45,293 nt of DNA, taken from the NCBI GenBank assembly GCA_042216335.1, contig JBDGTY010000040.1, positions 1 to 45,293 on the forward strand, written 5' to 3'. The notes beneath the pieces were generated by a model. It had not been told where the DNA came from and did not search any database. It saw only the letters and a list, made by a program, of their open reading frames with translations. Of this stretch, positions 1 to 45,293 are shown piece by piece. Source of the stretch: Candidatus Nanohalobium sp. (GTDB taxonomy: Archaea; Nanohalarchaeota; Nanosalinia; Nanosalinales; Nanosalinaceae). A program made the position numbers and the translations under genes. Within the stretch, counting starts at the first letter, position 1. Each line of letters starts with the position of its first letter.

Positions 1-2
1 AC

Positions 3-293
3 TTACAGGTTTACGGCGCGGACGAGGTATCTGAGTTCGTGGGGGAATACAGTTCTAGACATCCGACCTATCTGAGCGTCGACATCGACATGCTGAAGGA
101 GAGTGAGGCGGTCGGCACCGGCTATCCCGATGGCCAGCTCTCCATGAAACAGGTCTACGAAGTCATCAGGGAAGTCCATCCGGACCACGCTGACTTGGTT
201 GAGGTGGCGCCGGAATTCGATGAAAACGGGAAAACAGTAGGGAACGCGAGGGATATCCTGGAAAGACTGATACAGGTTGTTAACTCTGACTGA
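3..293 (+). CDS. speB: Agmatinase/arginase (ureohydrolase) family protein, C-terminal part; 5' end outside window
   Basis: Frame open from base 3; YLSVDIDML, GTGYP-GQLS and DLVEVAPEFD match ureohydrolase C-terminal motifs. Confidence 0.8.
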   Translation, partial: LQVYGADEVSEFVGEYSSRHPTYLSVDIDMLKESEAVGTGYPDGQLSMKQVYEVIREVHPDHADLVEVAPEFDENGKTVGNARDILERLIQVVNSD

Positions 294-340
294 ACTCTCA
301 TTCTGGAAATTGTTTTGAATCTTTACAGGAAAACTGGGTT

Positions 341-1972
341 ATGAAGCAGATCAAAAAAGAACTGGCTTCTCAACTTTCGGAAAAGCTTGGAGTAGAGGTT
401 AAGGAAGGAGATATCGAGAGGCCGGAGCCGGAGCACGGCGATTTTGCCTACCCTGTTATGAAGGCGGCTTCTGAACTGGGAGAGAATCCTAGAAAGCTGG
501 CGGAGCAGACTGCAGAAGAGTTCAGACAGGATGAGCTAGTCAAGAAAATTAATGTGGCTGGCCCAGGCTACCTGAACTTCTATTTAGACCGGCAGAAATA
601 TGGTAAAAAGGTTTTAGAAACTCTATCAGATGGCTCCTTCGGAGTAGAAGCTAGAGAGGGCAAGATGGTGATTGATTTTTCGGCACCGAACCTCGCCAAG
701 CCGATGCATATTGGCCACATGAGAAACAACTGTATAGGCGACTCGCTCCAGAGGATTATGCGGTTCGTTGGCTACGATGTGACTTCCGAGAACTATATCG
801 GTGACTGGGGAACCAAGCACGGCCAGGTAATCTATGCCTTCAAAAAATGGGGCAGTCGGGAAGAGTTTGATGAATCGCCCATGGAGCACATGTACGATCT
901 TTATGTTAAGCTCCACGATGAGGCCGATGAAGAGGACAAGGAAAAGGCGCGTGAATGGTCCAAGAAGATTGAGGAAGGCGACGAAGAAGCTTTAGAACTG
1001 TGGGAGATGTTCCGTGAAGCCACGATAGAACACAACAAGAAAGAATATGAGAGGATGGGCATCGAGTTTGACCGGTGGACGGGAGAGTCCGTGGTCGCGG
1101 ATAGAGCCCAACAGGTGATAGAAGAAGGTGTTGAGAAAGAGATATTCGAGAAAGACGAGGATGGAAGTGTCTATGCGGAATTCGAAGACCTCCCGTCCAC
1201 TGTTGTGAAGCGTGATGATGGGTCTACTCTCTACCTTTCCCGTGATATAGCCAACCTAAGGAAAAGAAAGGAAGAAGGGTTTGACTACAACCTGTATGTC
1301 GTCGCAAACGAACAAGACCTCCACTTCCAGCAGCTGTTCGAACTAGGAGACAGATTCGGCATAGACGGAATACAGAGCGAACACATCTCCTATGGAATGG
1401 TGCATCTTCAGGACGGCTCGATGAGTTCCAGTAAAGGAAATATAATAAGACTCTCAGATCTCATGGATAAAGCCGCTGAGAAGGCAGCAGAGATGGAACA
1501 GAGAGACGTAGATAACGCTGAAGAAGTTGGTCTGGGGGCTATTCGGTACGCCAACCTGTCAGTATCACGTTCAAAAGATATAGAGTTCGACTGGGATCAA
1601 GTCCTGGACTTCGAGGGGGACTCCGGTCCATACCTTCAATACACGAACGTGCGCGCCAAGAGCATCCTCCGAGAAACGGAGGAAGAAGGAAAGCTTGTTG
1701 GAGAGCTCCAAGACGAGGAGTACCGGTTGCTGAAGAAAATCAGCGAGTTCCCGGAGAAGGTGGAAGCTGCGGCCAATCAAAGAGAGCCGGCGAAGATCGC
1801 CAACTACCTCTCCAGCCTCTCAGAGGAATTCAACAGCTTCTACCACAGCTGCCAGGTAACAGGAGTAGAGGAGGAAACAGAGAAGAGGAGATTGAAACTG
1901 GTGGAGTCCTTTGTAGAGGTTACTGACCAGGGCCTTGAGCTATTGGGAATCGAGCCGCTTGAGGAGATGTAG
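341..1972 (+). CDS. argS: Arginyl-tRNA synthetase
   Basis: HGDFA N-terminal motif, DFSAPNLAKPMHIGH (HIGH), NYIGDWG, MSSSKG, FEGDSGPYLQY, C-terminal LLGIEPLEEM. Confidence 0.98.
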   Translation: MKQIKKELASQLSEKLGVEVKEGDIERPEPEHGDFAYPVMKAASELGENPRKLAEQTAEEFRQDELVKKINVAGPGYLNFYLDRQKYGKKVLETLSDGSFGVEAREGKMVIDFSAPNLAKPMHIGHMRNNCIGDSLQRIMRFVGYDVTSENYIGDWGTKHGQVIYAFKKWGSREEFDESPMEHMYDLYVKLHDEADEEDKEKAREWSKKIEEGDEEALELWEMFREATIEHNKKEYERMGIEFDRWTGESVVADRAQQVIEEGVEKEIFEKDEDGSVYAEFEDLPSTVVKRDDGSTLYLSRDIANLRKRKEEGFDYNLYVVANEQDLHFQQLFELGDRFGIDGIQSEHISYGMVHLQDGSMSSSKGNIIRLSDLMDKAAEKAAEMEQRDVDNAEEVGLGAIRYANLSVSRSKDIEFDWDQVLDFEGDSGPYLQYTNVRAKSILRETEEEGKLVGELQDEEYRLLKKISEFPEKVEAAANQREPAKIANYLSSLSEEFNSFYHSCQVTGVEEETEKRRLKLVESFVEVTDQGLELLGIEPLEEM

Positions 1973-2023
1973 ACTGAGGTATTTAAGAACTAATCCAGTA
2001 AGACTGTATCGAGGAGAGCAGTT

Positions 2024-2230
2024 GTGGGAGAGGAAAACAACTACTGGATAGTCGAGATCTATAACGATGAAACGGCGAACGTCTCGGTCATGAGTGAGGA
2101 AGAGGCAGAAGCCACAGCAGAGATTAACGATGATTTCGAGGACTGGCAGAAAGCACCGTGCTCAGAAGTAGACGAAGAAGAGATGATCGAGAGAGCCGAA
2201 GAACACGGATACGAACACGATCCGTGGTAG
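2024..2230 (+). CDS. Small acidic hypothetical protein
   Basis: 68 aa, GTG start after GAGGAG, acidic composition typical of this genome. Confidence 0.7.
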   Translation: MGEENNYWIVEIYNDETANVSVMSEEEAEATAEINDDFEDWQKAPCSEVDEEEMIERAEEHGYEHDPW

Positions 2231-2231
2231 T

Positions 2232-2504
2232 CTATTTCAGATGTTCTTCGAGGTATTTTCGGGTTCTTCTGACGACAGGTTCAGAACCTGAAATCTCCAG
2301 GAGCTTATCGAATTCTCCTGACTTTGAAGCTCCCTTATCAAGGATGTAGACATCTGCCGTTGTACCGACTGAGGTTCTCAATCTATACTCGTTTTCACCT
2401 ATCTCCTCTACAGCCTCAAACTCTCCGGAAAGAAGGTTCTCTATCTCTCCTGTATCTTCTTTATAGTTTGCGAGAGACGTTACGCGCTCACTGACAAGAC
2501 CCAT
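2232..2504 (-). CDS. Hypothetical protein (90 aa; start moved to ATG 2504)
   Basis: Track ORF start (2567) lies inside tRNA-Phe; ATG at 2504 (MGLVSER) gives an acidic protein. Confidence 0.65.
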   Translation of the reverse strand: MGLVSERVTSLANYKEDTGEIENLLSGEFEAVEEIGENEYRLRTSVGTTADVYILDKGASKSGEFDKLLEISGSEPVVRRTRKYLEEHLK

Positions 2505-2537
2505 AGGTTTTTTGTTATCAAGAAATGATAAAAGGTT

Positions 2538-2611
2538 TGGACCGGCCCGGATTTGAACCGGGGACAACTTGATCTTCAGTCAAGCGCTCTCCCAGGCTGA
2601 GCTACCGGTCC
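2538..2611 (-). tRNA. tRNA-Phe(GAA), no intron, CCA not encoded
   Basis: GGACCGG/CCGGTCC acceptor stem, CTTGA-CTGAAGA-TCAAG anticodon arm, GGTTCAAATCC T-arm. Confidence 0.97.
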
Positions 2612-2796
2612 TCAGCTCATTTCCCTATATGTTCGGACATTTCTCCGTCTGTGATGTTGAAGTTCTTATGAAACTTTTTAATAGCGTCCCTGCGCCTGAT
2701 GTTCAACCTTATCTCTCCTGGTGCTAGGCGTCCAGCCGCATAGACTTCTCGGACCTGCTGTAAAACCCATAAAAAATATGGCGCCATACCTTTCCC

Positions 2797-3813
2797 ATGA
2801 CTGACGAAAAAGACTCTTCCGAAACACGGGAACACGTCATCCCTGGAACACAGAAGAAATACGCGGGAGAAGATGTCGAGGGATACGATTTCCGCGGCGA
2901 GTTTGACATGACCGAGATGCTGGAAAAGTATTCGACAACCGGTTTCCAGGCGACACACCTGAAAGAGGCTATCGACCTTGTGAAAGAGATGCGTGACGAG
3001 GACTGCAAGATTTTCCTGACATTTACCTCGAATATTATCTCTTCAGGTCTGAGAGAAGTCATAGCGTATCTTGCCAGGAAAGACTTTGTGGACGTAATGA
3101 TCACCTCTGCCGGTTCACACACGGAGGATGTCATAAAGACTAATGATGATTTCAAGATGGGTGAATGGGATGCGGATGAAGCCGAGCTACGTGAGAACGG
3201 TATCAACCGTCTTGGAAATATCTACGTCGAGTCCGATCACTATGTCTGGCTTGAATCCTGGCTGAACAACGGTTTCTTCCAGGACTTTTTCTCGGACGAG
3301 AAAATCCGGACTCCTTCAGACCTGGCCTATGAGCTTGGAGAAGCTGTTGGCGAAGACGAAGGCCTTGAGGAGTCAGATTCCTTTATCTACCATGCCTACG
3401 AAAACGATATACCGGTTTACTGCCCGGCTATGATCGATGCAGAGATTGGTGATTTCATGTTCTACTACAGGCAGGAGCAAGATGAGGATATCGGTATCGA
3501 GATCCTTGACGACTGGGACAGCCTGATCAATGAGGCGATCGAGGCTGAAAAGACCGCGATCATAGCGGTGGGTGACGGCGTGCCCAAGCACCAGGCGATC
3601 ATGTCGAACCTGTTCAGAGGCGGCACCGACTACGCTGTGTATATCTCCACAGGCATGGAGGGAGACGGAAGTCTTTCCGGAGCTCCACCAAAGGAGGCTG
3701 TTTCCTGGGGGAAGATCAAGGAGAAGACGAAGAACTATACTCAGGTGGAGGCCGAGGCCACACTGGTTTTCCCGCTGTTAGTGGCCGCGTCATTCAAACA
3801 GTATGATGCTTAA
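2797..3813 (+). CDS. dys: Deoxyhypusine synthase
   Basis: TGFQATHL, FTSNIISSGLRE, GINRLGNIYV, DGSLSGAPPKEAVSWGK (catalytic Lys), EATLVFPLLV. Confidence 0.96.
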   Translation: MTDEKDSSETREHVIPGTQKKYAGEDVEGYDFRGEFDMTEMLEKYSTTGFQATHLKEAIDLVKEMRDEDCKIFLTFTSNIISSGLREVIAYLARKDFVDVMITSAGSHTEDVIKTNDDFKMGEWDADEAELRENGINRLGNIYVESDHYVWLESWLNNGFFQDFFSDEKIRTPSDLAYELGEAVGEDEGLEESDSFIYHAYENDIPVYCPAMIDAEIGDFMFYYRQEQDEDIGIEILDDWDSLINEAIEAEKTAIIAVGDGVPKHQAIMSNLFRGGTDYAVYISTGMEGDGSLSGAPPKEAVSWGKIKEKTKNYTQVEAEATLVFPLLVAASFKQYDA

Positions 3814-3814
3814 A

Positions 3815-3838
3815 ACAGCATTCTCCCGAGAATGCTGT
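3815..3838. repeat. Perfect inverted repeat (11-bp arms) immediately after the dys stop codon
   Basis: ACAGCATTCTC-CC-GAGAATGCTGT. Confidence 0.85.
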
Positions 3839-3959
3839 GGCTGAGGCCTTCGAGAAGTATGGTTCGTAGAGTTTCGGCATTTCAAAGAGACGGTTATTCC
3901 CTGACCAGACATCATGTTGTTACCAAGGACTAATAAACTTTGCTGAATAACTGGTGTGT

Positions 3960-4265
3960 ATGACTACCCTTTCTGAACCGGAGGAGAGGCTTGTCGAGGG
4001 TTTTATCAGGGCGCTTAACCGTGGAACTGTCTCGATGGAGGACTCGCTCCAGGATCTAAGGAGGTTCTACAGGGAGGAGTACCCGGAAGCGGACTTCGAA
4101 AAGGTTCTCGACCAGATAATAGAGGAACTGGAGAGGGTCTTCGATCCTGAATCCGTCGAGTGGACCAGAGCAGTCTCGATTATCTCACGGGCCAAGTCGA
4201 TGTATCCTCACAGGTTCAGTTTTTCACAGAAGTCAAGTCAGGCCCAGAGTTGGAACGATCTGTGA
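3960..4265 (+). CDS. Hypothetical helical protein
   Basis: ATG 3960 after GGTG; acidic helical composition; no family recognised. Confidence 0.65.
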   Translation: MTTLSEPEERLVEGFIRALNRGTVSMEDSLQDLRRFYREEYPEADFEKVLDQIIEELERVFDPESVEWTRAVSIISRAKSMYPHRFSFSQKSSQAQSWNDL

Positions 4266-4311
4266 AACCAGCTCGGTTCTTAATGCCGAATCAGTTTTAT
4301 ACTTGATGAAT

Positions 4312-4438
4312 CGCCCAACCCAGGATTCGAACCTGGGACCACCACGTCGCTGTCTACTCGACCGAGTTGACGGCTTTGAACAACTCCGTAGGAGTTGTGG
4401 TTAACAGCGTGGCGCTCTACCTACTGAGCTAGTTGGGC
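4312..4438 (-). tRNA. tRNA-Asn(GTT) with a 54-nt intron (4348-4401) at position 37/38
   Basis: GCCCAAC/GTTGGGC acceptor stem, G discriminator, CCACG-CT-GTT-A^...^A-CGTGG anticodon arm; CTGT/ACAG central helix with 3-nt bulges (BHB-like). Confidence 0.93.
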
Positions 4439-4557
4439 TCCGTGTATCTAGGTGTGGAAGGAGAATTTTATAAAACCGGTTCGGGGTGTGAGAACTAATT
4501 TCTTAACCGAAGATTATTTATCAATAAGTGGCAAATACGTTTGGAAGGTGGTTGATT

Positions 4558-6411
4558 GTGTCTCTTTCCGTGCTGCTGGTCGACGGTGATCGCCAGTCTC
4601 TGGGTCTTTCAGCCCGGAAGCTGGAGGAAGAGGGTTTCAGGGTCTTCAGGGCTGCTGATTTCGAGTCCGCTGAGTCTGTTCTTGAGTCCGAGAAGGTTGA
4701 CTGTATCGTTACGGAGTATGAACTTCCGGGGAAGAAAGGTCTTGAGGTCTGCAGAGGCTTCAGAAGCCGGTTTAGCGCCATTCCTCTGATACTTTTCACC
4801 AGCTACAGGGATGGAAGTCTTCTGCAGGAGGCTTTCGAGAGCGGTGTCGATGACTATGTTTCCAAGGATCTGGGCAAGCATAGGTTCTCTATCCTTGCTG
4901 ACAGGATCAGGAGTGTCGTAAAGGAGCAGGATGAGGGCTACAGCGCCAGGATCGCCCAGGACCTACGTATAGATGATTTTGACTTCCTGAGGCAGGTCGT
5001 CGACGTGCTTCCTGTAGGCATGGTCGTGAGGGATGCAGATGACAGGATAGTGATGGCTAACAAGTACCTGGAAAGCGATCAGGTAAAACTGGATGATATA
5101 ATCGGAATGAAACTGGAGGATACTCCTCTAAGTGATGAACAGATAAGGCAGATTAAGGAAAACGATAGAGAAGCTATCGACAAGTGGGATGCTATTACGG
5201 TAGAAGAGGAGGTCGTCGACGAGAACGGTGAAAGGGCTTTCATCGAGTCCACCAAGGTGCCTTTCCACCTTGAAGAAGGGGAGAACCCTCATCTCGCAGC
5301 AGTTTTCAAAGATGTAACTCTCCGTAAAAAGAGGGAGAAGGCGCTTGAAAGGGTTCTGGAGGCGGATAGGAAAATGGCGAAGGCCGATACTGAGCGCGAG
5401 GTCTGGTCGATAGGCTCTGAGGCGATGAGAGATATCTTCGACCTGGCTATCTCCTCAGGCATGAGTTATAAGAATGGAAAGTTCTGTCCTGTAGGAGTCA
5501 CAGAAGATCCCGAGGAATACTTCGATGAGGAAGTGGAACTGGGCCCGTGCTCTATTGCGTCAGAAGTTTTCGAGTCTGGCAGGGCCCGTTTCATCAGGGA
5601 CATGGCTGAGGAGGAACCTTATAACCCTGAGACTCCGGTAGAGTCTGAGGTCATTGTCCCTGTCGGGGACCATGGTGTATTGATCTCAGGTGCGATGGAG
5701 TTGCGTGAGTTCGACCAAGCCGATCTCTACATCGCGGACTGGCTGGGCAACTCTGTAGAGGCATCACTTGACAGAGTAAAGAAGGAGAGGAAGATCAGGG
5801 AGAGGGATGAGAAGCTGGAGAGACAGACTCAGCAGATAGATCAATTTGTCAAGATGCTTTCGCACGACCTCAGGAACCCCTTGAACGTCGCACAGGGCTA
5901 CCTGGACATGGTGGAGAATTCGGAGGAACTGGATCAGGTAGAAGAGGCACTGGACAGGATGGAGGAGATAATACAGACTATCCTGGAGATGGCGAAGCAC
6001 ACAGGAAAAATAGAGAAAGGAGAGTTTGACCTAGGGGAAGAAGCAAGAAACGCATGGAAGTATGACTACGTCGATAGGGCCAGGCTCGAAGTCGAAGACT
6101 CCGTAGAGATCCACGCCAACAGGGAACAGCTGAGACACCTCCTCGAGAACCTGTTCTCCAACTCTCTGAAACACTCCGAGGAAGAAGTGATGGTCAGGAT
6201 AGGAAGGACCCGGGAAGGTTTCTACGTGGAAGATGACGGCCCGGGAGCACTTGAGGAAGAGCTCGAGAAGATACTTGACTTCGGTTACTCGTCGGATGGA
6301 GGAACCGGTCTTGGACTTGCTATAGTCGACAGGATAGCCAGTTTCCAGGGGTGGGACGTCCAGGCCATGACATCGGAGGAAGGCGGCCTGCGACTCGAGT
6401 TCCGGACCTAA
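4558..6411 (+). CDS. Hybrid sensor histidine kinase (REC-PAS-GAF-HisKA-HATPase), cytoplasmic, haloarchaeal type
   Basis: N-terminal receiver (VLLVDGD...IPLILFT...GVDDYVSK), PAS/PAC (FIESTKVP), GAF (SEVIVPVGDHGVL), H-box SHDLRNPL, N-box LENLFSNS, G1 EDDGPG, G2 GTGLGL. GTG 4558 follows GGAAGGTGG. Confidence 0.92.
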   Translation: MSLSVLLVDGDRQSLGLSARKLEEEGFRVFRAADFESAESVLESEKVDCIVTEYELPGKKGLEVCRGFRSRFSAIPLILFTSYRDGSLLQEAFESGVDDYVSKDLGKHRFSILADRIRSVVKEQDEGYSARIAQDLRIDDFDFLRQVVDVLPVGMVVRDADDRIVMANKYLESDQVKLDDIIGMKLEDTPLSDEQIRQIKENDREAIDKWDAITVEEEVVDENGERAFIESTKVPFHLEEGENPHLAAVFKDVTLRKKREKALERVLEADRKMAKADTEREVWSIGSEAMRDIFDLAISSGMSYKNGKFCPVGVTEDPEEYFDEEVELGPCSIASEVFESGRARFIRDMAEEEPYNPETPVESEVIVPVGDHGVLISGAMELREFDQADLYIADWLGNSVEASLDRVKKERKIRERDEKLERQTQQIDQFVKMLSHDLRNPLNVAQGYLDMVENSEELDQVEEALDRMEEIIQTILEMAKHTGKIEKGEFDLGEEARNAWKYDYVDRARLEVEDSVEIHANREQLRHLLENLFSNSLKHSEEEVMVRIGRTREGFYVEDDGPGALEEELEKILDFGYSSDGGTGLGLAIVDRIASFQGWDVQAMTSEEGGLRLEFRT

Positions 6412-7223
6412 TCCACCTGCTCCCGCAGGGTTTCGATCCTTTCGACCAGTTTCCTGTACTTCTCCTTTTCCTCAAGTTCTTCCTTAGGGTTGTCCTCCTC
6501 TATAACATCTTTTCGTGAACACAGAGCCATCAGCTCCTGCTTGAGCTCTTTCTTTTCCTTCCTTTCCGTCATCTCCTCGACCTTCGAGATGAGTTCCTCG
6601 GCTGAGACAGGTTTGACTAGGTAATCATCGATATCCATGTCCGCAACCTCTACCTCCGGTTCCTTCGCAGTCAGAAATACGATCTGAGGGTCGTAGTGGG
6701 AGGATATCATCTCAGCCACGTTTTCCCCGGTCGTATCCGGCAGGGCGCGGTCAAGCAGTACCACCTCCACATCGGGGTCCATCAGATCCGTGGCCTCCGA
6801 CCCTGTATTGGCCGTCGATGTCCTGTAGCTCGATGAAAGCCATTCTGAGTACAGTTTTGATAGCTGTTCCTCGTCCTCGACTATCAGGACTTTCTCGGCC
6901 TCCTTCTTCTGCTCTTCAGCCCATTCCAGCATCTTCTCAAGTATAGGCTCCAGCTTTCTGCCTTTGCCGGTCATCGAGTACCTGACACGTTTCGGGTTTT
7001 CGCTCAGCACTTCCTTCTCCACGTAACCCTGCTCTCTTAAGTCCTCAAGGTTCTCCGACAGAACTTTGCCTGAGATGTCACCCAGGGCGCTTTTCAGATC
7101 ATTGAAGCCCATCCTTCCCTTCCTGGACAGCGTATACAATATAAGAGGTCTCCACTTTCTGGAAAGGAATGCTGTAGCTTCCTCGAGCTCCTCCAGCCTA
7201 AGGTCTTCAGAATCGTCGCCCAT
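6408..7223 (-). CDS. Response regulator: HxlR-type winged-HTH + receiver + HalX-like C-terminal helices
   Basis: KWRPLILYTL...GFNDLK...ISGKVLSENL...RVRYSMTGKG (HxlR); VLIVEDE...VVLLDRALPD...DDYLVKP (REC); ELMALCSRKDVIE tail resembles HalX. Confidence 0.88.
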   Translation of the reverse strand: MGDDSEDLRLEELEEATAFLSRKWRPLILYTLSRKGRMGFNDLKSALGDISGKVLSENLEDLREQGYVEKEVLSENPKRVRYSMTGKGRKLEPILEKMLEWAEEQKKEAEKVLIVEDEEQLSKLYSEWLSSSYRTSTANTGSEATDLMDPDVEVVLLDRALPDTTGENVAEMISSHYDPQIVFLTAKEPEVEVADMDIDDYLVKPVSAEELISKVEEMTERKEKKELKQELMALCSRKDVIEEDNPKEELEEKEKYRKLVERIETLREQVD

Positions 7224-7385
7224 TATCTAAGTCTACTTTCCCGAAAATTAAAATGATATTGGAAAATACGGCTTCGCTCTTGGACGAGAAGGATTTACCT
7301 CAAGGTAAGTTTGCGGATTAACCTCTAGGTTCGCTCCGGGTTAAAAGGAGCAATCTCGAATAGAAAGCTAGAAGAGGTGACATCA

Positions 7386-7508
7386 TTGGTAGATGCCAAC
7401 CACAGACTGTACGAGGCAGAGCTCCAGGAACTTGTTGAGCACGAAGAACAACCTAATATAATGATAGACACCGAACGCCATGCCGTCCGGTCTGTGAACA
7501 CGATATAG
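7386..7508 (+). CDS. Putative 40-aa acidic microprotein (not in ORF track)
   Basis: GAGGTGA at 7374-7380, TTG start, MVDANHRLYEAELQELVEHEEQPNIMIDTERHAVRSVNTI*, T-run downstream. Confidence 0.45.
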   Translation: MVDANHRLYEAELQELVEHEEQPNIMIDTERHAVRSVNTI

Positions 7509-7564
7509 TCACACAGTACACGTTTTTTCAAAACCTGGATAAACTCAAAGGAGGGGAGTGTTAG

Positions 7565-7741
7565 ATGAAACTATCGAACCGACTGGATAGAGTCAGGGAG
7601 AGCATCCAAGGCAGAAAAGGACTTTGCGTCATTTGCGGCGAAAGGGTTAAAGAAGGACACAGCTACATCGAATCGGAGGAAGGATACTGCCACAGAGGAT
7701 GCATATTTAGTGAGAAAGGTTCTGAACCTGCGGAAGCATGA
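7565..7741 (+). CDS. 58-aa CxxC-x18-HxxC zinc-finger microprotein (not in ORF track)
   Basis: MKLSNRLDRVRESIQGRKGLCVICGERVKEGHSYIESEEGYCHRGCIFSEKGSEPAEA*; GGAGG upstream; gapless similarity to 8209..8307. Confidence 0.8.
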   Translation: MKLSNRLDRVRESIQGRKGLCVICGERVKEGHSYIESEEGYCHRGCIFSEKGSEPAEA

Positions 7742-7761
7742 TGGCAAAGAGGTGAAGTGAC

Positions 7762-8136
7762 ATGGACGAAGAATACAGGATCCTGGTGGTCGACGACGAT
7801 CCAAGCCAACTCAGCCTGAACAAACACGAGCTTGAAAGAGAGGGCCTAGTTGTCGACCCCTACATCAACCCTCACGAAGCGTTGGAAAACGCAGAAGAAG
7901 CGGACGCAGTTCTCACCGACTACCAGATGCCCGGAATGAACGGCTATGAAATGTGGAGAGAGCTGCAGGACCAGAAACCTGAGACACCTGTCCTGTTCCT
8001 TACGGGCAACCCGGATGAAGTGCTGAGCCAGTCAGACGAAGTGACGCAAGAGGAAGTATTCTCAAAAGAATCGCTCGGCGTAGAGACCTACGACCAGATA
8101 GTAGAAGCCTTGGAATCACATATAGGAGGGTTCTAG
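7762..8136 (+). CDS. Stand-alone receiver-domain (CheY-like) response regulator
   Basis: ILVVDDD, AVLTDYQMPGMNG, PVLFLTG, FSK; GAGGTGA RBS. Confidence 0.93.
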   Translation: MDEEYRILVVDDDPSQLSLNKHELEREGLVVDPYINPHEALENAEEADAVLTDYQMPGMNGYEMWRELQDQKPETPVLFLTGNPDEVLSQSDEVTQEEVFSKESLGVETYDQIVEALESHIGGF

Positions 8137-8208
8137 AGGCTTTAACGGGCTCCGGGGTTACCATGTCATCACGTTCAAGATATAAGCAGTGGATCAGAAA
8201 TAAGATTC

Positions 8209-8307
8209 ATGGAATCAGAAGTATGTATAGTATGTGGAAAAGACCTGGAAACCGGTGAGAACCATGTCTGCGTGGAACAGGGCTGCTCACACCGGGCATG
8301 CGTCTGA
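8209..8307 (+). CDS. 32-aa CxxC-x18-HxxC zinc-finger microprotein (not in ORF track)
   Basis: MESEVCIVCGKDLETGENHVCVEQGCSHRACV*; TATAAG about 25 nt upstream (leaderless spacing); pyrimidine run downstream. Confidence 0.75.
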   Translation: MESEVCIVCGKDLETGENHVCVEQGCSHRACV

Positions 8308-8344
8308 TCTTTTCCTCCTTCTTTTTCTAAGGAAAAAGGAGAGG

Positions 8345-9475
8345 TTAGTTGAGGAACTCCTCGTTCTCTATTTTCTCCGGGAGATACGTGTTGGCCACGA
8401 ACTCCAGGCTGTTGGCTGCGAGGGCCTGCTGCTCGACTCTTACGCCTTTGTCAAGCATCTTCTGGAACTGGTTCTGCCACTCGTCCGTCTGCATCCACTC
8501 GTAGTCCATGACGTCATGGATGCGCTTGTAGTCTTTTGTCGGTCCGCCGTTGCCTTCCGGCTTACCTTTAAGGTCTTCTGTTACGTGTTCGAGGCCGTAC
8601 TCCTCGATGTCTTCCATGGTCATACCGATGAGCTTGGCGTCCGGCGTCGCTAATCTATCGGACTGGAATGCAAGGCTCATTGATCCGGATTTGAGGACTG
8701 AGTAGATGTAGTATCCCCATGGGTCGCCGTCAGTGAAGACGTAGACCGGGAGATCTAACCGGTTGTGCATGATATTGACGAGTCTTCTGACTCCTCTGGA
8801 TGGCTGTCCTCCGGCCGAGATAACTATGGCGTTCTGCTCCTTGTGGAAGTCCTCCTCGACTAGTCTGTTAACCATCGCGGAAGTCTCGACCAGCAGGATG
8901 AAGTCTGCCTCACACTCAACGAACTCATAGTGGTCCACGATGGAGGGAATCGCGAGTCCTGAGGTTCCCATGTTCATGCAGTCGATCTCGTCGCCAGAAT
9001 CGTTGATAACTACAGGCCCAAAAAGAGAACCTTTCTTCTCTGCGAAAAGGTGCAGGTCCTCTCTGATTACTCCTGTAGCTGTCTCGATATCGACAACAAC
9101 GTTGTTGGATTCGTCCTGATCCTCAAACGTGTTTTCATCGAGTCCTGGTACACTGTGCTTTAACTGGTAGTATACCTCTCTGATGGCTGCTGTTCTGCCA
9201 CTTTCTACAAGCTCCTTGGACTTTGAGGCTACAAGTAGGGTCTGCATGAACTTCCTGGCGTGACTTATGTTGAGGAACTTTCTTGAGGAGTAACTGTCTC
9301 CAAGCTCCAGTCTTCCATCTTCTTCATTGTACTCTACGTTACTTCTGCTTCTTACCTGTGTCTCGAAAGTAAGATCCTCTTCCTCAGGATCTTCCAACTG
9401 GTTCTTTATCTGTTTTCCAAGATGCTTCAGTTTTTCCAGTGTCGTCTGATCGTTTTCAAATTCTTTCTTCGGCAT
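8345..9475 (-). CDS. top6A: DNA topoisomerase VI subunit A
   Basis: IREVYY catalytic Tyr motif, FEDQDESN, Toprim LVET and FTDGDPWG. Confidence 0.97.
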   Translation of the reverse strand: MPKKEFENDQTTLEKLKHLGKQIKNQLEDPEEEDLTFETQVRSRSNVEYNEEDGRLELGDSYSSRKFLNISHARKFMQTLLVASKSKELVESGRTAAIREVYYQLKHSVPGLDENTFEDQDESNNVVVDIETATGVIREDLHLFAEKKGSLFGPVVINDSGDEIDCMNMGTSGLAIPSIVDHYEFVECEADFILLVETSAMVNRLVEEDFHKEQNAIVISAGGQPSRGVRRLVNIMHNRLDLPVYVFTDGDPWGYYIYSVLKSGSMSLAFQSDRLATPDAKLIGMTMEDIEEYGLEHVTEDLKGKPEGNGGPTKDYKRIHDVMDYEWMQTDEWQNQFQKMLDKGVRVEQQALAANSLEFVANTYLPEKIENEEFLN

Positions 9476-9486
9476 TAGTCATCACC

Positions 9487-11079
9487 TCAAAGTTGCTCCG
9501 GGTTGTAGTCGTTCTGTACAAGCTGCTGGATTTTGTCTTCCATCTCTTCCTCGTCGCCTTCTTCCGCCAGTTGGGCGATGGCCGGCGCCATCTCCTTTGC
9601 GTAGGAAGTAAGCTGGCGTTTCTTCTTCTCCTGAATCTCCTTTCTCTCCTTTCTCTTGAGGTAGCGGCCGAGCTTTCTACCTGCTTCCTGCAGTGCCAGC
9701 TTCATTTCCTTCCTGATCGGATCGTAGTTCGCGACAGCTTCCTTACCTTCAGATGTGAAAGGCACCCAGACCGATGCGATGTGAATTGAGATGTAGAGAG
9801 GTCCCTGCGGTCGGTTTCCTGTCTGGCTGATGTTGTAACGGTTCCAGGAGACATTCTCGATAGCCTTTGTCGTCACACACGCAGATTTCTTGTAGAGCAG
9901 AGGAACCTTGTTTGCGTATCTAAGTTCGTTGTAGCTGCCCTCGTCTTCTATGTCGCCTCCCCAGGCCAGTCCGACCTCTACCTGGAAAGGATTGCCTTTG
10001 TAGACTGTCGGCTTTCTGGTAATGGTCTCTGTAAATTCTGGATTCAGCTCTTTCGTCAGTCCTTTCTCCATCAGGTCTTCTCCGATAGGTGAGAGACAGT
10101 CTGTCGGAGGGGACTGAAGGTTGACGTTCTCCGCTGCGTCTAGAAGCTGCTCGACCTCGTCCTTGTCGAGCGTGTTAGGCCTTCTTCCGTCGTCGATCTC
10201 GGCCTCTTCACATATCTCCTGTGCGGAGGTTCTCCCTACACGGGTGAATTCCTGCTGGAGGAAACTGGAGACGGTTCTGGCGTTGGAGTTATCCACCATC
10301 CTGAGAACGACACCAAGCTCTACACCATGGAGGTGCGGCTTGATCTCCTTCGGCTTCTTGGGAAGCTCTTTGGAAACCCGTGGGTATTCTATCTTGTTTC
10401 CGTCTGGCTCTCTTAGTACGATCCTTGCGTACGGGTTCATGATGGCCGTATGCTTCAGGTAGTTCCTGACACTGTGATGGCCTCTGGTGTATTTTGCCTC
10501 GATGTTCATCTCGATGGTTGTTCCGTGGTCGAAGTAGTAGTCCTTGTCGCCCGGGAACTCGTCGTTGTCCTCGTCTATGACCTCGTCTTCCAGGATTTCA
10601 GGCTCGTTCTCCTCAGTATCTATCCTGACAACGAACCTGTGGCATGGCTCGCCCTCCTGCTTGGAGTAGACGGTGACAGGTTCTCCTGTCGTCAGCTGCG
10701 CGTACATAGCGGAGGCTGAAATCCCTATGCCTTGCTGTCCCCGGCTCTGCTGAAGTTTGTGGAACTTTGAACCGTATAGAAGTTTACCGAAAACCTTCGG
10801 GATAGTCTCCCTGTCCAGCCCGATAGCATTGTCCCTGATCTCGACCCGGCACTTCTCGTCGTCGTACTCGTCGATGATGACCTGTACTTCGGGTAGGATG
10901 TCGTCCTCCTCACATGCGTCGAGTGAGTTGTCTACAGCTTCCTTTACTACTGTTATAATCGATTTCTGTGCGTTTTCGAATCCTAGGAGGTGTTTGTTTT
11001 TCTCGAAGAACTCTGCAACGGAAATCTCTCTGTGATCTCCGCCTTCAGCCTCCATGCCTTGATCTACTCCGTTTGCCAT
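9487..11079 (-). CDS. top6B: DNA topoisomerase VI subunit B
   Basis: ISVAEFFEKN, KEAVDNSLDACE, QSRGQQGIGIS, RYANKVPL, VPFTSEGKEA. Confidence 0.98.
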   Translation of the reverse strand: MANGVDQGMEAEGGDHREISVAEFFEKNKHLLGFENAQKSIITVVKEAVDNSLDACEEDDILPEVQVIIDEYDDEKCRVEIRDNAIGLDRETIPKVFGKLLYGSKFHKLQQSRGQQGIGISASAMYAQLTTGEPVTVYSKQEGEPCHRFVVRIDTEENEPEILEDEVIDEDNDEFPGDKDYYFDHGTTIEMNIEAKYTRGHHSVRNYLKHTAIMNPYARIVLREPDGNKIEYPRVSKELPKKPKEIKPHLHGVELGVVLRMVDNSNARTVSSFLQQEFTRVGRTSAQEICEEAEIDDGRRPNTLDKDEVEQLLDAAENVNLQSPPTDCLSPIGEDLMEKGLTKELNPEFTETITRKPTVYKGNPFQVEVGLAWGGDIEDEGSYNELRYANKVPLLYKKSACVTTKAIENVSWNRYNISQTGNRPQGPLYISIHIASVWVPFTSEGKEAVANYDPIRKEMKLALQEAGRKLGRYLKRKERKEIQEKKKRQLTSYAKEMAPAIAQLAEEGDEEEMEDKIQQLVQNDYNPEQL

Positions 11080-11098
11080 AGTACTAATTTCACCTTCT

Positions 11099-11602
11099 CT
11101 ACCTTTTAATCTTGTCCTGGTTCTTCTCCAGATAGTTGTATGCGGTTGAATGCGAGCTGCCGTTTAATAGCTGCTTCACGGCCTCACGCGCCACCTGGAT
11201 GTTCCGTGGATGTCCGATAAAACCTATAGTTTTGCCAAAAACAGATATATCCGTCTCAGTCATCTTCTCGATATGTTTACGGGCCTCGCCGTCTCTGCCG
11301 ATTACACGGCCTTTTAACCTTTCCTTGTCGTTTTCCGAGTTCGCGAACTGGTTGATGTCGATGTAGTTGAAAGTAAAATCCTTTTCGATTATTCTGAAAG
11401 CTTTATCCGGGTTGAATCCTCTCCCGATGGCCTTGACGATTCTTTGGCCGTCCATCTCGTCCAGTGCATCGCCGTCGATACGCGCAACGTTGTCCTCGAC
11501 TGTTAGATCGCAGTCAGTAACGTCCTCGAACTCTCTCTTCGTCTTTCCGCCCTCGCCGATGAGAACTCCGACACGCTTCTCCGGGATTTTAACCTCCTTC
11601 AT
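11099..11602 (-). CDS. KH-domain rRNA-processing protein (Dim2/Pno1 family)
   Basis: Two KH motifs (GVLIGEGG; KGRVIGRDG), AIGRGF; conserved position between rio1 and top6B. Confidence 0.93.
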   Translation of the reverse strand: MKEVKIPEKRVGVLIGEGGKTKREFEDVTDCDLTVEDNVARIDGDALDEMDGQRIVKAIGRGFNPDKAFRIIEKDFTFNYIDINQFANSENDKERLKGRVIGRDGEARKHIEKMTETDISVFGKTIGFIGHPRNIQVAREAVKQLLNGSSHSTAYNYLEKNQDKIKR

Positions 11603-11656
11603 ACTTATACAGAACTTCCCAACCTTTTTATACCTGAATCCAAGATAGAGGCGCTC

Positions 11657-12421
11657 TCAGGCCTCTAAAACTTCCTCAAACGCTTTCTCAACATCTACTT
11701 CCGCGCCCTGTTTACGGAAGAACTCTGCCACGTTCTCGATGTCACGACTCAGCAACTCTTCCGCCTCCGGATGCGATTTATGCACGCCCTGGGAGAAGTC
11801 GATGAAGTACAGTTCCCCGGATGAATCCAGCAGGATGTTGTACTCTGAGAGATCGCCGTGAACCATCTTTTCATCATGCCATAATCGTTTTACATCATCC
11901 AGAACCCTCTGAAAACCGGCCTCAGGGTTCTCGATATCGACGTCTTTCAGTTTCGGATAAGGTGAAAAATCTTCTCCGATGAACTCCATTACAAGTATGT
12001 TCTTCCTGAATCCGATGGCTTCGGGACATTCAAGGACTTTACCTGCCTTCTTAAGGTTCTTGAACTCCTTCTTGCACCACTCCTGAATAACCGATTTCCG
12101 ATCTTTTTTCACTCCTCTGAAACGTTTATCTCCTCTCAGGTATTGATACATGTCCCGGAAGCCACCGGCCTGGTTCATGTAGATCTTAACGATAACTCTC
12201 TCGCCCTCAGGAGTATCCGCCAGGAACACCACGGACTCCTTCCCTGACTCGATGGTGCCGTACATCTTCTCGATAACTTCTCTGTCCTTCAATTTCAGCA
12301 GGGCCATAGAGGTCTCGTGGTCGAAGACGTTCTCAAACGCCTTCTTGGCCTCCGAACTATCGAACATCCTCCGGCTTTCTTCCTTCCATCTTTCCTGGAA
12401 ATCGATGTTTTCGTCTTTCAT
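11657..12421 (-). CDS. rio1: RIO1 serine kinase
   Basis: SGKESVV, VKIY, WCKKEFKNL, LVMEFIG, VHGDLSEYNIL, IDFSQ. Confidence 0.95.
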   Translation of the reverse strand: MKDENIDFQERWKEESRRMFDSSEAKKAFENVFDHETSMALLKLKDREVIEKMYGTIESGKESVVFLADTPEGERVIVKIYMNQAGGFRDMYQYLRGDKRFRGVKKDRKSVIQEWCKKEFKNLKKAGKVLECPEAIGFRKNILVMEFIGEDFSPYPKLKDVDIENPEAGFQRVLDDVKRLWHDEKMVHGDLSEYNILLDSSGELYFIDFSQGVHKSHPEAEELLSRDIENVAEFFRKQGAEVDVEKAFEEVLEA

Positions 12422-12933
12422 TTCTCTTCTAGCGCCTCATCAGTGTTTATTTCTCTGTTATCTCTTTCTTCTATTTTCTCTACTGCCGAATTTACCTCTT
12501 CCTTGCTTAGGAAGTCTTTCTGAATAAGCAGTTTAATCAGGTTGTTGATTGAGAGTGTCTGAACTCTTTTCTTCTCAGCAAACCTTTTTGCCTGCTGATC
12601 CATCGTGAAGAAGATGGCATCTCTGTCTTTTGCGACTACCGTGGCTTCCAGCTCTCCCTTGTCAACGGAACTTTCCTCAAACCATTCTCTGTACTTATCC
12701 TTTTCCTCTTCTCTGATGTTAGTTACTTCAACATTCCTCAGTATCTTTTCAGGGTAGCTGTATCCGTACTCAAGAGGTCTCTCAACTTCTTCCTCTATCT
12801 TCGGAGTTATAGCTACTTGATGGTTGCTGAAAAGCTCCAGGGTTTCCTCAATTATCTCTCCTTTTGCCAGTACGCTTGAGGCATCTGTGTCGAGGATTAG
12901 CAAGTTATCAAAGCCTCTCTTCAACTTTTTCAA
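12418..12933 (-). CDS. PIN-domain (VapC-like) toxin
   Basis: LILDTD, DKGELEA and FTMD acidic PIN catalytic positions; overlaps upstream antitoxin gene. Confidence 0.82.
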   Translation of the reverse strand: MKKLKRGFDNLLILDTDASSVLAKGEIIEETLELFSNHQVAITPKIEEEVERPLEYGYSYPEKILRNVEVTNIREEEKDKYREWFEESSVDKGELEATVVAKDRDAIFFTMDQQAKRFAEKKRVQTLSINNLIKLLIQKDFLSKEEVNSAVEKIEERDNREINTDEALEEK

Positions 12934-13228
12934 GCTCTTCTGAATCTCCTGAAGCAGTCTTTATACTTACGTCTCTCTTCTCAAGTTCGTGCTTGAATCC
13001 TTCCAGATCCATCTCTGCTATCTCAGCGGCTCTCATCAATGAAACTTTTTCCTCTCTGTAAAGCTCTACGGCCGCACGAGTCCGCATCTCCGGATTGTTC
13101 CGGAGGAATTCTCTGAAAGCATCACGCATAACATCGCTTCTGGAGCTATACTCGCCTGATTCAACCAGAACATCTATCTCATCAGTCATAACTTCTGGCA
13201 AGCTAAACGACGTACTCTTGCTTGTCAT
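12908..13228 (-). CDS. Antitoxin: ribbon-helix-helix + UPF0175-like domain
   Basis: SFSLPE...LVESGEYSSRSDVMRDA (RHH); AVELYREEKVSLMRAAEIAEMDLEGFKHEL (UPF0175-like). Confidence 0.85.
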   Translation of the reverse strand: MTSKSTSFSLPEVMTDEIDVLVESGEYSSRSDVMRDAFREFLRNNPEMRTRAAVELYREEKVSLMRAAEIAEMDLEGFKHELEKRDVSIKTASGDSEELEKVEERL

Positions 13229-13238
13229 ATGCTAGTAA

Positions 13239-13262
13239 TTGTTAACAAATGTTAATAACATT
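13239..13262. promoter_or_regulatory. Two adjacent palindromes upstream of the antitoxin; putative autoregulatory operator
   Basis: TTGTTAACAA (13239-13248) and AATGTTA-A-TAACATT (13248-13262), both with TGTTA/TAACA half-sites. Confidence 0.6.
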
Positions 13263-13315
13263 GACTCTGCTAGAGACTTCCATAAGTTTCTGAATAGTCT
13301 TTTTGAGGAAGAAAA

Positions 13316-13630
13316 TTACAGGAATTCTGAGATCTCGTCCAGGTAATCTCGATCTTCGAGCCATTCCGTCTGCGCCTGTGAATAGCTTTCAACTATATCT
13401 CCTTTTTCGTCGCCCTGGATGTCCCACGGCTCGACCAGTACTACTGAGTCTCTCTTCACCCATAGGCCTCTCTTCTTCGATCCAGGGATCCGGCAGATAC
13501 GTTTGTTGCCGTCGGTGCAGTAGACTCTGTACTTTCCACCGCCTTCCTTCCTCAACACGATTCCCAGTACCTGGTTGTCGCGCGGCGTCTTTACACGGCC
13601 TATATCCTCTTCTCCGTCTTGATCGCTCAT
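13316..13630 (-). CDS. eif1a: Translation initiation factor aIF-1A
   Basis: VYCTDGNKRICRIPG, LWVKRDSVVLVEPWD, KGDIV. Confidence 0.96.
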   Translation of the reverse strand: MSDQDGEEDIGRVKTPRDNQVLGIVLRKEGGGKYRVYCTDGNKRICRIPGSKKRGLWVKRDSVVLVEPWDIQGDEKGDIVESYSQAQTEWLEDRDYLDEISEFL

Positions 13631-13668
13631 AGAAACACTTTCCCGGTGAATCCTTTTAAACCCTGATT

Positions 13669-14352
13669 CTACTCAATCCGGACTGAGACCACGTTCCGGT
13701 AGACTTCTTCTCCGTTCTCCTCTCCGATGAGTTCGTAGCTTCTCTCTATCTCCGGGTCGAACCTGTCTCTCAGCATGCCGAGGATCTTCTTGTTCATGGG
13801 TTCTGTGGAGAGGAAGTAGTCGTAGCCTCCGTCGACCTGATCGACGTTGGATAGGAAGTCCTTCCGGTTCTCGTTGGTGAGTTCTGCGGCCTTGTCTACT
13901 ATGGCTTCCGAGACAGGCTTCAGGTCGTCGCCTCTGAGCTGTATCTTGGCCTTGAAGAACCCTCCGTTAAACCTGGCGCATTCGTCGCACTGCACCTCTT
14001 TGAAGCTTACACGGGCGTCGGCTGTGTCGTGTATGTCGTCCCTGTAGGAGTGCACTTTGACGAATATGTCGTCCTCGTCTTCCTTCTCCCAGAACTGCAG
14101 CTCCATCCTCACGTCCTCTTCCGCGAACTCGGAAAACTTCAGTCCCAGCTGTTCCTGGATAGTGTATTCCTCGACCCATTCTCCGTGGTGCTTCATCCTC
14201 CCACAGACAGAACAGATCTTGATCTCCACCTCGTCAGGGATCTCAAGCAGACTGTTCTTTTCAGGGAAACACTCACTGCACAGCTGCTTCTCATCGCCGT
14301 ACAGTTTGTCCGTCTCCTCGCCGCATCGCGGACAGAATTTTGAAAGTTCCAT
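13669..14352 (-). CDS. nmd3: NMD3-family zinc-binding ribosome biogenesis protein (start moved to ATG 14352)
   Basis: FCPRCG, LCSECF, ICSVCG, QCDECARFNGGFFKAKIQLRG. Confidence 0.9.
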   Translation of the reverse strand: MELSKFCPRCGEETDKLYGDEKQLCSECFPEKNSLLEIPDEVEIKICSVCGRMKHHGEWVEEYTIQEQLGLKFSEFAEEDVRMELQFWEKEDEDDIFVKVHSYRDDIHDTADARVSFKEVQCDECARFNGGFFKAKIQLRGDDLKPVSEAIVDKAAELTNENRKDFLSNVDQVDGGYDYFLSTEPMNKKILGMLRDRFDPEIERSYELIGEENGEEVYRNVVSVRIE

Positions 14353-14435
14353 ACTACTGTTTTGCCTCGAAAATGATTTCAACATGCAGTTCTGTGCCGC
14401 AACTTTTTTAAATCGCTCGACATTACTATTTCATA

Positions 14436-14711
14436 GTGGCTGTAAAACATGATGCTACGTGCTTTCCTGGTCTAGAAGGAAGTTATGAAAGTTTTACTGC
14501 TGAACTCTACGATGGCCGTGATGTAGTCGGAGATTACCTGAAAAACTGTCTTGATGAAGTCTTTGGAGACAGCTATCACGAGAAATACACGGGAAGGCTG
14601 GAGAGTTCTTCTCTACTGAAGATTTCGAACGGTGAGGCAGAGGAAATACTGATAGGGAAGGATCATATTACTCCTGACAACATAGTTGACTCTCTGGAAG
14701 AGTTGTCCTGA
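14436..14711 (+). CDS. Hypothetical protein
   Basis: 91 aa acidic ORF; TTTAAA about 25 nt upstream. Confidence 0.55.
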   Translation: MAVKHDATCFPGLEGSYESFTAELYDGRDVVGDYLKNCLDEVFGDSYHEKYTGRLESSSLLKISNGEAEEILIGKDHITPDNIVDSLEELS

Positions 14712-14785
14712 AAACACGGATTATCTGCTCATCTTTTCTACGCACACCGATATCATGCCTGTTTTTAAGTTTAACGAAGCAGAAG

Positions 14786-15097
14786 ATGACTATAATGTCG
14801 TCGCTGCTTCAATACAACGAAAATATCGGTCTGAAGGATGGTGAGGAGGCTAGTTATATTGAACTAAGAATTCCCGATAGTCGGGAGAACTATGGGTCTG
14901 AACTGGAAGAAGCCATTGAATATCTGCAGGAGAATTTTCCCGAGGAAACACGTGTAAGAGATGATGCTGGCTATGATGCCCTAGGTTATGGGCCGGAGGT
15001 TATGATGTCCAATCCAGGCGAGATGGGATTGAACCACGTACTATCTGGTTCTCAGGTTACGGTGGAAAACCTGAAAGCAGCCCTGAACCAGGACTAA
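14786..15097 (+). CDS. Hypothetical protein
   Basis: 103 aa acidic ORF; TTTTAAG upstream. Confidence 0.65.
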   Translation: MTIMSSLLQYNENIGLKDGEEASYIELRIPDSRENYGSELEEAIEYLQENFPEETRVRDDAGYDALGYGPEVMMSNPGEMGLNHVLSGSQVTVENLKAALNQD

Positions 15098-15423
15098 AAC
15101 TCCAGATTGTCTCCCTCATCTATGCCCAGTTCCTCAAAACTCTCCAGAAGATACCTGTACTTCTCTCCAGGCCTGTGAAACAGTTTCCCTGGCAGTCTGT
15201 ACCATGGCTCGGCCTTCTCAACGTGTACTACTTCTTTCTCAGAGTTCATGAAGTATAGGTGGAGAGGTCGGCGCATCAGCATCATGTCGATCGGTGCCCT
15301 GGTTTTTCCAGGGAAATTGAAGATCATCTTCCCTCTTTTACGTAGTGAGAGGCCGACCGCTCTTTTCAGTATGCTGTCGGCTACCTCGGCCTCTATCTCG
15401 CCTTCTGGTGTCCGTATCTTCAT
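15094..15423 (-). CDS. DUF192-family protein
   Basis: EVADSILKRAVGLS, GKMIFNF, IDMMLMRRPL, YLLE, GIDEGD. Confidence 0.8.
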   Translation of the reverse strand: MKIRTPEGEIEAEVADSILKRAVGLSLRKRGKMIFNFPGKTRAPIDMMLMRRPLHLYFMNSEKEVVHVEKAEPWYRLPGKLFHRPGEKYRYLLESFEELGIDEGDNLEF

Positions 15424-16134
15424 CTACTTGGCCTCCTTGAGGTAGTAGTTGGGTGATATGACGAGCAGGTAGGTGCCTGTGACTGAGGAGGTCAGTCGGC
15501 CGAGGATGAACGCTGTGATGCCCAGTGTTCTGAGGGTTCCGGAGACCGTGGAGGACAGGAGTAGCAGGGCGAACGAGAACGCCATGAGCAGGGCGACCTC
15601 TTTTCTGTTCCTATTCGAGGAGTTGAACGCTTTTTTCAGGTTTTCCCGGGTGCCTCTGTTGTCAAGTATCGCGATCGGTGTGAAGTAGAGGTAGAATCCG
15701 GCCACCAGGGCTATCAGCACGTTCAGGATCAGGATGGCTGCGAGCAGTGCGATGCTTTCCGTGATTATGGCTGCTCCGAGTCCGACCGTGTAGATGATGC
15801 CTGTGAGGAATAGTATGCCTGTGCTCAGGGCTATCAGGGCCAGCATCCCCTTCCAGTTCTCCAGTGCCTCGCTGAAACCGCGCCTCAGTAGCTTGTCCCT
15901 ATCCTTAATCCTAACCATGGCGGCAGTCATCACAGGTGTGAATACTCCTAGGACGATCAGGGCGGGGAGGCCGGCCAGCATCACGTAGGCATCCGCTAAA
16001 ACAATCCCATCGAGAAGTATGTAGGCGAAGAGTGCGCTGCTGAAAGATGCAGAAACCAGTCGTGGGACGAAGAGCTGGGGCCTGTCCAGCAGCATCCTGA
16101 AGCTGCTCCTCAGGATTCCGGTGAGGTCGCTCAT
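15424..16134 (-). CDS. Polytopic membrane protein (about 6 TM)
   Basis: Several hydrophobic segments; FTPIAILDNRG...LKKAF loop. Confidence 0.8.
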   Translation of the reverse strand: MSDLTGILRSSFRMLLDRPQLFVPRLVSASFSSALFAYILLDGIVLADAYVMLAGLPALIVLGVFTPVMTAAMVRIKDRDKLLRRGFSEALENWKGMLALIALSTGILFLTGIIYTVGLGAAIITESIALLAAILILNVLIALVAGFYLYFTPIAILDNRGTRENLKKAFNSSNRNRKEVALLMAFSFALLLLSSTVSGTLRTLGITAFILGRLTSSVTGTYLLVISPNYYLKEAK

Positions 16135-16160
16135 ATCTATCGATCAACTCCTTGTACAGT

Positions 16161-16379
16161 CTACTGCTCCCGGTGTTTGGCGTGCTGTTCGAGAAGCTTC
16201 TCCTGCTTCAGGCTGTCAGGCAGCGGCTTTTCAAGGATCTCCTCAACCTTTTCGACCTCTTTTTCGGGAAGGCTTTCAAAGCTTCCCCCGTCGATGTTTC
16301 TGCCTGTCATGAACCTGTCGAAGTTTTCGAGTTCCGAGTTCAGTGCTTTGTCTATCTCCTGCCAGTGCTTCATGTACAT
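16161..16379 (-). CDS. Small hypothetical protein
   Basis: 72 aa, charged helical composition, co-oriented with neighbours. Confidence 0.55.
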   Translation of the reverse strand: MYMKHWQEIDKALNSELENFDRFMTGRNIDGGSFESLPEKEVEKVEEILEKPLPDSLKQEKLLEQHAKHREQ

Positions 16380-16410
16380 GGTTCGAGAAGGCTGCCATTA
16401 ACTCTTCCGG

Positions 16411-16833
16411 TTACTTGTTCGGCACCGGCACTATCCTCTTCCAGAATGTGAAGAACACGACATCCAGCGCCATGAATATCAACGCGGCCTTGATGCTGTT
16501 ACTGTTAATCGTCAGCGGCGTACCGACCAGTATAACGGCGAGATAGGCGATGGAGTAGATCGGAGTGACGAACGAGTGGAATATCTTTATCTTGTCCCTC
16601 CAGTGCTCAAGGAACTCCATCAACAATGTGCCTCCGCCGATACCGATCAGGAACAGCACGACCCATATCTCACGGCCTTCTGCACCAGCCTCAAGAAACA
16701 ATGCGATACCTGTCGAAAGCCAGAGAAGAGCGTTACCGATCGGATCAGCCCTCTCCCGCCTGTCCTTGTTAGTCTTCTCGAAGTAGACCTCGAGGACGAA
16801 AACGCCCAGGATCAAAGGAATAAGCTCCGGCAA
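16411..16833 (-). CDS. Membrane protein (about 5 TM); true start possibly upstream across a frameshift
   Basis: Hydrophobic segments throughout; TTG start without clear RBS (see findings). Confidence 0.7.
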   Translation of the reverse strand: MPELIPLILGVFVLEVYFEKTNKDRRERADPIGNALLWLSTGIALFLEAGAEGREIWVVLFLIGIGGGTLLMEFLEHWRDKIKIFHSFVTPIYSIAYLAVILVGTPLTINSNSIKAALIFMALDVVFFTFWKRIVPVPNK

Positions 16834-16970
16834 GGTATTCGGATAGTTAAGAGGCGCGGAAAAAACCGAACAGGTACTCCATCACACCCATCTGCTGACT
16901 GAAAACCAAGTTACCCTGCCTCCACCACCGAATAAAAACGAATCCAAACTTATACCTGATGGAGGAAAAA

Positions 16971-17179
16971 CGCCCTCACGGGGATTTGAACCCCGGATCT
17001 GCACCTATCTGCTGGGAAACATAAGTTTCTGAGAGCCATTCTGTGAATGGTTCAACGCGTGCGACTCCAAAATCGCAGGAAGCGATTTTGTGTGTCACCA
17101 GAAACTCTATTGGAGTTTCGGTTACTCCGCGTCAGGAGTCCCTCCGCAAGGTGCCGTCTTTCCGCTAGACCATGAGGGC
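16971..17179 (-). tRNA. tRNA-Arg(GCG) with a 137-nt intron (17007-17143) at position 37/38
   Basis: GCCCTCA/TGAGGGC acceptor, GTCT/AGAC D-arm, GCACC-TT-GCG-G^...^A-GGTGC anticodon arm, GGTTCAAATCC T-arm; TTGC/GCAG central helix with GGA and ATA bulges. Confidence 0.92.
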
Positions 17180-17285
17180 CTGTATGATTGGTTTGTGGGA
17201 AGGGTTTTCAAATAGGGGTGAAGGGTTTCTTCACCGTAACTATTTAATGGGCTGCATGTTTTAAACCGGGATAGGGCGATAAAAC

Positions 17286-17330
17286 ATGGGAATCATCGAA
17301 AAGATCAAGAAGAAACTTGGCCTGAACTAG
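17286..17330 (+). CDS. Putative 14-aa amphipathic micropeptide MGIIEKIKKKLGLN
   Basis: TTTTAAA about 25 nt upstream, codon style like neighbouring genes, clean amphipathic periodicity. Confidence 0.45.
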   Translation: MGIIEKIKKKLGLN

Positions 17331-17391
17331 AGCAGTCTTTGTTTAAATATTTCTTCTCCATTCTTTTACTGTAAAACGAGGTAATCCAAAA

Positions 17392-17646
17392 ATGGGAAAG
17401 ATTTCATGCGTATACAAAGTCATGCCGGAAGACGCCGAAACCGACCTGGAAAACATAAAAAAACAGCTAAAAGAACTTCTCGATGTAGAAGACCTGGGTG
17501 AGGAAGAGGTCGCATTCGGACTGAAAGCCATCAAGGTCTCCACCATCACAACCGATGAAGAAGGAGGCACAGACGCAGTCGAGGAAAAACTCGAGGAACT
17601 AGACAACGTCCAGAGCTACGAACTCGAACACTTCGACAAGATGTAG
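17392..17646 (+). CDS. ef1b: Translation elongation factor aEF-1beta
   Basis: KVMPED, EEEVAFGLKAI, DEEGGTDAVEE. Confidence 0.95.
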   Translation: MGKISCVYKVMPEDAETDLENIKKQLKELLDVEDLGEEEVAFGLKAIKVSTITTDEEGGTDAVEEKLEELDNVQSYELEHFDKM

Positions 17647-17672
17647 GAAGTTTCCTACTACTCATCCTTCTT

Positions 17673-17804
17673 TCAGAACTTCTGCTCCCCACCACCACAG
17701 ACATTGCAGCCATACTCCAACTTATCCTCGCTGCAGACTCTACTGCCGCATACCTCGCAGCCGGTGACGGCCTCCCTCTCACCGCAGTAGTCACATATCG
17801 CCAT
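17673..17804 (-). CDS. 43-aa multi-CxxC zinc-finger microprotein (HIT/B-box-like; not in ORF track)
   Basis: MAICDYCGEREAVTGCEVCGSRVCSEDKLEYGCNVCGGGEQKF*; fills the gap between ef1b and fen. Confidence 0.85.
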   Translation of the reverse strand: MAICDYCGEREAVTGCEVCGSRVCSEDKLEYGCNVCGGGEQKF

Positions 17805-17840
17805 GTAACTGTTTAAGTCTGAGGTCGGTTAATTCTTTCC

Positions 17841-18863
17841 ATGGGAGTAGACCTGGGAGAACTGGTGGAACCGGAGGAGATAGACTTCGCAGACCTGAAC
17901 GACAAGGTCATAGCGGTCGACGCGATGAACACCATGTACCAGTTCCTCAGTATAATCAGGCAGAGGGACGGCACACCGCTGAAGGACTCCAACGGAAACA
18001 CTACATCGCACCTCTCAGGGCTTTTCTACCGTTCAATCAATTTACTGGAGAAGAATATCCGGCCGGTCTACGTCTTCGACGGAAAGCCTCCACAGCTGAA
18101 GGCGAAGGAGGCGAAGGAAAGAAGAAGGAAGAGGGAGGAAGCCCGGAAGGAGTGGGAAAGACTGAAGGAGGAAGGCAAGATATCCGAGGCGTACTCCAAG
18201 GCGACCCAGAGTTCAAAACTTACCGGTGAGATGATCAAGGAGGCTCAGAAACTTCTGGATGCAATGGGTTTGCCGTACATCGTGGCGGAGAGCGAGGGAG
18301 AGGCCCAGGCCGCCTACATGTCGAAAAACGGTGATGTCTACGCTGTCGGAAGTCAGGACTGGGACTGTCTCCTGTTCGGTGCCGACACGATGGTAAGGAA
18401 CCTGACGTCAAGAAAGACACGGAAGACTTCCGGTGGCGGGAGAAAGAAGGTCTCGACAGAGAAGATAGTTCTGGAAGACGTGCTTGAACAGCTCGGCATC
18501 ACGCATGAGAAGCTGCAATGGCTGGGTATACTGGTCGGAACGGACTTCAACCCGGACGGTATCTACGGCATCGGTCCCAAGACCGCACTGAAACTGGTGA
18601 AAGAGTACGAGAGTTTCGACGAACTGATGGAGGATGAGAAGGTTGAGTGGGAGTCGGAGAACGATCCTGAAGCCATCCTCGATTTCTTCCAGGACCCGCC
18701 CGTGGAAGATGTCGACTTCGAGTTCACTGATCCCGACAAGGACGAAATCCGGGAAGTACTGATCAAGCAGCACGACTTCTCCGAGAAAAGAGTGAATTCA
18801 GGGCTGGAAAGCCTGGAGACAGCGCTTGAATCCCGGCAGTCCGGCCTCGACAGCTTTACCTGA
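17841..18863 (+). CDS. fen: Flap endonuclease 1
   Basis: MGV start, YQFLSIIRQRDG, TSHLSGLFYR, EGEAQAA, SQDWD, GTDFN, GIGPK, C-terminal PIP box QSGLDSF. Confidence 0.98.
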   Translation: MGVDLGELVEPEEIDFADLNDKVIAVDAMNTMYQFLSIIRQRDGTPLKDSNGNTTSHLSGLFYRSINLLEKNIRPVYVFDGKPPQLKAKEAKERRRKREEARKEWERLKEEGKISEAYSKATQSSKLTGEMIKEAQKLLDAMGLPYIVAESEGEAQAAYMSKNGDVYAVGSQDWDCLLFGADTMVRNLTSRKTRKTSGGGRKKVSTEKIVLEDVLEQLGITHEKLQWLGILVGTDFNPDGIYGIGPKTALKLVKEYESFDELMEDEKVEWESENDPEAILDFFQDPPVEDVDFEFTDPDKDEIREVLIKQHDFSEKRVNSGLESLETALESRQSGLDSFT

Positions 18864-18874
18864 CTTGAGGCTAT

Positions 18875-19612
18875 TTATTCTCTTGATTCTTCGATTTCCT
18901 GTATTCTTTCTTCCTCAAGTTGTTTCATAATTTGTGGAACGTGATCCAGTTCTGATTCCAGTTTAGTTCTCATATGTCCCCATTCTGCACGGATCAGTCC
19001 CTGCTTTCTTCGCCCATGTTCCTCTTCTTCATCTACTACCTTATCGAAGATAATCCGCTCTTCCTTCACCTTGTTTATCTCTTCGGCTATTTTTTCCCGG
19101 TCATAGCCTCTTTCGTCTGCTTCTCTCAGTATTTCATGAGTGGTTCTTCCTGCACCTATTATAACTCCGTCTTTGAATTCTACGTCGGGCCACGCTCTGG
19201 TGTGCCGTCTTTCATCTTGGTTTAGTGGATCCTTTGATCCGTATCTCTTCTCAAGTTGGAACTTTTTCATACTGTGTGTCTTACGCCCTTGCATCGAATA
19301 GGTATTAGGATTGAAGGATTTGTGCCTCACTGACTTCGCCAGTTCACCTAGGCCTCCGTCGTGGAACTCCTTCAAACTGTCATACACCTTTGCCTTACTG
19401 CTGATTCTATCAAGTCTGTCCTCGAGTTCACCAAGACTGTAATCCAGTTCCTCAGAATACTCTTCCGCTACTTCTCCGACATCCAGATCAAACTCAGCTA
19501 TCCAAGCCGCAGCAGAATCTACCTGCTCATCTCTTCTCTCATATGCCTCAACAAATTCCTCATATCCTTCCGGGGGCTCATCCAACAGGCTAGATTCTTC
19601 TACAACCGACAT
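18875..19612 (-). CDS. Hypothetical protein
   Basis: 245 aa, acidic ends and basic centre; no family recognised. Confidence 0.75.
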   Translation of the reverse strand: MSVVEESSLLDEPPEGYEEFVEAYERRDEQVDSAAAWIAEFDLDVGEVAEEYSEELDYSLGELEDRLDRISSKAKVYDSLKEFHDGGLGELAKSVRHKSFNPNTYSMQGRKTHSMKKFQLEKRYGSKDPLNQDERRHTRAWPDVEFKDGVIIGAGRTTHEILREADERGYDREKIAEEINKVKEERIIFDKVVDEEEEHGRRKQGLIRAEWGHMRTKLESELDHVPQIMKQLEEERIQEIEESRE

Positions 19613-19649
19613 AAATCCGATTTGTGCCTAAAAAGTTAAAAATATTCTC

Positions 19650-21440
19650 TCAGTTCGAAAACTCCATATCTCTTGTCTCCCGCAGTTCTTTCAGGACGAG
19701 CTGCATCATCTCTCCCAGTTCCTCGTAGCCCTCTCTGATGTCTTTGATCTCCTCTTCCTGCCTGTCGAGTTCGTCCACGACTGTCTCGAGGTCTTCCTGT
19801 TTGACTTCCGCCTCGGCCGACTCTACCTTATCTTCCAGTGTCCGGATCCTGCTTCTGACCTCCGTCAGTTCCTTCTTCTCGGTTCTCTGGGCTCTTGCCA
19901 GCACCTTTTCCAGGTTCTGGTTCAGGTCCTCTATCATGTCGGGAGAGGCTGAGTCTGCAGCCGTCTGTTCCTGGCTGTCTTCTACAGCTTTCTCCGTTTC
20001 CTCTACTTTGCTCTGAAGCTCCTTGTATTCGTCCTGTGAAAGCAGTTTGAGCTCTGCCAGGTCATCGAAGTCGTTGAATATCCATTTGAAGTCGGAAACC
20101 ATGCCTTTCAGCTGTTCGACCTCTTTCTGAAGCTGAGAGACGTCCATGTCTTCCTGGCTTTCCTTTACTTTTTCAAGTCTGGATTCCAGGTTCTCGACTT
20201 TTATCATCAGGTCCTCGAAGTCTCTCTGCTCTACCTCGGAGAGCCGGGCCTCAACCTCTTCGAATTCCTCGAGATCGGTCTTGCTGTCGATCAAAGCTGC
20301 CAGCTCGTCGATCTGCTCCTCAAGCTGGTCTGTGTCGGCTGTCTCGATCCCTTCGACTTTCTCCCGGAGCTTTTCGATTTCTTCCTCTACTTCCTCGATA
20401 TACTGCTCCAGTTCCTCTGTATCGCTCGTCTCGAAGTCCTCTATCTTTTCCTCCATGCCTGAGATCTCTTCCCTGATGTCCTCAAGTTCTTCGGCGTCGG
20501 CCTTGTCTTCAAGGCCTTCTTTTGCTTCTTCTGCCGTTTCCTCTACCTCTTCAACTTTTTCTTCGACTTCCCCGATGCTGTCTCCGAAGTCCTCGACCTT
20601 GAGCTCCACTTCCTCTATGTTCTGCTCGGCTTCCTCGACTTCCTGTTCTATCTCCTCCACATCTCGCTGGAGCTCGTCGATCTTTTCGCTTGATTCATCT
20701 GCGGCAGCTTCCTCGATCCTTTCCTCAAGTTCCTGTATCTGTTCCTCAAGTTCGTCGATCCTTTCGTCTTCTTCCTGTTCTATCTCATCTCTCAGTTCGT
20801 CAAGCTCATCCTGGATGTCTTCCTGGCTTTCCTGTTCGATCTTCTCTTCCAGATCTTCGATTCTGCCGATCTTTTCGTCGTATTCTTCCTTCAGGTCGTT
20901 GATGAGGTCTGTCTTCTCCGCGATTCGATCTTTCAGCTCGTTGAGCTCGGTCTGGTGATCAAGTTCGTCTAGCTGGTCTTCAAGGTCGGAGAGCCGGTCT
21001 CTCAGCTCCTGTACATCTACTTCGTCTTCTTCTCTGACCTCCTCAATCTCGTATTCGAGTTCCTCGATCCTGTCCCTGAGCTGGCTGGTGTCTGGGTTTT
21101 CATCGTTTTCCTGCTCCAGGTCTGCCTCATCCTCATCTTCAGTTTCTTCCTCAGTTTCTGATCCTTCTTGTTCTTTATCCGATTCTTCCTGAGAAGATCC
21201 GTCTTCCTCTTCGTCTTTTTCTTCCGTATCCTGTTTTTCTGGCTGTTCTTCCGACTCTTCTTCGCTTCCCGATTCGAAGAGCGTCTCATCCTCGTTTTCC
21301 GAGCTTTCTTCGGCATCTCCTATTTCATCTGTAGTTTCTTCCTCGGGTTCCTCGTTATTTCCTTCAGAACTGTCGAAAAGTGTTTCCTGTTCTTCCTCTT
21401 CCGAGTCGTCTTCTCCGCCGAATATTACCTCTTCAGCCAT
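19650..21440 (-). CDS. Very acidic long coiled-coil protein with disordered N-terminus
   Basis: About 115 aa D/E/S-rich head followed by heptad L/I-E-E patterns for more than 450 aa; no Walker motifs. Confidence 0.85.
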   Translation of the reverse strand: MAEEVIFGGEDDSEEEEQETLFDSSEGNNEEPEEETTDEIGDAEESSENEDETLFESGSEEESEEQPEKQDTEEKDEEEDGSSQEESDKEQEGSETEEETEDEDEADLEQENDENPDTSQLRDRIEELEYEIEEVREEDEVDVQELRDRLSDLEDQLDELDHQTELNELKDRIAEKTDLINDLKEEYDEKIGRIEDLEEKIEQESQEDIQDELDELRDEIEQEEDERIDELEEQIQELEERIEEAAADESSEKIDELQRDVEEIEQEVEEAEQNIEEVELKVEDFGDSIGEVEEKVEEVEETAEEAKEGLEDKADAEELEDIREEISGMEEKIEDFETSDTEELEQYIEEVEEEIEKLREKVEGIETADTDQLEEQIDELAALIDSKTDLEEFEEVEARLSEVEQRDFEDLMIKVENLESRLEKVKESQEDMDVSQLQKEVEQLKGMVSDFKWIFNDFDDLAELKLLSQDEYKELQSKVEETEKAVEDSQEQTAADSASPDMIEDLNQNLEKVLARAQRTEKKELTEVRSRIRTLEDKVESAEAEVKQEDLETVVDELDRQEEEIKDIREGYEELGEMMQLVLKELRETRDMEFSN

Positions 21441-21506
21441 TCTACTTCTAGTAGAGAATTTCCGTCAAAAAGTTAAAAGCCTTTGTAGAATCAGCGGTGA
21501 CAACAC

Positions 21507-22337
21507 CTACTTCAGTTCGGTCTTCACGACCTCGGAGAGATCCGCGACCACACTCAAGAGATTCTTAACGTCATCCCTAACGTCTTCCATGTCTTCACGT
21601 ATGTCCTCGGTCGATTTCTCCACGCTCTCGTCAATACGTTCGTCCAGGCCGCTGGAAAGCCTCTGAAGCTCTTCCTCTACCTCGTCGACCCGGTCCATCA
21701 GGTCTTCGGGGGTGTCGGTGACTTCCAGCTTCTCCTCCAGGTCTCTTATCCTGTTCAGTTCGGCCTTGTCGTGGATGCTCCTGTTCTGCATCTCAAGCTC
21801 CAAATCCTCGACCCGCGAGTCTATATCCTCTATCCTGCCTGTTTCCTCGACGTCCGAGCCCATAATGGCTTCCTCAAGCTCCTCGACACGCTCCTCTATC
21901 CCTGCGCTGACAGTCGAGACCTCTTTCTCGCCTTCCTCAATCTTCCGTATCCTTTTCTCGAGGTCCGCGACCCGTTCAAGACTGGCACCCATCTCTTTCT
22001 CCGCCTTGAGGCCTTTATCTTCCTCAACGTTTTCTTCAAGTTCCTCGACCTTCTCCTCAAGCTCTTCCACTTCCCCAGAGCTTATGCCTTCTTCATCATT
22101 CTCTGTCTTTTCTTGAGGTTCTTCCATCTTCTTTTCCAGTTCCTGTATCCTTTTCTTCTCTGTCCGGGCCTCCTCCAGCTCTGCCTCAAGTTCTTCGATT
22201 CTTTCTCGCATCTCGTCAAGTTCCTGCTCCGCTTCCTCGTTATCGTTTTCGGCATCCCTGTGCATCCCAGGTACGGATTCCTGCTTCTCGGAGTCGATCA
22301 TCTGCTTGACTTCCTCGAGGTTTTCCTCTACACCCAT
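21507..22337 (-). CDS. Acidic coiled-coil protein (start moved to ATG 22337)
   Basis: Repeated RV/IEELE heptads; MGVEENLEEVKQ start leaves room for the divergent promoter. Confidence 0.8.
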   Translation of the reverse strand: MGVEENLEEVKQMIDSEKQESVPGMHRDAENDNEEAEQELDEMRERIEELEAELEEARTEKKRIQELEKKMEEPQEKTENDEEGISSGEVEELEEKVEELEENVEEDKGLKAEKEMGASLERVADLEKRIRKIEEGEKEVSTVSAGIEERVEELEEAIMGSDVEETGRIEDIDSRVEDLELEMQNRSIHDKAELNRIRDLEEKLEVTDTPEDLMDRVDEVEEELQRLSSGLDERIDESVEKSTEDIREDMEDVRDDVKNLLSVVADLSEVVKTELK

Positions 22338-22391
22338 ACTTTTTCTTTCCTTTGCGGTGTTAATAAATTCTCCCGCAACCAAATCCGGGAT

Positions 22392-23843
22392 ATGAAACCA
22401 GTGCTTCTAGTGGTGATGGACGGTGTAGGGCTCCGGGAAGAAACAGAAGGAAACGCATTCAAACAGGCAGACACACCTAACCTAGGCAAACTCATGGCAA
22501 GACAAGGGTTCGCCAAATTAGAGGCATCCGGCCCGGCCGTAGGACTGCCCGAAGGATATACAGGCAACTCAGAGGTAGGCCATCTACACCTTGGAGCCGG
22601 ACGAACGATACCGCAGAGACTCACCAGGATAAACCAGGCGATAGAAAACAACGAACTAAAGGAAAAAGAGACCCTGGAAAACTCGCTTCAAACGGCAGAG
22701 GAAGAAGATCAAACAGTCCACCTCGCAGGAATAATCAGCGACGGTGGAATCCACGGCCACATCGACCACCTGAAAGCGCTTCTGGAGATCGCCTCGGACT
22801 ACGATGTAGAGGTGAAGATCCACTGCTTCACGGATGGAAGGGATGTAGCGCCGAAGTCTGCGGAAAAGTTCATAGAAAAGATAGAAGGATGGTGTGAGGA
22901 GTACACTGGCGAAATCGCCACGGTCATGGGCCGCTACTACAGCATGGATCGCGACCACAACTGGGAGAGAACACAGAAAGCCTACAAGGCGATGGCAGGG
23001 GGAGAAGGATTCGGGTTCTCCGATCCGAGGGAGGCGCTTGAGGAAACCTATGAGGATGGTGACTATGACTACTTCGTCATTCCATCCGTTTCAGAAAATT
23101 ATGAAGGTATGGAAGACGACGATCAGCTAGTCTTCTACAATTTCAGGGCTGACAGGGAGAGGCAGATCGTGGAGGCCCTGCTGAAAGAGAATTTCCAACA
23201 GTTCGATAACCCTGTTCGACCGGATTTTGTATCGATGTTTCGCTACAGGGAGGACTTCGACAATCCTGTTCTTTTCGATAAACAGGTGGTCGAGGATACT
23301 CTAGGGGAGAAGATTGAGGACGCAGGGATGTCCCAACTCCGGGTCGCGGAATCCCAGAAGAAGCCGCACGTCACCTACTTCTTCAATGGCCAGAGGGAAC
23401 TGGAGTTCGAGCATGAGGAGCGTCACTTCGTAGAATCCGACAAGATCAAGGCGTACGACCAGAAGCCGGAGATGCACGCCGACGACATCACCGATGTAGT
23501 GCTAGAGGCGCTGGAGGAAGGTGAGAAGGACTTCATCCTCCTGAACTTTGCCAACTGTGACCTGGTCGGCCATACAGGCGAGTTAGATGCTGCGGTCACG
23601 GCGGTTGAAACAGTTGACGGGAACATCGGCAGACTGGTGGAAAAGGTTAGAGAGACGGACTACGAGATGTTGGTCACTGCTGATCATGGGAACTGCGAGA
23701 ATATGGGAACGGAGGAAGGCCCCAACACCTCTCACACCTTGAACAGGGTGCCTCTGATACAGGTAGAGGCGGAGTTGCCGGAAGACATTGGGGAGATAAC
23801 GGATGTAAGGAGACTGGTCGAAAATTCTCTGGAACTATCCTGA
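22392..23843 (+). CDS. gpmI: 2,3-bisphosphoglycerate-independent phosphoglycerate mutase (true start 22392)
   Basis: LVVMDGVG, GNSEVGH, SDGGIHGH, TDGRD, GRYYSMDRD, NFRADR, HVTYFFNG, DLVGHTG, TADHGN. Confidence 0.96.
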   Translation: MKPVLLVVMDGVGLREETEGNAFKQADTPNLGKLMARQGFAKLEASGPAVGLPEGYTGNSEVGHLHLGAGRTIPQRLTRINQAIENNELKEKETLENSLQTAEEEDQTVHLAGIISDGGIHGHIDHLKALLEIASDYDVEVKIHCFTDGRDVAPKSAEKFIEKIEGWCEEYTGEIATVMGRYYSMDRDHNWERTQKAYKAMAGGEGFGFSDPREALEETYEDGDYDYFVIPSVSENYEGMEDDDQLVFYNFRADRERQIVEALLKENFQQFDNPVRPDFVSMFRYREDFDNPVLFDKQVVEDTLGEKIEDAGMSQLRVAESQKKPHVTYFFNGQRELEFEHEERHFVESDKIKAYDQKPEMHADDITDVVLEALEEGEKDFILLNFANCDLVGHTGELDAAVTAVETVDGNIGRLVEKVRETDYEMLVTADHGNCENMGTEEGPNTSHTLNRVPLIQVEAELPEDIGEITDVRRLVENSLELS

Positions 23844-23845
23844 CT

Positions 23846-24118
23846 TCAAGGAGTTGAACTCCCACCAGAACCGGACTCTGAACTGCTCACTGCGCAGTCT
23901 CTCGCTGATTCCGGAGGTTTCTTACAGTTCTGCCAGTTGGCGCTGTCGATCATGCAGTTCTTGTACTTCGTCTGCTTCACGCTGCAACTGGCATCTTCCT
24001 GCTGGTTTCCCAGAAATGTGCTGAAACTGTCGGTCTCGCTCTGGAGCATGAAAGCCAGCACCATGGCTGCTATGATGGCAATCATCGCCACGACAACAAG
24101 CTGGATAGTCTTGTCCAT
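23846..24118 (-). CDS. Pilin-like protein (no obvious cleavable leader)
   Basis: N-terminal hydrophobic helix, small four-Cys head, downstream of the 24128 pilin. Confidence 0.7.
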   Translation of the reverse strand: MDKTIQLVVVAMIAIIAAMVLAFMLQSETDSFSTFLGNQQEDASCSVKQTKYKNCMIDSANWQNCKKPPESARDCAVSSSESGSGGSSTP

Positions 24119-24127
24119 TATATCTCC

Positions 24128-24418
24128 TTAAGTCTGGCACTGGTATTCTGATGCGCTCGGGCCTATTCCGAGCTGGTTCTGCACTCCGGTCTTCACCTTT
24201 CCGTCACTGCCATAGCAGGTACTTGGCAGTTCAACGCTCTGGGCTCCTGCACTACATTGTGCCTTTACCGTGCTTGTACAGCTTGTTACGCCTGTGTCCT
24301 TGAAGAATCCTGTCAGGCTTCCGGATGTGAACATTATTACCAGGAGCGCTGTCATCATGAGAACGGATGCGGCCACGATGAGTGACAGTACCTGGGACAT
24401 TCCCTTTCGACTTTTCAT
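24128..24418 (-). CDS. Type IV pilin with class III signal peptide; candidate major pilin
   Basis: MKSRKG|MSQVLSLIVAASVLMM, four Cys; own TATA box (TTTTTATA at 24442-24449, minus strand). Confidence 0.85.
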   Translation of the reverse strand: MKSRKGMSQVLSLIVAASVLMMTALLVIMFTSGSLTGFFKDTGVTSCTSTVKAQCSAGAQSVELPSTCYGSDGKVKTGVQNQLGIGPSASEYQCQT

Positions 24419-24495
24419 GAAAAACTATTGAGGTGGTCTGGTATAAAAATGCAGTGCCGGCGTGAAGAAAGAGAAAACTAGGGAAAAATTAGGTT

Positions 24496-24783
24496 TTATT
24501 CGGGCTGTCTGAGATCAACTTGGATGGATGAAACGTTGATCTCATCGCCTTCATCCGTCTCGATGTCGTCAGTACCGATAGAGATATCCTCGACCTCTGC
24601 TTCCTCAACAAAACGGTCTCTGACAATTTCTGCAACGTCTACAGCTCTGGAGATAGCCTTTCCACGAGCCTTGACGTGGACAGTTTCATGTCCCTCGTTG
24701 AACTGAGTTACAACTGCGAGCACGTAGCTCATTGCAGGTTTGGATCCGACGTACACTGTATTGTCATCTTCGTTCTCTGGCAT
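24496..24783 (-). CDS. albA: DNA/RNA-binding protein Alba
   Basis: [38 protein letters not shown]. Confidence 0.96.
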
Positions 24784-24828
24784 ACTAGTTCACCTGTATT
24801 TGGAAACTGCATTCACAATCATAAATAT

Positions 24829-25863
24829 CTATTTGGTCGGCACAGAGTATATCATCTCGAAGTTGAAATCTATCCTCTCTTTTTCCCCTTTTGAGTTTAT
24901 TACCTTCTTCTTTGAGTCGGAAAGGTTGTATTTCAGCCGTGCTCTATAAACTGCAGCTGTGGCGTCTGCAGAGTACTGTGTCCCATCATTACATTCTGGT
25001 TCGTCCTTCCCACCACACGGATCAGGGTAAGTACAGCTGTCGGAGTCTACATCCACTTCGCCTTTTATCTCAGCCTGGAAAGTTCTGGACGATCCTTTTC
25101 TGACGATCCATTCAGGCCTCTTCTTGCTGTCATCGCCGAAAAGCTTTTTCGCGTAATTTTCTTTCGAACCCTCCGCCTCTTGGATTGCTTTAGTTCTGGC
25201 CTCAGATTTTTCAGCAGATCTTGACTCAGGACAGTCGCTTCCCTCATCATAGCCTGTGGCGGTTATAGGGCTCCTATCCTTGATATATTGGGGGATCCGA
25301 GATGCGAAGCTCACAGAATACTCTCCAAGCTTGAGATATCTGTTCGGAGGGTTATGGATTTGTAGTGTGTCGGTGATGTTTATCGTGGCTTCCGTGGCTT
25401 TTGTTTCGCATCTTATCCGGGGCCATCTTAGGTTGGCTTCGAACCTGGTTTTACTTGAGCTGTATGTGTCGACGTTTTCTATCCCTGGTGTGCTGCAGCC
25501 TATTACATCGTTCTGGGTTCTCAGGTGTGCGGTGACGGCGTCCAGGTATTCTGTCTTCACCTTCTGGTAGGTTGGTATGCTTTCCGGCCATCCCAGGTCG
25601 TCGGTGTTTCCGTCTTTTCTGTCTTCTCCTCCGTGCAGTCCCAGTTCGAGGGCGCGGATGTTCGTGGAGTAGTTAAGTTCCACGCGGGTTCTGTTCTCGT
25701 AGGCATCAGCTTTCAGCTTCGCTTCCGTTATCGTGTTGAAGTCCCCTGTCTGGTAGTTGACGGTTTTCTGTATCGTGTCTGCCGAGTATATTATACCGAA
25801 GAAGCCTGTAGTGCCTAGTGCGGCCAGCAGTACGACTGCTATAAGTGAGACGACTCCTTTCAT
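24829..25863 (-). CDS. Large minor pilin-like protein with Cys-containing C-terminal domain
   Basis: MKG|VVSLIAVVLLAALG; extracellular-type composition. Confidence 0.75.
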   Translation of the reverse strand: MKGVVSLIAVVLLAALGTTGFFGIIYSADTIQKTVNYQTGDFNTITEAKLKADAYENRTRVELNYSTNIRALELGLHGGEDRKDGNTDDLGWPESIPTYQKVKTEYLDAVTAHLRTQNDVIGCSTPGIENVDTYSSSKTRFEANLRWPRIRCETKATEATINITDTLQIHNPPNRYLKLGEYSVSFASRIPQYIKDRSPITATGYDEGSDCPESRSAEKSEARTKAIQEAEGSKENYAKKLFGDDSKKRPEWIVRKGSSRTFQAEIKGEVDVDSDSCTYPDPCGGKDEPECNDGTQYSADATAAVYRARLKYNLSDSKKKVINSKGEKERIDFNFEMIYSVPTK

Positions 25864-25868
25864 AGTTC

Positions 25869-26330
25869 TCAGTGGGAGAATACTCCTATTTTCAGTTTCC
25901 GCAGGTTTTCCGAGGGCGAGGCGATCCGGACGCTCGAGTATCGCATGCCTCCTTTGTTCGAGGAGCTTGTGTTCAGCAGGATCTTGCTTCCCTCATCTGT
26001 CTGGCTCTGTACCTCGGCATAGTACCGTTTGAATGGTGAAAGAGCGCTGTTCAGAGGATCTGTAATCTGTTTTTCTGAGATATCTGAGCCTGAAAGGTTG
26101 TATTTCCCGGCTTTCTTCATCAGCTCCCGGTTGCTGTGTATCGCTGCCGTGGCTGTATGAGCCTGGAACTTCAGCACGTTCTGGATTCTGTTCGCTCTTA
26201 GATCTGCGTTCAGCTCTATTTCAGCGATTACTGGCGCTGAGAGGAGTATAAGCAGTATAGATATTCCTAGTACGATAATACCGGGTATGTATTCAAGTGC
26301 GCCTCTTTCACGTTTTATTTCGAGTTTCAT
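25869..26330 (-). CDS. Minor pilin-like protein
   Basis: KRERG|ALEYIPGIIVLGISILLILL. Confidence 0.75.
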   Translation of the reverse strand: MKLEIKRERGALEYIPGIIVLGISILLILLSAPVIAEIELNADLRANRIQNVLKFQAHTATAAIHSNRELMKKAGKYNLSGSDISEKQITDPLNSALSPFKRYYAEVQSQTDEGSKILLNTSSSNKGGMRYSSVRIASPSENLRKLKIGVFSH

Positions 26331-26333
26331 CTG

Positions 26334-26759
26334 TCATTTACCTCTCAGTCTCTCGACTTTGTACGTTAGTTCCACGTTGACAGGGTAAAAACCTTTCTGT
26401 TCCGAGTACATGATCGATTCCAGTGAGAGTGATTCGGCGCCACCTACTTTGGTTATGCAATTAGGCTTGCCTGCGCCCACGCTTAGCTTTCCGTCTTCTG
26501 TGAGGCCCTGTTCGTTGATACTGCATGAATCAATCCTCGAGTTAAGTTCACTGAAGCTCTGGAAACCTAGTTCCCCGTTCATGTTCGAAACTGTGAAGAA
26601 GCCTGCTGTCTTATAACCTGTGCCTTTGTTAACTTCAGATGCTATATCTGAACTGGCTCCGATGAAGCCGAACAGAGCCGCCAGGATCGTGGTCGCAAGC
26701 ATGATGAAGAATATCGACTCCACCAGAAGTTCGAATACTTTGTCCAGGTTCATCCCCAT
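26334..26759 (-). CDS. Minor pilin-like protein
   Basis: MG|MNLDKVFELLVESIFFIMLATTILAALF; two Cys. Confidence 0.65.
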   Translation of the reverse strand: MGMNLDKVFELLVESIFFIMLATTILAALFGFIGASSDIASEVNKGTGYKTAGFFTVSNMNGELGFQSFSELNSRIDSCSINEQGLTEDGKLSVGAGKPNCITKVGGAESLSLESIMYSEQKGFYPVNVELTYKVERLRGK

Positions 26760-26762
26760 TTT

Positions 26763-27173
26763 TCAGCACTCACCTAGTTTGAGCCTGACCTGGCTTCTAG
26801 GCTTCTTGATCAGGCAGAGATAATCGTCCTTACCGGTTTCATACCTGAAATCCACTGGAGGGTTTATCCTGCTCTGACCCTCTCTTCCTAGCGGCTTCAG
26901 AGCCAGCGCCCCACTGCTGTAATTGATGTAGACTTTGCTCTGCTGCACCTCGATGCCGTACCTGCCACCCAGTCTGAGCTCAGCCCTTCCTCTCTCAACA
27001 CTTGACATCATGTAGATAGCGGACTGGACACGCGTACCGACGATATCAACCGTCTCGATTCTTATCTTCTCGGGGATCGACTTCGCACTGCTTACAGCCA
27101 ACGTCAAAAGCATTATCGCAAGTATAATCCCTGCGGCGTATCTACCCGGTATGGCCAGCAAACCCTTAGCCAT
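26763..27173 (-). CDS. Minor pilin-like protein
   Basis: MAKG|LLAIPGRYAAGIILAIMLL; C-terminal LCLIK...GEC. Confidence 0.75.
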   Translation of the reverse strand: MAKGLLAIPGRYAAGIILAIMLLTLAVSSAKSIPEKIRIETVDIVGTRVQSAIYMMSSVERGRAELRLGGRYGIEVQQSKVYINYSSGALALKPLGREGQSRINPPVDFRYETGKDDYLCLIKKPRSQVRLKLGEC

Positions 27174-27561
27174 TCCTTACAGTCACCTCGCCGTCACCGG
27201 TCTTCTTCAACGTCCAGCCGCCACCAGTGAAGATATTCGTCTCCTTAACCTCCAGACCCTTTTTCTTACAGGCGTAAAAGGTGACTGTATCGCTCGTGGC
27301 AGTGCTACTGGCAGTGTTATCTTTAGAGATGTGGATGCTCTCACTGGGGTCCAGGTTCAGGGTCACCGTTGTGCTTCGCATGGAAGAACTGCAAAGTGTC
27401 TCAAGCGACTCGTTCAACTTCTCAAGATTCTGACCTCCTGTACCTGAAGAATCCGGTGCAAGACCATTCGCCACTCCTAGACTTACTTTCATTCCTACCA
27501 GTGCGGCGACCAGGCCGAGTATCACGGTCACGACTATGCTAGGCATACCGCCCTTCATCAC
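27166..27561 (-). CDS. Minor pilin-like protein
   Basis: MMKG|GMPSIVVTVILGLVAALVG; LNESLETLC helix then beta-rich head. Confidence 0.75.
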   Translation of the reverse strand: MMKGGMPSIVVTVILGLVAALVGMKVSLGVANGLAPDSSGTGGQNLEKLNESLETLCSSSMRSTTVTLNLDPSESIHISKDNTASSTATSDTVTFYACKKKGLEVKETNIFTGGGWTLKKTGDGEVTVRNG

Positions 27562-27781
27562 TCTTCAACCCCTGTACTGTACCTTCGATCGATCCCGAGG
27601 TTTTCTTACAGTCCCCTTTAGCAGGATTACAGTCTATAATCCCGTTATCACCTTCTTTACCTATCACTGCATCCCTGGCCTCGCCGAGAACGTTCTGAGA
27701 AAAGCCGAAAACCAGCGCTATCACAGCCACAGCCAGGCCTATGGTGATGAGTATTGCTGTCTCACTGCTCATGGCAACCAC
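27539..27781 (-). CDS. Small pilin-like protein (start GTG 27781 or ATG 27772)
   Basis: MSSETAILITIGLAVAVIALVFG; two Cys. Confidence 0.7.
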   Translation of the reverse strand: MVAMSSETAILITIGLAVAVIALVFGFSQNVLGEARDAVIGKEGDNGIIDCNPAKGDCKKTSGSIEGTVQGLKSDEGRYA

Positions 27782-27894
27782 CCGATGAGCGCCTGTTCCC
27801 CGCCGCTGATATAGCTACTGGCCGTGAACATCAAAATCATAAAAGCAGTGATTCCCAAGGCAAGAGAGACAACTATGCGGATGGAGATACTCAT
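27769..27894 (-). CDS. 41-aa pilin-like microprotein (not in ORF track)
   Basis: MSISIRIVVSLALGITAFMILMFTASSYISGGEQALIGWLP*; ATGA overlaps with both neighbours. Confidence 0.75.
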   Translation of the reverse strand: MSISIRIVVSLALGITAFMILMFTASSYISGGEQALIGWLP

Positions 27895-28160
27895 ATACTT
27901 CTATAAGAAGAGGCTGCATTAAGTTTTCTTCCCTTATCTAGACTCACAGAATGTACCGCATCTCCATCTTTACCCTCCTTCAGAGGAGCCGAACTCGGAG
28001 TCACCTGGTCCGGAGTATTCTTCTCCGAGATACCGATTAACTTATCCACCTCATCCTGAATAACACCGGAAGCGATAGCGAAAAACACAGCCATAAACAT
28101 CAAAATCAGGACCAGGACCGCAGTCGAATTAATCGGCAAACTTACTCCTTTTCTACCCAT
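27891..28160 (-). CDS. Small pilin-like protein (start moved to ATG 28160)
   Basis: MGRKG|VSLPINSTAVLVLILMFMAVFF. Confidence 0.8.
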   Translation of the reverse strand: MGRKGVSLPINSTAVLVLILMFMAVFFAIASGVIQDEVDKLIGISEKNTPDQVTPSSAPLKEGKDGDAVHSVSLDKGRKLNAASSYRSI

Positions 28161-28198
28161 ATGATTCACATAAATCTCCTCCTTCAAATCACTTTGCC

Positions 28199-30355
28199 CT
28201 AGTATGCACATGCAGGAATAATCTTCTTCTGAGCTGTCCTAACCTTCGCAATGCTCAATCCTCCCTTATCGGAGTCCGATCTTAAACTTATCGAATTAAC
28301 ATTACCGGATTTTATGCCGATACTCTGGGAAGCATACTTCGAACCAGCAAAGACGAATGCCAGTCTGGCCTGATCTCCCGACAAGTCCAGGACGTAACCG
28401 AAATCTCCAACTTTTCCGGCGCCTATATCGGCTGGATTGAAGTCTAAATCTCCTCCCGGGTAGGTGGCTGTATAACTCCTCTCCGCGTTCAACTTGTCAT
28501 AGTTAACATATATCTGAGACTTCTTCTTTCCATTGACCTTTAAGATGATCGAGCTAGGTACTCTGGGATAATCGGTTGTTCTGTACGTATATCTAAGTTT
28601 GAACTTGTCTACGGCCCCTGATACACTCCACTTGGCACTCGAAGGACTCCCCTGCGAAGTCACAAATAGTTTACTATCTCTGTACTCGACATTACCACTC
28701 TTAACTGCATCATCGAGAACATCCCTCTGACTTGGCTGACACTGACCGCTCCCACTCTCCTTTAGGAACCATCCAGGACGGAAAACTTCTATCTTCCGAC
28801 TTTCCTTGAACTTCTTGAATCCGACCCGAGTAATTTTGAAACTGCACTCGAGTTTCGAACTTAAGCTTTCAGGCGAGATAGTTTTATTCATTCTGGCTTC
28901 TCTAGGGCTGCAGGTTCTGCCTTTAGGTGCTTCGAAACCAAAGAAACCTCCGAGACTCTCATCGCTACCAGTCCGAATACAGTTCCCGTTCTTACCAAAC
29001 TTGTTGTTCGTGATAGCGATCATAGGAAATACAGCATTTTCGATCCTTGAGATGCTGCCTGTAGCCTCTCCTGTATTAGGAAGCCATTTGGCGTTTGTTT
29101 GAACGTACCCTCGTGCACCCTTACAGAACTTGTATTCGACTTCCTCGATAAAGTCCTCGAACTTTCCTTCACCTAATGAGTCATGTTTGTTTTTCTTTGT
29201 TTCGTATCCGCTGGTAGTGTACTGAGGGGTGGCTGGAGCGATCATCGGGACATTCACCATCCTGACTCGGTAGTTGTAAAGTCCCTCTAACTTGCCGTTC
29301 TTAAAGTGGGTGTCGTGGAGATTTTTGCTCTCAGCTAAGGCAGGGTTTGCTGGATTTCCTGTATTGCATGATTTTCCCAGCACTAAGGATTCAGCAAATT
29401 CCAAACCCGCAAGTTCAGCATCAAGAATTTGCTTAGCAAGGTTTCCATAGTCTAATATCGGACCTTTCCATTCAGCCTTCTTGATTTTTGATGCATCGCA
29501 TTCAAAAAGGACTAGTTCATCGGCATAGAGTTCTGCATCTTTTTGGTTAAATATGCGATCGTCCATGAGTCCAGTCCACCATTTGCCTGGTTTACCCCCT
29601 TTAGGTACGAACACGGCGTTTGTAAAGCCTCTCCAGAAGGCAGGGGGTTCTTCATCTTTCGGCATTACCTCTCCTTCAAGTCTGATTCCCATCAGTACTT
29701 CAGGACAGTTTTCCGCTTTGTACCTGTCAGCAGGGCAGGGTTTGAAGTCTCCGATGCTGAATGTTGTGTTGATTTTGAAGTATTCGCGTCCGTACCGTCC
29801 TTCCATGTCGTTAGATGTTTCCGATACATCTGGACTTAGAGGATTAAGGTTCTGTAGGGTATCATCTATTGGATTGACGTCGATTGCCTTGGCTCCGATG
29901 CAGGTTGGGTTGAAGTTTGTCCTGTTTACAAGAGCGTTTATAGGGTTCCTGTTGGAGGCATCTGCTTTCTTGTTGTTTCCTGTGTTGCCGAAGTGTGCTA
30001 TTAATCCTGCTGATTTTTTGGGTTTTCTAAATATCTTGTCCATTGCTTTGATGGTGTTGCAGTTTACTGCGGCCATCATGTTGAATGCTATGAGGCCGCG
30101 CATCTGTGCTTCTGCGTCGTCGTCTCTGAAGTTTTGGTTGACTGTGAATTGGCTGTTGTCGCTTCCGATGTCTCCGCCTATTATTACTGTTTGTGGGCCT
30201 AGGCTGTCCAGTGCGTTGCTTAGTTTGTCTGTGCCGGGGCCGAGTGTCTGTGCGTGTATCCCGCTTATGACCTGGTAGCCGATGACGAGTCCCATGACTG
30301 CGAGGACTAGTTTGGCGGTGTGTGAGAAGGGGAATGACATTCCTTTTTTCAGCAT
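28199..30355 (-). CDS. 718-aa pilin-anchored adhesin-like protein (true start ATG 30355)
   Basis: MLKKG|MSFPFSHTAKLVLAVMGLVIG; GGAGG upstream; Cys-rich; beta-rich C-terminal domain. Confidence 0.8.
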   Translation of the reverse strand: MLKKGMSFPFSHTAKLVLAVMGLVIGYQVISGIHAQTLGPGTDKLSNALDSLGPQTVIIGGDIGSDNSQFTVNQNFRDDDAEAQMRGLIAFNMMAAVNCNTIKAMDKIFRKPKKSAGLIAHFGNTGNNKKADASNRNPINALVNRTNFNPTCIGAKAIDVNPIDDTLQNLNPLSPDVSETSNDMEGRYGREYFKINTTFSIGDFKPCPADRYKAENCPEVLMGIRLEGEVMPKDEEPPAFWRGFTNAVFVPKGGKPGKWWTGLMDDRIFNQKDAELYADELVLFECDASKIKKAEWKGPILDYGNLAKQILDAELAGLEFAESLVLGKSCNTGNPANPALAESKNLHDTHFKNGKLEGLYNYRVRMVNVPMIAPATPQYTTSGYETKKNKHDSLGEGKFEDFIEEVEYKFCKGARGYVQTNAKWLPNTGEATGSISRIENAVFPMIAITNNKFGKNGNCIRTGSDESLGGFFGFEAPKGRTCSPREARMNKTISPESLSSKLECSFKITRVGFKKFKESRKIEVFRPGWFLKESGSGQCQPSQRDVLDDAVKSGNVEYRDSKLFVTSQGSPSSAKWSVSGAVDKFKLRYTYRTTDYPRVPSSIILKVNGKKKSQIYVNYDKLNAERSYTATYPGGDLDFNPADIGAGKVGDFGYVLDLSGDQARLAFVFAGSKYASQSIGIKSGNVNSISLRSDSDKGGLSIAKVRTAQKKIIPACAY

Positions 30356-30528
30356 AGTTGTGTTCCTCCGGCTGTAAGGTCTGATAGGAGGCTTCTGAGT
30401 GCTCCGCAGCTTTTTGCTGCTGCTCCTGCGTCGTATATCAGTGGTACTACGACCACGATTATGACTCCGATTGCTATTATGCCGAGGCCCAGTTTGACGA
30501 GCATGTCTGTTCCTATGCTTCCTTTCAT
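30349..30528 (-). CDS. 59-aa mini-pilin (not in ORF track)
   Basis: MKG|SIGTDMLVKLGLGIIAIGVIIVVVVPLIYDAGAAAKSCGALRSLLSDLTAGGTQLC*. Confidence 0.85.
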   Translation of the reverse strand: MKGSIGTDMLVKLGLGIIAIGVIIVVVVPLIYDAGAAAKSCGALRSLLSDLTAGGTQLC

Positions 30529-30641
30529 ATCGGCAACCCTCGTGTCCAGAATAGCAGGAGTGCTGCAATTAGAACTACCATGAGGACTGCTTCCATCATC
30601 AGATCCTCTTCCAGCCCCTTCCTATCCTGCAGTGATCCCAC
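30525..30641 (-). CDS. 38-aa mini-pilin-like protein (not in ORF track)
   Basis: GGAGG-8nt-GTG; MGSLQDRKG|LEEDLMMEAVLMVVLIAALLLFWTRGLPI*; ATGA overlap with next gene. Confidence 0.65.
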   Translation of the reverse strand: MGSLQDRKGLEEDLMMEAVLMVVLIAALLLFWTRGLPI

Positions 30642-32775
30642 CTATTATGCCTCCGAACATGACCGATATCAAGATCAGTGATATTGAGTAGATTATCAGG
30701 CCTGAAATAAGTATCTTTCCGACGAACATGTTGCGGTAGGTCAGGTTCTCGCCGTGCCGGATCTTCATGTAGAAGTGGCCGAGGATGTGGAGCAGCTGGA
30801 TGAGGTAGATTCCTACGACGAGCTGGAGTGCCTCCGGCGGTATCGCGGTGTCAAGGTTGCCTAGGATGCCTGAGAAGCTTCCTACTCCGGTTCCTGCTCC
30901 GGGACTCTGGATGTTGCCCTGTATATTGGAGAACGAGCTGCTTAGCTGGAACATGGCTGTTATGATTGTCTGGCTCATGCCTACTGCTACGCCGGATACG
31001 ACGGGTGCGAGCAGGTATGCCAGCATCTGGATCGTCGTCGTAGTTTCCTCCAGTAGGTCGTTCAGCTGTTCCTGTGTCTGGTGGATGTTGTCGAGGTAGC
31101 GGCTTATCGTGGTCATCGCCATCGAGGCCATCTTCGTGCCTTTCTCCGATGACTCCAGGATGGCCTTCATGACTGTCCTGATCATCTGGCTGGGGTACTC
31201 TCTCAGGGAACCGTTCTGCTCGTCGAATATCGCGTCCTCGAACGTCATCCCCATGGTCCGGACGTTGTCGGAGGCCGAGCGGAAGAGTCCGGAGATCTCC
31301 AGGTCCGATGTGGATTCCGCGGCTTCATCCAATGCCAGCTCAATCGGTGTTCCTCCGGAGATCTTGTTGCCCAGCTGGAACAGTGCGGTCGGGAACTGGG
31401 ACTCTATCTTCTCCAGATGCTCCTCGGCCTCCTTCCGCTCCTTGTTGCCAAGGATCCTGTGGACACCGATCCCCATGCCGGCCCCGACCACCAGTGAGAT
31501 ACTCCTCATAAGCATGGGAATCGGCGCGTAGCCTGTCTCGGCCTGGAAGATGGCAGGTGCGTTCGATACCTGGTTCGCCACCTCCTCCGATAAAGGATAG
31601 AAGTGCGGAAAGCTGAAATATCCCCACATGCCGTACGCGCCAATCACAAGGAAAAATAGAAGACCTATCGGCCATGTAGGCACACGCATGTTCAGTCCTA
31701 ACCTGTTTATAGTGTACTTCCCTCTCTCCGGCAGCTCGTTTTTTGAAACAGGCTTGGAGGAGACTGTAGGCGGCCGCGAGGAAAGTATCTTCTGCATGAA
31801 CCAGTAGAGGAATACAGGCAGCATTATGTTAAACGACAGAAACAGATGTATTATCTTGATCGAGCCGCCCATGAACACGGAGATCAGCGGCAGCATGATC
31901 ATGCCGAGGACTGGCAGCATCGCTCCCATCGCGTTCAGGATCATTACAGGCGTCTTCAGGTTCTGTGCGTAGTGCTTCATCTTCTCCTTGGTGCCGTCCA
32001 GGATGCGGTCGATAGAGTCCTGCAGCAGGTCGTCCCGCCTGTCCGGGTTTGGCTCGTTCACAGCCGCCTTCAAGAGCTGTAGGGACTCGAGGTAGTCCTC
32101 GTTGTAGTCCTTCCATGCCTGAGTATAGTTCTCCAGCGAGTCCTCTATTCTGTTGTATTTTCCGACTTCCAGATCCCAGAGAACGCCTTTCAGGTCGTCC
32201 GAAATCGGGCCGTCGAGGTTAAGAGCGGCGAAACGGATAGCGCCCTCCAGGTTAGGTGATGAACGCATGTAGATGACCATGTAGAGGATGGAGAGTATCA
32301 TCTCGCCGGATGAGCGTATGACCTTGTTCTTGGCGCGGAATATGGGTACGTAGTACGTGTATGCTCCGGCGCCGAACGAGAAGAACACTGCGAGAAGCAT
32401 TATCGAAGTGGGAAACAATCCGATCATCATGTTCAGGGCGAAGAGGAGCCCCCAGCCCAGGAAGGCACCGAAACCGACCATCACTGATGCGGAAAGTACC
32501 ATCCCTGGCGTTATATCCCAGCCAAGTAATTTTATCGGAGGATTCAGATCCTCCTTGACTGATTCATCTGCCTTCAAACTCAGGATGGAAGAAGACTTGT
32601 AACAGAGTTTCTCGTACCTGTTCAGCTTGCTTTCACGCTGTTCCTCTTCCTTGTACTCCTGGTACTTCCTTGAATAGCCGCTGGAATCCGAATTATTGTC
32701 GTACGGCGGCATCTCGACATCCCTGTTGATATCGTCAATTATGTCCTTAAGGTCTTCCTTCTCTTCCTCGTTCAA
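30622..32775 (-). CDS. Type IV pilus membrane platform protein (PilC/TadC, two T2SSF-like domains)
   Basis: Two cytoplasmic domains (YMRSSPNLEGAI; FPTALFQLGNKISGGTPIELAL) separated by TM blocks; directly downstream of the ATPase. Confidence 0.88.
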   Translation of the reverse strand: MNEEEKEDLKDIIDDINRDVEMPPYDNNSDSSGYSRKYQEYKEEEQRESKLNRYEKLCYKSSSILSLKADESVKEDLNPPIKLLGWDITPGMVLSASVMVGFGAFLGWGLLFALNMMIGLFPTSIMLLAVFFSFGAGAYTYYVPIFRAKNKVIRSSGEMILSILYMVIYMRSSPNLEGAIRFAALNLDGPISDDLKGVLWDLEVGKYNRIEDSLENYTQAWKDYNEDYLESLQLLKAAVNEPNPDRRDDLLQDSIDRILDGTKEKMKHYAQNLKTPVMILNAMGAMLPVLGMIMLPLISVFMGGSIKIIHLFLSFNIMLPVFLYWFMQKILSSRPPTVSSKPVSKNELPERGKYTINRLGLNMRVPTWPIGLLFFLVIGAYGMWGYFSFPHFYPLSEEVANQVSNAPAIFQAETGYAPIPMLMRSISLVVGAGMGIGVHRILGNKERKEAEEHLEKIESQFPTALFQLGNKISGGTPIELALDEAAESTSDLEISGLFRSASDNVRTMGMTFEDAIFDEQNGSLREYPSQMIRTVMKAILESSEKGTKMASMAMTTISRYLDNIHQTQEQLNDLLEETTTTIQMLAYLLAPVVSGVAVGMSQTIITAMFQLSSSFSNIQGNIQSPGAGTGVGSFSGILGNLDTAIPPEALQLVVGIYLIQLLHILGHFYMKIRHGENLTYRNMFVGKILISGLIIYSISLILISVMFGGIIGGITAG

Positions 32776-32830
32776 GACGCTACCACCTGTGATAGCTCGG
32801 CCGAGAAGATCTTTGATCTTCGTATCATGA

Positions 32831-35800
32831 CTACACCTGCTGGTCCAGCCACTCCTTCCACCGGTTTAGAATTCTCTCAGGCTCCTGCCGTCCGTACTCG
32901 TCATGCACCTTCTCCGAGATCAGGTGGAACTGCTGGTTAGCCTTCACCACGAACTCTGCCTCAAGCAAATCATCATCCCCGGTCTCTTCCGCTTTCTCGA
33001 CCAGCTCCTGCTTTATATCCTTCCGCAGCTGGATGTTGTTCCAGACAGCGTCCCAGTTGTTCTTCCATTCCCGGATGTTCTCCGCTATACGGTTCAGGAT
33101 CAGTGACTCGCCGTTGATCAGTGTGTCGGTAGGAACCAGCTCGTCCTCGTTACTGTCATACCTCATCAGGTCGACGAATGCGTTCTCCTCCTGTGGATCG
33201 TCGGTCCACTCCTTCCTCACCTCGGTTATCCCTGTAACACGACGATATGTCTCCAGTCCGTCCGGAGACTTGATCTTGTTGACGGAGACGATGATGTCCG
33301 TCGCCTTGAAAGAAGTCTTCGGAACGTTCAGATCGTTGACAACTCTGTCAAACACGGAGTAGGCATCCTCGCCGTGGATGGTTCCTCCGACGAAGTTCGC
33401 CACGGCCCCGACACGCATAGCCTCGTACAGCGCCTGAGCTTCCTCCGAACGCACCTCTCCTATGACAAGTGCTGAGTCTCCGAGGCGGAGAGAAGTCCTG
33501 ATTGCCTCATCCGCCCCCAGTTCATTCTCGACTTGAGTGATAACCGAGCGAGACTTCATCCTCTCGATGTTGTAGCCTAAATCTTTCATCTGAGGCACTG
33601 GGAGTTCGAGAGTGTTGTGTGCGAGAATATTGGAGGTGATGAAGTTTTCGTCTCCAGGTACAGAGATATCGTAGACTGTTTCCTCTTCTGAGACTTTCTC
33701 TATCGATTTCACCTGGTCCCAGAAGATGTCGCTGTCGGCGAACTGTGAGATCTTCTCCGCCGTCTCCGATCTTCCGATTACCTGTTTCAGTTTCTGTCTT
33801 CCTAGTTCGTTCCCGCGTGTCACGTAGTCGTGCCGCTCCATCTCTGTCTCACTGCAGAGCTCTTCCAGCATATCTCTAGGCAGCGGAACCACATCAGTAG
33901 TGTCGTGAGTGCTTTCTCTATCTTCAAGGTCCAGATTGTCGTTTTTGTAGTCCTGCAGGAATCCGATCTTCTCCTTGAACTTCCTCAGACCTTCAAGGTC
34001 GCTGATACGCATCGACCGCATCTTGCCTGAGTCCCTGGCCCTGCCTCTGATCCCATCGATCAGCAGCAGTGTCTGTATATCCTCGATCAGTTCCTCGTTT
34101 ATCAGGTCGATTCCGGCCTCGTGGCTCGTCGAGTAGCCGTCGCTGCTGTAAAAGCCTCGTAGGAAGGCGTGTCTCTGTTCTTCGGAGGCAGAGAAGATCC
34201 ATTCCGGAATCCTCTTCGAGTACGCATCTCCGGTAAATCCATGCTTCTGCATGACTTCCTTCAATGGCTGGGAATTAGCCATAAGACTGTGTTCATCAGA
34301 GTGCAGTTTAACAGGCAGACCAAACCTCTCGAACACTTCTCTGACCACTTCCTGGCATCTCTCATCCGAAACAGTGACCAGGACGCTCCTGTTGTCGTAG
34401 CACCCGTCCGCCATCCAGAGCCCCAGGAACTCCATAAACCTCTTGTCCAGCTCGATCTCCACAGGCAGCTCCGAGGACGTCCTCTTGTGCTTGTAAACAG
34501 TATCCTTCCCTGTCTCGATGTCCAGTACTTCAACAGCCTCTGCCGGAACGATGTTCTCCCTGACCCAGTACTGAGCAGTATGTTCGGAGTAATCATTTTC
34601 GTCCGCAAAGTCCCTCAACTCGCTTCTGTAGTCTCTTAAATCCAGGTCGTTCTTGAAGTATCCATCAAGTTCAGATGCTTTACTGGAAAGGTTCCATTCT
34701 TTTTCCCCGGAAGGGATATCCAGCTTCCTCGGAGTAACCAGGTGGTCGCCCTCATCAAGCTCAGTAGGCCTGACTTCCGTAATACTTCCCTCATCGCTCA
34801 TGCCGAAGACCGAGTGATCCTCAGTAACCTTCAGCTTCCTCCCGGTTCTGGTCTCAATCTCGTAGATAGGCTTCTCCACATCATGCCGCATGAACAGTGA
34901 GGCATCGCTCCACCGCATATTGCCGGAATCATCCATCGAAAGAACCTTGACATTATCTGGATTTTCCGGCAGGACGTCCCTTCCTCCTCTATCCTCGCTG
35001 CCTTTCTCCTCGATCTGCGTGTCAATCAAATCGCCTATCTCGCCGTACCTGACTTCGCTATCCTTCCTGTAAATAATGCTCGAATCTCCGGTTACACTGT
35101 CCTCTACGCTCACTATGCGGTGGTTTTTCATTATCTCAAGCATTGAGGCAGATAGCAATGAAGTATTATGTGCTATAAGTCCGTTAGCTATGAAATTATG
35201 TTTATTTCCTACGGTCAGGTCAAATACGTGTTCTTCCTCTGGCACCTCCGCTTCTATCTTCTTGATTTTATCCCAGTAGAGATCCGAATCGGCTCTTTCA
35301 GAGAGCTCTTCGAGGAGTTTTTCTGTTTTCCTGTCTGTGGCTTCCCTGTATATATCTGCGGTTGACGCGGCTAGTTTCTGCATAACTTCGATAGAGGGTT
35401 CGGTTTCACTGCTGAGCACTTGAGAGACAGTCTGGTCATGGACTCCCTCGTATTCTTCTCTCTCGATATTCAGTACTTCTCTGAATTCTTTGAGAGCGGC
35501 CATTATCTGTGCAAGTTCTGTAGAGGCTGATTTGAAGTCGTCGATCTTTTTTCTCGCCTTTTTCAGGTTCTTATGTGTCTCCTTCTTTATATTTTCAATT
35601 TCTGTCTCTATCTTCTGTCTTCTATCCTCCGAAGGATCGATTTCGCCGTAACTGTAGTTTTTCACGCTTGTCAGTGGTATCTCTGTCCTGTCTGAGACCT
35701 CTCTGTAAGTCACTATGCCTGCTTCAACCATTTTATCTAACTCTTCCAGATTTGAGCCTGTTTTCTTCTCAAACTTCTTGATGCGAGAATTGAGCGTCTG

Positions 35801-38662
35801 AACTATTTTGTCGAATCCCTCAATCATCTCCCTGCTTCTTTTTCTATTCTGCACTGTGTTTCTCATGCCGCTCTCTGTGAAGCCTATATCCGCGGCAAGA
35901 GCGTTGTAGGAAATGTCAAGTATGTCTCTGACTTCGTCCAGATCTCCCATCATTTCCTCGTAGTCTTTCTCGGCAAACTCTTCAAGAAGCTCTGCCTGTT
36001 CTTCCATTTCCTGGAGTTTGTCCCACCTATCCTCGAAATGATTTGTAATCTTCTCCAGCCAATTCCTACCGACGTTGTATTCTTCGTTCTCGTAAGCCCA
36101 ATAATCCTTTCCACATTCCCTGAACTGTTTTGGGCTCATCCTGAGAGCCTCTCTTAACTCTTTGATCTCTTTCCCCGCTCCGGGTACTACATCGGTGTTC
36201 GTGTTGTTGATTGCATCTTTTTCCAGCATCTCTTCAAGTCTTTCCTGCTTCTCATTGTGTGCTATGCCTATTTTTTCAGCAAATCTGTCGGCGAACTTGC
36301 CTCTGATGAAAACTCTGTAGTGTTCGCCAGAATCCAAATCCTTTTTCTTTGTGTACGCTGTGATGCCGAACCTCAGCAGAACCATACGCAACTGTTTCTT
36401 CATCTTCTCACTTTTGGTCGAAAGTTCTATCTCTCTTTTATTCTCCGATACAAATCCATCTGCTGCAAAATATCCACGAATGAAACCTCTGACAACCTTG
36501 TCGGGCGATTTCAGTATTTTATCAGGGATCTCTATTTTTCCGGATTTCTTACCGAAAGGTACTGAGAATACGTCTTTAAGGATTCTGGAAAGATTCCGTG
36601 AAGTGACCTGAGAAACTGTGGTCGAGTGAGATTCAAACCCTCTGCAACTCACTCCGAAACGTGAAACAAGTGACTCAAACCTGTCCTGAATTTCCTGAAC
36701 GCTGTTGTGGAATTCGATTTTTTTCTCATTGACGTGCCCATCCCCAAGAACTAGGCCTAGGAACTCGGCCAAGTCTTCATCAACTTCTCTCGGGAACTTT
36801 ACTTCCTGTGCATTGGTCTCTCCGTATACTATGAAGCCTTCGTCTGTTTCTTCAAATTCAAATCTTTCCCTATCTATATCTATTTCCTGCTTCTCTGAAG
36901 AAGTCTCAAAGCTGCGAGGGGTCGCTATATAATTACCTTCTTCTAGGTTATCCGCTCTCAACTTTTTCAGTCCATCTGAATACGTGAAGTAGGGATGCTC
37001 TGGTGTAGTTCTGATTTCTCGACCTGACTCAGTTTCTATCTTTATCAGCTCTTCAGGACTCTCACGTTTCCAGACATCAGTTATCTCTTCTTCCGAAAGC
37101 TTCTTCTGATTTGAAAGAGCTATTGCTTCTCCAGCAGCACGGTTGTCGTGGAGCGTTCCATCTTCGATTTCTTCCTTGAACCCTCCAACCATATCCTCTA
37201 TCTTAACTATATTACCGTTGGAGAGCTGTATTTCCGTATCCCCTGAAACACATTTACCGGCACCTCTCGTACCGGAGAAAATGACGGAACGATTACCGTC
37301 TATTATGAAGCTTAACAGTCCTGCGCCGAGCGGGTTGATCATGTTGTTCTGGATGAAGAGTGGTAGTGTCCATGCGCGGCTTCTGTGTCTTCTGAATGCG
37401 AAGGCCAGTCCTTCTGGGCTCAGGTTCTCCTGTATTACTGCTACGCGTGCTCTTCCTCCTGTGACCTCTGTTTCTGTGTCGAGTACGGGGTTGGCTTCGT
37501 CCAGTGGTCTTCCAGACTGTATCCTGAAGCGTGTGGCCCAGGATTCGGCCTCGTCCTTTGTCGGTATCAGGTTGGTCTCGCATTCCCCGTACTCCTGGTG
37601 TGAGATGAAGATGGGTGAGTCCCCGATAGGGGAGTTTATGTAGACGTCCTCGATCTTCGGATCCGCTAGTAATAGTTCGAGTACTCCGAGGCCGGAAGTG
37701 TATCTATTCAGTATATCAGTTAAACTTTGCAGTTCTTCCTGTCCGAGCTGCATGTCCATCTGGTTGGCGATGTCTCTCAGCATATCGCGGCCTATGTTCT
37801 CGAACACGTCCTTCATCCTCTCCGGTCGGGCGAACTCTCCTGACTCCGGGTCGTGACTCGCCATGTATCTCCGTGCTGCGTCCAGGAGGTTGTACTTCTC
37901 CTCAGGAAGATTGAACTCTGGAGGGTCTACGTGGTAGACGGGGCGGGTCTGATCCGGCACGTCGTAAAGTGTCACGTCGATATCGTTCCTTACTGAGTAC
38001 CTGTCGACCTCCTCACCTCTCTCAGGTGGCAGAGACATGAACTTGGTAAGCATAAAGTTCGGCCTGACCAGCGGATGGAAGAATTCCCTGTAGACCTCCC
38101 TGTCGCCGACGTGGTGGCCAGTGATGTAGTCCGAGGCCCTGTCGATAATCTCGCACTCCTCGATTCTGTCCAGCACCGGGCTGACCACGTCCTGTATGAA
38201 GTATTTGCGGCAGCGGCTCTGCTGCGGGTATTCGCTGTTCTCCATCTCCTGTTTCAGGTGCCGCTTCTTCCTCTTTAGCTCGACGTATGCTCCGACCGGG
38301 TCGCGCCTCATCTTGTCGAAGACTATCTGCTGGACCTCCGGTAGTTCCTGAGAATACAGTTGATCGCATTTCTCGGTCTTGATGTTCTGGGAGAGGTAGC
38401 CCTGTGAAGAGATTTCCTGTATCGCGTCGGCGACACCTCTCAGCAGGCTGACCTGTTCCTCGCCGTACTCGTAGTCACGTGACTCGGAGAGGATCACGCT
38501 GGAGGCGTTGGGTACCTCCTGTAGTATGTTTATGACCCGTGACATGACCTCGGGATAGTCCTCGATGCTTGCGCCGTAGATAGATCCGAGGGTGTTGACT
38601 CGGACCGTTCCGGTATCCTCCTCGTACTCGTAGTCGAAGACGTCCTTATCTCTGACTGCCAT
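32831..38662 (-). CDS. Type IV pilus assembly ATPase (PilB/TadA/VirB11 family) with two inteins; about 752 aa after splicing
   Basis: IEDVYIN, GRPLDEANP, Walker A GTRGAGK|T, Asp box VED|TLEL, SLRLGD, Walker B VIGEVR, GTIHG. Confidence 0.95.
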   Translation of the reverse strand: MAVRDKDVFDYEYEEDTGTVRVNTLGSIYGASIEDYPEVMSRVINILQEVPNASSVILSESRDYEYGEEQVSLLRGVADAIQEISSQGYLSQNIKTEKCDQLYSQELPEVQQIVFDKMRRDPVGAYVELKRKKRHLKQEMENSEYPQQSRCRKYFIQDVVSPVLDRIEECEIIDRASDYITGHHVGDREVYREFFHPLVRPNFMLTKFMSLPPERGEEVDRYSVRNDIDVTLYDVPDQTRPVYHVDPPEFNLPEEKYNLLDAARRYMASHDPESGEFARPERMKDVFENIGRDMLRDIANQMDMQLGQEELQSLTDILNRYTSGLGVLELLLADPKIEDVYINSPIGDSPIFISHQEYGECETNLIPTKDEAESWATRFRIQSGRPLDEANPVLDTETEVTGGRARVAVIQENLSPEGLAFAFRRHRSRAWTLPLFIQNNMINPLGAGLLSFIIDGNRSVIFSGTRGAGKCVSGDTEIQLSNGNIVKIEDMVGGFKEEIEDGTLHDNRAAGEAIALSNQKKLSEEEITDVWKRESPEELIKIETESGREIRTTPEHPYFTYSDGLKKLRADNLEEGNYIATPRSFETSSEKQEIDIDRERFEFEETDEGFIVYGETNAQEVKFPREVDEDLAEFLGLVLGDGHVNEKKIEFHNSVQEIQDRFESLVSRFGVSCRGFESHSTTVSQVTSRNLSRILKDVFSVPFGKKSGKIEIPDKILKSPDKVVRGFIRGYFAADGFVSENKREIELSTKSEKMKKQLRMVLLRFGITAYTKKKDLDSGEHYRVFIRGKFADRFAEKIGIAHNEKQERLEEMLEKDAINNTNTDVVPGAGKEIKELREALRMSPKQFRECGKDYWAYENEEYNVGRNWLEKITNHFEDRWDKLQEMEEQAELLEEFAEKDYEEMMGDLDEVRDILDISYNALAADIGFTESGMRNTVQNRKRSREMIEGFDKIVQTLNSRIKKFEKKTGSNLEELDKMVEAGIVTYREVSDRTEIPLTSVKNYSYGEIDPSEDRRQKIETEIENIKKETHKNLKKARKKIDDFKSASTELAQIMAALKEFREVLNIEREEYEGVHDQTVSQVLSSETEPSIEVMQKLAASTADIYREATDRKTEKLLEELSERADSDLYWDKIKKIEAEVPEEEHVFDLTVGNKHNFIANGLIAHNTSLLSASMLEIMKNHRIVSVEDSVTGDSSIIYRKDSEVRYGEIGDLIDTQIEEKGSEDRGGRDVLPENPDNVKVLSMDDSGNMRWSDASLFMRHDVEKPIYEIETRTGRKLKVTEDHSVFGMSDEGSITEVRPTELDEGDHLVTPRKLDIPSGEKEWNLSSKASELDGYFKNDLDLRDYRSELRDFADENDYSEHTAQYWVRENIVPAEAVEVLDIETGKDTVYKHKRTSSELPVEIELDKRFMEFLGLWMADGCYDNRSVLVTVSDERCQEVVREVFERFGLPVKLHSDEHSLMANSQPLKEVMQKHGFTGDAYSKRIPEWIFSASEEQRHAFLRGFYSSDGYSTSHEAGIDLINEELIEDIQTLLLIDGIRGRARDSGKMRSMRISDLEGLRKFKEKIGFLQDYKNDNLDLEDRESTHDTTDVVPLPRDMLEELCSETEMERHDYVTRGNELGRQKLKQVIGRSETAEKISQFADSDIFWDQVKSIEKVSEEETVYDISVPGDENFITSNILAHNTLELPVPQMKDLGYNIERMKSRSVITQVENELGADEAIRTSLRLGDSALVIGEVRSEEAQALYEAMRVGAVANFVGGTIHGEDAYSVFDRVVNDLNVPKTSFKATDIIVSVNKIKSPDGLETYRRVTGITEVRKEWTDDPQEENAFVDLMRYDSNEDELVPTDTLINGESLILNRIAENIREWKNNWDAVWNNIQLRKDIKQELVEKAEETGDDDLLEAEFVVKANQQFHLISEKVHDEYGRQEPERILNRWKEWLDQQV
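33614..35098 (-). mobile_element. Intein 2 (495 aa) in the Asp box; LAGLIDADG endonuclease
   Basis: VED|SVTGDS...TEDHSV...FLGLWMADG, FLRGFYSSDG...VYDISVPGDENFITSNILAHN|T. Confidence 0.95.
35165..37252 (-). mobile_element. Intein 1 (696 aa) in Walker A; LAGLIDADG endonuclease plus extra HTH-like insert
   Basis: GK|CVSGDT...TPEHPY (block B)...FLGLVLGDG, FIRGYFAADG...VFDLTV..HNFIANGLIAHN|T. Confidence 0.95.
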
Positions 38663-38704
38663 AGAGCCCTACTATTATTATGCCGTACTCCTCAAATAAA
38701 ACAC

Positions 38705-39172
38705 ATGGCCCAGGGCAACATGATCAACCGGATAGTCGACAGGGTGAACGACTTCAACAGAAGGGTCAGGGACCTGGAAGAAAAGATACGCAACCTTCAG
38801 GCCCGGGTCAGAACTCTGGACGATACCTTGCTTGAGAAAACATCGGATCTCTCCGACGATATACAGGAGCTTGAGGATGAGATGAGCGAGTTAAGGGATC
38901 GCGTCGCCAACATGGAAGTCGACATCAAGGAGATAAACCGTGAAAAGAGAAAATTCGTGACCTCACAGGAACTCGAGGAGATAGAAAACTACATGGACCT
39001 GATGAACCCGTTGAACGCAGGCTTCATAACCCGGAGCGAGGCCAAGAAGATGATGAAGAAGCAAGGCTCCGGGTTAACGAGGGATGAAGTCAAGCAGATA
39101 GTCGACAGAAAGATAAAAAACCTCGAGCAACAAGACTCAAAGGAAGACCGCCCTGGTGAACAAATCGAATGA
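38705..39172 (+). CDS. Coiled-coil protein divergent from the pilus ATPase
   Basis: Continuous heptads over residues 5-95 ending in YMDLMNPL. Confidence 0.85.
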   Translation: MAQGNMINRIVDRVNDFNRRVRDLEEKIRNLQARVRTLDDTLLEKTSDLSDDIQELEDEMSELRDRVANMEVDIKEINREKRKFVTSQELEEIENYMDLMNPLNAGFITRSEAKKMMKKQGSGLTRDEVKQIVDRKIKNLEQQDSKEDRPGEQIE

Positions 39173-40071
39173 AATTCCAGCTTTTCGAAAGACTCAGAGA
39201 CGACGACTCCGGAAACAACAGTTCTACATCAGGAGGCCCACAGTCCCAGGGACTCGGAGAACCACAGATGAACGATTCAGGGCTTCAAGGTGGTGGACTG
39301 GAAAGAACAGTAGAAAACATGTTCGACCAGGGCTACTCCGAAGAAGAGATAAGAGACGAACTACAGGGCCAGTACAGCGAACAGGAAATACAGCAGGCCG
39401 TCAACAACACTGTAGCAAGTAACGCGACCGACAGTGGTGGACCGGAACCCATGACACCGTACCAGTCCGATGACGAACCTGTCAGCCCTATGGACGAGGG
39501 ATACGGCGGAGACGGCGAAGGAGACATGCCTGCCGAGCAGGATGACGGCAATCAGGACATGCCTCCACAGAACCCTCCACAACAGCAACAGCAGATGCAG
39601 CAACCACCGCAACAGGATATGCAGAACCAGCAGATGCCTGGTGGTCAGCAGGGCCCACCGGGTCAAGGAGGACAGGTTGACTCCTCCGTAGAAGAACTTA
39701 TCGAAACAATAGTGGCGGAGAACTTCCAGAGAGTAACAGCAGAATTCCAGAACGTATACGAAGAACTCGACACAATCGAAGAAGAGATAGAAAGCCTGGA
39801 GAAAAGAGTACACGACCTGGAGGTCAGGGACGACGAAGACCAGGAACAGTTCGTTCAGAAAGTCGAGGAGATGGAGGACCACATCGACCAGTACCAGTCC
39901 AGGATTGGAGGACTGGAAAAAGCGTTCCAGCAGGTACTACCCAATCTCGTCGACAACGTTCGCGACCTCACCCAGCTGGTCCAGGAGATCAAACAGGAGA
40001 AGGGGATAGAAACCTCAACCGACATCTCCCAGCAGGAAATGGACGACATGGATCAACTGGAAGACTGGTAA
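39169..40071 (+). CDS. Acidic protein: small helical domain, Q/P/G-rich linker, C-terminal coiled coil
   Basis: QGYSEEEIRDEL helical unit; PPQQQQQMQQPP linker; VEELIETIVAE...IGGLEKAFQQVLP coiled coil; ATGA overlap with upstream gene. Confidence 0.85.
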   Translation: MKFQLFERLRDDDSGNNSSTSGGPQSQGLGEPQMNDSGLQGGGLERTVENMFDQGYSEEEIRDELQGQYSEQEIQQAVNNTVASNATDSGGPEPMTPYQSDDEPVSPMDEGYGGDGEGDMPAEQDDGNQDMPPQNPPQQQQQMQQPPQQDMQNQQMPGGQQGPPGQGGQVDSSVEELIETIVAENFQRVTAEFQNVYEELDTIEEEIESLEKRVHDLEVRDDEDQEQFVQKVEEMEDHIDQYQSRIGGLEKAFQQVLPNLVDNVRDLTQLVQEIKQEKGIETSTDISQQEMDDMDQLEDW

Positions 40072-40099
40072 AGGTTTAATTCTTCTCTAATGGTTATTT

Positions 40100-40615
40100 C
40101 TAGTCCCCGCCGGTAGATGCATCAATCATCAGCAGCAGGAAGAGCAAGAATACTACAGGGAAGATCACGTTCTGCCAGGTGTCTCCTCCTGTGTTGATGC
40201 TGAGCAGGGAGATAAGGTCCAGGTTGTAGATCAGTGCACCTATGAAAGCTATCAGGACTATAAGGCCGGCAAATAATGCCAGTATCCCGAACTCTCCTTC
40301 CTCATCCGGTATCACATCTGTAGGTTCTACTCCTCCCATTGCAAGCAATATAATTGTGCCGAAAAGCGCGAAAAGACCGAAACCTATCGCCGCAGCAAAA
40401 TTTAGAAAAATTTCATTTAGTTCATAAGCATATATACCAAGGAGGGTGAAAAGTGAGCTTCCAAGTGAGGCACCAGCCATAACCGACTCATCGCTGAAAA
40501 TCTCATACTTCGCCAGCAACCCGTAAATGAGTGCTGCAAAGAGTAACCATATAAAAACGTAGTAGGCTCTTGAATCGATCATTGACTGAAGCAGAACTCC
40601 AAATACTCCTGCCAT
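40100..40615 (-). CDS. Membrane protein (about 5 TM)
   Basis: FIWLLFAALIYGLLAKYEIF; hydrophobic throughout. Confidence 0.85.
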   Translation of the reverse strand: MAGVFGVLLQSMIDSRAYYVFIWLLFAALIYGLLAKYEIFSDESVMAGASLGSSLFTLLGIYAYELNEIFLNFAAAIGFGLFALFGTIILLAMGGVEPTDVIPDEEGEFGILALFAGLIVLIAFIGALIYNLDLISLLSINTGGDTWQNVIFPVVFLLFLLLMIDASTGGD

Positions 40616-41214
40616 TATTCATCATCTCCGTCATCCCCACCGGTGTCGCCACCGGTGGCGTTATCATTTCCCGACGGATACATCACCGCCAGCATAGCGC
40701 CAGCAATCACTAGGAGCCATATAAACCCGGTTTCAAACGTCGCACTGATTATGCCGGCTATGAATCCGCTTGCATCCTCGAAACCGAACATAGCTGGGCC
40801 GAATCCTCCGGCCCAGACAAACGCTGCTCCTGCCATCAGTACTGCTATGTAAAATACGTATTTTCTGAATGGGTTGTTGTCCTGGCCTTGACCCCAGTCG
40901 AATCCTGTGAAACTGGCCAAAGTCAGCAGTCCGAGGATCGATGCCAGTCCGATGACTATCTTCCCGAAGAACACGGAGAAGAAGCTCTGGTAGAATGGCT
41001 GCATCACTAGGAACCTGGCTGTGAAGAAAGCCAAGATCATCGCCATCACAGGTGCGGCATTGTTCAAACTATCTACATCATCAAAAATACTTGCTTTCTC
41101 GATAGCTGCCAGGTAAAGCATCCATGAAAGGATAAATGGGAAAAGCAGGCTGAAAGCATCAGCTCCAGTCAAGAAAGAAATCAAGCTGGAGAAACCGGAG
41201 ACCTCAGGTTCCAT
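40615..41214 (-). CDS. Membrane protein (about 5 TM), probable paralog of 40100..40615
   Basis: FPFILSWMLYLAAIEKASIF; acidic Gly-rich tail. Confidence 0.85.
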   Translation of the reverse strand: MEPEVSGFSSLISFLTGADAFSLLFPFILSWMLYLAAIEKASIFDDVDSLNNAAPVMAMILAFFTARFLVMQPFYQSFFSVFFGKIVIGLASILGLLTLASFTGFDWGQGQDNNPFRKYVFYIAVLMAGAAFVWAGGFGPAMFGFEDASGFIAGIISATFETGFIWLLVIAGAMLAVMYPSGNDNATGGDTGGDDGDDE

Positions 41215-41514
41215 CTACTCTTCTCCACCCTCGCTCTCGGAGTTATTCTCATCTTCGTCTTGGCTCTCGCTTTCCAGGTAGGAGCTGATCTTCCTGTTCA
41301 TAATCCACAGCTCTCGACCTATGATCATCAGGCCGAGCATGACAATCCATGGGAAGATCTGCCGGCCGAACTCGATAAAGTTAGGGCCGTTCGAAACAAA
41401 GAACAGCGAATAAACCGATACAGTAAGCGCTCCAAGAGATAGAGCTACAATCACAAACTCGTCTACTATGTTTTCAACTTTGTAAACAAAGTTCCGGAAA
41501 TCCTCTTTCTTCAT
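41215..41514 (-). CDS. Two-TM membrane protein
   Basis: GGTGAT RBS; two hydrophobic segments; acidic tail. Confidence 0.8.
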   Translation of the reverse strand: MKKEDFRNFVYKVENIVDEFVIVALSLGALTVSVYSLFFVSNGPNFIEFGRQIFPWIVMLGLMIIGRELWIMNRKISSYLESESQDEDENNSESEGGEE

Positions 41515-41526
41515 TCTTTGATCACC

Positions 41527-41670
41527 CTAGAAACCGCCCATACCACGGTTTTTCCTTCCAGTAAGTTTTGCCACTGCAAATCCTGCAACTGCTCCGATCA
41601 ATGCAATATCGATGTTGTTCATCAACCGGACCATCAAGGTCGCGGCCTGCTTCGCCTCTTCTCCTGCCAT
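41527..41670 (-). CDS. 47-aa single-TM microprotein (not in ORF track)
   Basis: MAGEEAKQAATLMVRLMNNIDIALIGAVAGFAVAKLTGRKNRGMGGF*; GxxxG helix and basic tail. Confidence 0.8.
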   Translation of the reverse strand: MAGEEAKQAATLMVRLMNNIDIALIGAVAGFAVAKLTGRKNRGMGGF

Positions 41671-41724
41671 TTTATATCGTCCTGTTGTTTTATTTACAGT
41701 ATATGGTTTAAATAATTGTTTGGA

Positions 41725-43197
41725 TCAGAAGCCTTGAACTGTCTCTTCAGTGATATCTATTATCTGGCTGCTTTCGCTCTTGACTCTTTCTATAGTATCG
41801 ATTTTATTTTCGAGAAGCTGTTTTGTGGTCTGTATGTCTTCTCCTTTAGAGCCAGAAATCTGGCTTTTAAGTGTTTTAAGGCTGCTCTCTTCTTCACTCA
41901 AACTTTCAGCTATATCTCTTATCACTTCTGTTTCGCTTTGTAGGCCTCTCACTTCTGTTTCAAGTTCCTCCTTCTCTGACTCTATCTTTTGGGAAAGTTT
42001 CTTCCTCTCTTGGTCTAGAGCGTGCGTTTCTGATTCAATGTTGCCTGTTTGAGATTCAATATTGCTTACTGCTCCTTTTTCTCGTTCTGCGCCTGCTCTT
42101 TGCTCCGCCTTCTTTTCAGCATCCCCCATCTCCTTCTCTGTTGTCTCCAATTCAGATATTTCAGTGGCTAGGGCCTCAATATTATTTTCAGCTCTCTTTA
42201 TCATAGGTAGAATCTGTTTAATTCCTTTAGCATAGTCTTTCTGGCCTTTGAGTAGAGTCTCCAACTTTTGAAGGCTCTCTAATTCTTCTCTGAAGTCTTC
42301 GTTTATTCTCTCAATGTTATCGCCTTCAATTCCCTGTTCTGCCGTAACTTGGATAAGGTATTGGGCATCCTCAATCAGGTCTTGCTGCTCCCCCTCTATG
42401 GATTTAAGCGCCTCTCGCTCATGTTCCTCGCTTTCCAAGATTTGGTCTTCCTTACTCTTTATCTCGTTTAATGCTTCTTCAAGGCGAATTTCCTCCTCTC
42501 TCAATTTCTGAACTATATCTTCTGCTTCCTCGTTCTCCATTTCAAGTTCGTTTATTACTCTGTCTTCGGGCGCGCCCTGGGACTCCTCATTTTCTGTCTG
42601 GTCTACTTTAGTCTTCAGGTCTTCAATTTCGGACTGGACTGTCTCAAGGCCTCCATCGGTCGTGGGTACTCCGCCGTCTGGTGTTGCGCCTCCTCCGCCC
42701 GTTCCATTCAATATTTCGTATGCATAGTACAGAATTAATCCAAATCCTCCTAACATCAGCAGTAGCGTGGCAAGCCCTGCGAACCAGAAACCAATAATTG
42801 TCATTGAAACGTACGCTCCACCGGCTGAAATAAGTCTTACTGCCCAGACGCCATCGCTTCCTGTTGCTGTTGAAGTTATCTGATTGTTTAGTTTTCCAAC
42901 AGCCGCATCGACTAAAGTTTTAATGGCGCCATAGCTGGCGATGAATAATCCTAGAAATATTAGTAAATCTCTCGGACTGTTAATTCTGAAAAGTATTAAT
43001 TGATCTGCTAAAGTGGTTATGAGTCCCATCACGCCACCTCCGGAATTTACCATTCCGGTTGAGAAGATACCTCCTCCTTCCTGTGCAATTGTTAATCCAA
43101 TGAATGCAAGAGTGATGCTAGCTAAGATAGAAGACTTAAGCTTGATCGAAAAAAACTTTGGACTTTTGGAAGGATTACTATCCATATCTAATAACAT
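41725..43197 (-). CDS. Membrane-anchored long coiled-coil protein
   Basis: About 160 aa hydrophobic N-terminus, GTGGGGATPDGG linker, about 300 aa acidic heptads. Confidence 0.85.
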   Translation of the reverse strand: MLLDMDSNPSKSPKFFSIKLKSSILASITLAFIGLTIAQEGGGIFSTGMVNSGGGVMGLITTLADQLILFRINSPRDLLIFLGLFIASYGAIKTLVDAAVGKLNNQITSTATGSDGVWAVRLISAGGAYVSMTIIGFWFAGLATLLLMLGGFGLILYYAYEILNGTGGGGATPDGGVPTTDGGLETVQSEIEDLKTKVDQTENEESQGAPEDRVINELEMENEEAEDIVQKLREEEIRLEEALNEIKSKEDQILESEEHEREALKSIEGEQQDLIEDAQYLIQVTAEQGIEGDNIERINEDFREELESLQKLETLLKGQKDYAKGIKQILPMIKRAENNIEALATEISELETTEKEMGDAEKKAEQRAGAEREKGAVSNIESQTGNIESETHALDQERKKLSQKIESEKEELETEVRGLQSETEVIRDIAESLSEEESSLKTLKSQISGSKGEDIQTTKQLLENKIDTIERVKSESSQIIDITEETVQGF

Positions 43198-43227
43198 CTC
43201 ATATTAGTTTTTAAGTTCTTTTCCGTG

Positions 43228-43734
43228 TCAGGAGAGTGCCTTGTATACTACGTAGCCGGACACTATGACTATGCCTGCGGCTGCCGCTATACCGAGAGAA
43301 GCCATTAGTCCGCGGATGATGTCCCAGTAAGGGGTTGGTATCAGTGATGCGGTTATAGCTAGAGACATTATCATAGAGTATCTGGTGGTATCTGGGCGAT
43401 TATCTTTGATAGGAAACATGTAAGGTACAAATCCTCTATATTCGGGGTCACTGTAATCTGGGGTATCATCTTTGGCAAGTATAAATGTTAGAGCCTTACT
43501 TAGGGCAATATTTAGTAGGGTTGCTATGAAGATGAATGGTGCCACGAGTTCTGAGAGTATCTCCTCTTGAGAATCAAATTGAGGTGTTGAGAAGTATGAG
43601 TCTCTAGATTCGAGTATTTGAGAGTTTCCTCCGCCCTGGTTGTAGTAGAAGGCCGCAGATACACTCGAAACAAAACTGATCAACATCAGCGTGAGTACCA
43701 GTTTTTTACTGGTCGAAGTCGAAATCGTCTCCAC
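43228..43734 (-). CDS. Membrane protein with signal-like N-terminus and about 3 TM
   Basis: KKLVLTLMLISFVSSVSA; LVAPFIFIATLLNIALSKAL resembles the PF motif of 40615..41214; start uncertain. Confidence 0.75.
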   Translation of the reverse strand: METISTSTSKKLVLTLMLISFVSSVSAAFYYNQGGGNSQILESRDSYFSTPQFDSQEEILSELVAPFIFIATLLNIALSKALTFILAKDDTPDYSDPEYRGFVPYMFPIKDNRPDTTRYSMIMSLAITASLIPTPYWDIIRGLMASLGIAAAAGIVIVSGYVVYKALS

Positions 43735-43966
43735 CTCCTCCGATTTCTCCTGCTCCTCCGCTGCCTCTGGCCTTGTCGAGGTATGCGGGTATGAGTTCGT
43801 CTATGAGGAATCCGGTGAACAGTCCGAGGAATGCGATTATGAGTATGTGGCCTGGCTGTGGTGGAAGTCCGTACTGCTGAGTGGCGATCTGCGTGACTAT
43901 ATCCGATGCTAGGTATCCTGCCACTGCGGCGAGCGCAAATGCTCCGAACTTCCAAGGATCTCTCAT
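43706..43966 (-). CDS. Two-TM small membrane protein
   Basis: Two hydrophobic segments; Gly/Asp tail GGGGDDFDFDQ. Confidence 0.8.
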   Translation of the reverse strand: MRDPWKFGAFALAAVAGYLASDIVTQIATQQYGLPPQPGHILIIAFLGLFTGFLIDELIPAYLDKARGSGGAGEIGGGGDDFDFDQ

Positions 43967-44047
43967 ACGTTACCATTTTGATTATGTTTTTATTATAGTT
44001 GGCTATATATTCAAAAATTAAATAAATGCAGTTGAGAATATTGAATC

Positions 44048-44553
44048 ATGGCTATTCGTGATCGAGTTGGAAATATGTTAGGGAAAGACGAAGAACTTGA
44101 AGAGAAAGAACTAACTGATATGGGGGAACTTGCGAAAAGGATTCAAAATGAAGAGGAACATCTTGAGCGAGAGGAGAAGCTTGATGAGAAGATTCTAGCG
44201 GATGTTCAGGATATCTCGTCAGAGATGCAATCTCTTCGAGAGGATGAAGAAAGGATGCGTGAGATCTGGGGGAAGGAATAACGTTAGGAAACCAAGAACA
44301 ACTATCCGAAGTTCAGGAACTGGCCCAAAGAATCAAGAGTGAAGGTGAGGCTATCGAGCAGGATTTTGCTCAATTAAAGGAAGAAATTGAACAACAGAAG
44401 GAAACAGCCCAGCAAGTGAATCAGGATGAGTCTAGTATTGCAGAATTGGCAAATCAGGTTCAGGCTGAATTTGATAGACATCAAAGTATGCTTGAACAGG
44501 CTGAAAATGCCTTGAATCAAGAGCTCATGGGGTCTGATGCATTACAGGGATAA
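44048..44553 (+). pseudogene. Coiled-coil protein gene split by a single-base frameshift (about 168 aa if joined)
   Basis: ORF stops at 44281 but the -1 frame is open 44263-44553 with the same composition and a related repeat; G5 run at 44268-44272. Confidence 0.7.
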
Positions 44554-44680
44554 AAATTAGTTGCTTTAATTCTTTATCTTACACATACAGCCTTATTTTT
44601 TTGTGATAAGCAGGATGCTGCATCTTTTACACTTATTCTGCGGAATTTTTAGTTCTGTCTCAACCTAAATTATAGATTGA

Positions 44681-44914
44681 TTATTCCTCGAACTTTCCCA
44701 ATCTCTCCAAGGTTTCCAATATTCCCCATGCATAAATTACCGCCTCCCAGGCCCTGATGTAGTCCTCTTCTTCCAGGAAGTGTATGGTGTCGTCTCTATA
44801 AGCGAGGACGTTCTCCATCTGCTCAACTGATTCATCCTTTCCTTCGATCCTGTCGTCGAGTTTTTCCAGCCATTTCTCCGTCTCCTCTTTGAGTTTTTCC
44901 TGTGTCTTGTTCAT
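44681..44914 (-). CDS. DUF357-like protein
   Basis: NVLAYRDDTIHFLEEEDYIRAWEAVIYAWGILE. Confidence 0.85.
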   Translation of the reverse strand: MNKTQEKLKEETEKWLEKLDDRIEGKDESVEQMENVLAYRDDTIHFLEEEDYIRAWEAVIYAWGILETLERLGKFEE

Positions 44915-45279
44915 ACTGATTCTTTGAGTTTGTCTGCTATTTCTCTGGCCTTTGATTTCATTTCTTCGTATTCTTCTTCGGAACCTAGGAATCCTTTTTC
45001 GTAATCTGCCTGTTCTCTTCTGGTTTTCAGTTTGGAGTAGAATGATGCTTCGTCTTCTGTCAGGAGGTCTTCCTGCCGGTACAAAATATTGTGTACTAGT
45101 GAGTCAAGGCCTTGGTGATTTTTTGGTGCGTAGTCCATGGAAATCAGGACGGCCCGTGCTGAGTGGTATAGCGCGTAGTAGAGTGTCGAATATCTTCGTC
45201 TAATTGAGGCAGCCTCTATCAGGTCTAGATCGTTCAGAGCTTCCTCCGCAAGCTCAAGTTCCGAATCAACTTCTGACAT
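44911..45279 (-). CDS. HEPN-domain protein (UPF0332-like)
   Basis: YYALYHSARAVL, PKNHQG, RREQADY. Confidence 0.88.
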   Translation of the reverse strand: MSEVDSELELAEEALNDLDLIEAASIRRRYSTLYYALYHSARAVLISMDYAPKNHQGLDSLVHNILYRQEDLLTEDEASFYSKLKTRREQADYEKGFLGSEEEYEEMKSKAREIADKLKESV

Positions 45280-45293
45280 ACTCTACACCTTCA

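What the first reader, a model, noticed from the sequence alone, without database searches (positions are those of the whole stretch)
23846..44553. Candidate DPANN host-contact super-locus: type IV pilus, divergent coiled coils and membrane protein cluster
Seen: about 21 kb with one housekeeping gene (alba); the rest is a pilus operon, a head-to-head coiled-coil pair, seven uncharacterised membrane genes and a further coiled-coil gene. Known: Nanohaloarchaeota are host-dependent and their attachment machinery is poorly defined. Inference: these blocks may form one envelope machine (adhesive pilus, cytoplasmic scaffold, membrane channel or anchor).
Basis: partly seen in the sequence, partly recalled or inferred. 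Interest (0 to 1): 0.75.

Follow-up and report, generated by a model that had tools for sequence, protein, structure and literature searches.

The report
DPANN pilus motor with membrane partners
In tiny host-dependent archaea of three phyla, a type IV pilus motor gene usually sits beside two coiled-coil genes and an unnamed membrane-protein family, which are likely extra parts of a pilus machine probably used to contact the host; the motor and coiled-coil part is already published.

Summary
The anatomy is real. The stretch holds a VirB11-type ATPase (two inteins; 752 aa spliced), one TadC platform, 13 pilin-like genes around alba, two divergent coiled-coil genes and a seven-gene membrane operon. 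Its conserved core is five families: ATPase, TadC, a short and a long coiled-coil protein, and 2-6 paralogues of an unnamed five-helix membrane family. In the Woesearchaeota-containing phylum the ATPase occurs in 70 of 71 genomes, the membrane family in 69, the short coiled coil in 68; membrane genes lie within 10 kb of the ATPase in 41 of 68, and in 29 of 41 Aenigmatarchaeota. When the cassette breaks, its pieces stay with each other or with pilin-like genes. The 21-kb unit is overdrawn: housekeeping genes are equally syntenic in this family, five membrane genes were seen only in this family's loci, and the last coiled-coil gene is a frameshifted orphan. ATPase+TadC+coiled coils match the loci of Hamm et al. 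2024 (likely Locus 2); the membrane family and pilins were not in the text I read. This scan found the same cassette before on other genomes. Physical assembly and a host-contact role are inferred, untested.

The parts
32831..38662 (-). Type IV filament secretion ATPase (VirB11/FlaI/GspE type), 1943 aa with two inteins, 752 aa after splicing; ~210-aa clade-specific N-terminal extension; core
   Evidence: T2SSE, FlaI, TadA hits; model residues 210-414 match GspE 2oap Z 13.2 and FlaI 4ihq Z 11.5; Walker A GTRGAGK-T, Asp box and Walker B intact across the splice sites; single copy in 70 of 71 and 41 of 41 genomes of two other phyla
35165..37252 (-). Intein 1 (C471-N1166) with LAGLIDADG and HTH segments, inserted right after Walker A lysine
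   Evidence: Intein_splicing, LAGLIDADG_3; junctions read
33614..35098 (-). Intein 2 (S1189-N1683), inserted in the Asp box (ED|TLEL)
   Evidence: same site occupied in 10 of 101 orthologous ORFs listed
30622..32775 (-). Single large TadC/ArlJ-like platform protein, 717 aa, about 8 predicted TM helices; core
   Evidence: T2SSF E 4.8e-8; follows the ATPase in nearly all loci
38705..39172 (+). Short coiled-coil protein (CCS, 155 aa), conserved C-terminal YxDLxNP..F.T motif, no TM or signal; core
   Evidence: 68 of 71 genomes; divergent from ATPase in 56 of 68
39169..40071 (+). Long coiled-coil protein (CCL, 300 aa): small helical N-domain, Q/P-rich linker, coiled coil ending in RIGGLEKAF..LP.L.ENV; no TM or signal; core
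   Evidence: only weak coiled-coil Pfam hits, FlaC_arch in 10 of 49 members below cut-off; 48 of 51 scanned loci
40100..40615 (-). Five-helix membrane protein, MEM family paralogue B (171 aa); core
   Evidence: profile match to paralogue A P 98.5 and to non-halophilic members P 99.7; family of 2747 clusters at 50% identity
40615..41214 (-). Five-helix membrane protein, MEM family paralogue A (199 aa); core
   Evidence: all-helical model pLDDT 79.8; no fold match
41215..41514 (-). 99-aa two-helix membrane protein; found only in loci of the window's family
   Evidence: 22 of 24 family loci, 0 of 11 loci of other families
41527..41670 (-). 47-aa single-helix glycine-rich membrane peptide; family-specific
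   Evidence: 21 of 24 family loci
41725..43197 (-). 490-aa protein: signal-peptide-like N-terminus, MEM-like helical hairpin, acidic coiled-coil tail (predicted cytoplasmic); hypervariable slot, 1-3 copies of 245-800 aa in relatives
   Evidence: N-part vs MEM profile P 72, vs the 168-aa family P 94
43228..43734 (-). 152-168-aa signal-peptide-bearing membrane protein; only weakly MEM-like; family-specific
   Evidence: profile P 8-34 to MEM
43706..43966 (-). 86-aa helical-hairpin membrane protein, first gene of the membrane operon; family-specific
   Evidence: 14 of 24 family loci, many of the rest cut short
24829..30641 (-). Eleven minor-pilin/adhesin-like ORFs (38, 59, 718, 89, 41, 77, 130, 136, 141, 153, 344 aa); 8 carry a K/R-G plus hydrophobic class III-like leader; the 718-aa one is a fast-evolving adhesin candidate with 12 Cys
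   Evidence: same run in relatives; no Pfam/NCBIfam hit for the 8 scanned
24496..24783 (-). alba (housekeeping passenger)
   Evidence: NF003088, TIGR00285 over cut-off; at this place in Nanohaloarchaeota loci only
23846..24418 (-). Two small pilin-like genes (96 and 90 aa); the 96-aa one (RKG|MSQ) has the best-conserved N-terminus and is the major-pilin candidate
44048..44553 (+). Frameshifted acidic coiled-coil gene; NOT part of the conserved system
   Evidence: two frames; no counterpart in relatives' loci or paralogue; same letters in the one run that covers it, which may be the source

Best explanation
This is a DPANN-type type IV filament machine in which two cytoplasmic coiled-coil proteins and a mixed set of five-helix membrane proteins are likely accessory subunits around the ATPase-TadC motor, and which probably builds an adhesive pilus for host contact. 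Shown: gene content, catalytic motifs, cross-phylum linkage, near-universal single copy. Inferred mechanism: the prepilin peptidase (encoded elsewhere) cleaves the K/R-G leaders; the spliced hexameric ATPase drives TadC to polymerise the 96-aa major pilin with a tip of minor pilins and a fast-evolving adhesin; CCS and CCL would form an inward-facing collar (as ArlX or ArlCDE do for the archaellum, recalled) that docks on the ATPase's extra N-terminal domain or on TadC; the MEM paralogues, in fixed subtypes, would form a membrane ring that anchors or gates the machine at one site. In this family five more membrane genes were added to the ring's operon. Step odds: type IV filament system 0.95; CCS/CCL/MEM work with it 0.7; host contact is its job 0.55.
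For: ATPase fold and motifs; TadC; class III-like leaders in 9 of 13 downstream ORFs and in relatives; peptidase candidate on C42. Co-occurrence: ATPase 70/71, MEM 69/71, CCS 68/71; ATPase and MEM 41/41; MEM 38/42 in the own phylum. Linkage within 10 kb: CCS-ATPase 58/68, 56 divergent; MEM-ATPase 41/68 and 29/41; at least one pairwise link in 61/66, against roughly 2% expected for a 20-kb window in a 1-Mb genome (my arithmetic; kin are not independent). Rearrangements keep partners: in 5 of the 10 genomes where CCS is away from the ATPase it lies within 4 kb of MEM; in G028 and G029 CCS-CCL-MEM sits at the end of a pilin-like operon away from the ATPase; in the 490,885-bp genome G104 all of ATPase, CCS, CCL and 4 MEM hits survive scattered, with CCS in an operon with three small pilin-like ORFs. 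MEM subtypes form stable clades within lineages (quick tree) and their helices hold no conserved charged residue, which fits a scaffold better than an ion-coupled transporter. Hamm et al. report by proteomics that the coiled-coil proteins of such loci are made.
Against: Linkage is not obligatory: MEM is more than 10 kb from, or on another contig than, the ATPase in 27 of 68 and 12 of 41 genomes by listed hits (some are contig ends, several are not); 4 of 11 loci of other Nanohaloarchaeota families have a second TadC operon in place of the cassette. MEM is transcribed convergently to CCS-CCL and separately from the ATPase, so three transcription units are involved. Within this family, pgm, fen1, EF-1b, nmd3, eIF1A, RIO and topo VI are equally syntenic, so family-level order proves nothing. 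No pilin HMM hit; peptidase is 25.7 bits against a 26.5 cut-off. The genome has a second type IV filament locus with PilA-like genes (C56) that could be the adhesive pilus instead. No natural MEM fusion to a motor part was found (weak search). No evidence here bears directly on host contact.
Confidence: 0.6

Rival explanations
1. The MEM paralogues form a separate hetero-oligomeric membrane complex (a pore or junction for taking up host material) that is co-inherited and co-regulated with the pilus but is not physically part of it.
For: Own operon, convergent to CCL; detached from the ATPase in about a third of genomes; kept as a tandem set even when detached; CCL travels with MEM in L127.
Against: Detached cassettes keep CCS or pilin-like neighbours; no conserved polar residues that would line a pore.
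Confidence: 0.2
2. The locus is a retractile DNA- or nutrient-uptake pilus (competence-like), with MEM as the membrane channel and the coiled coils as couplers; host adhesion is secondary.
For: DNA uptake through DPANN pili has been hypothesised (PMC9563170 passages); near-universal retention in auxotrophs; alba lies inside the operon in Nanohaloarchaeota.
Against: No ComEC-, DprA- or HerA/VirB4-like gene hit in the stretch; alba is absent from these loci outside Nanohaloarchaeota; no conserved basic residues inside MEM helices.
Confidence: 0.12
3. Only ATPase, TadC and pilins are a machine; the coiled-coil and membrane genes are unrelated DPANN housekeeping genes kept nearby by slow gene-order decay.
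For: Long housekeeping synteny in this lineage; three separate transcription units.
Against: Across phyla the flanking genes vary and even the pilins leave, while CCS-CCL-MEM stay; partner-preserving rearrangements.
Confidence: 0.08

Closest known systems
Type IV pilus-like Locus 1/Locus 2 with coiled-coil proteins (CCPs) of cluster-2 DPANN and Undinarchaeota, Hamm et al. 2024, PMC11291902 (passages, legend of Fig. 4, supplement list; figure and Dataset 13 not seen)
   Same: CpaF-type ATPase, TadC and CCP genes together, in Nanohalo-, Aenigm-, Woese-, Pace- and Nanoarchaeota; proposed role in host interaction. The own genome's C56 locus has the Locus 1 neighbours (chaperonin, GatE, PilA-like, one CCP, names from my reading of the sequences), so this one is likely Locus 2.
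   Different: The text I read names no pilins for Locus 2 and no membrane family; it likens CCPs to viral sigma-1 attachment fibres, whereas CCS and CCL lack signal peptides and TM helices and so look cytoplasmic.
Archaellum (ArlI/ArlJ with ArlCDE or ArlX scaffold)
   Same: Same ATPase fold, a single large platform protein, cytoplasmic coiled-coil partners; weak FlaC_arch hits on CCL.
   Different: FlaI HMM 98 bits against a 550 cut-off; no archaellin found in the genome; no ArlH/F/G hit in the stretch; ATPase has ~210 extra N-terminal residues.
Archaeal T4F system 1 (Epd pilus) and subclade 4F with coiled-coil arCOG07564 (PMC13705601 sections 8, 11; PMC4858521 section 12)
   Same: Many diverse minor pilins in one operon; ATPase extensions proposed as docking sites for accessory proteins; a cytoplasmic coiled-coil accessory in 4F.
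   Different: System 1 has two platform genes and its own peptidase in the locus; here one platform, peptidase elsewhere, and an added membrane family. Homology of CCS/CCL to arCOG07564 was not tested.
Myxococcus Kil apparatus (Tad-like, PMC8460266, abstract only)
   Same: Functional analogy: a Tad-like machine with extra parts that assembles at cell-cell contact sites.
   Different: Bacterial, diderm, prey killing; no homology of accessory parts tested.
Nanobdellota attachment organelle (PMC11420986, PMC11104419, passages)
   Same: One per cell, has a ~20-nm portal, a barrier or cytoplasmic gate and a 7-nm tube reaching the host; components stated to be unknown.
   Different: Seen in Nanobdellales, not in Nanohaloarchaeota; no gene has been tied to it; link to this cassette is speculation.

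Membership tests
Archaeal type IV filament superfamily | VirB11-type secretion ATPase with intact Walker A/B and Asp box | tested here: met
Archaeal type IV filament superfamily | TadC/ArlJ platform protein | tested here: met
   T2SSF over cut-off, E 4.8e-8; internal duplication inconclusive
Archaeal type IV filament superfamily | Pilins with class III signal peptides | tested here: met
   K/R-G plus hydrophobic helix in 9 of 13 ORFs, recurrent in relatives; by motif only, no pilin HMM hit
Archaeal type IV filament superfamily | Class III (prepilin) peptidase | tested here: inconclusive
   265-aa multi-TM protein on C42, Peptidase_A24 E 9.3e-6, 25.7 bits vs cut-off 26.5; not in the locus
Archaeal type IV filament superfamily | A filament is assembled | not testable with these tools
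   needs microscopy or proteomics
Hamm et al. 2024 DPANN CCP loci (Locus 2) | CpaF + TadC + coiled-coil protein genes adjacent, across cluster-2 DPANN | tested here: met
Hamm et al. 2024 DPANN CCP loci (Locus 2) | Sequence identity of CCS/CCL with the CCPs named in the paper | not tested
   Dataset 13 and Fig. 4 not held as text; assignment to Locus 2 is by exclusion
Archaellum | Archaellin genes and FlaI-equivalog ATPase | tested here: not met
   PF01917 no match in G000, 96% complete; NF058587 98 vs 550 bits
T4F system 1 (Epd pilus) | Two platform genes and a dedicated peptidase in the locus | tested here: not met
   one 717-aa platform gene, no peptidase ORF in the stretch
Ced/Ted DNA import systems (recalled) | HerA/VirB4-type ATPase in the locus | tested here: not met
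   the only ATPase is VirB11-type
MEM family vs any solved membrane fold | Structural match to a known channel or transporter | tested here: inconclusive
   best Z 6.5 over 57 residues, no Foldseek E<=0.001, no PDB sequence hit; model pTM 0.59
Nanobdellota attachment organelle | Localisation to cone, portal, barrier or tube | not testable with these tools
   components unknown in PMC11420986 and PMC11104419

The most novel reading that the evidence does not exclude
The five-family cassette is the basal body of the DPANN attachment organelle: the motor extrudes the ~7-nm tube into the host, the MEM ring is the barrier or gate in the ~20-nm portal, and CCS/CCL are the cytoplasmic gate scaffold, making it the shared host-invasion machine of cluster-2 DPANN.
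Probability: 0.2. Interest if true: 0.85.

Novelty: new variant of a known kind. Interest (0 to 1): 0.5.

Why it matters
How DPANN archaea attach to and feed from hosts is an open question; cryo-ET shows an organelle whose proteins are stated to be unknown, and a 2026 census calls DPANN type IV filament genes scattered and unassigned. A single-copy, near-universal cassette of five families, one of them a large unnamed membrane family kept even in a 0.49-Mb genome, gives a short candidate list for antibodies, cross-linking and subtomogram fitting. The interest is capped because the motor-plus-coiled-coil loci and the host-interaction idea are published and no physical or functional link is shown.

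Tried and rejected
Complex prediction of CCS + CCL against the ATPase N-terminal 470 residues: no answer, score 0.00 against a mark of 0.32, controls not folded; counted neither for nor against binding. Fold searches of the 199-aa membrane protein gave only short helical matches; PDB sequence search none below E 0.16; Atlas searches named no family for MEM or CCL. The ATPase's first ~210 residues gave only helical-bundle matches (best Z 9.1) and were not folded alone. Search for longer fused MEM forms found none (weak). TadC internal repeat: not shown (BLAST none; profile P 1.2 over 149 columns). CCS vs CCL paralogy: P 83 over a generic coiled coil only, not accepted. My early reading that the 168-aa protein is a full MEM paralogue (iterated HMM, which timed out before the other families) was lowered after profile comparison (P 8-34). 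Membrane-family alignments were too variable for the DNA scan, so that scan was anchored on the ATPase and is biased to ATPase loci; the whole-genome searches are not. No RNA holder listed. The MEM tree is the quick one on 120 of 215 sequences. Absence from non-DPANN and cluster-1 DPANN genomes could not be searched. The 44048-44553 gene and alba were rejected as system parts; apparent long ATPase ORFs of 870-910 aa in some loci overlap CCS on the other strand and were read as start-call artefacts, not fusions.
Full report
Setting. The window is a whole contig (C35) of a 1.02-Mb, 96% complete genome.

Observation. The ORF map confirms three transcription blocks. Block 1 (minus, 38662 to 23846): ATPase, TadC, eleven pilin-like ORFs, alba, two more pilin-like ORFs, with gaps of -20 to 77 bp. 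Block 2 (plus, 38705-40071): two coiled-coil genes, CCS and CCL, starting 42 bp from the ATPase start. Block 3 (minus, 43966-40100): seven membrane genes ending 28 bp from the CCL stop. A frameshifted coiled-coil gene follows (44048-44553). The 1943-aa ATPase ORF holds two inteins, one after the Walker A lysine and one in the Asp box; removing them gives 752 aa, the length of the intein-free orthologue in L001. Its residues 210-414 match archaeal GspE and FlaI structures; the first ~210 residues are an extra domain without a clear match. Nine of 13 downstream ORFs have a K/R-G plus hydrophobic leader; none of the 10 scanned hits a pilin HMM. A likely prepilin peptidase lies on C42, just under the Pfam cut-off; no archaellin was found.

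Conservation in the family. Loci were fetched for 35 of the 40 relatives searched. In the 24 from the same family MEM genes occur in 24, CCS in 24, CCL in 23 (the other is masked), the 99-aa gene in 22, the 47-aa in 21, the 168-aa in 15 and the 86-aa in 14, many loci being cut short. The 490-aa slot is hypervariable. But the control shows that pgm, fen1, EF-1b, nmd3, eIF1A, RIO and topo VI keep their order beside the locus too, so family-level order is weak evidence. Of 11 loci from other families of the order, 6 have MEM-CCL-CCS, 1 ends at the ATPase start, and 4 have a second TadC operon there instead; none has the 99-, 47-, 86- or 168-aa genes.

Conservation across phyla. The 171- and 199-aa proteins are paralogues of one five-helix family (profile P 98.5) with 2747 clusters at 50% identity and no Pfam, NCBIfam, PDB or fold match. 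An ATPase-anchored scan returned 80 loci including Aenigmatarchaeota and Woesearchaeota records; of 51 with at least 4 kb upstream, 45 have MEM, 48 CCL and 48 CCS there (some repeat family genomes). Unanchored whole-genome searches: in 71 genomes of the phylum of G041 (a Woesearchaeota record; I take the phylum to be Nanobdellota) the ATPase is single-copy in 70, MEM present in 69, CCS in 68. CCS is within 10 kb of the ATPase in 58 of 68 (56 divergent), MEM in 41 of 68 using the best listed hits (70 matches were unlisted; G055 proved linked), and 61 of 66 have at least one pairwise link. In 41 genomes of the phylum of G042 (an Aenigmatarchaeota record) both ATPase and MEM are in 41 and linked in 29; the other 12 are on different contigs. 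In the Woesearchaeota-phylum loci pilin-like genes mostly do not follow TadC: CCS, CCL and MEM stay with the motor more faithfully than the pilins do.

Rearrangements. Where the cassette breaks, partners persist: 5 of 10 detached CCS genes lie within 4 kb of MEM; in G028 and G029 CCS-CCL-MEM closes a pilin-like operon away from the ATPase; in G104 (490,885 bp) ATPase, CCS, CCL and four MEM hits are all kept though scattered, and CCS is co-directional with three small pilin-like ORFs. This is the best evidence for a functional link, and it is indirect.

Anatomy of the accessories. CCS and CCL have neither signal peptide nor TM helix, so they are predicted cytoplasmic, which argues against external fibres. 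MEM has conserved P, L and G residues, basic residues after helix 1, and no conserved charge inside its helices; paralogue subtypes form stable clades within lineages (quick tree, 120 of 215 sequences), suggesting a mixed oligomer. The 490-aa protein joins a MEM-like hairpin (P 72) to an acidic coiled coil, a weak hint that the two kinds of part associate.

Mechanism. Most likely a type IV filament motor with a cytoplasmic coiled-coil collar and a membrane ring of MEM paralogues, assembling a pilus tipped by fast-evolving adhesins for host contact (0.6). Rivals: a separate co-regulated membrane complex (0.2), an uptake pilus (0.12), mere synteny (0.08). Binding and function are untested.

Comparison with print. 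Hamm et al. 2024 (PMC11291902; passages, abstract, Fig. 4 legend, supplement list; preprint passages) describe two conserved type IV pilus-like loci with coiled-coil proteins across cluster-2 DPANN and Undinarchaeota, with proteomic support, and propose a role in host interaction. The genome's other locus on C56 has the Locus 1 neighbours, so this is likely Locus 2; their Dataset 13, which lists ten genes each side, could not be seen and may include the membrane genes as hypotheticals. PMC13705601 (passages, sections 8 and 11) treats Nanobdellati systems as scattered and ambiguous; PMC4858521 (passages, section 12) notes a coiled-coil accessory in subclade 4F; PMC9563170 (passages) notes Tad clusters without annotated pilins; PMC11420986 and PMC11104419 (passages) leave the attachment organelle's proteins unknown; PMC6393860, PMC3149612, PMC13718433 and 10.64898/2026.06.04.730037 (passages) and PMC8460266 (abstract) did not describe the membrane family. 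Searches found no description of it, within an open-access library only. Earlier notes of this scan reached similar readings on other genomes; they are not independent support.

Verdict. Observation confirmed; interpretation partly supported. A real, conserved five-family DPANN cassette inside a larger lineage-specific stretch; a new variant of a known kind; interest 0.5.

Noticed in passing
G000:C56:62139-75978: Second type IV filament locus: 571-aa ATPase, two TadC-like genes, PilA/FlaF-like genes, a 262-aa coiled-coil protein, then chaperonin and GatE (names from my reading); fits Locus 1 of Hamm et al..
   Followed up: partly
window 19650-22382: Two very acidic coiled-coil genes (596 and 276-291 aa, 35-41% D+E) between pgm and fen1; one or two such genes recur at this place in family relatives. 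Link to the pilus locus unknown.
   Followed up: partly
window 33614-37252: Two inteins in one pilus ATPase; the Asp-box site is occupied in at least 10 of 101 orthologues across Nanohalo- and Aenigmatarchaeota, both sites in L030. Inteins favour essential genes (recalled).
   Followed up: partly
L030, L031, L032, L034, L065, L068, L071, L072: A variant layout: the ATPase is back-to-back with a second large TadC gene heading its own pilin-like operon.
   Followed up: partly
L003:14458-15555, L009:15046-16089, L010:3828-4889, L018:14895-16088: In several relatives a soluble 330-400-aa gene that reads like an ATP-grasp ligase (my reading, not scanned) is inserted in the membrane operon before the 47-aa gene.
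   Followed up: no
window 4528-8136: A sensor kinase-like gene (627 aa) and two receiver-domain genes (271, 124 aa), by reading of the sequence; two-component genes seem unusual for so small a genome.
   Followed up: no
window 12418-13228 and 44681-45279: A PIN-like/antitoxin-like gene pair (my reading), and DUF357 plus a HEPN gene with four paralogues elsewhere in the genome.
   Followed up: no
window 2538-2611: tRNA-Phe(GAA) on the minus strand.
   Followed up: no
window 44048-44553: Frameshifted orphan coiled-coil gene, lower GC (0.43), absent from relatives' loci.
   Followed up: yes
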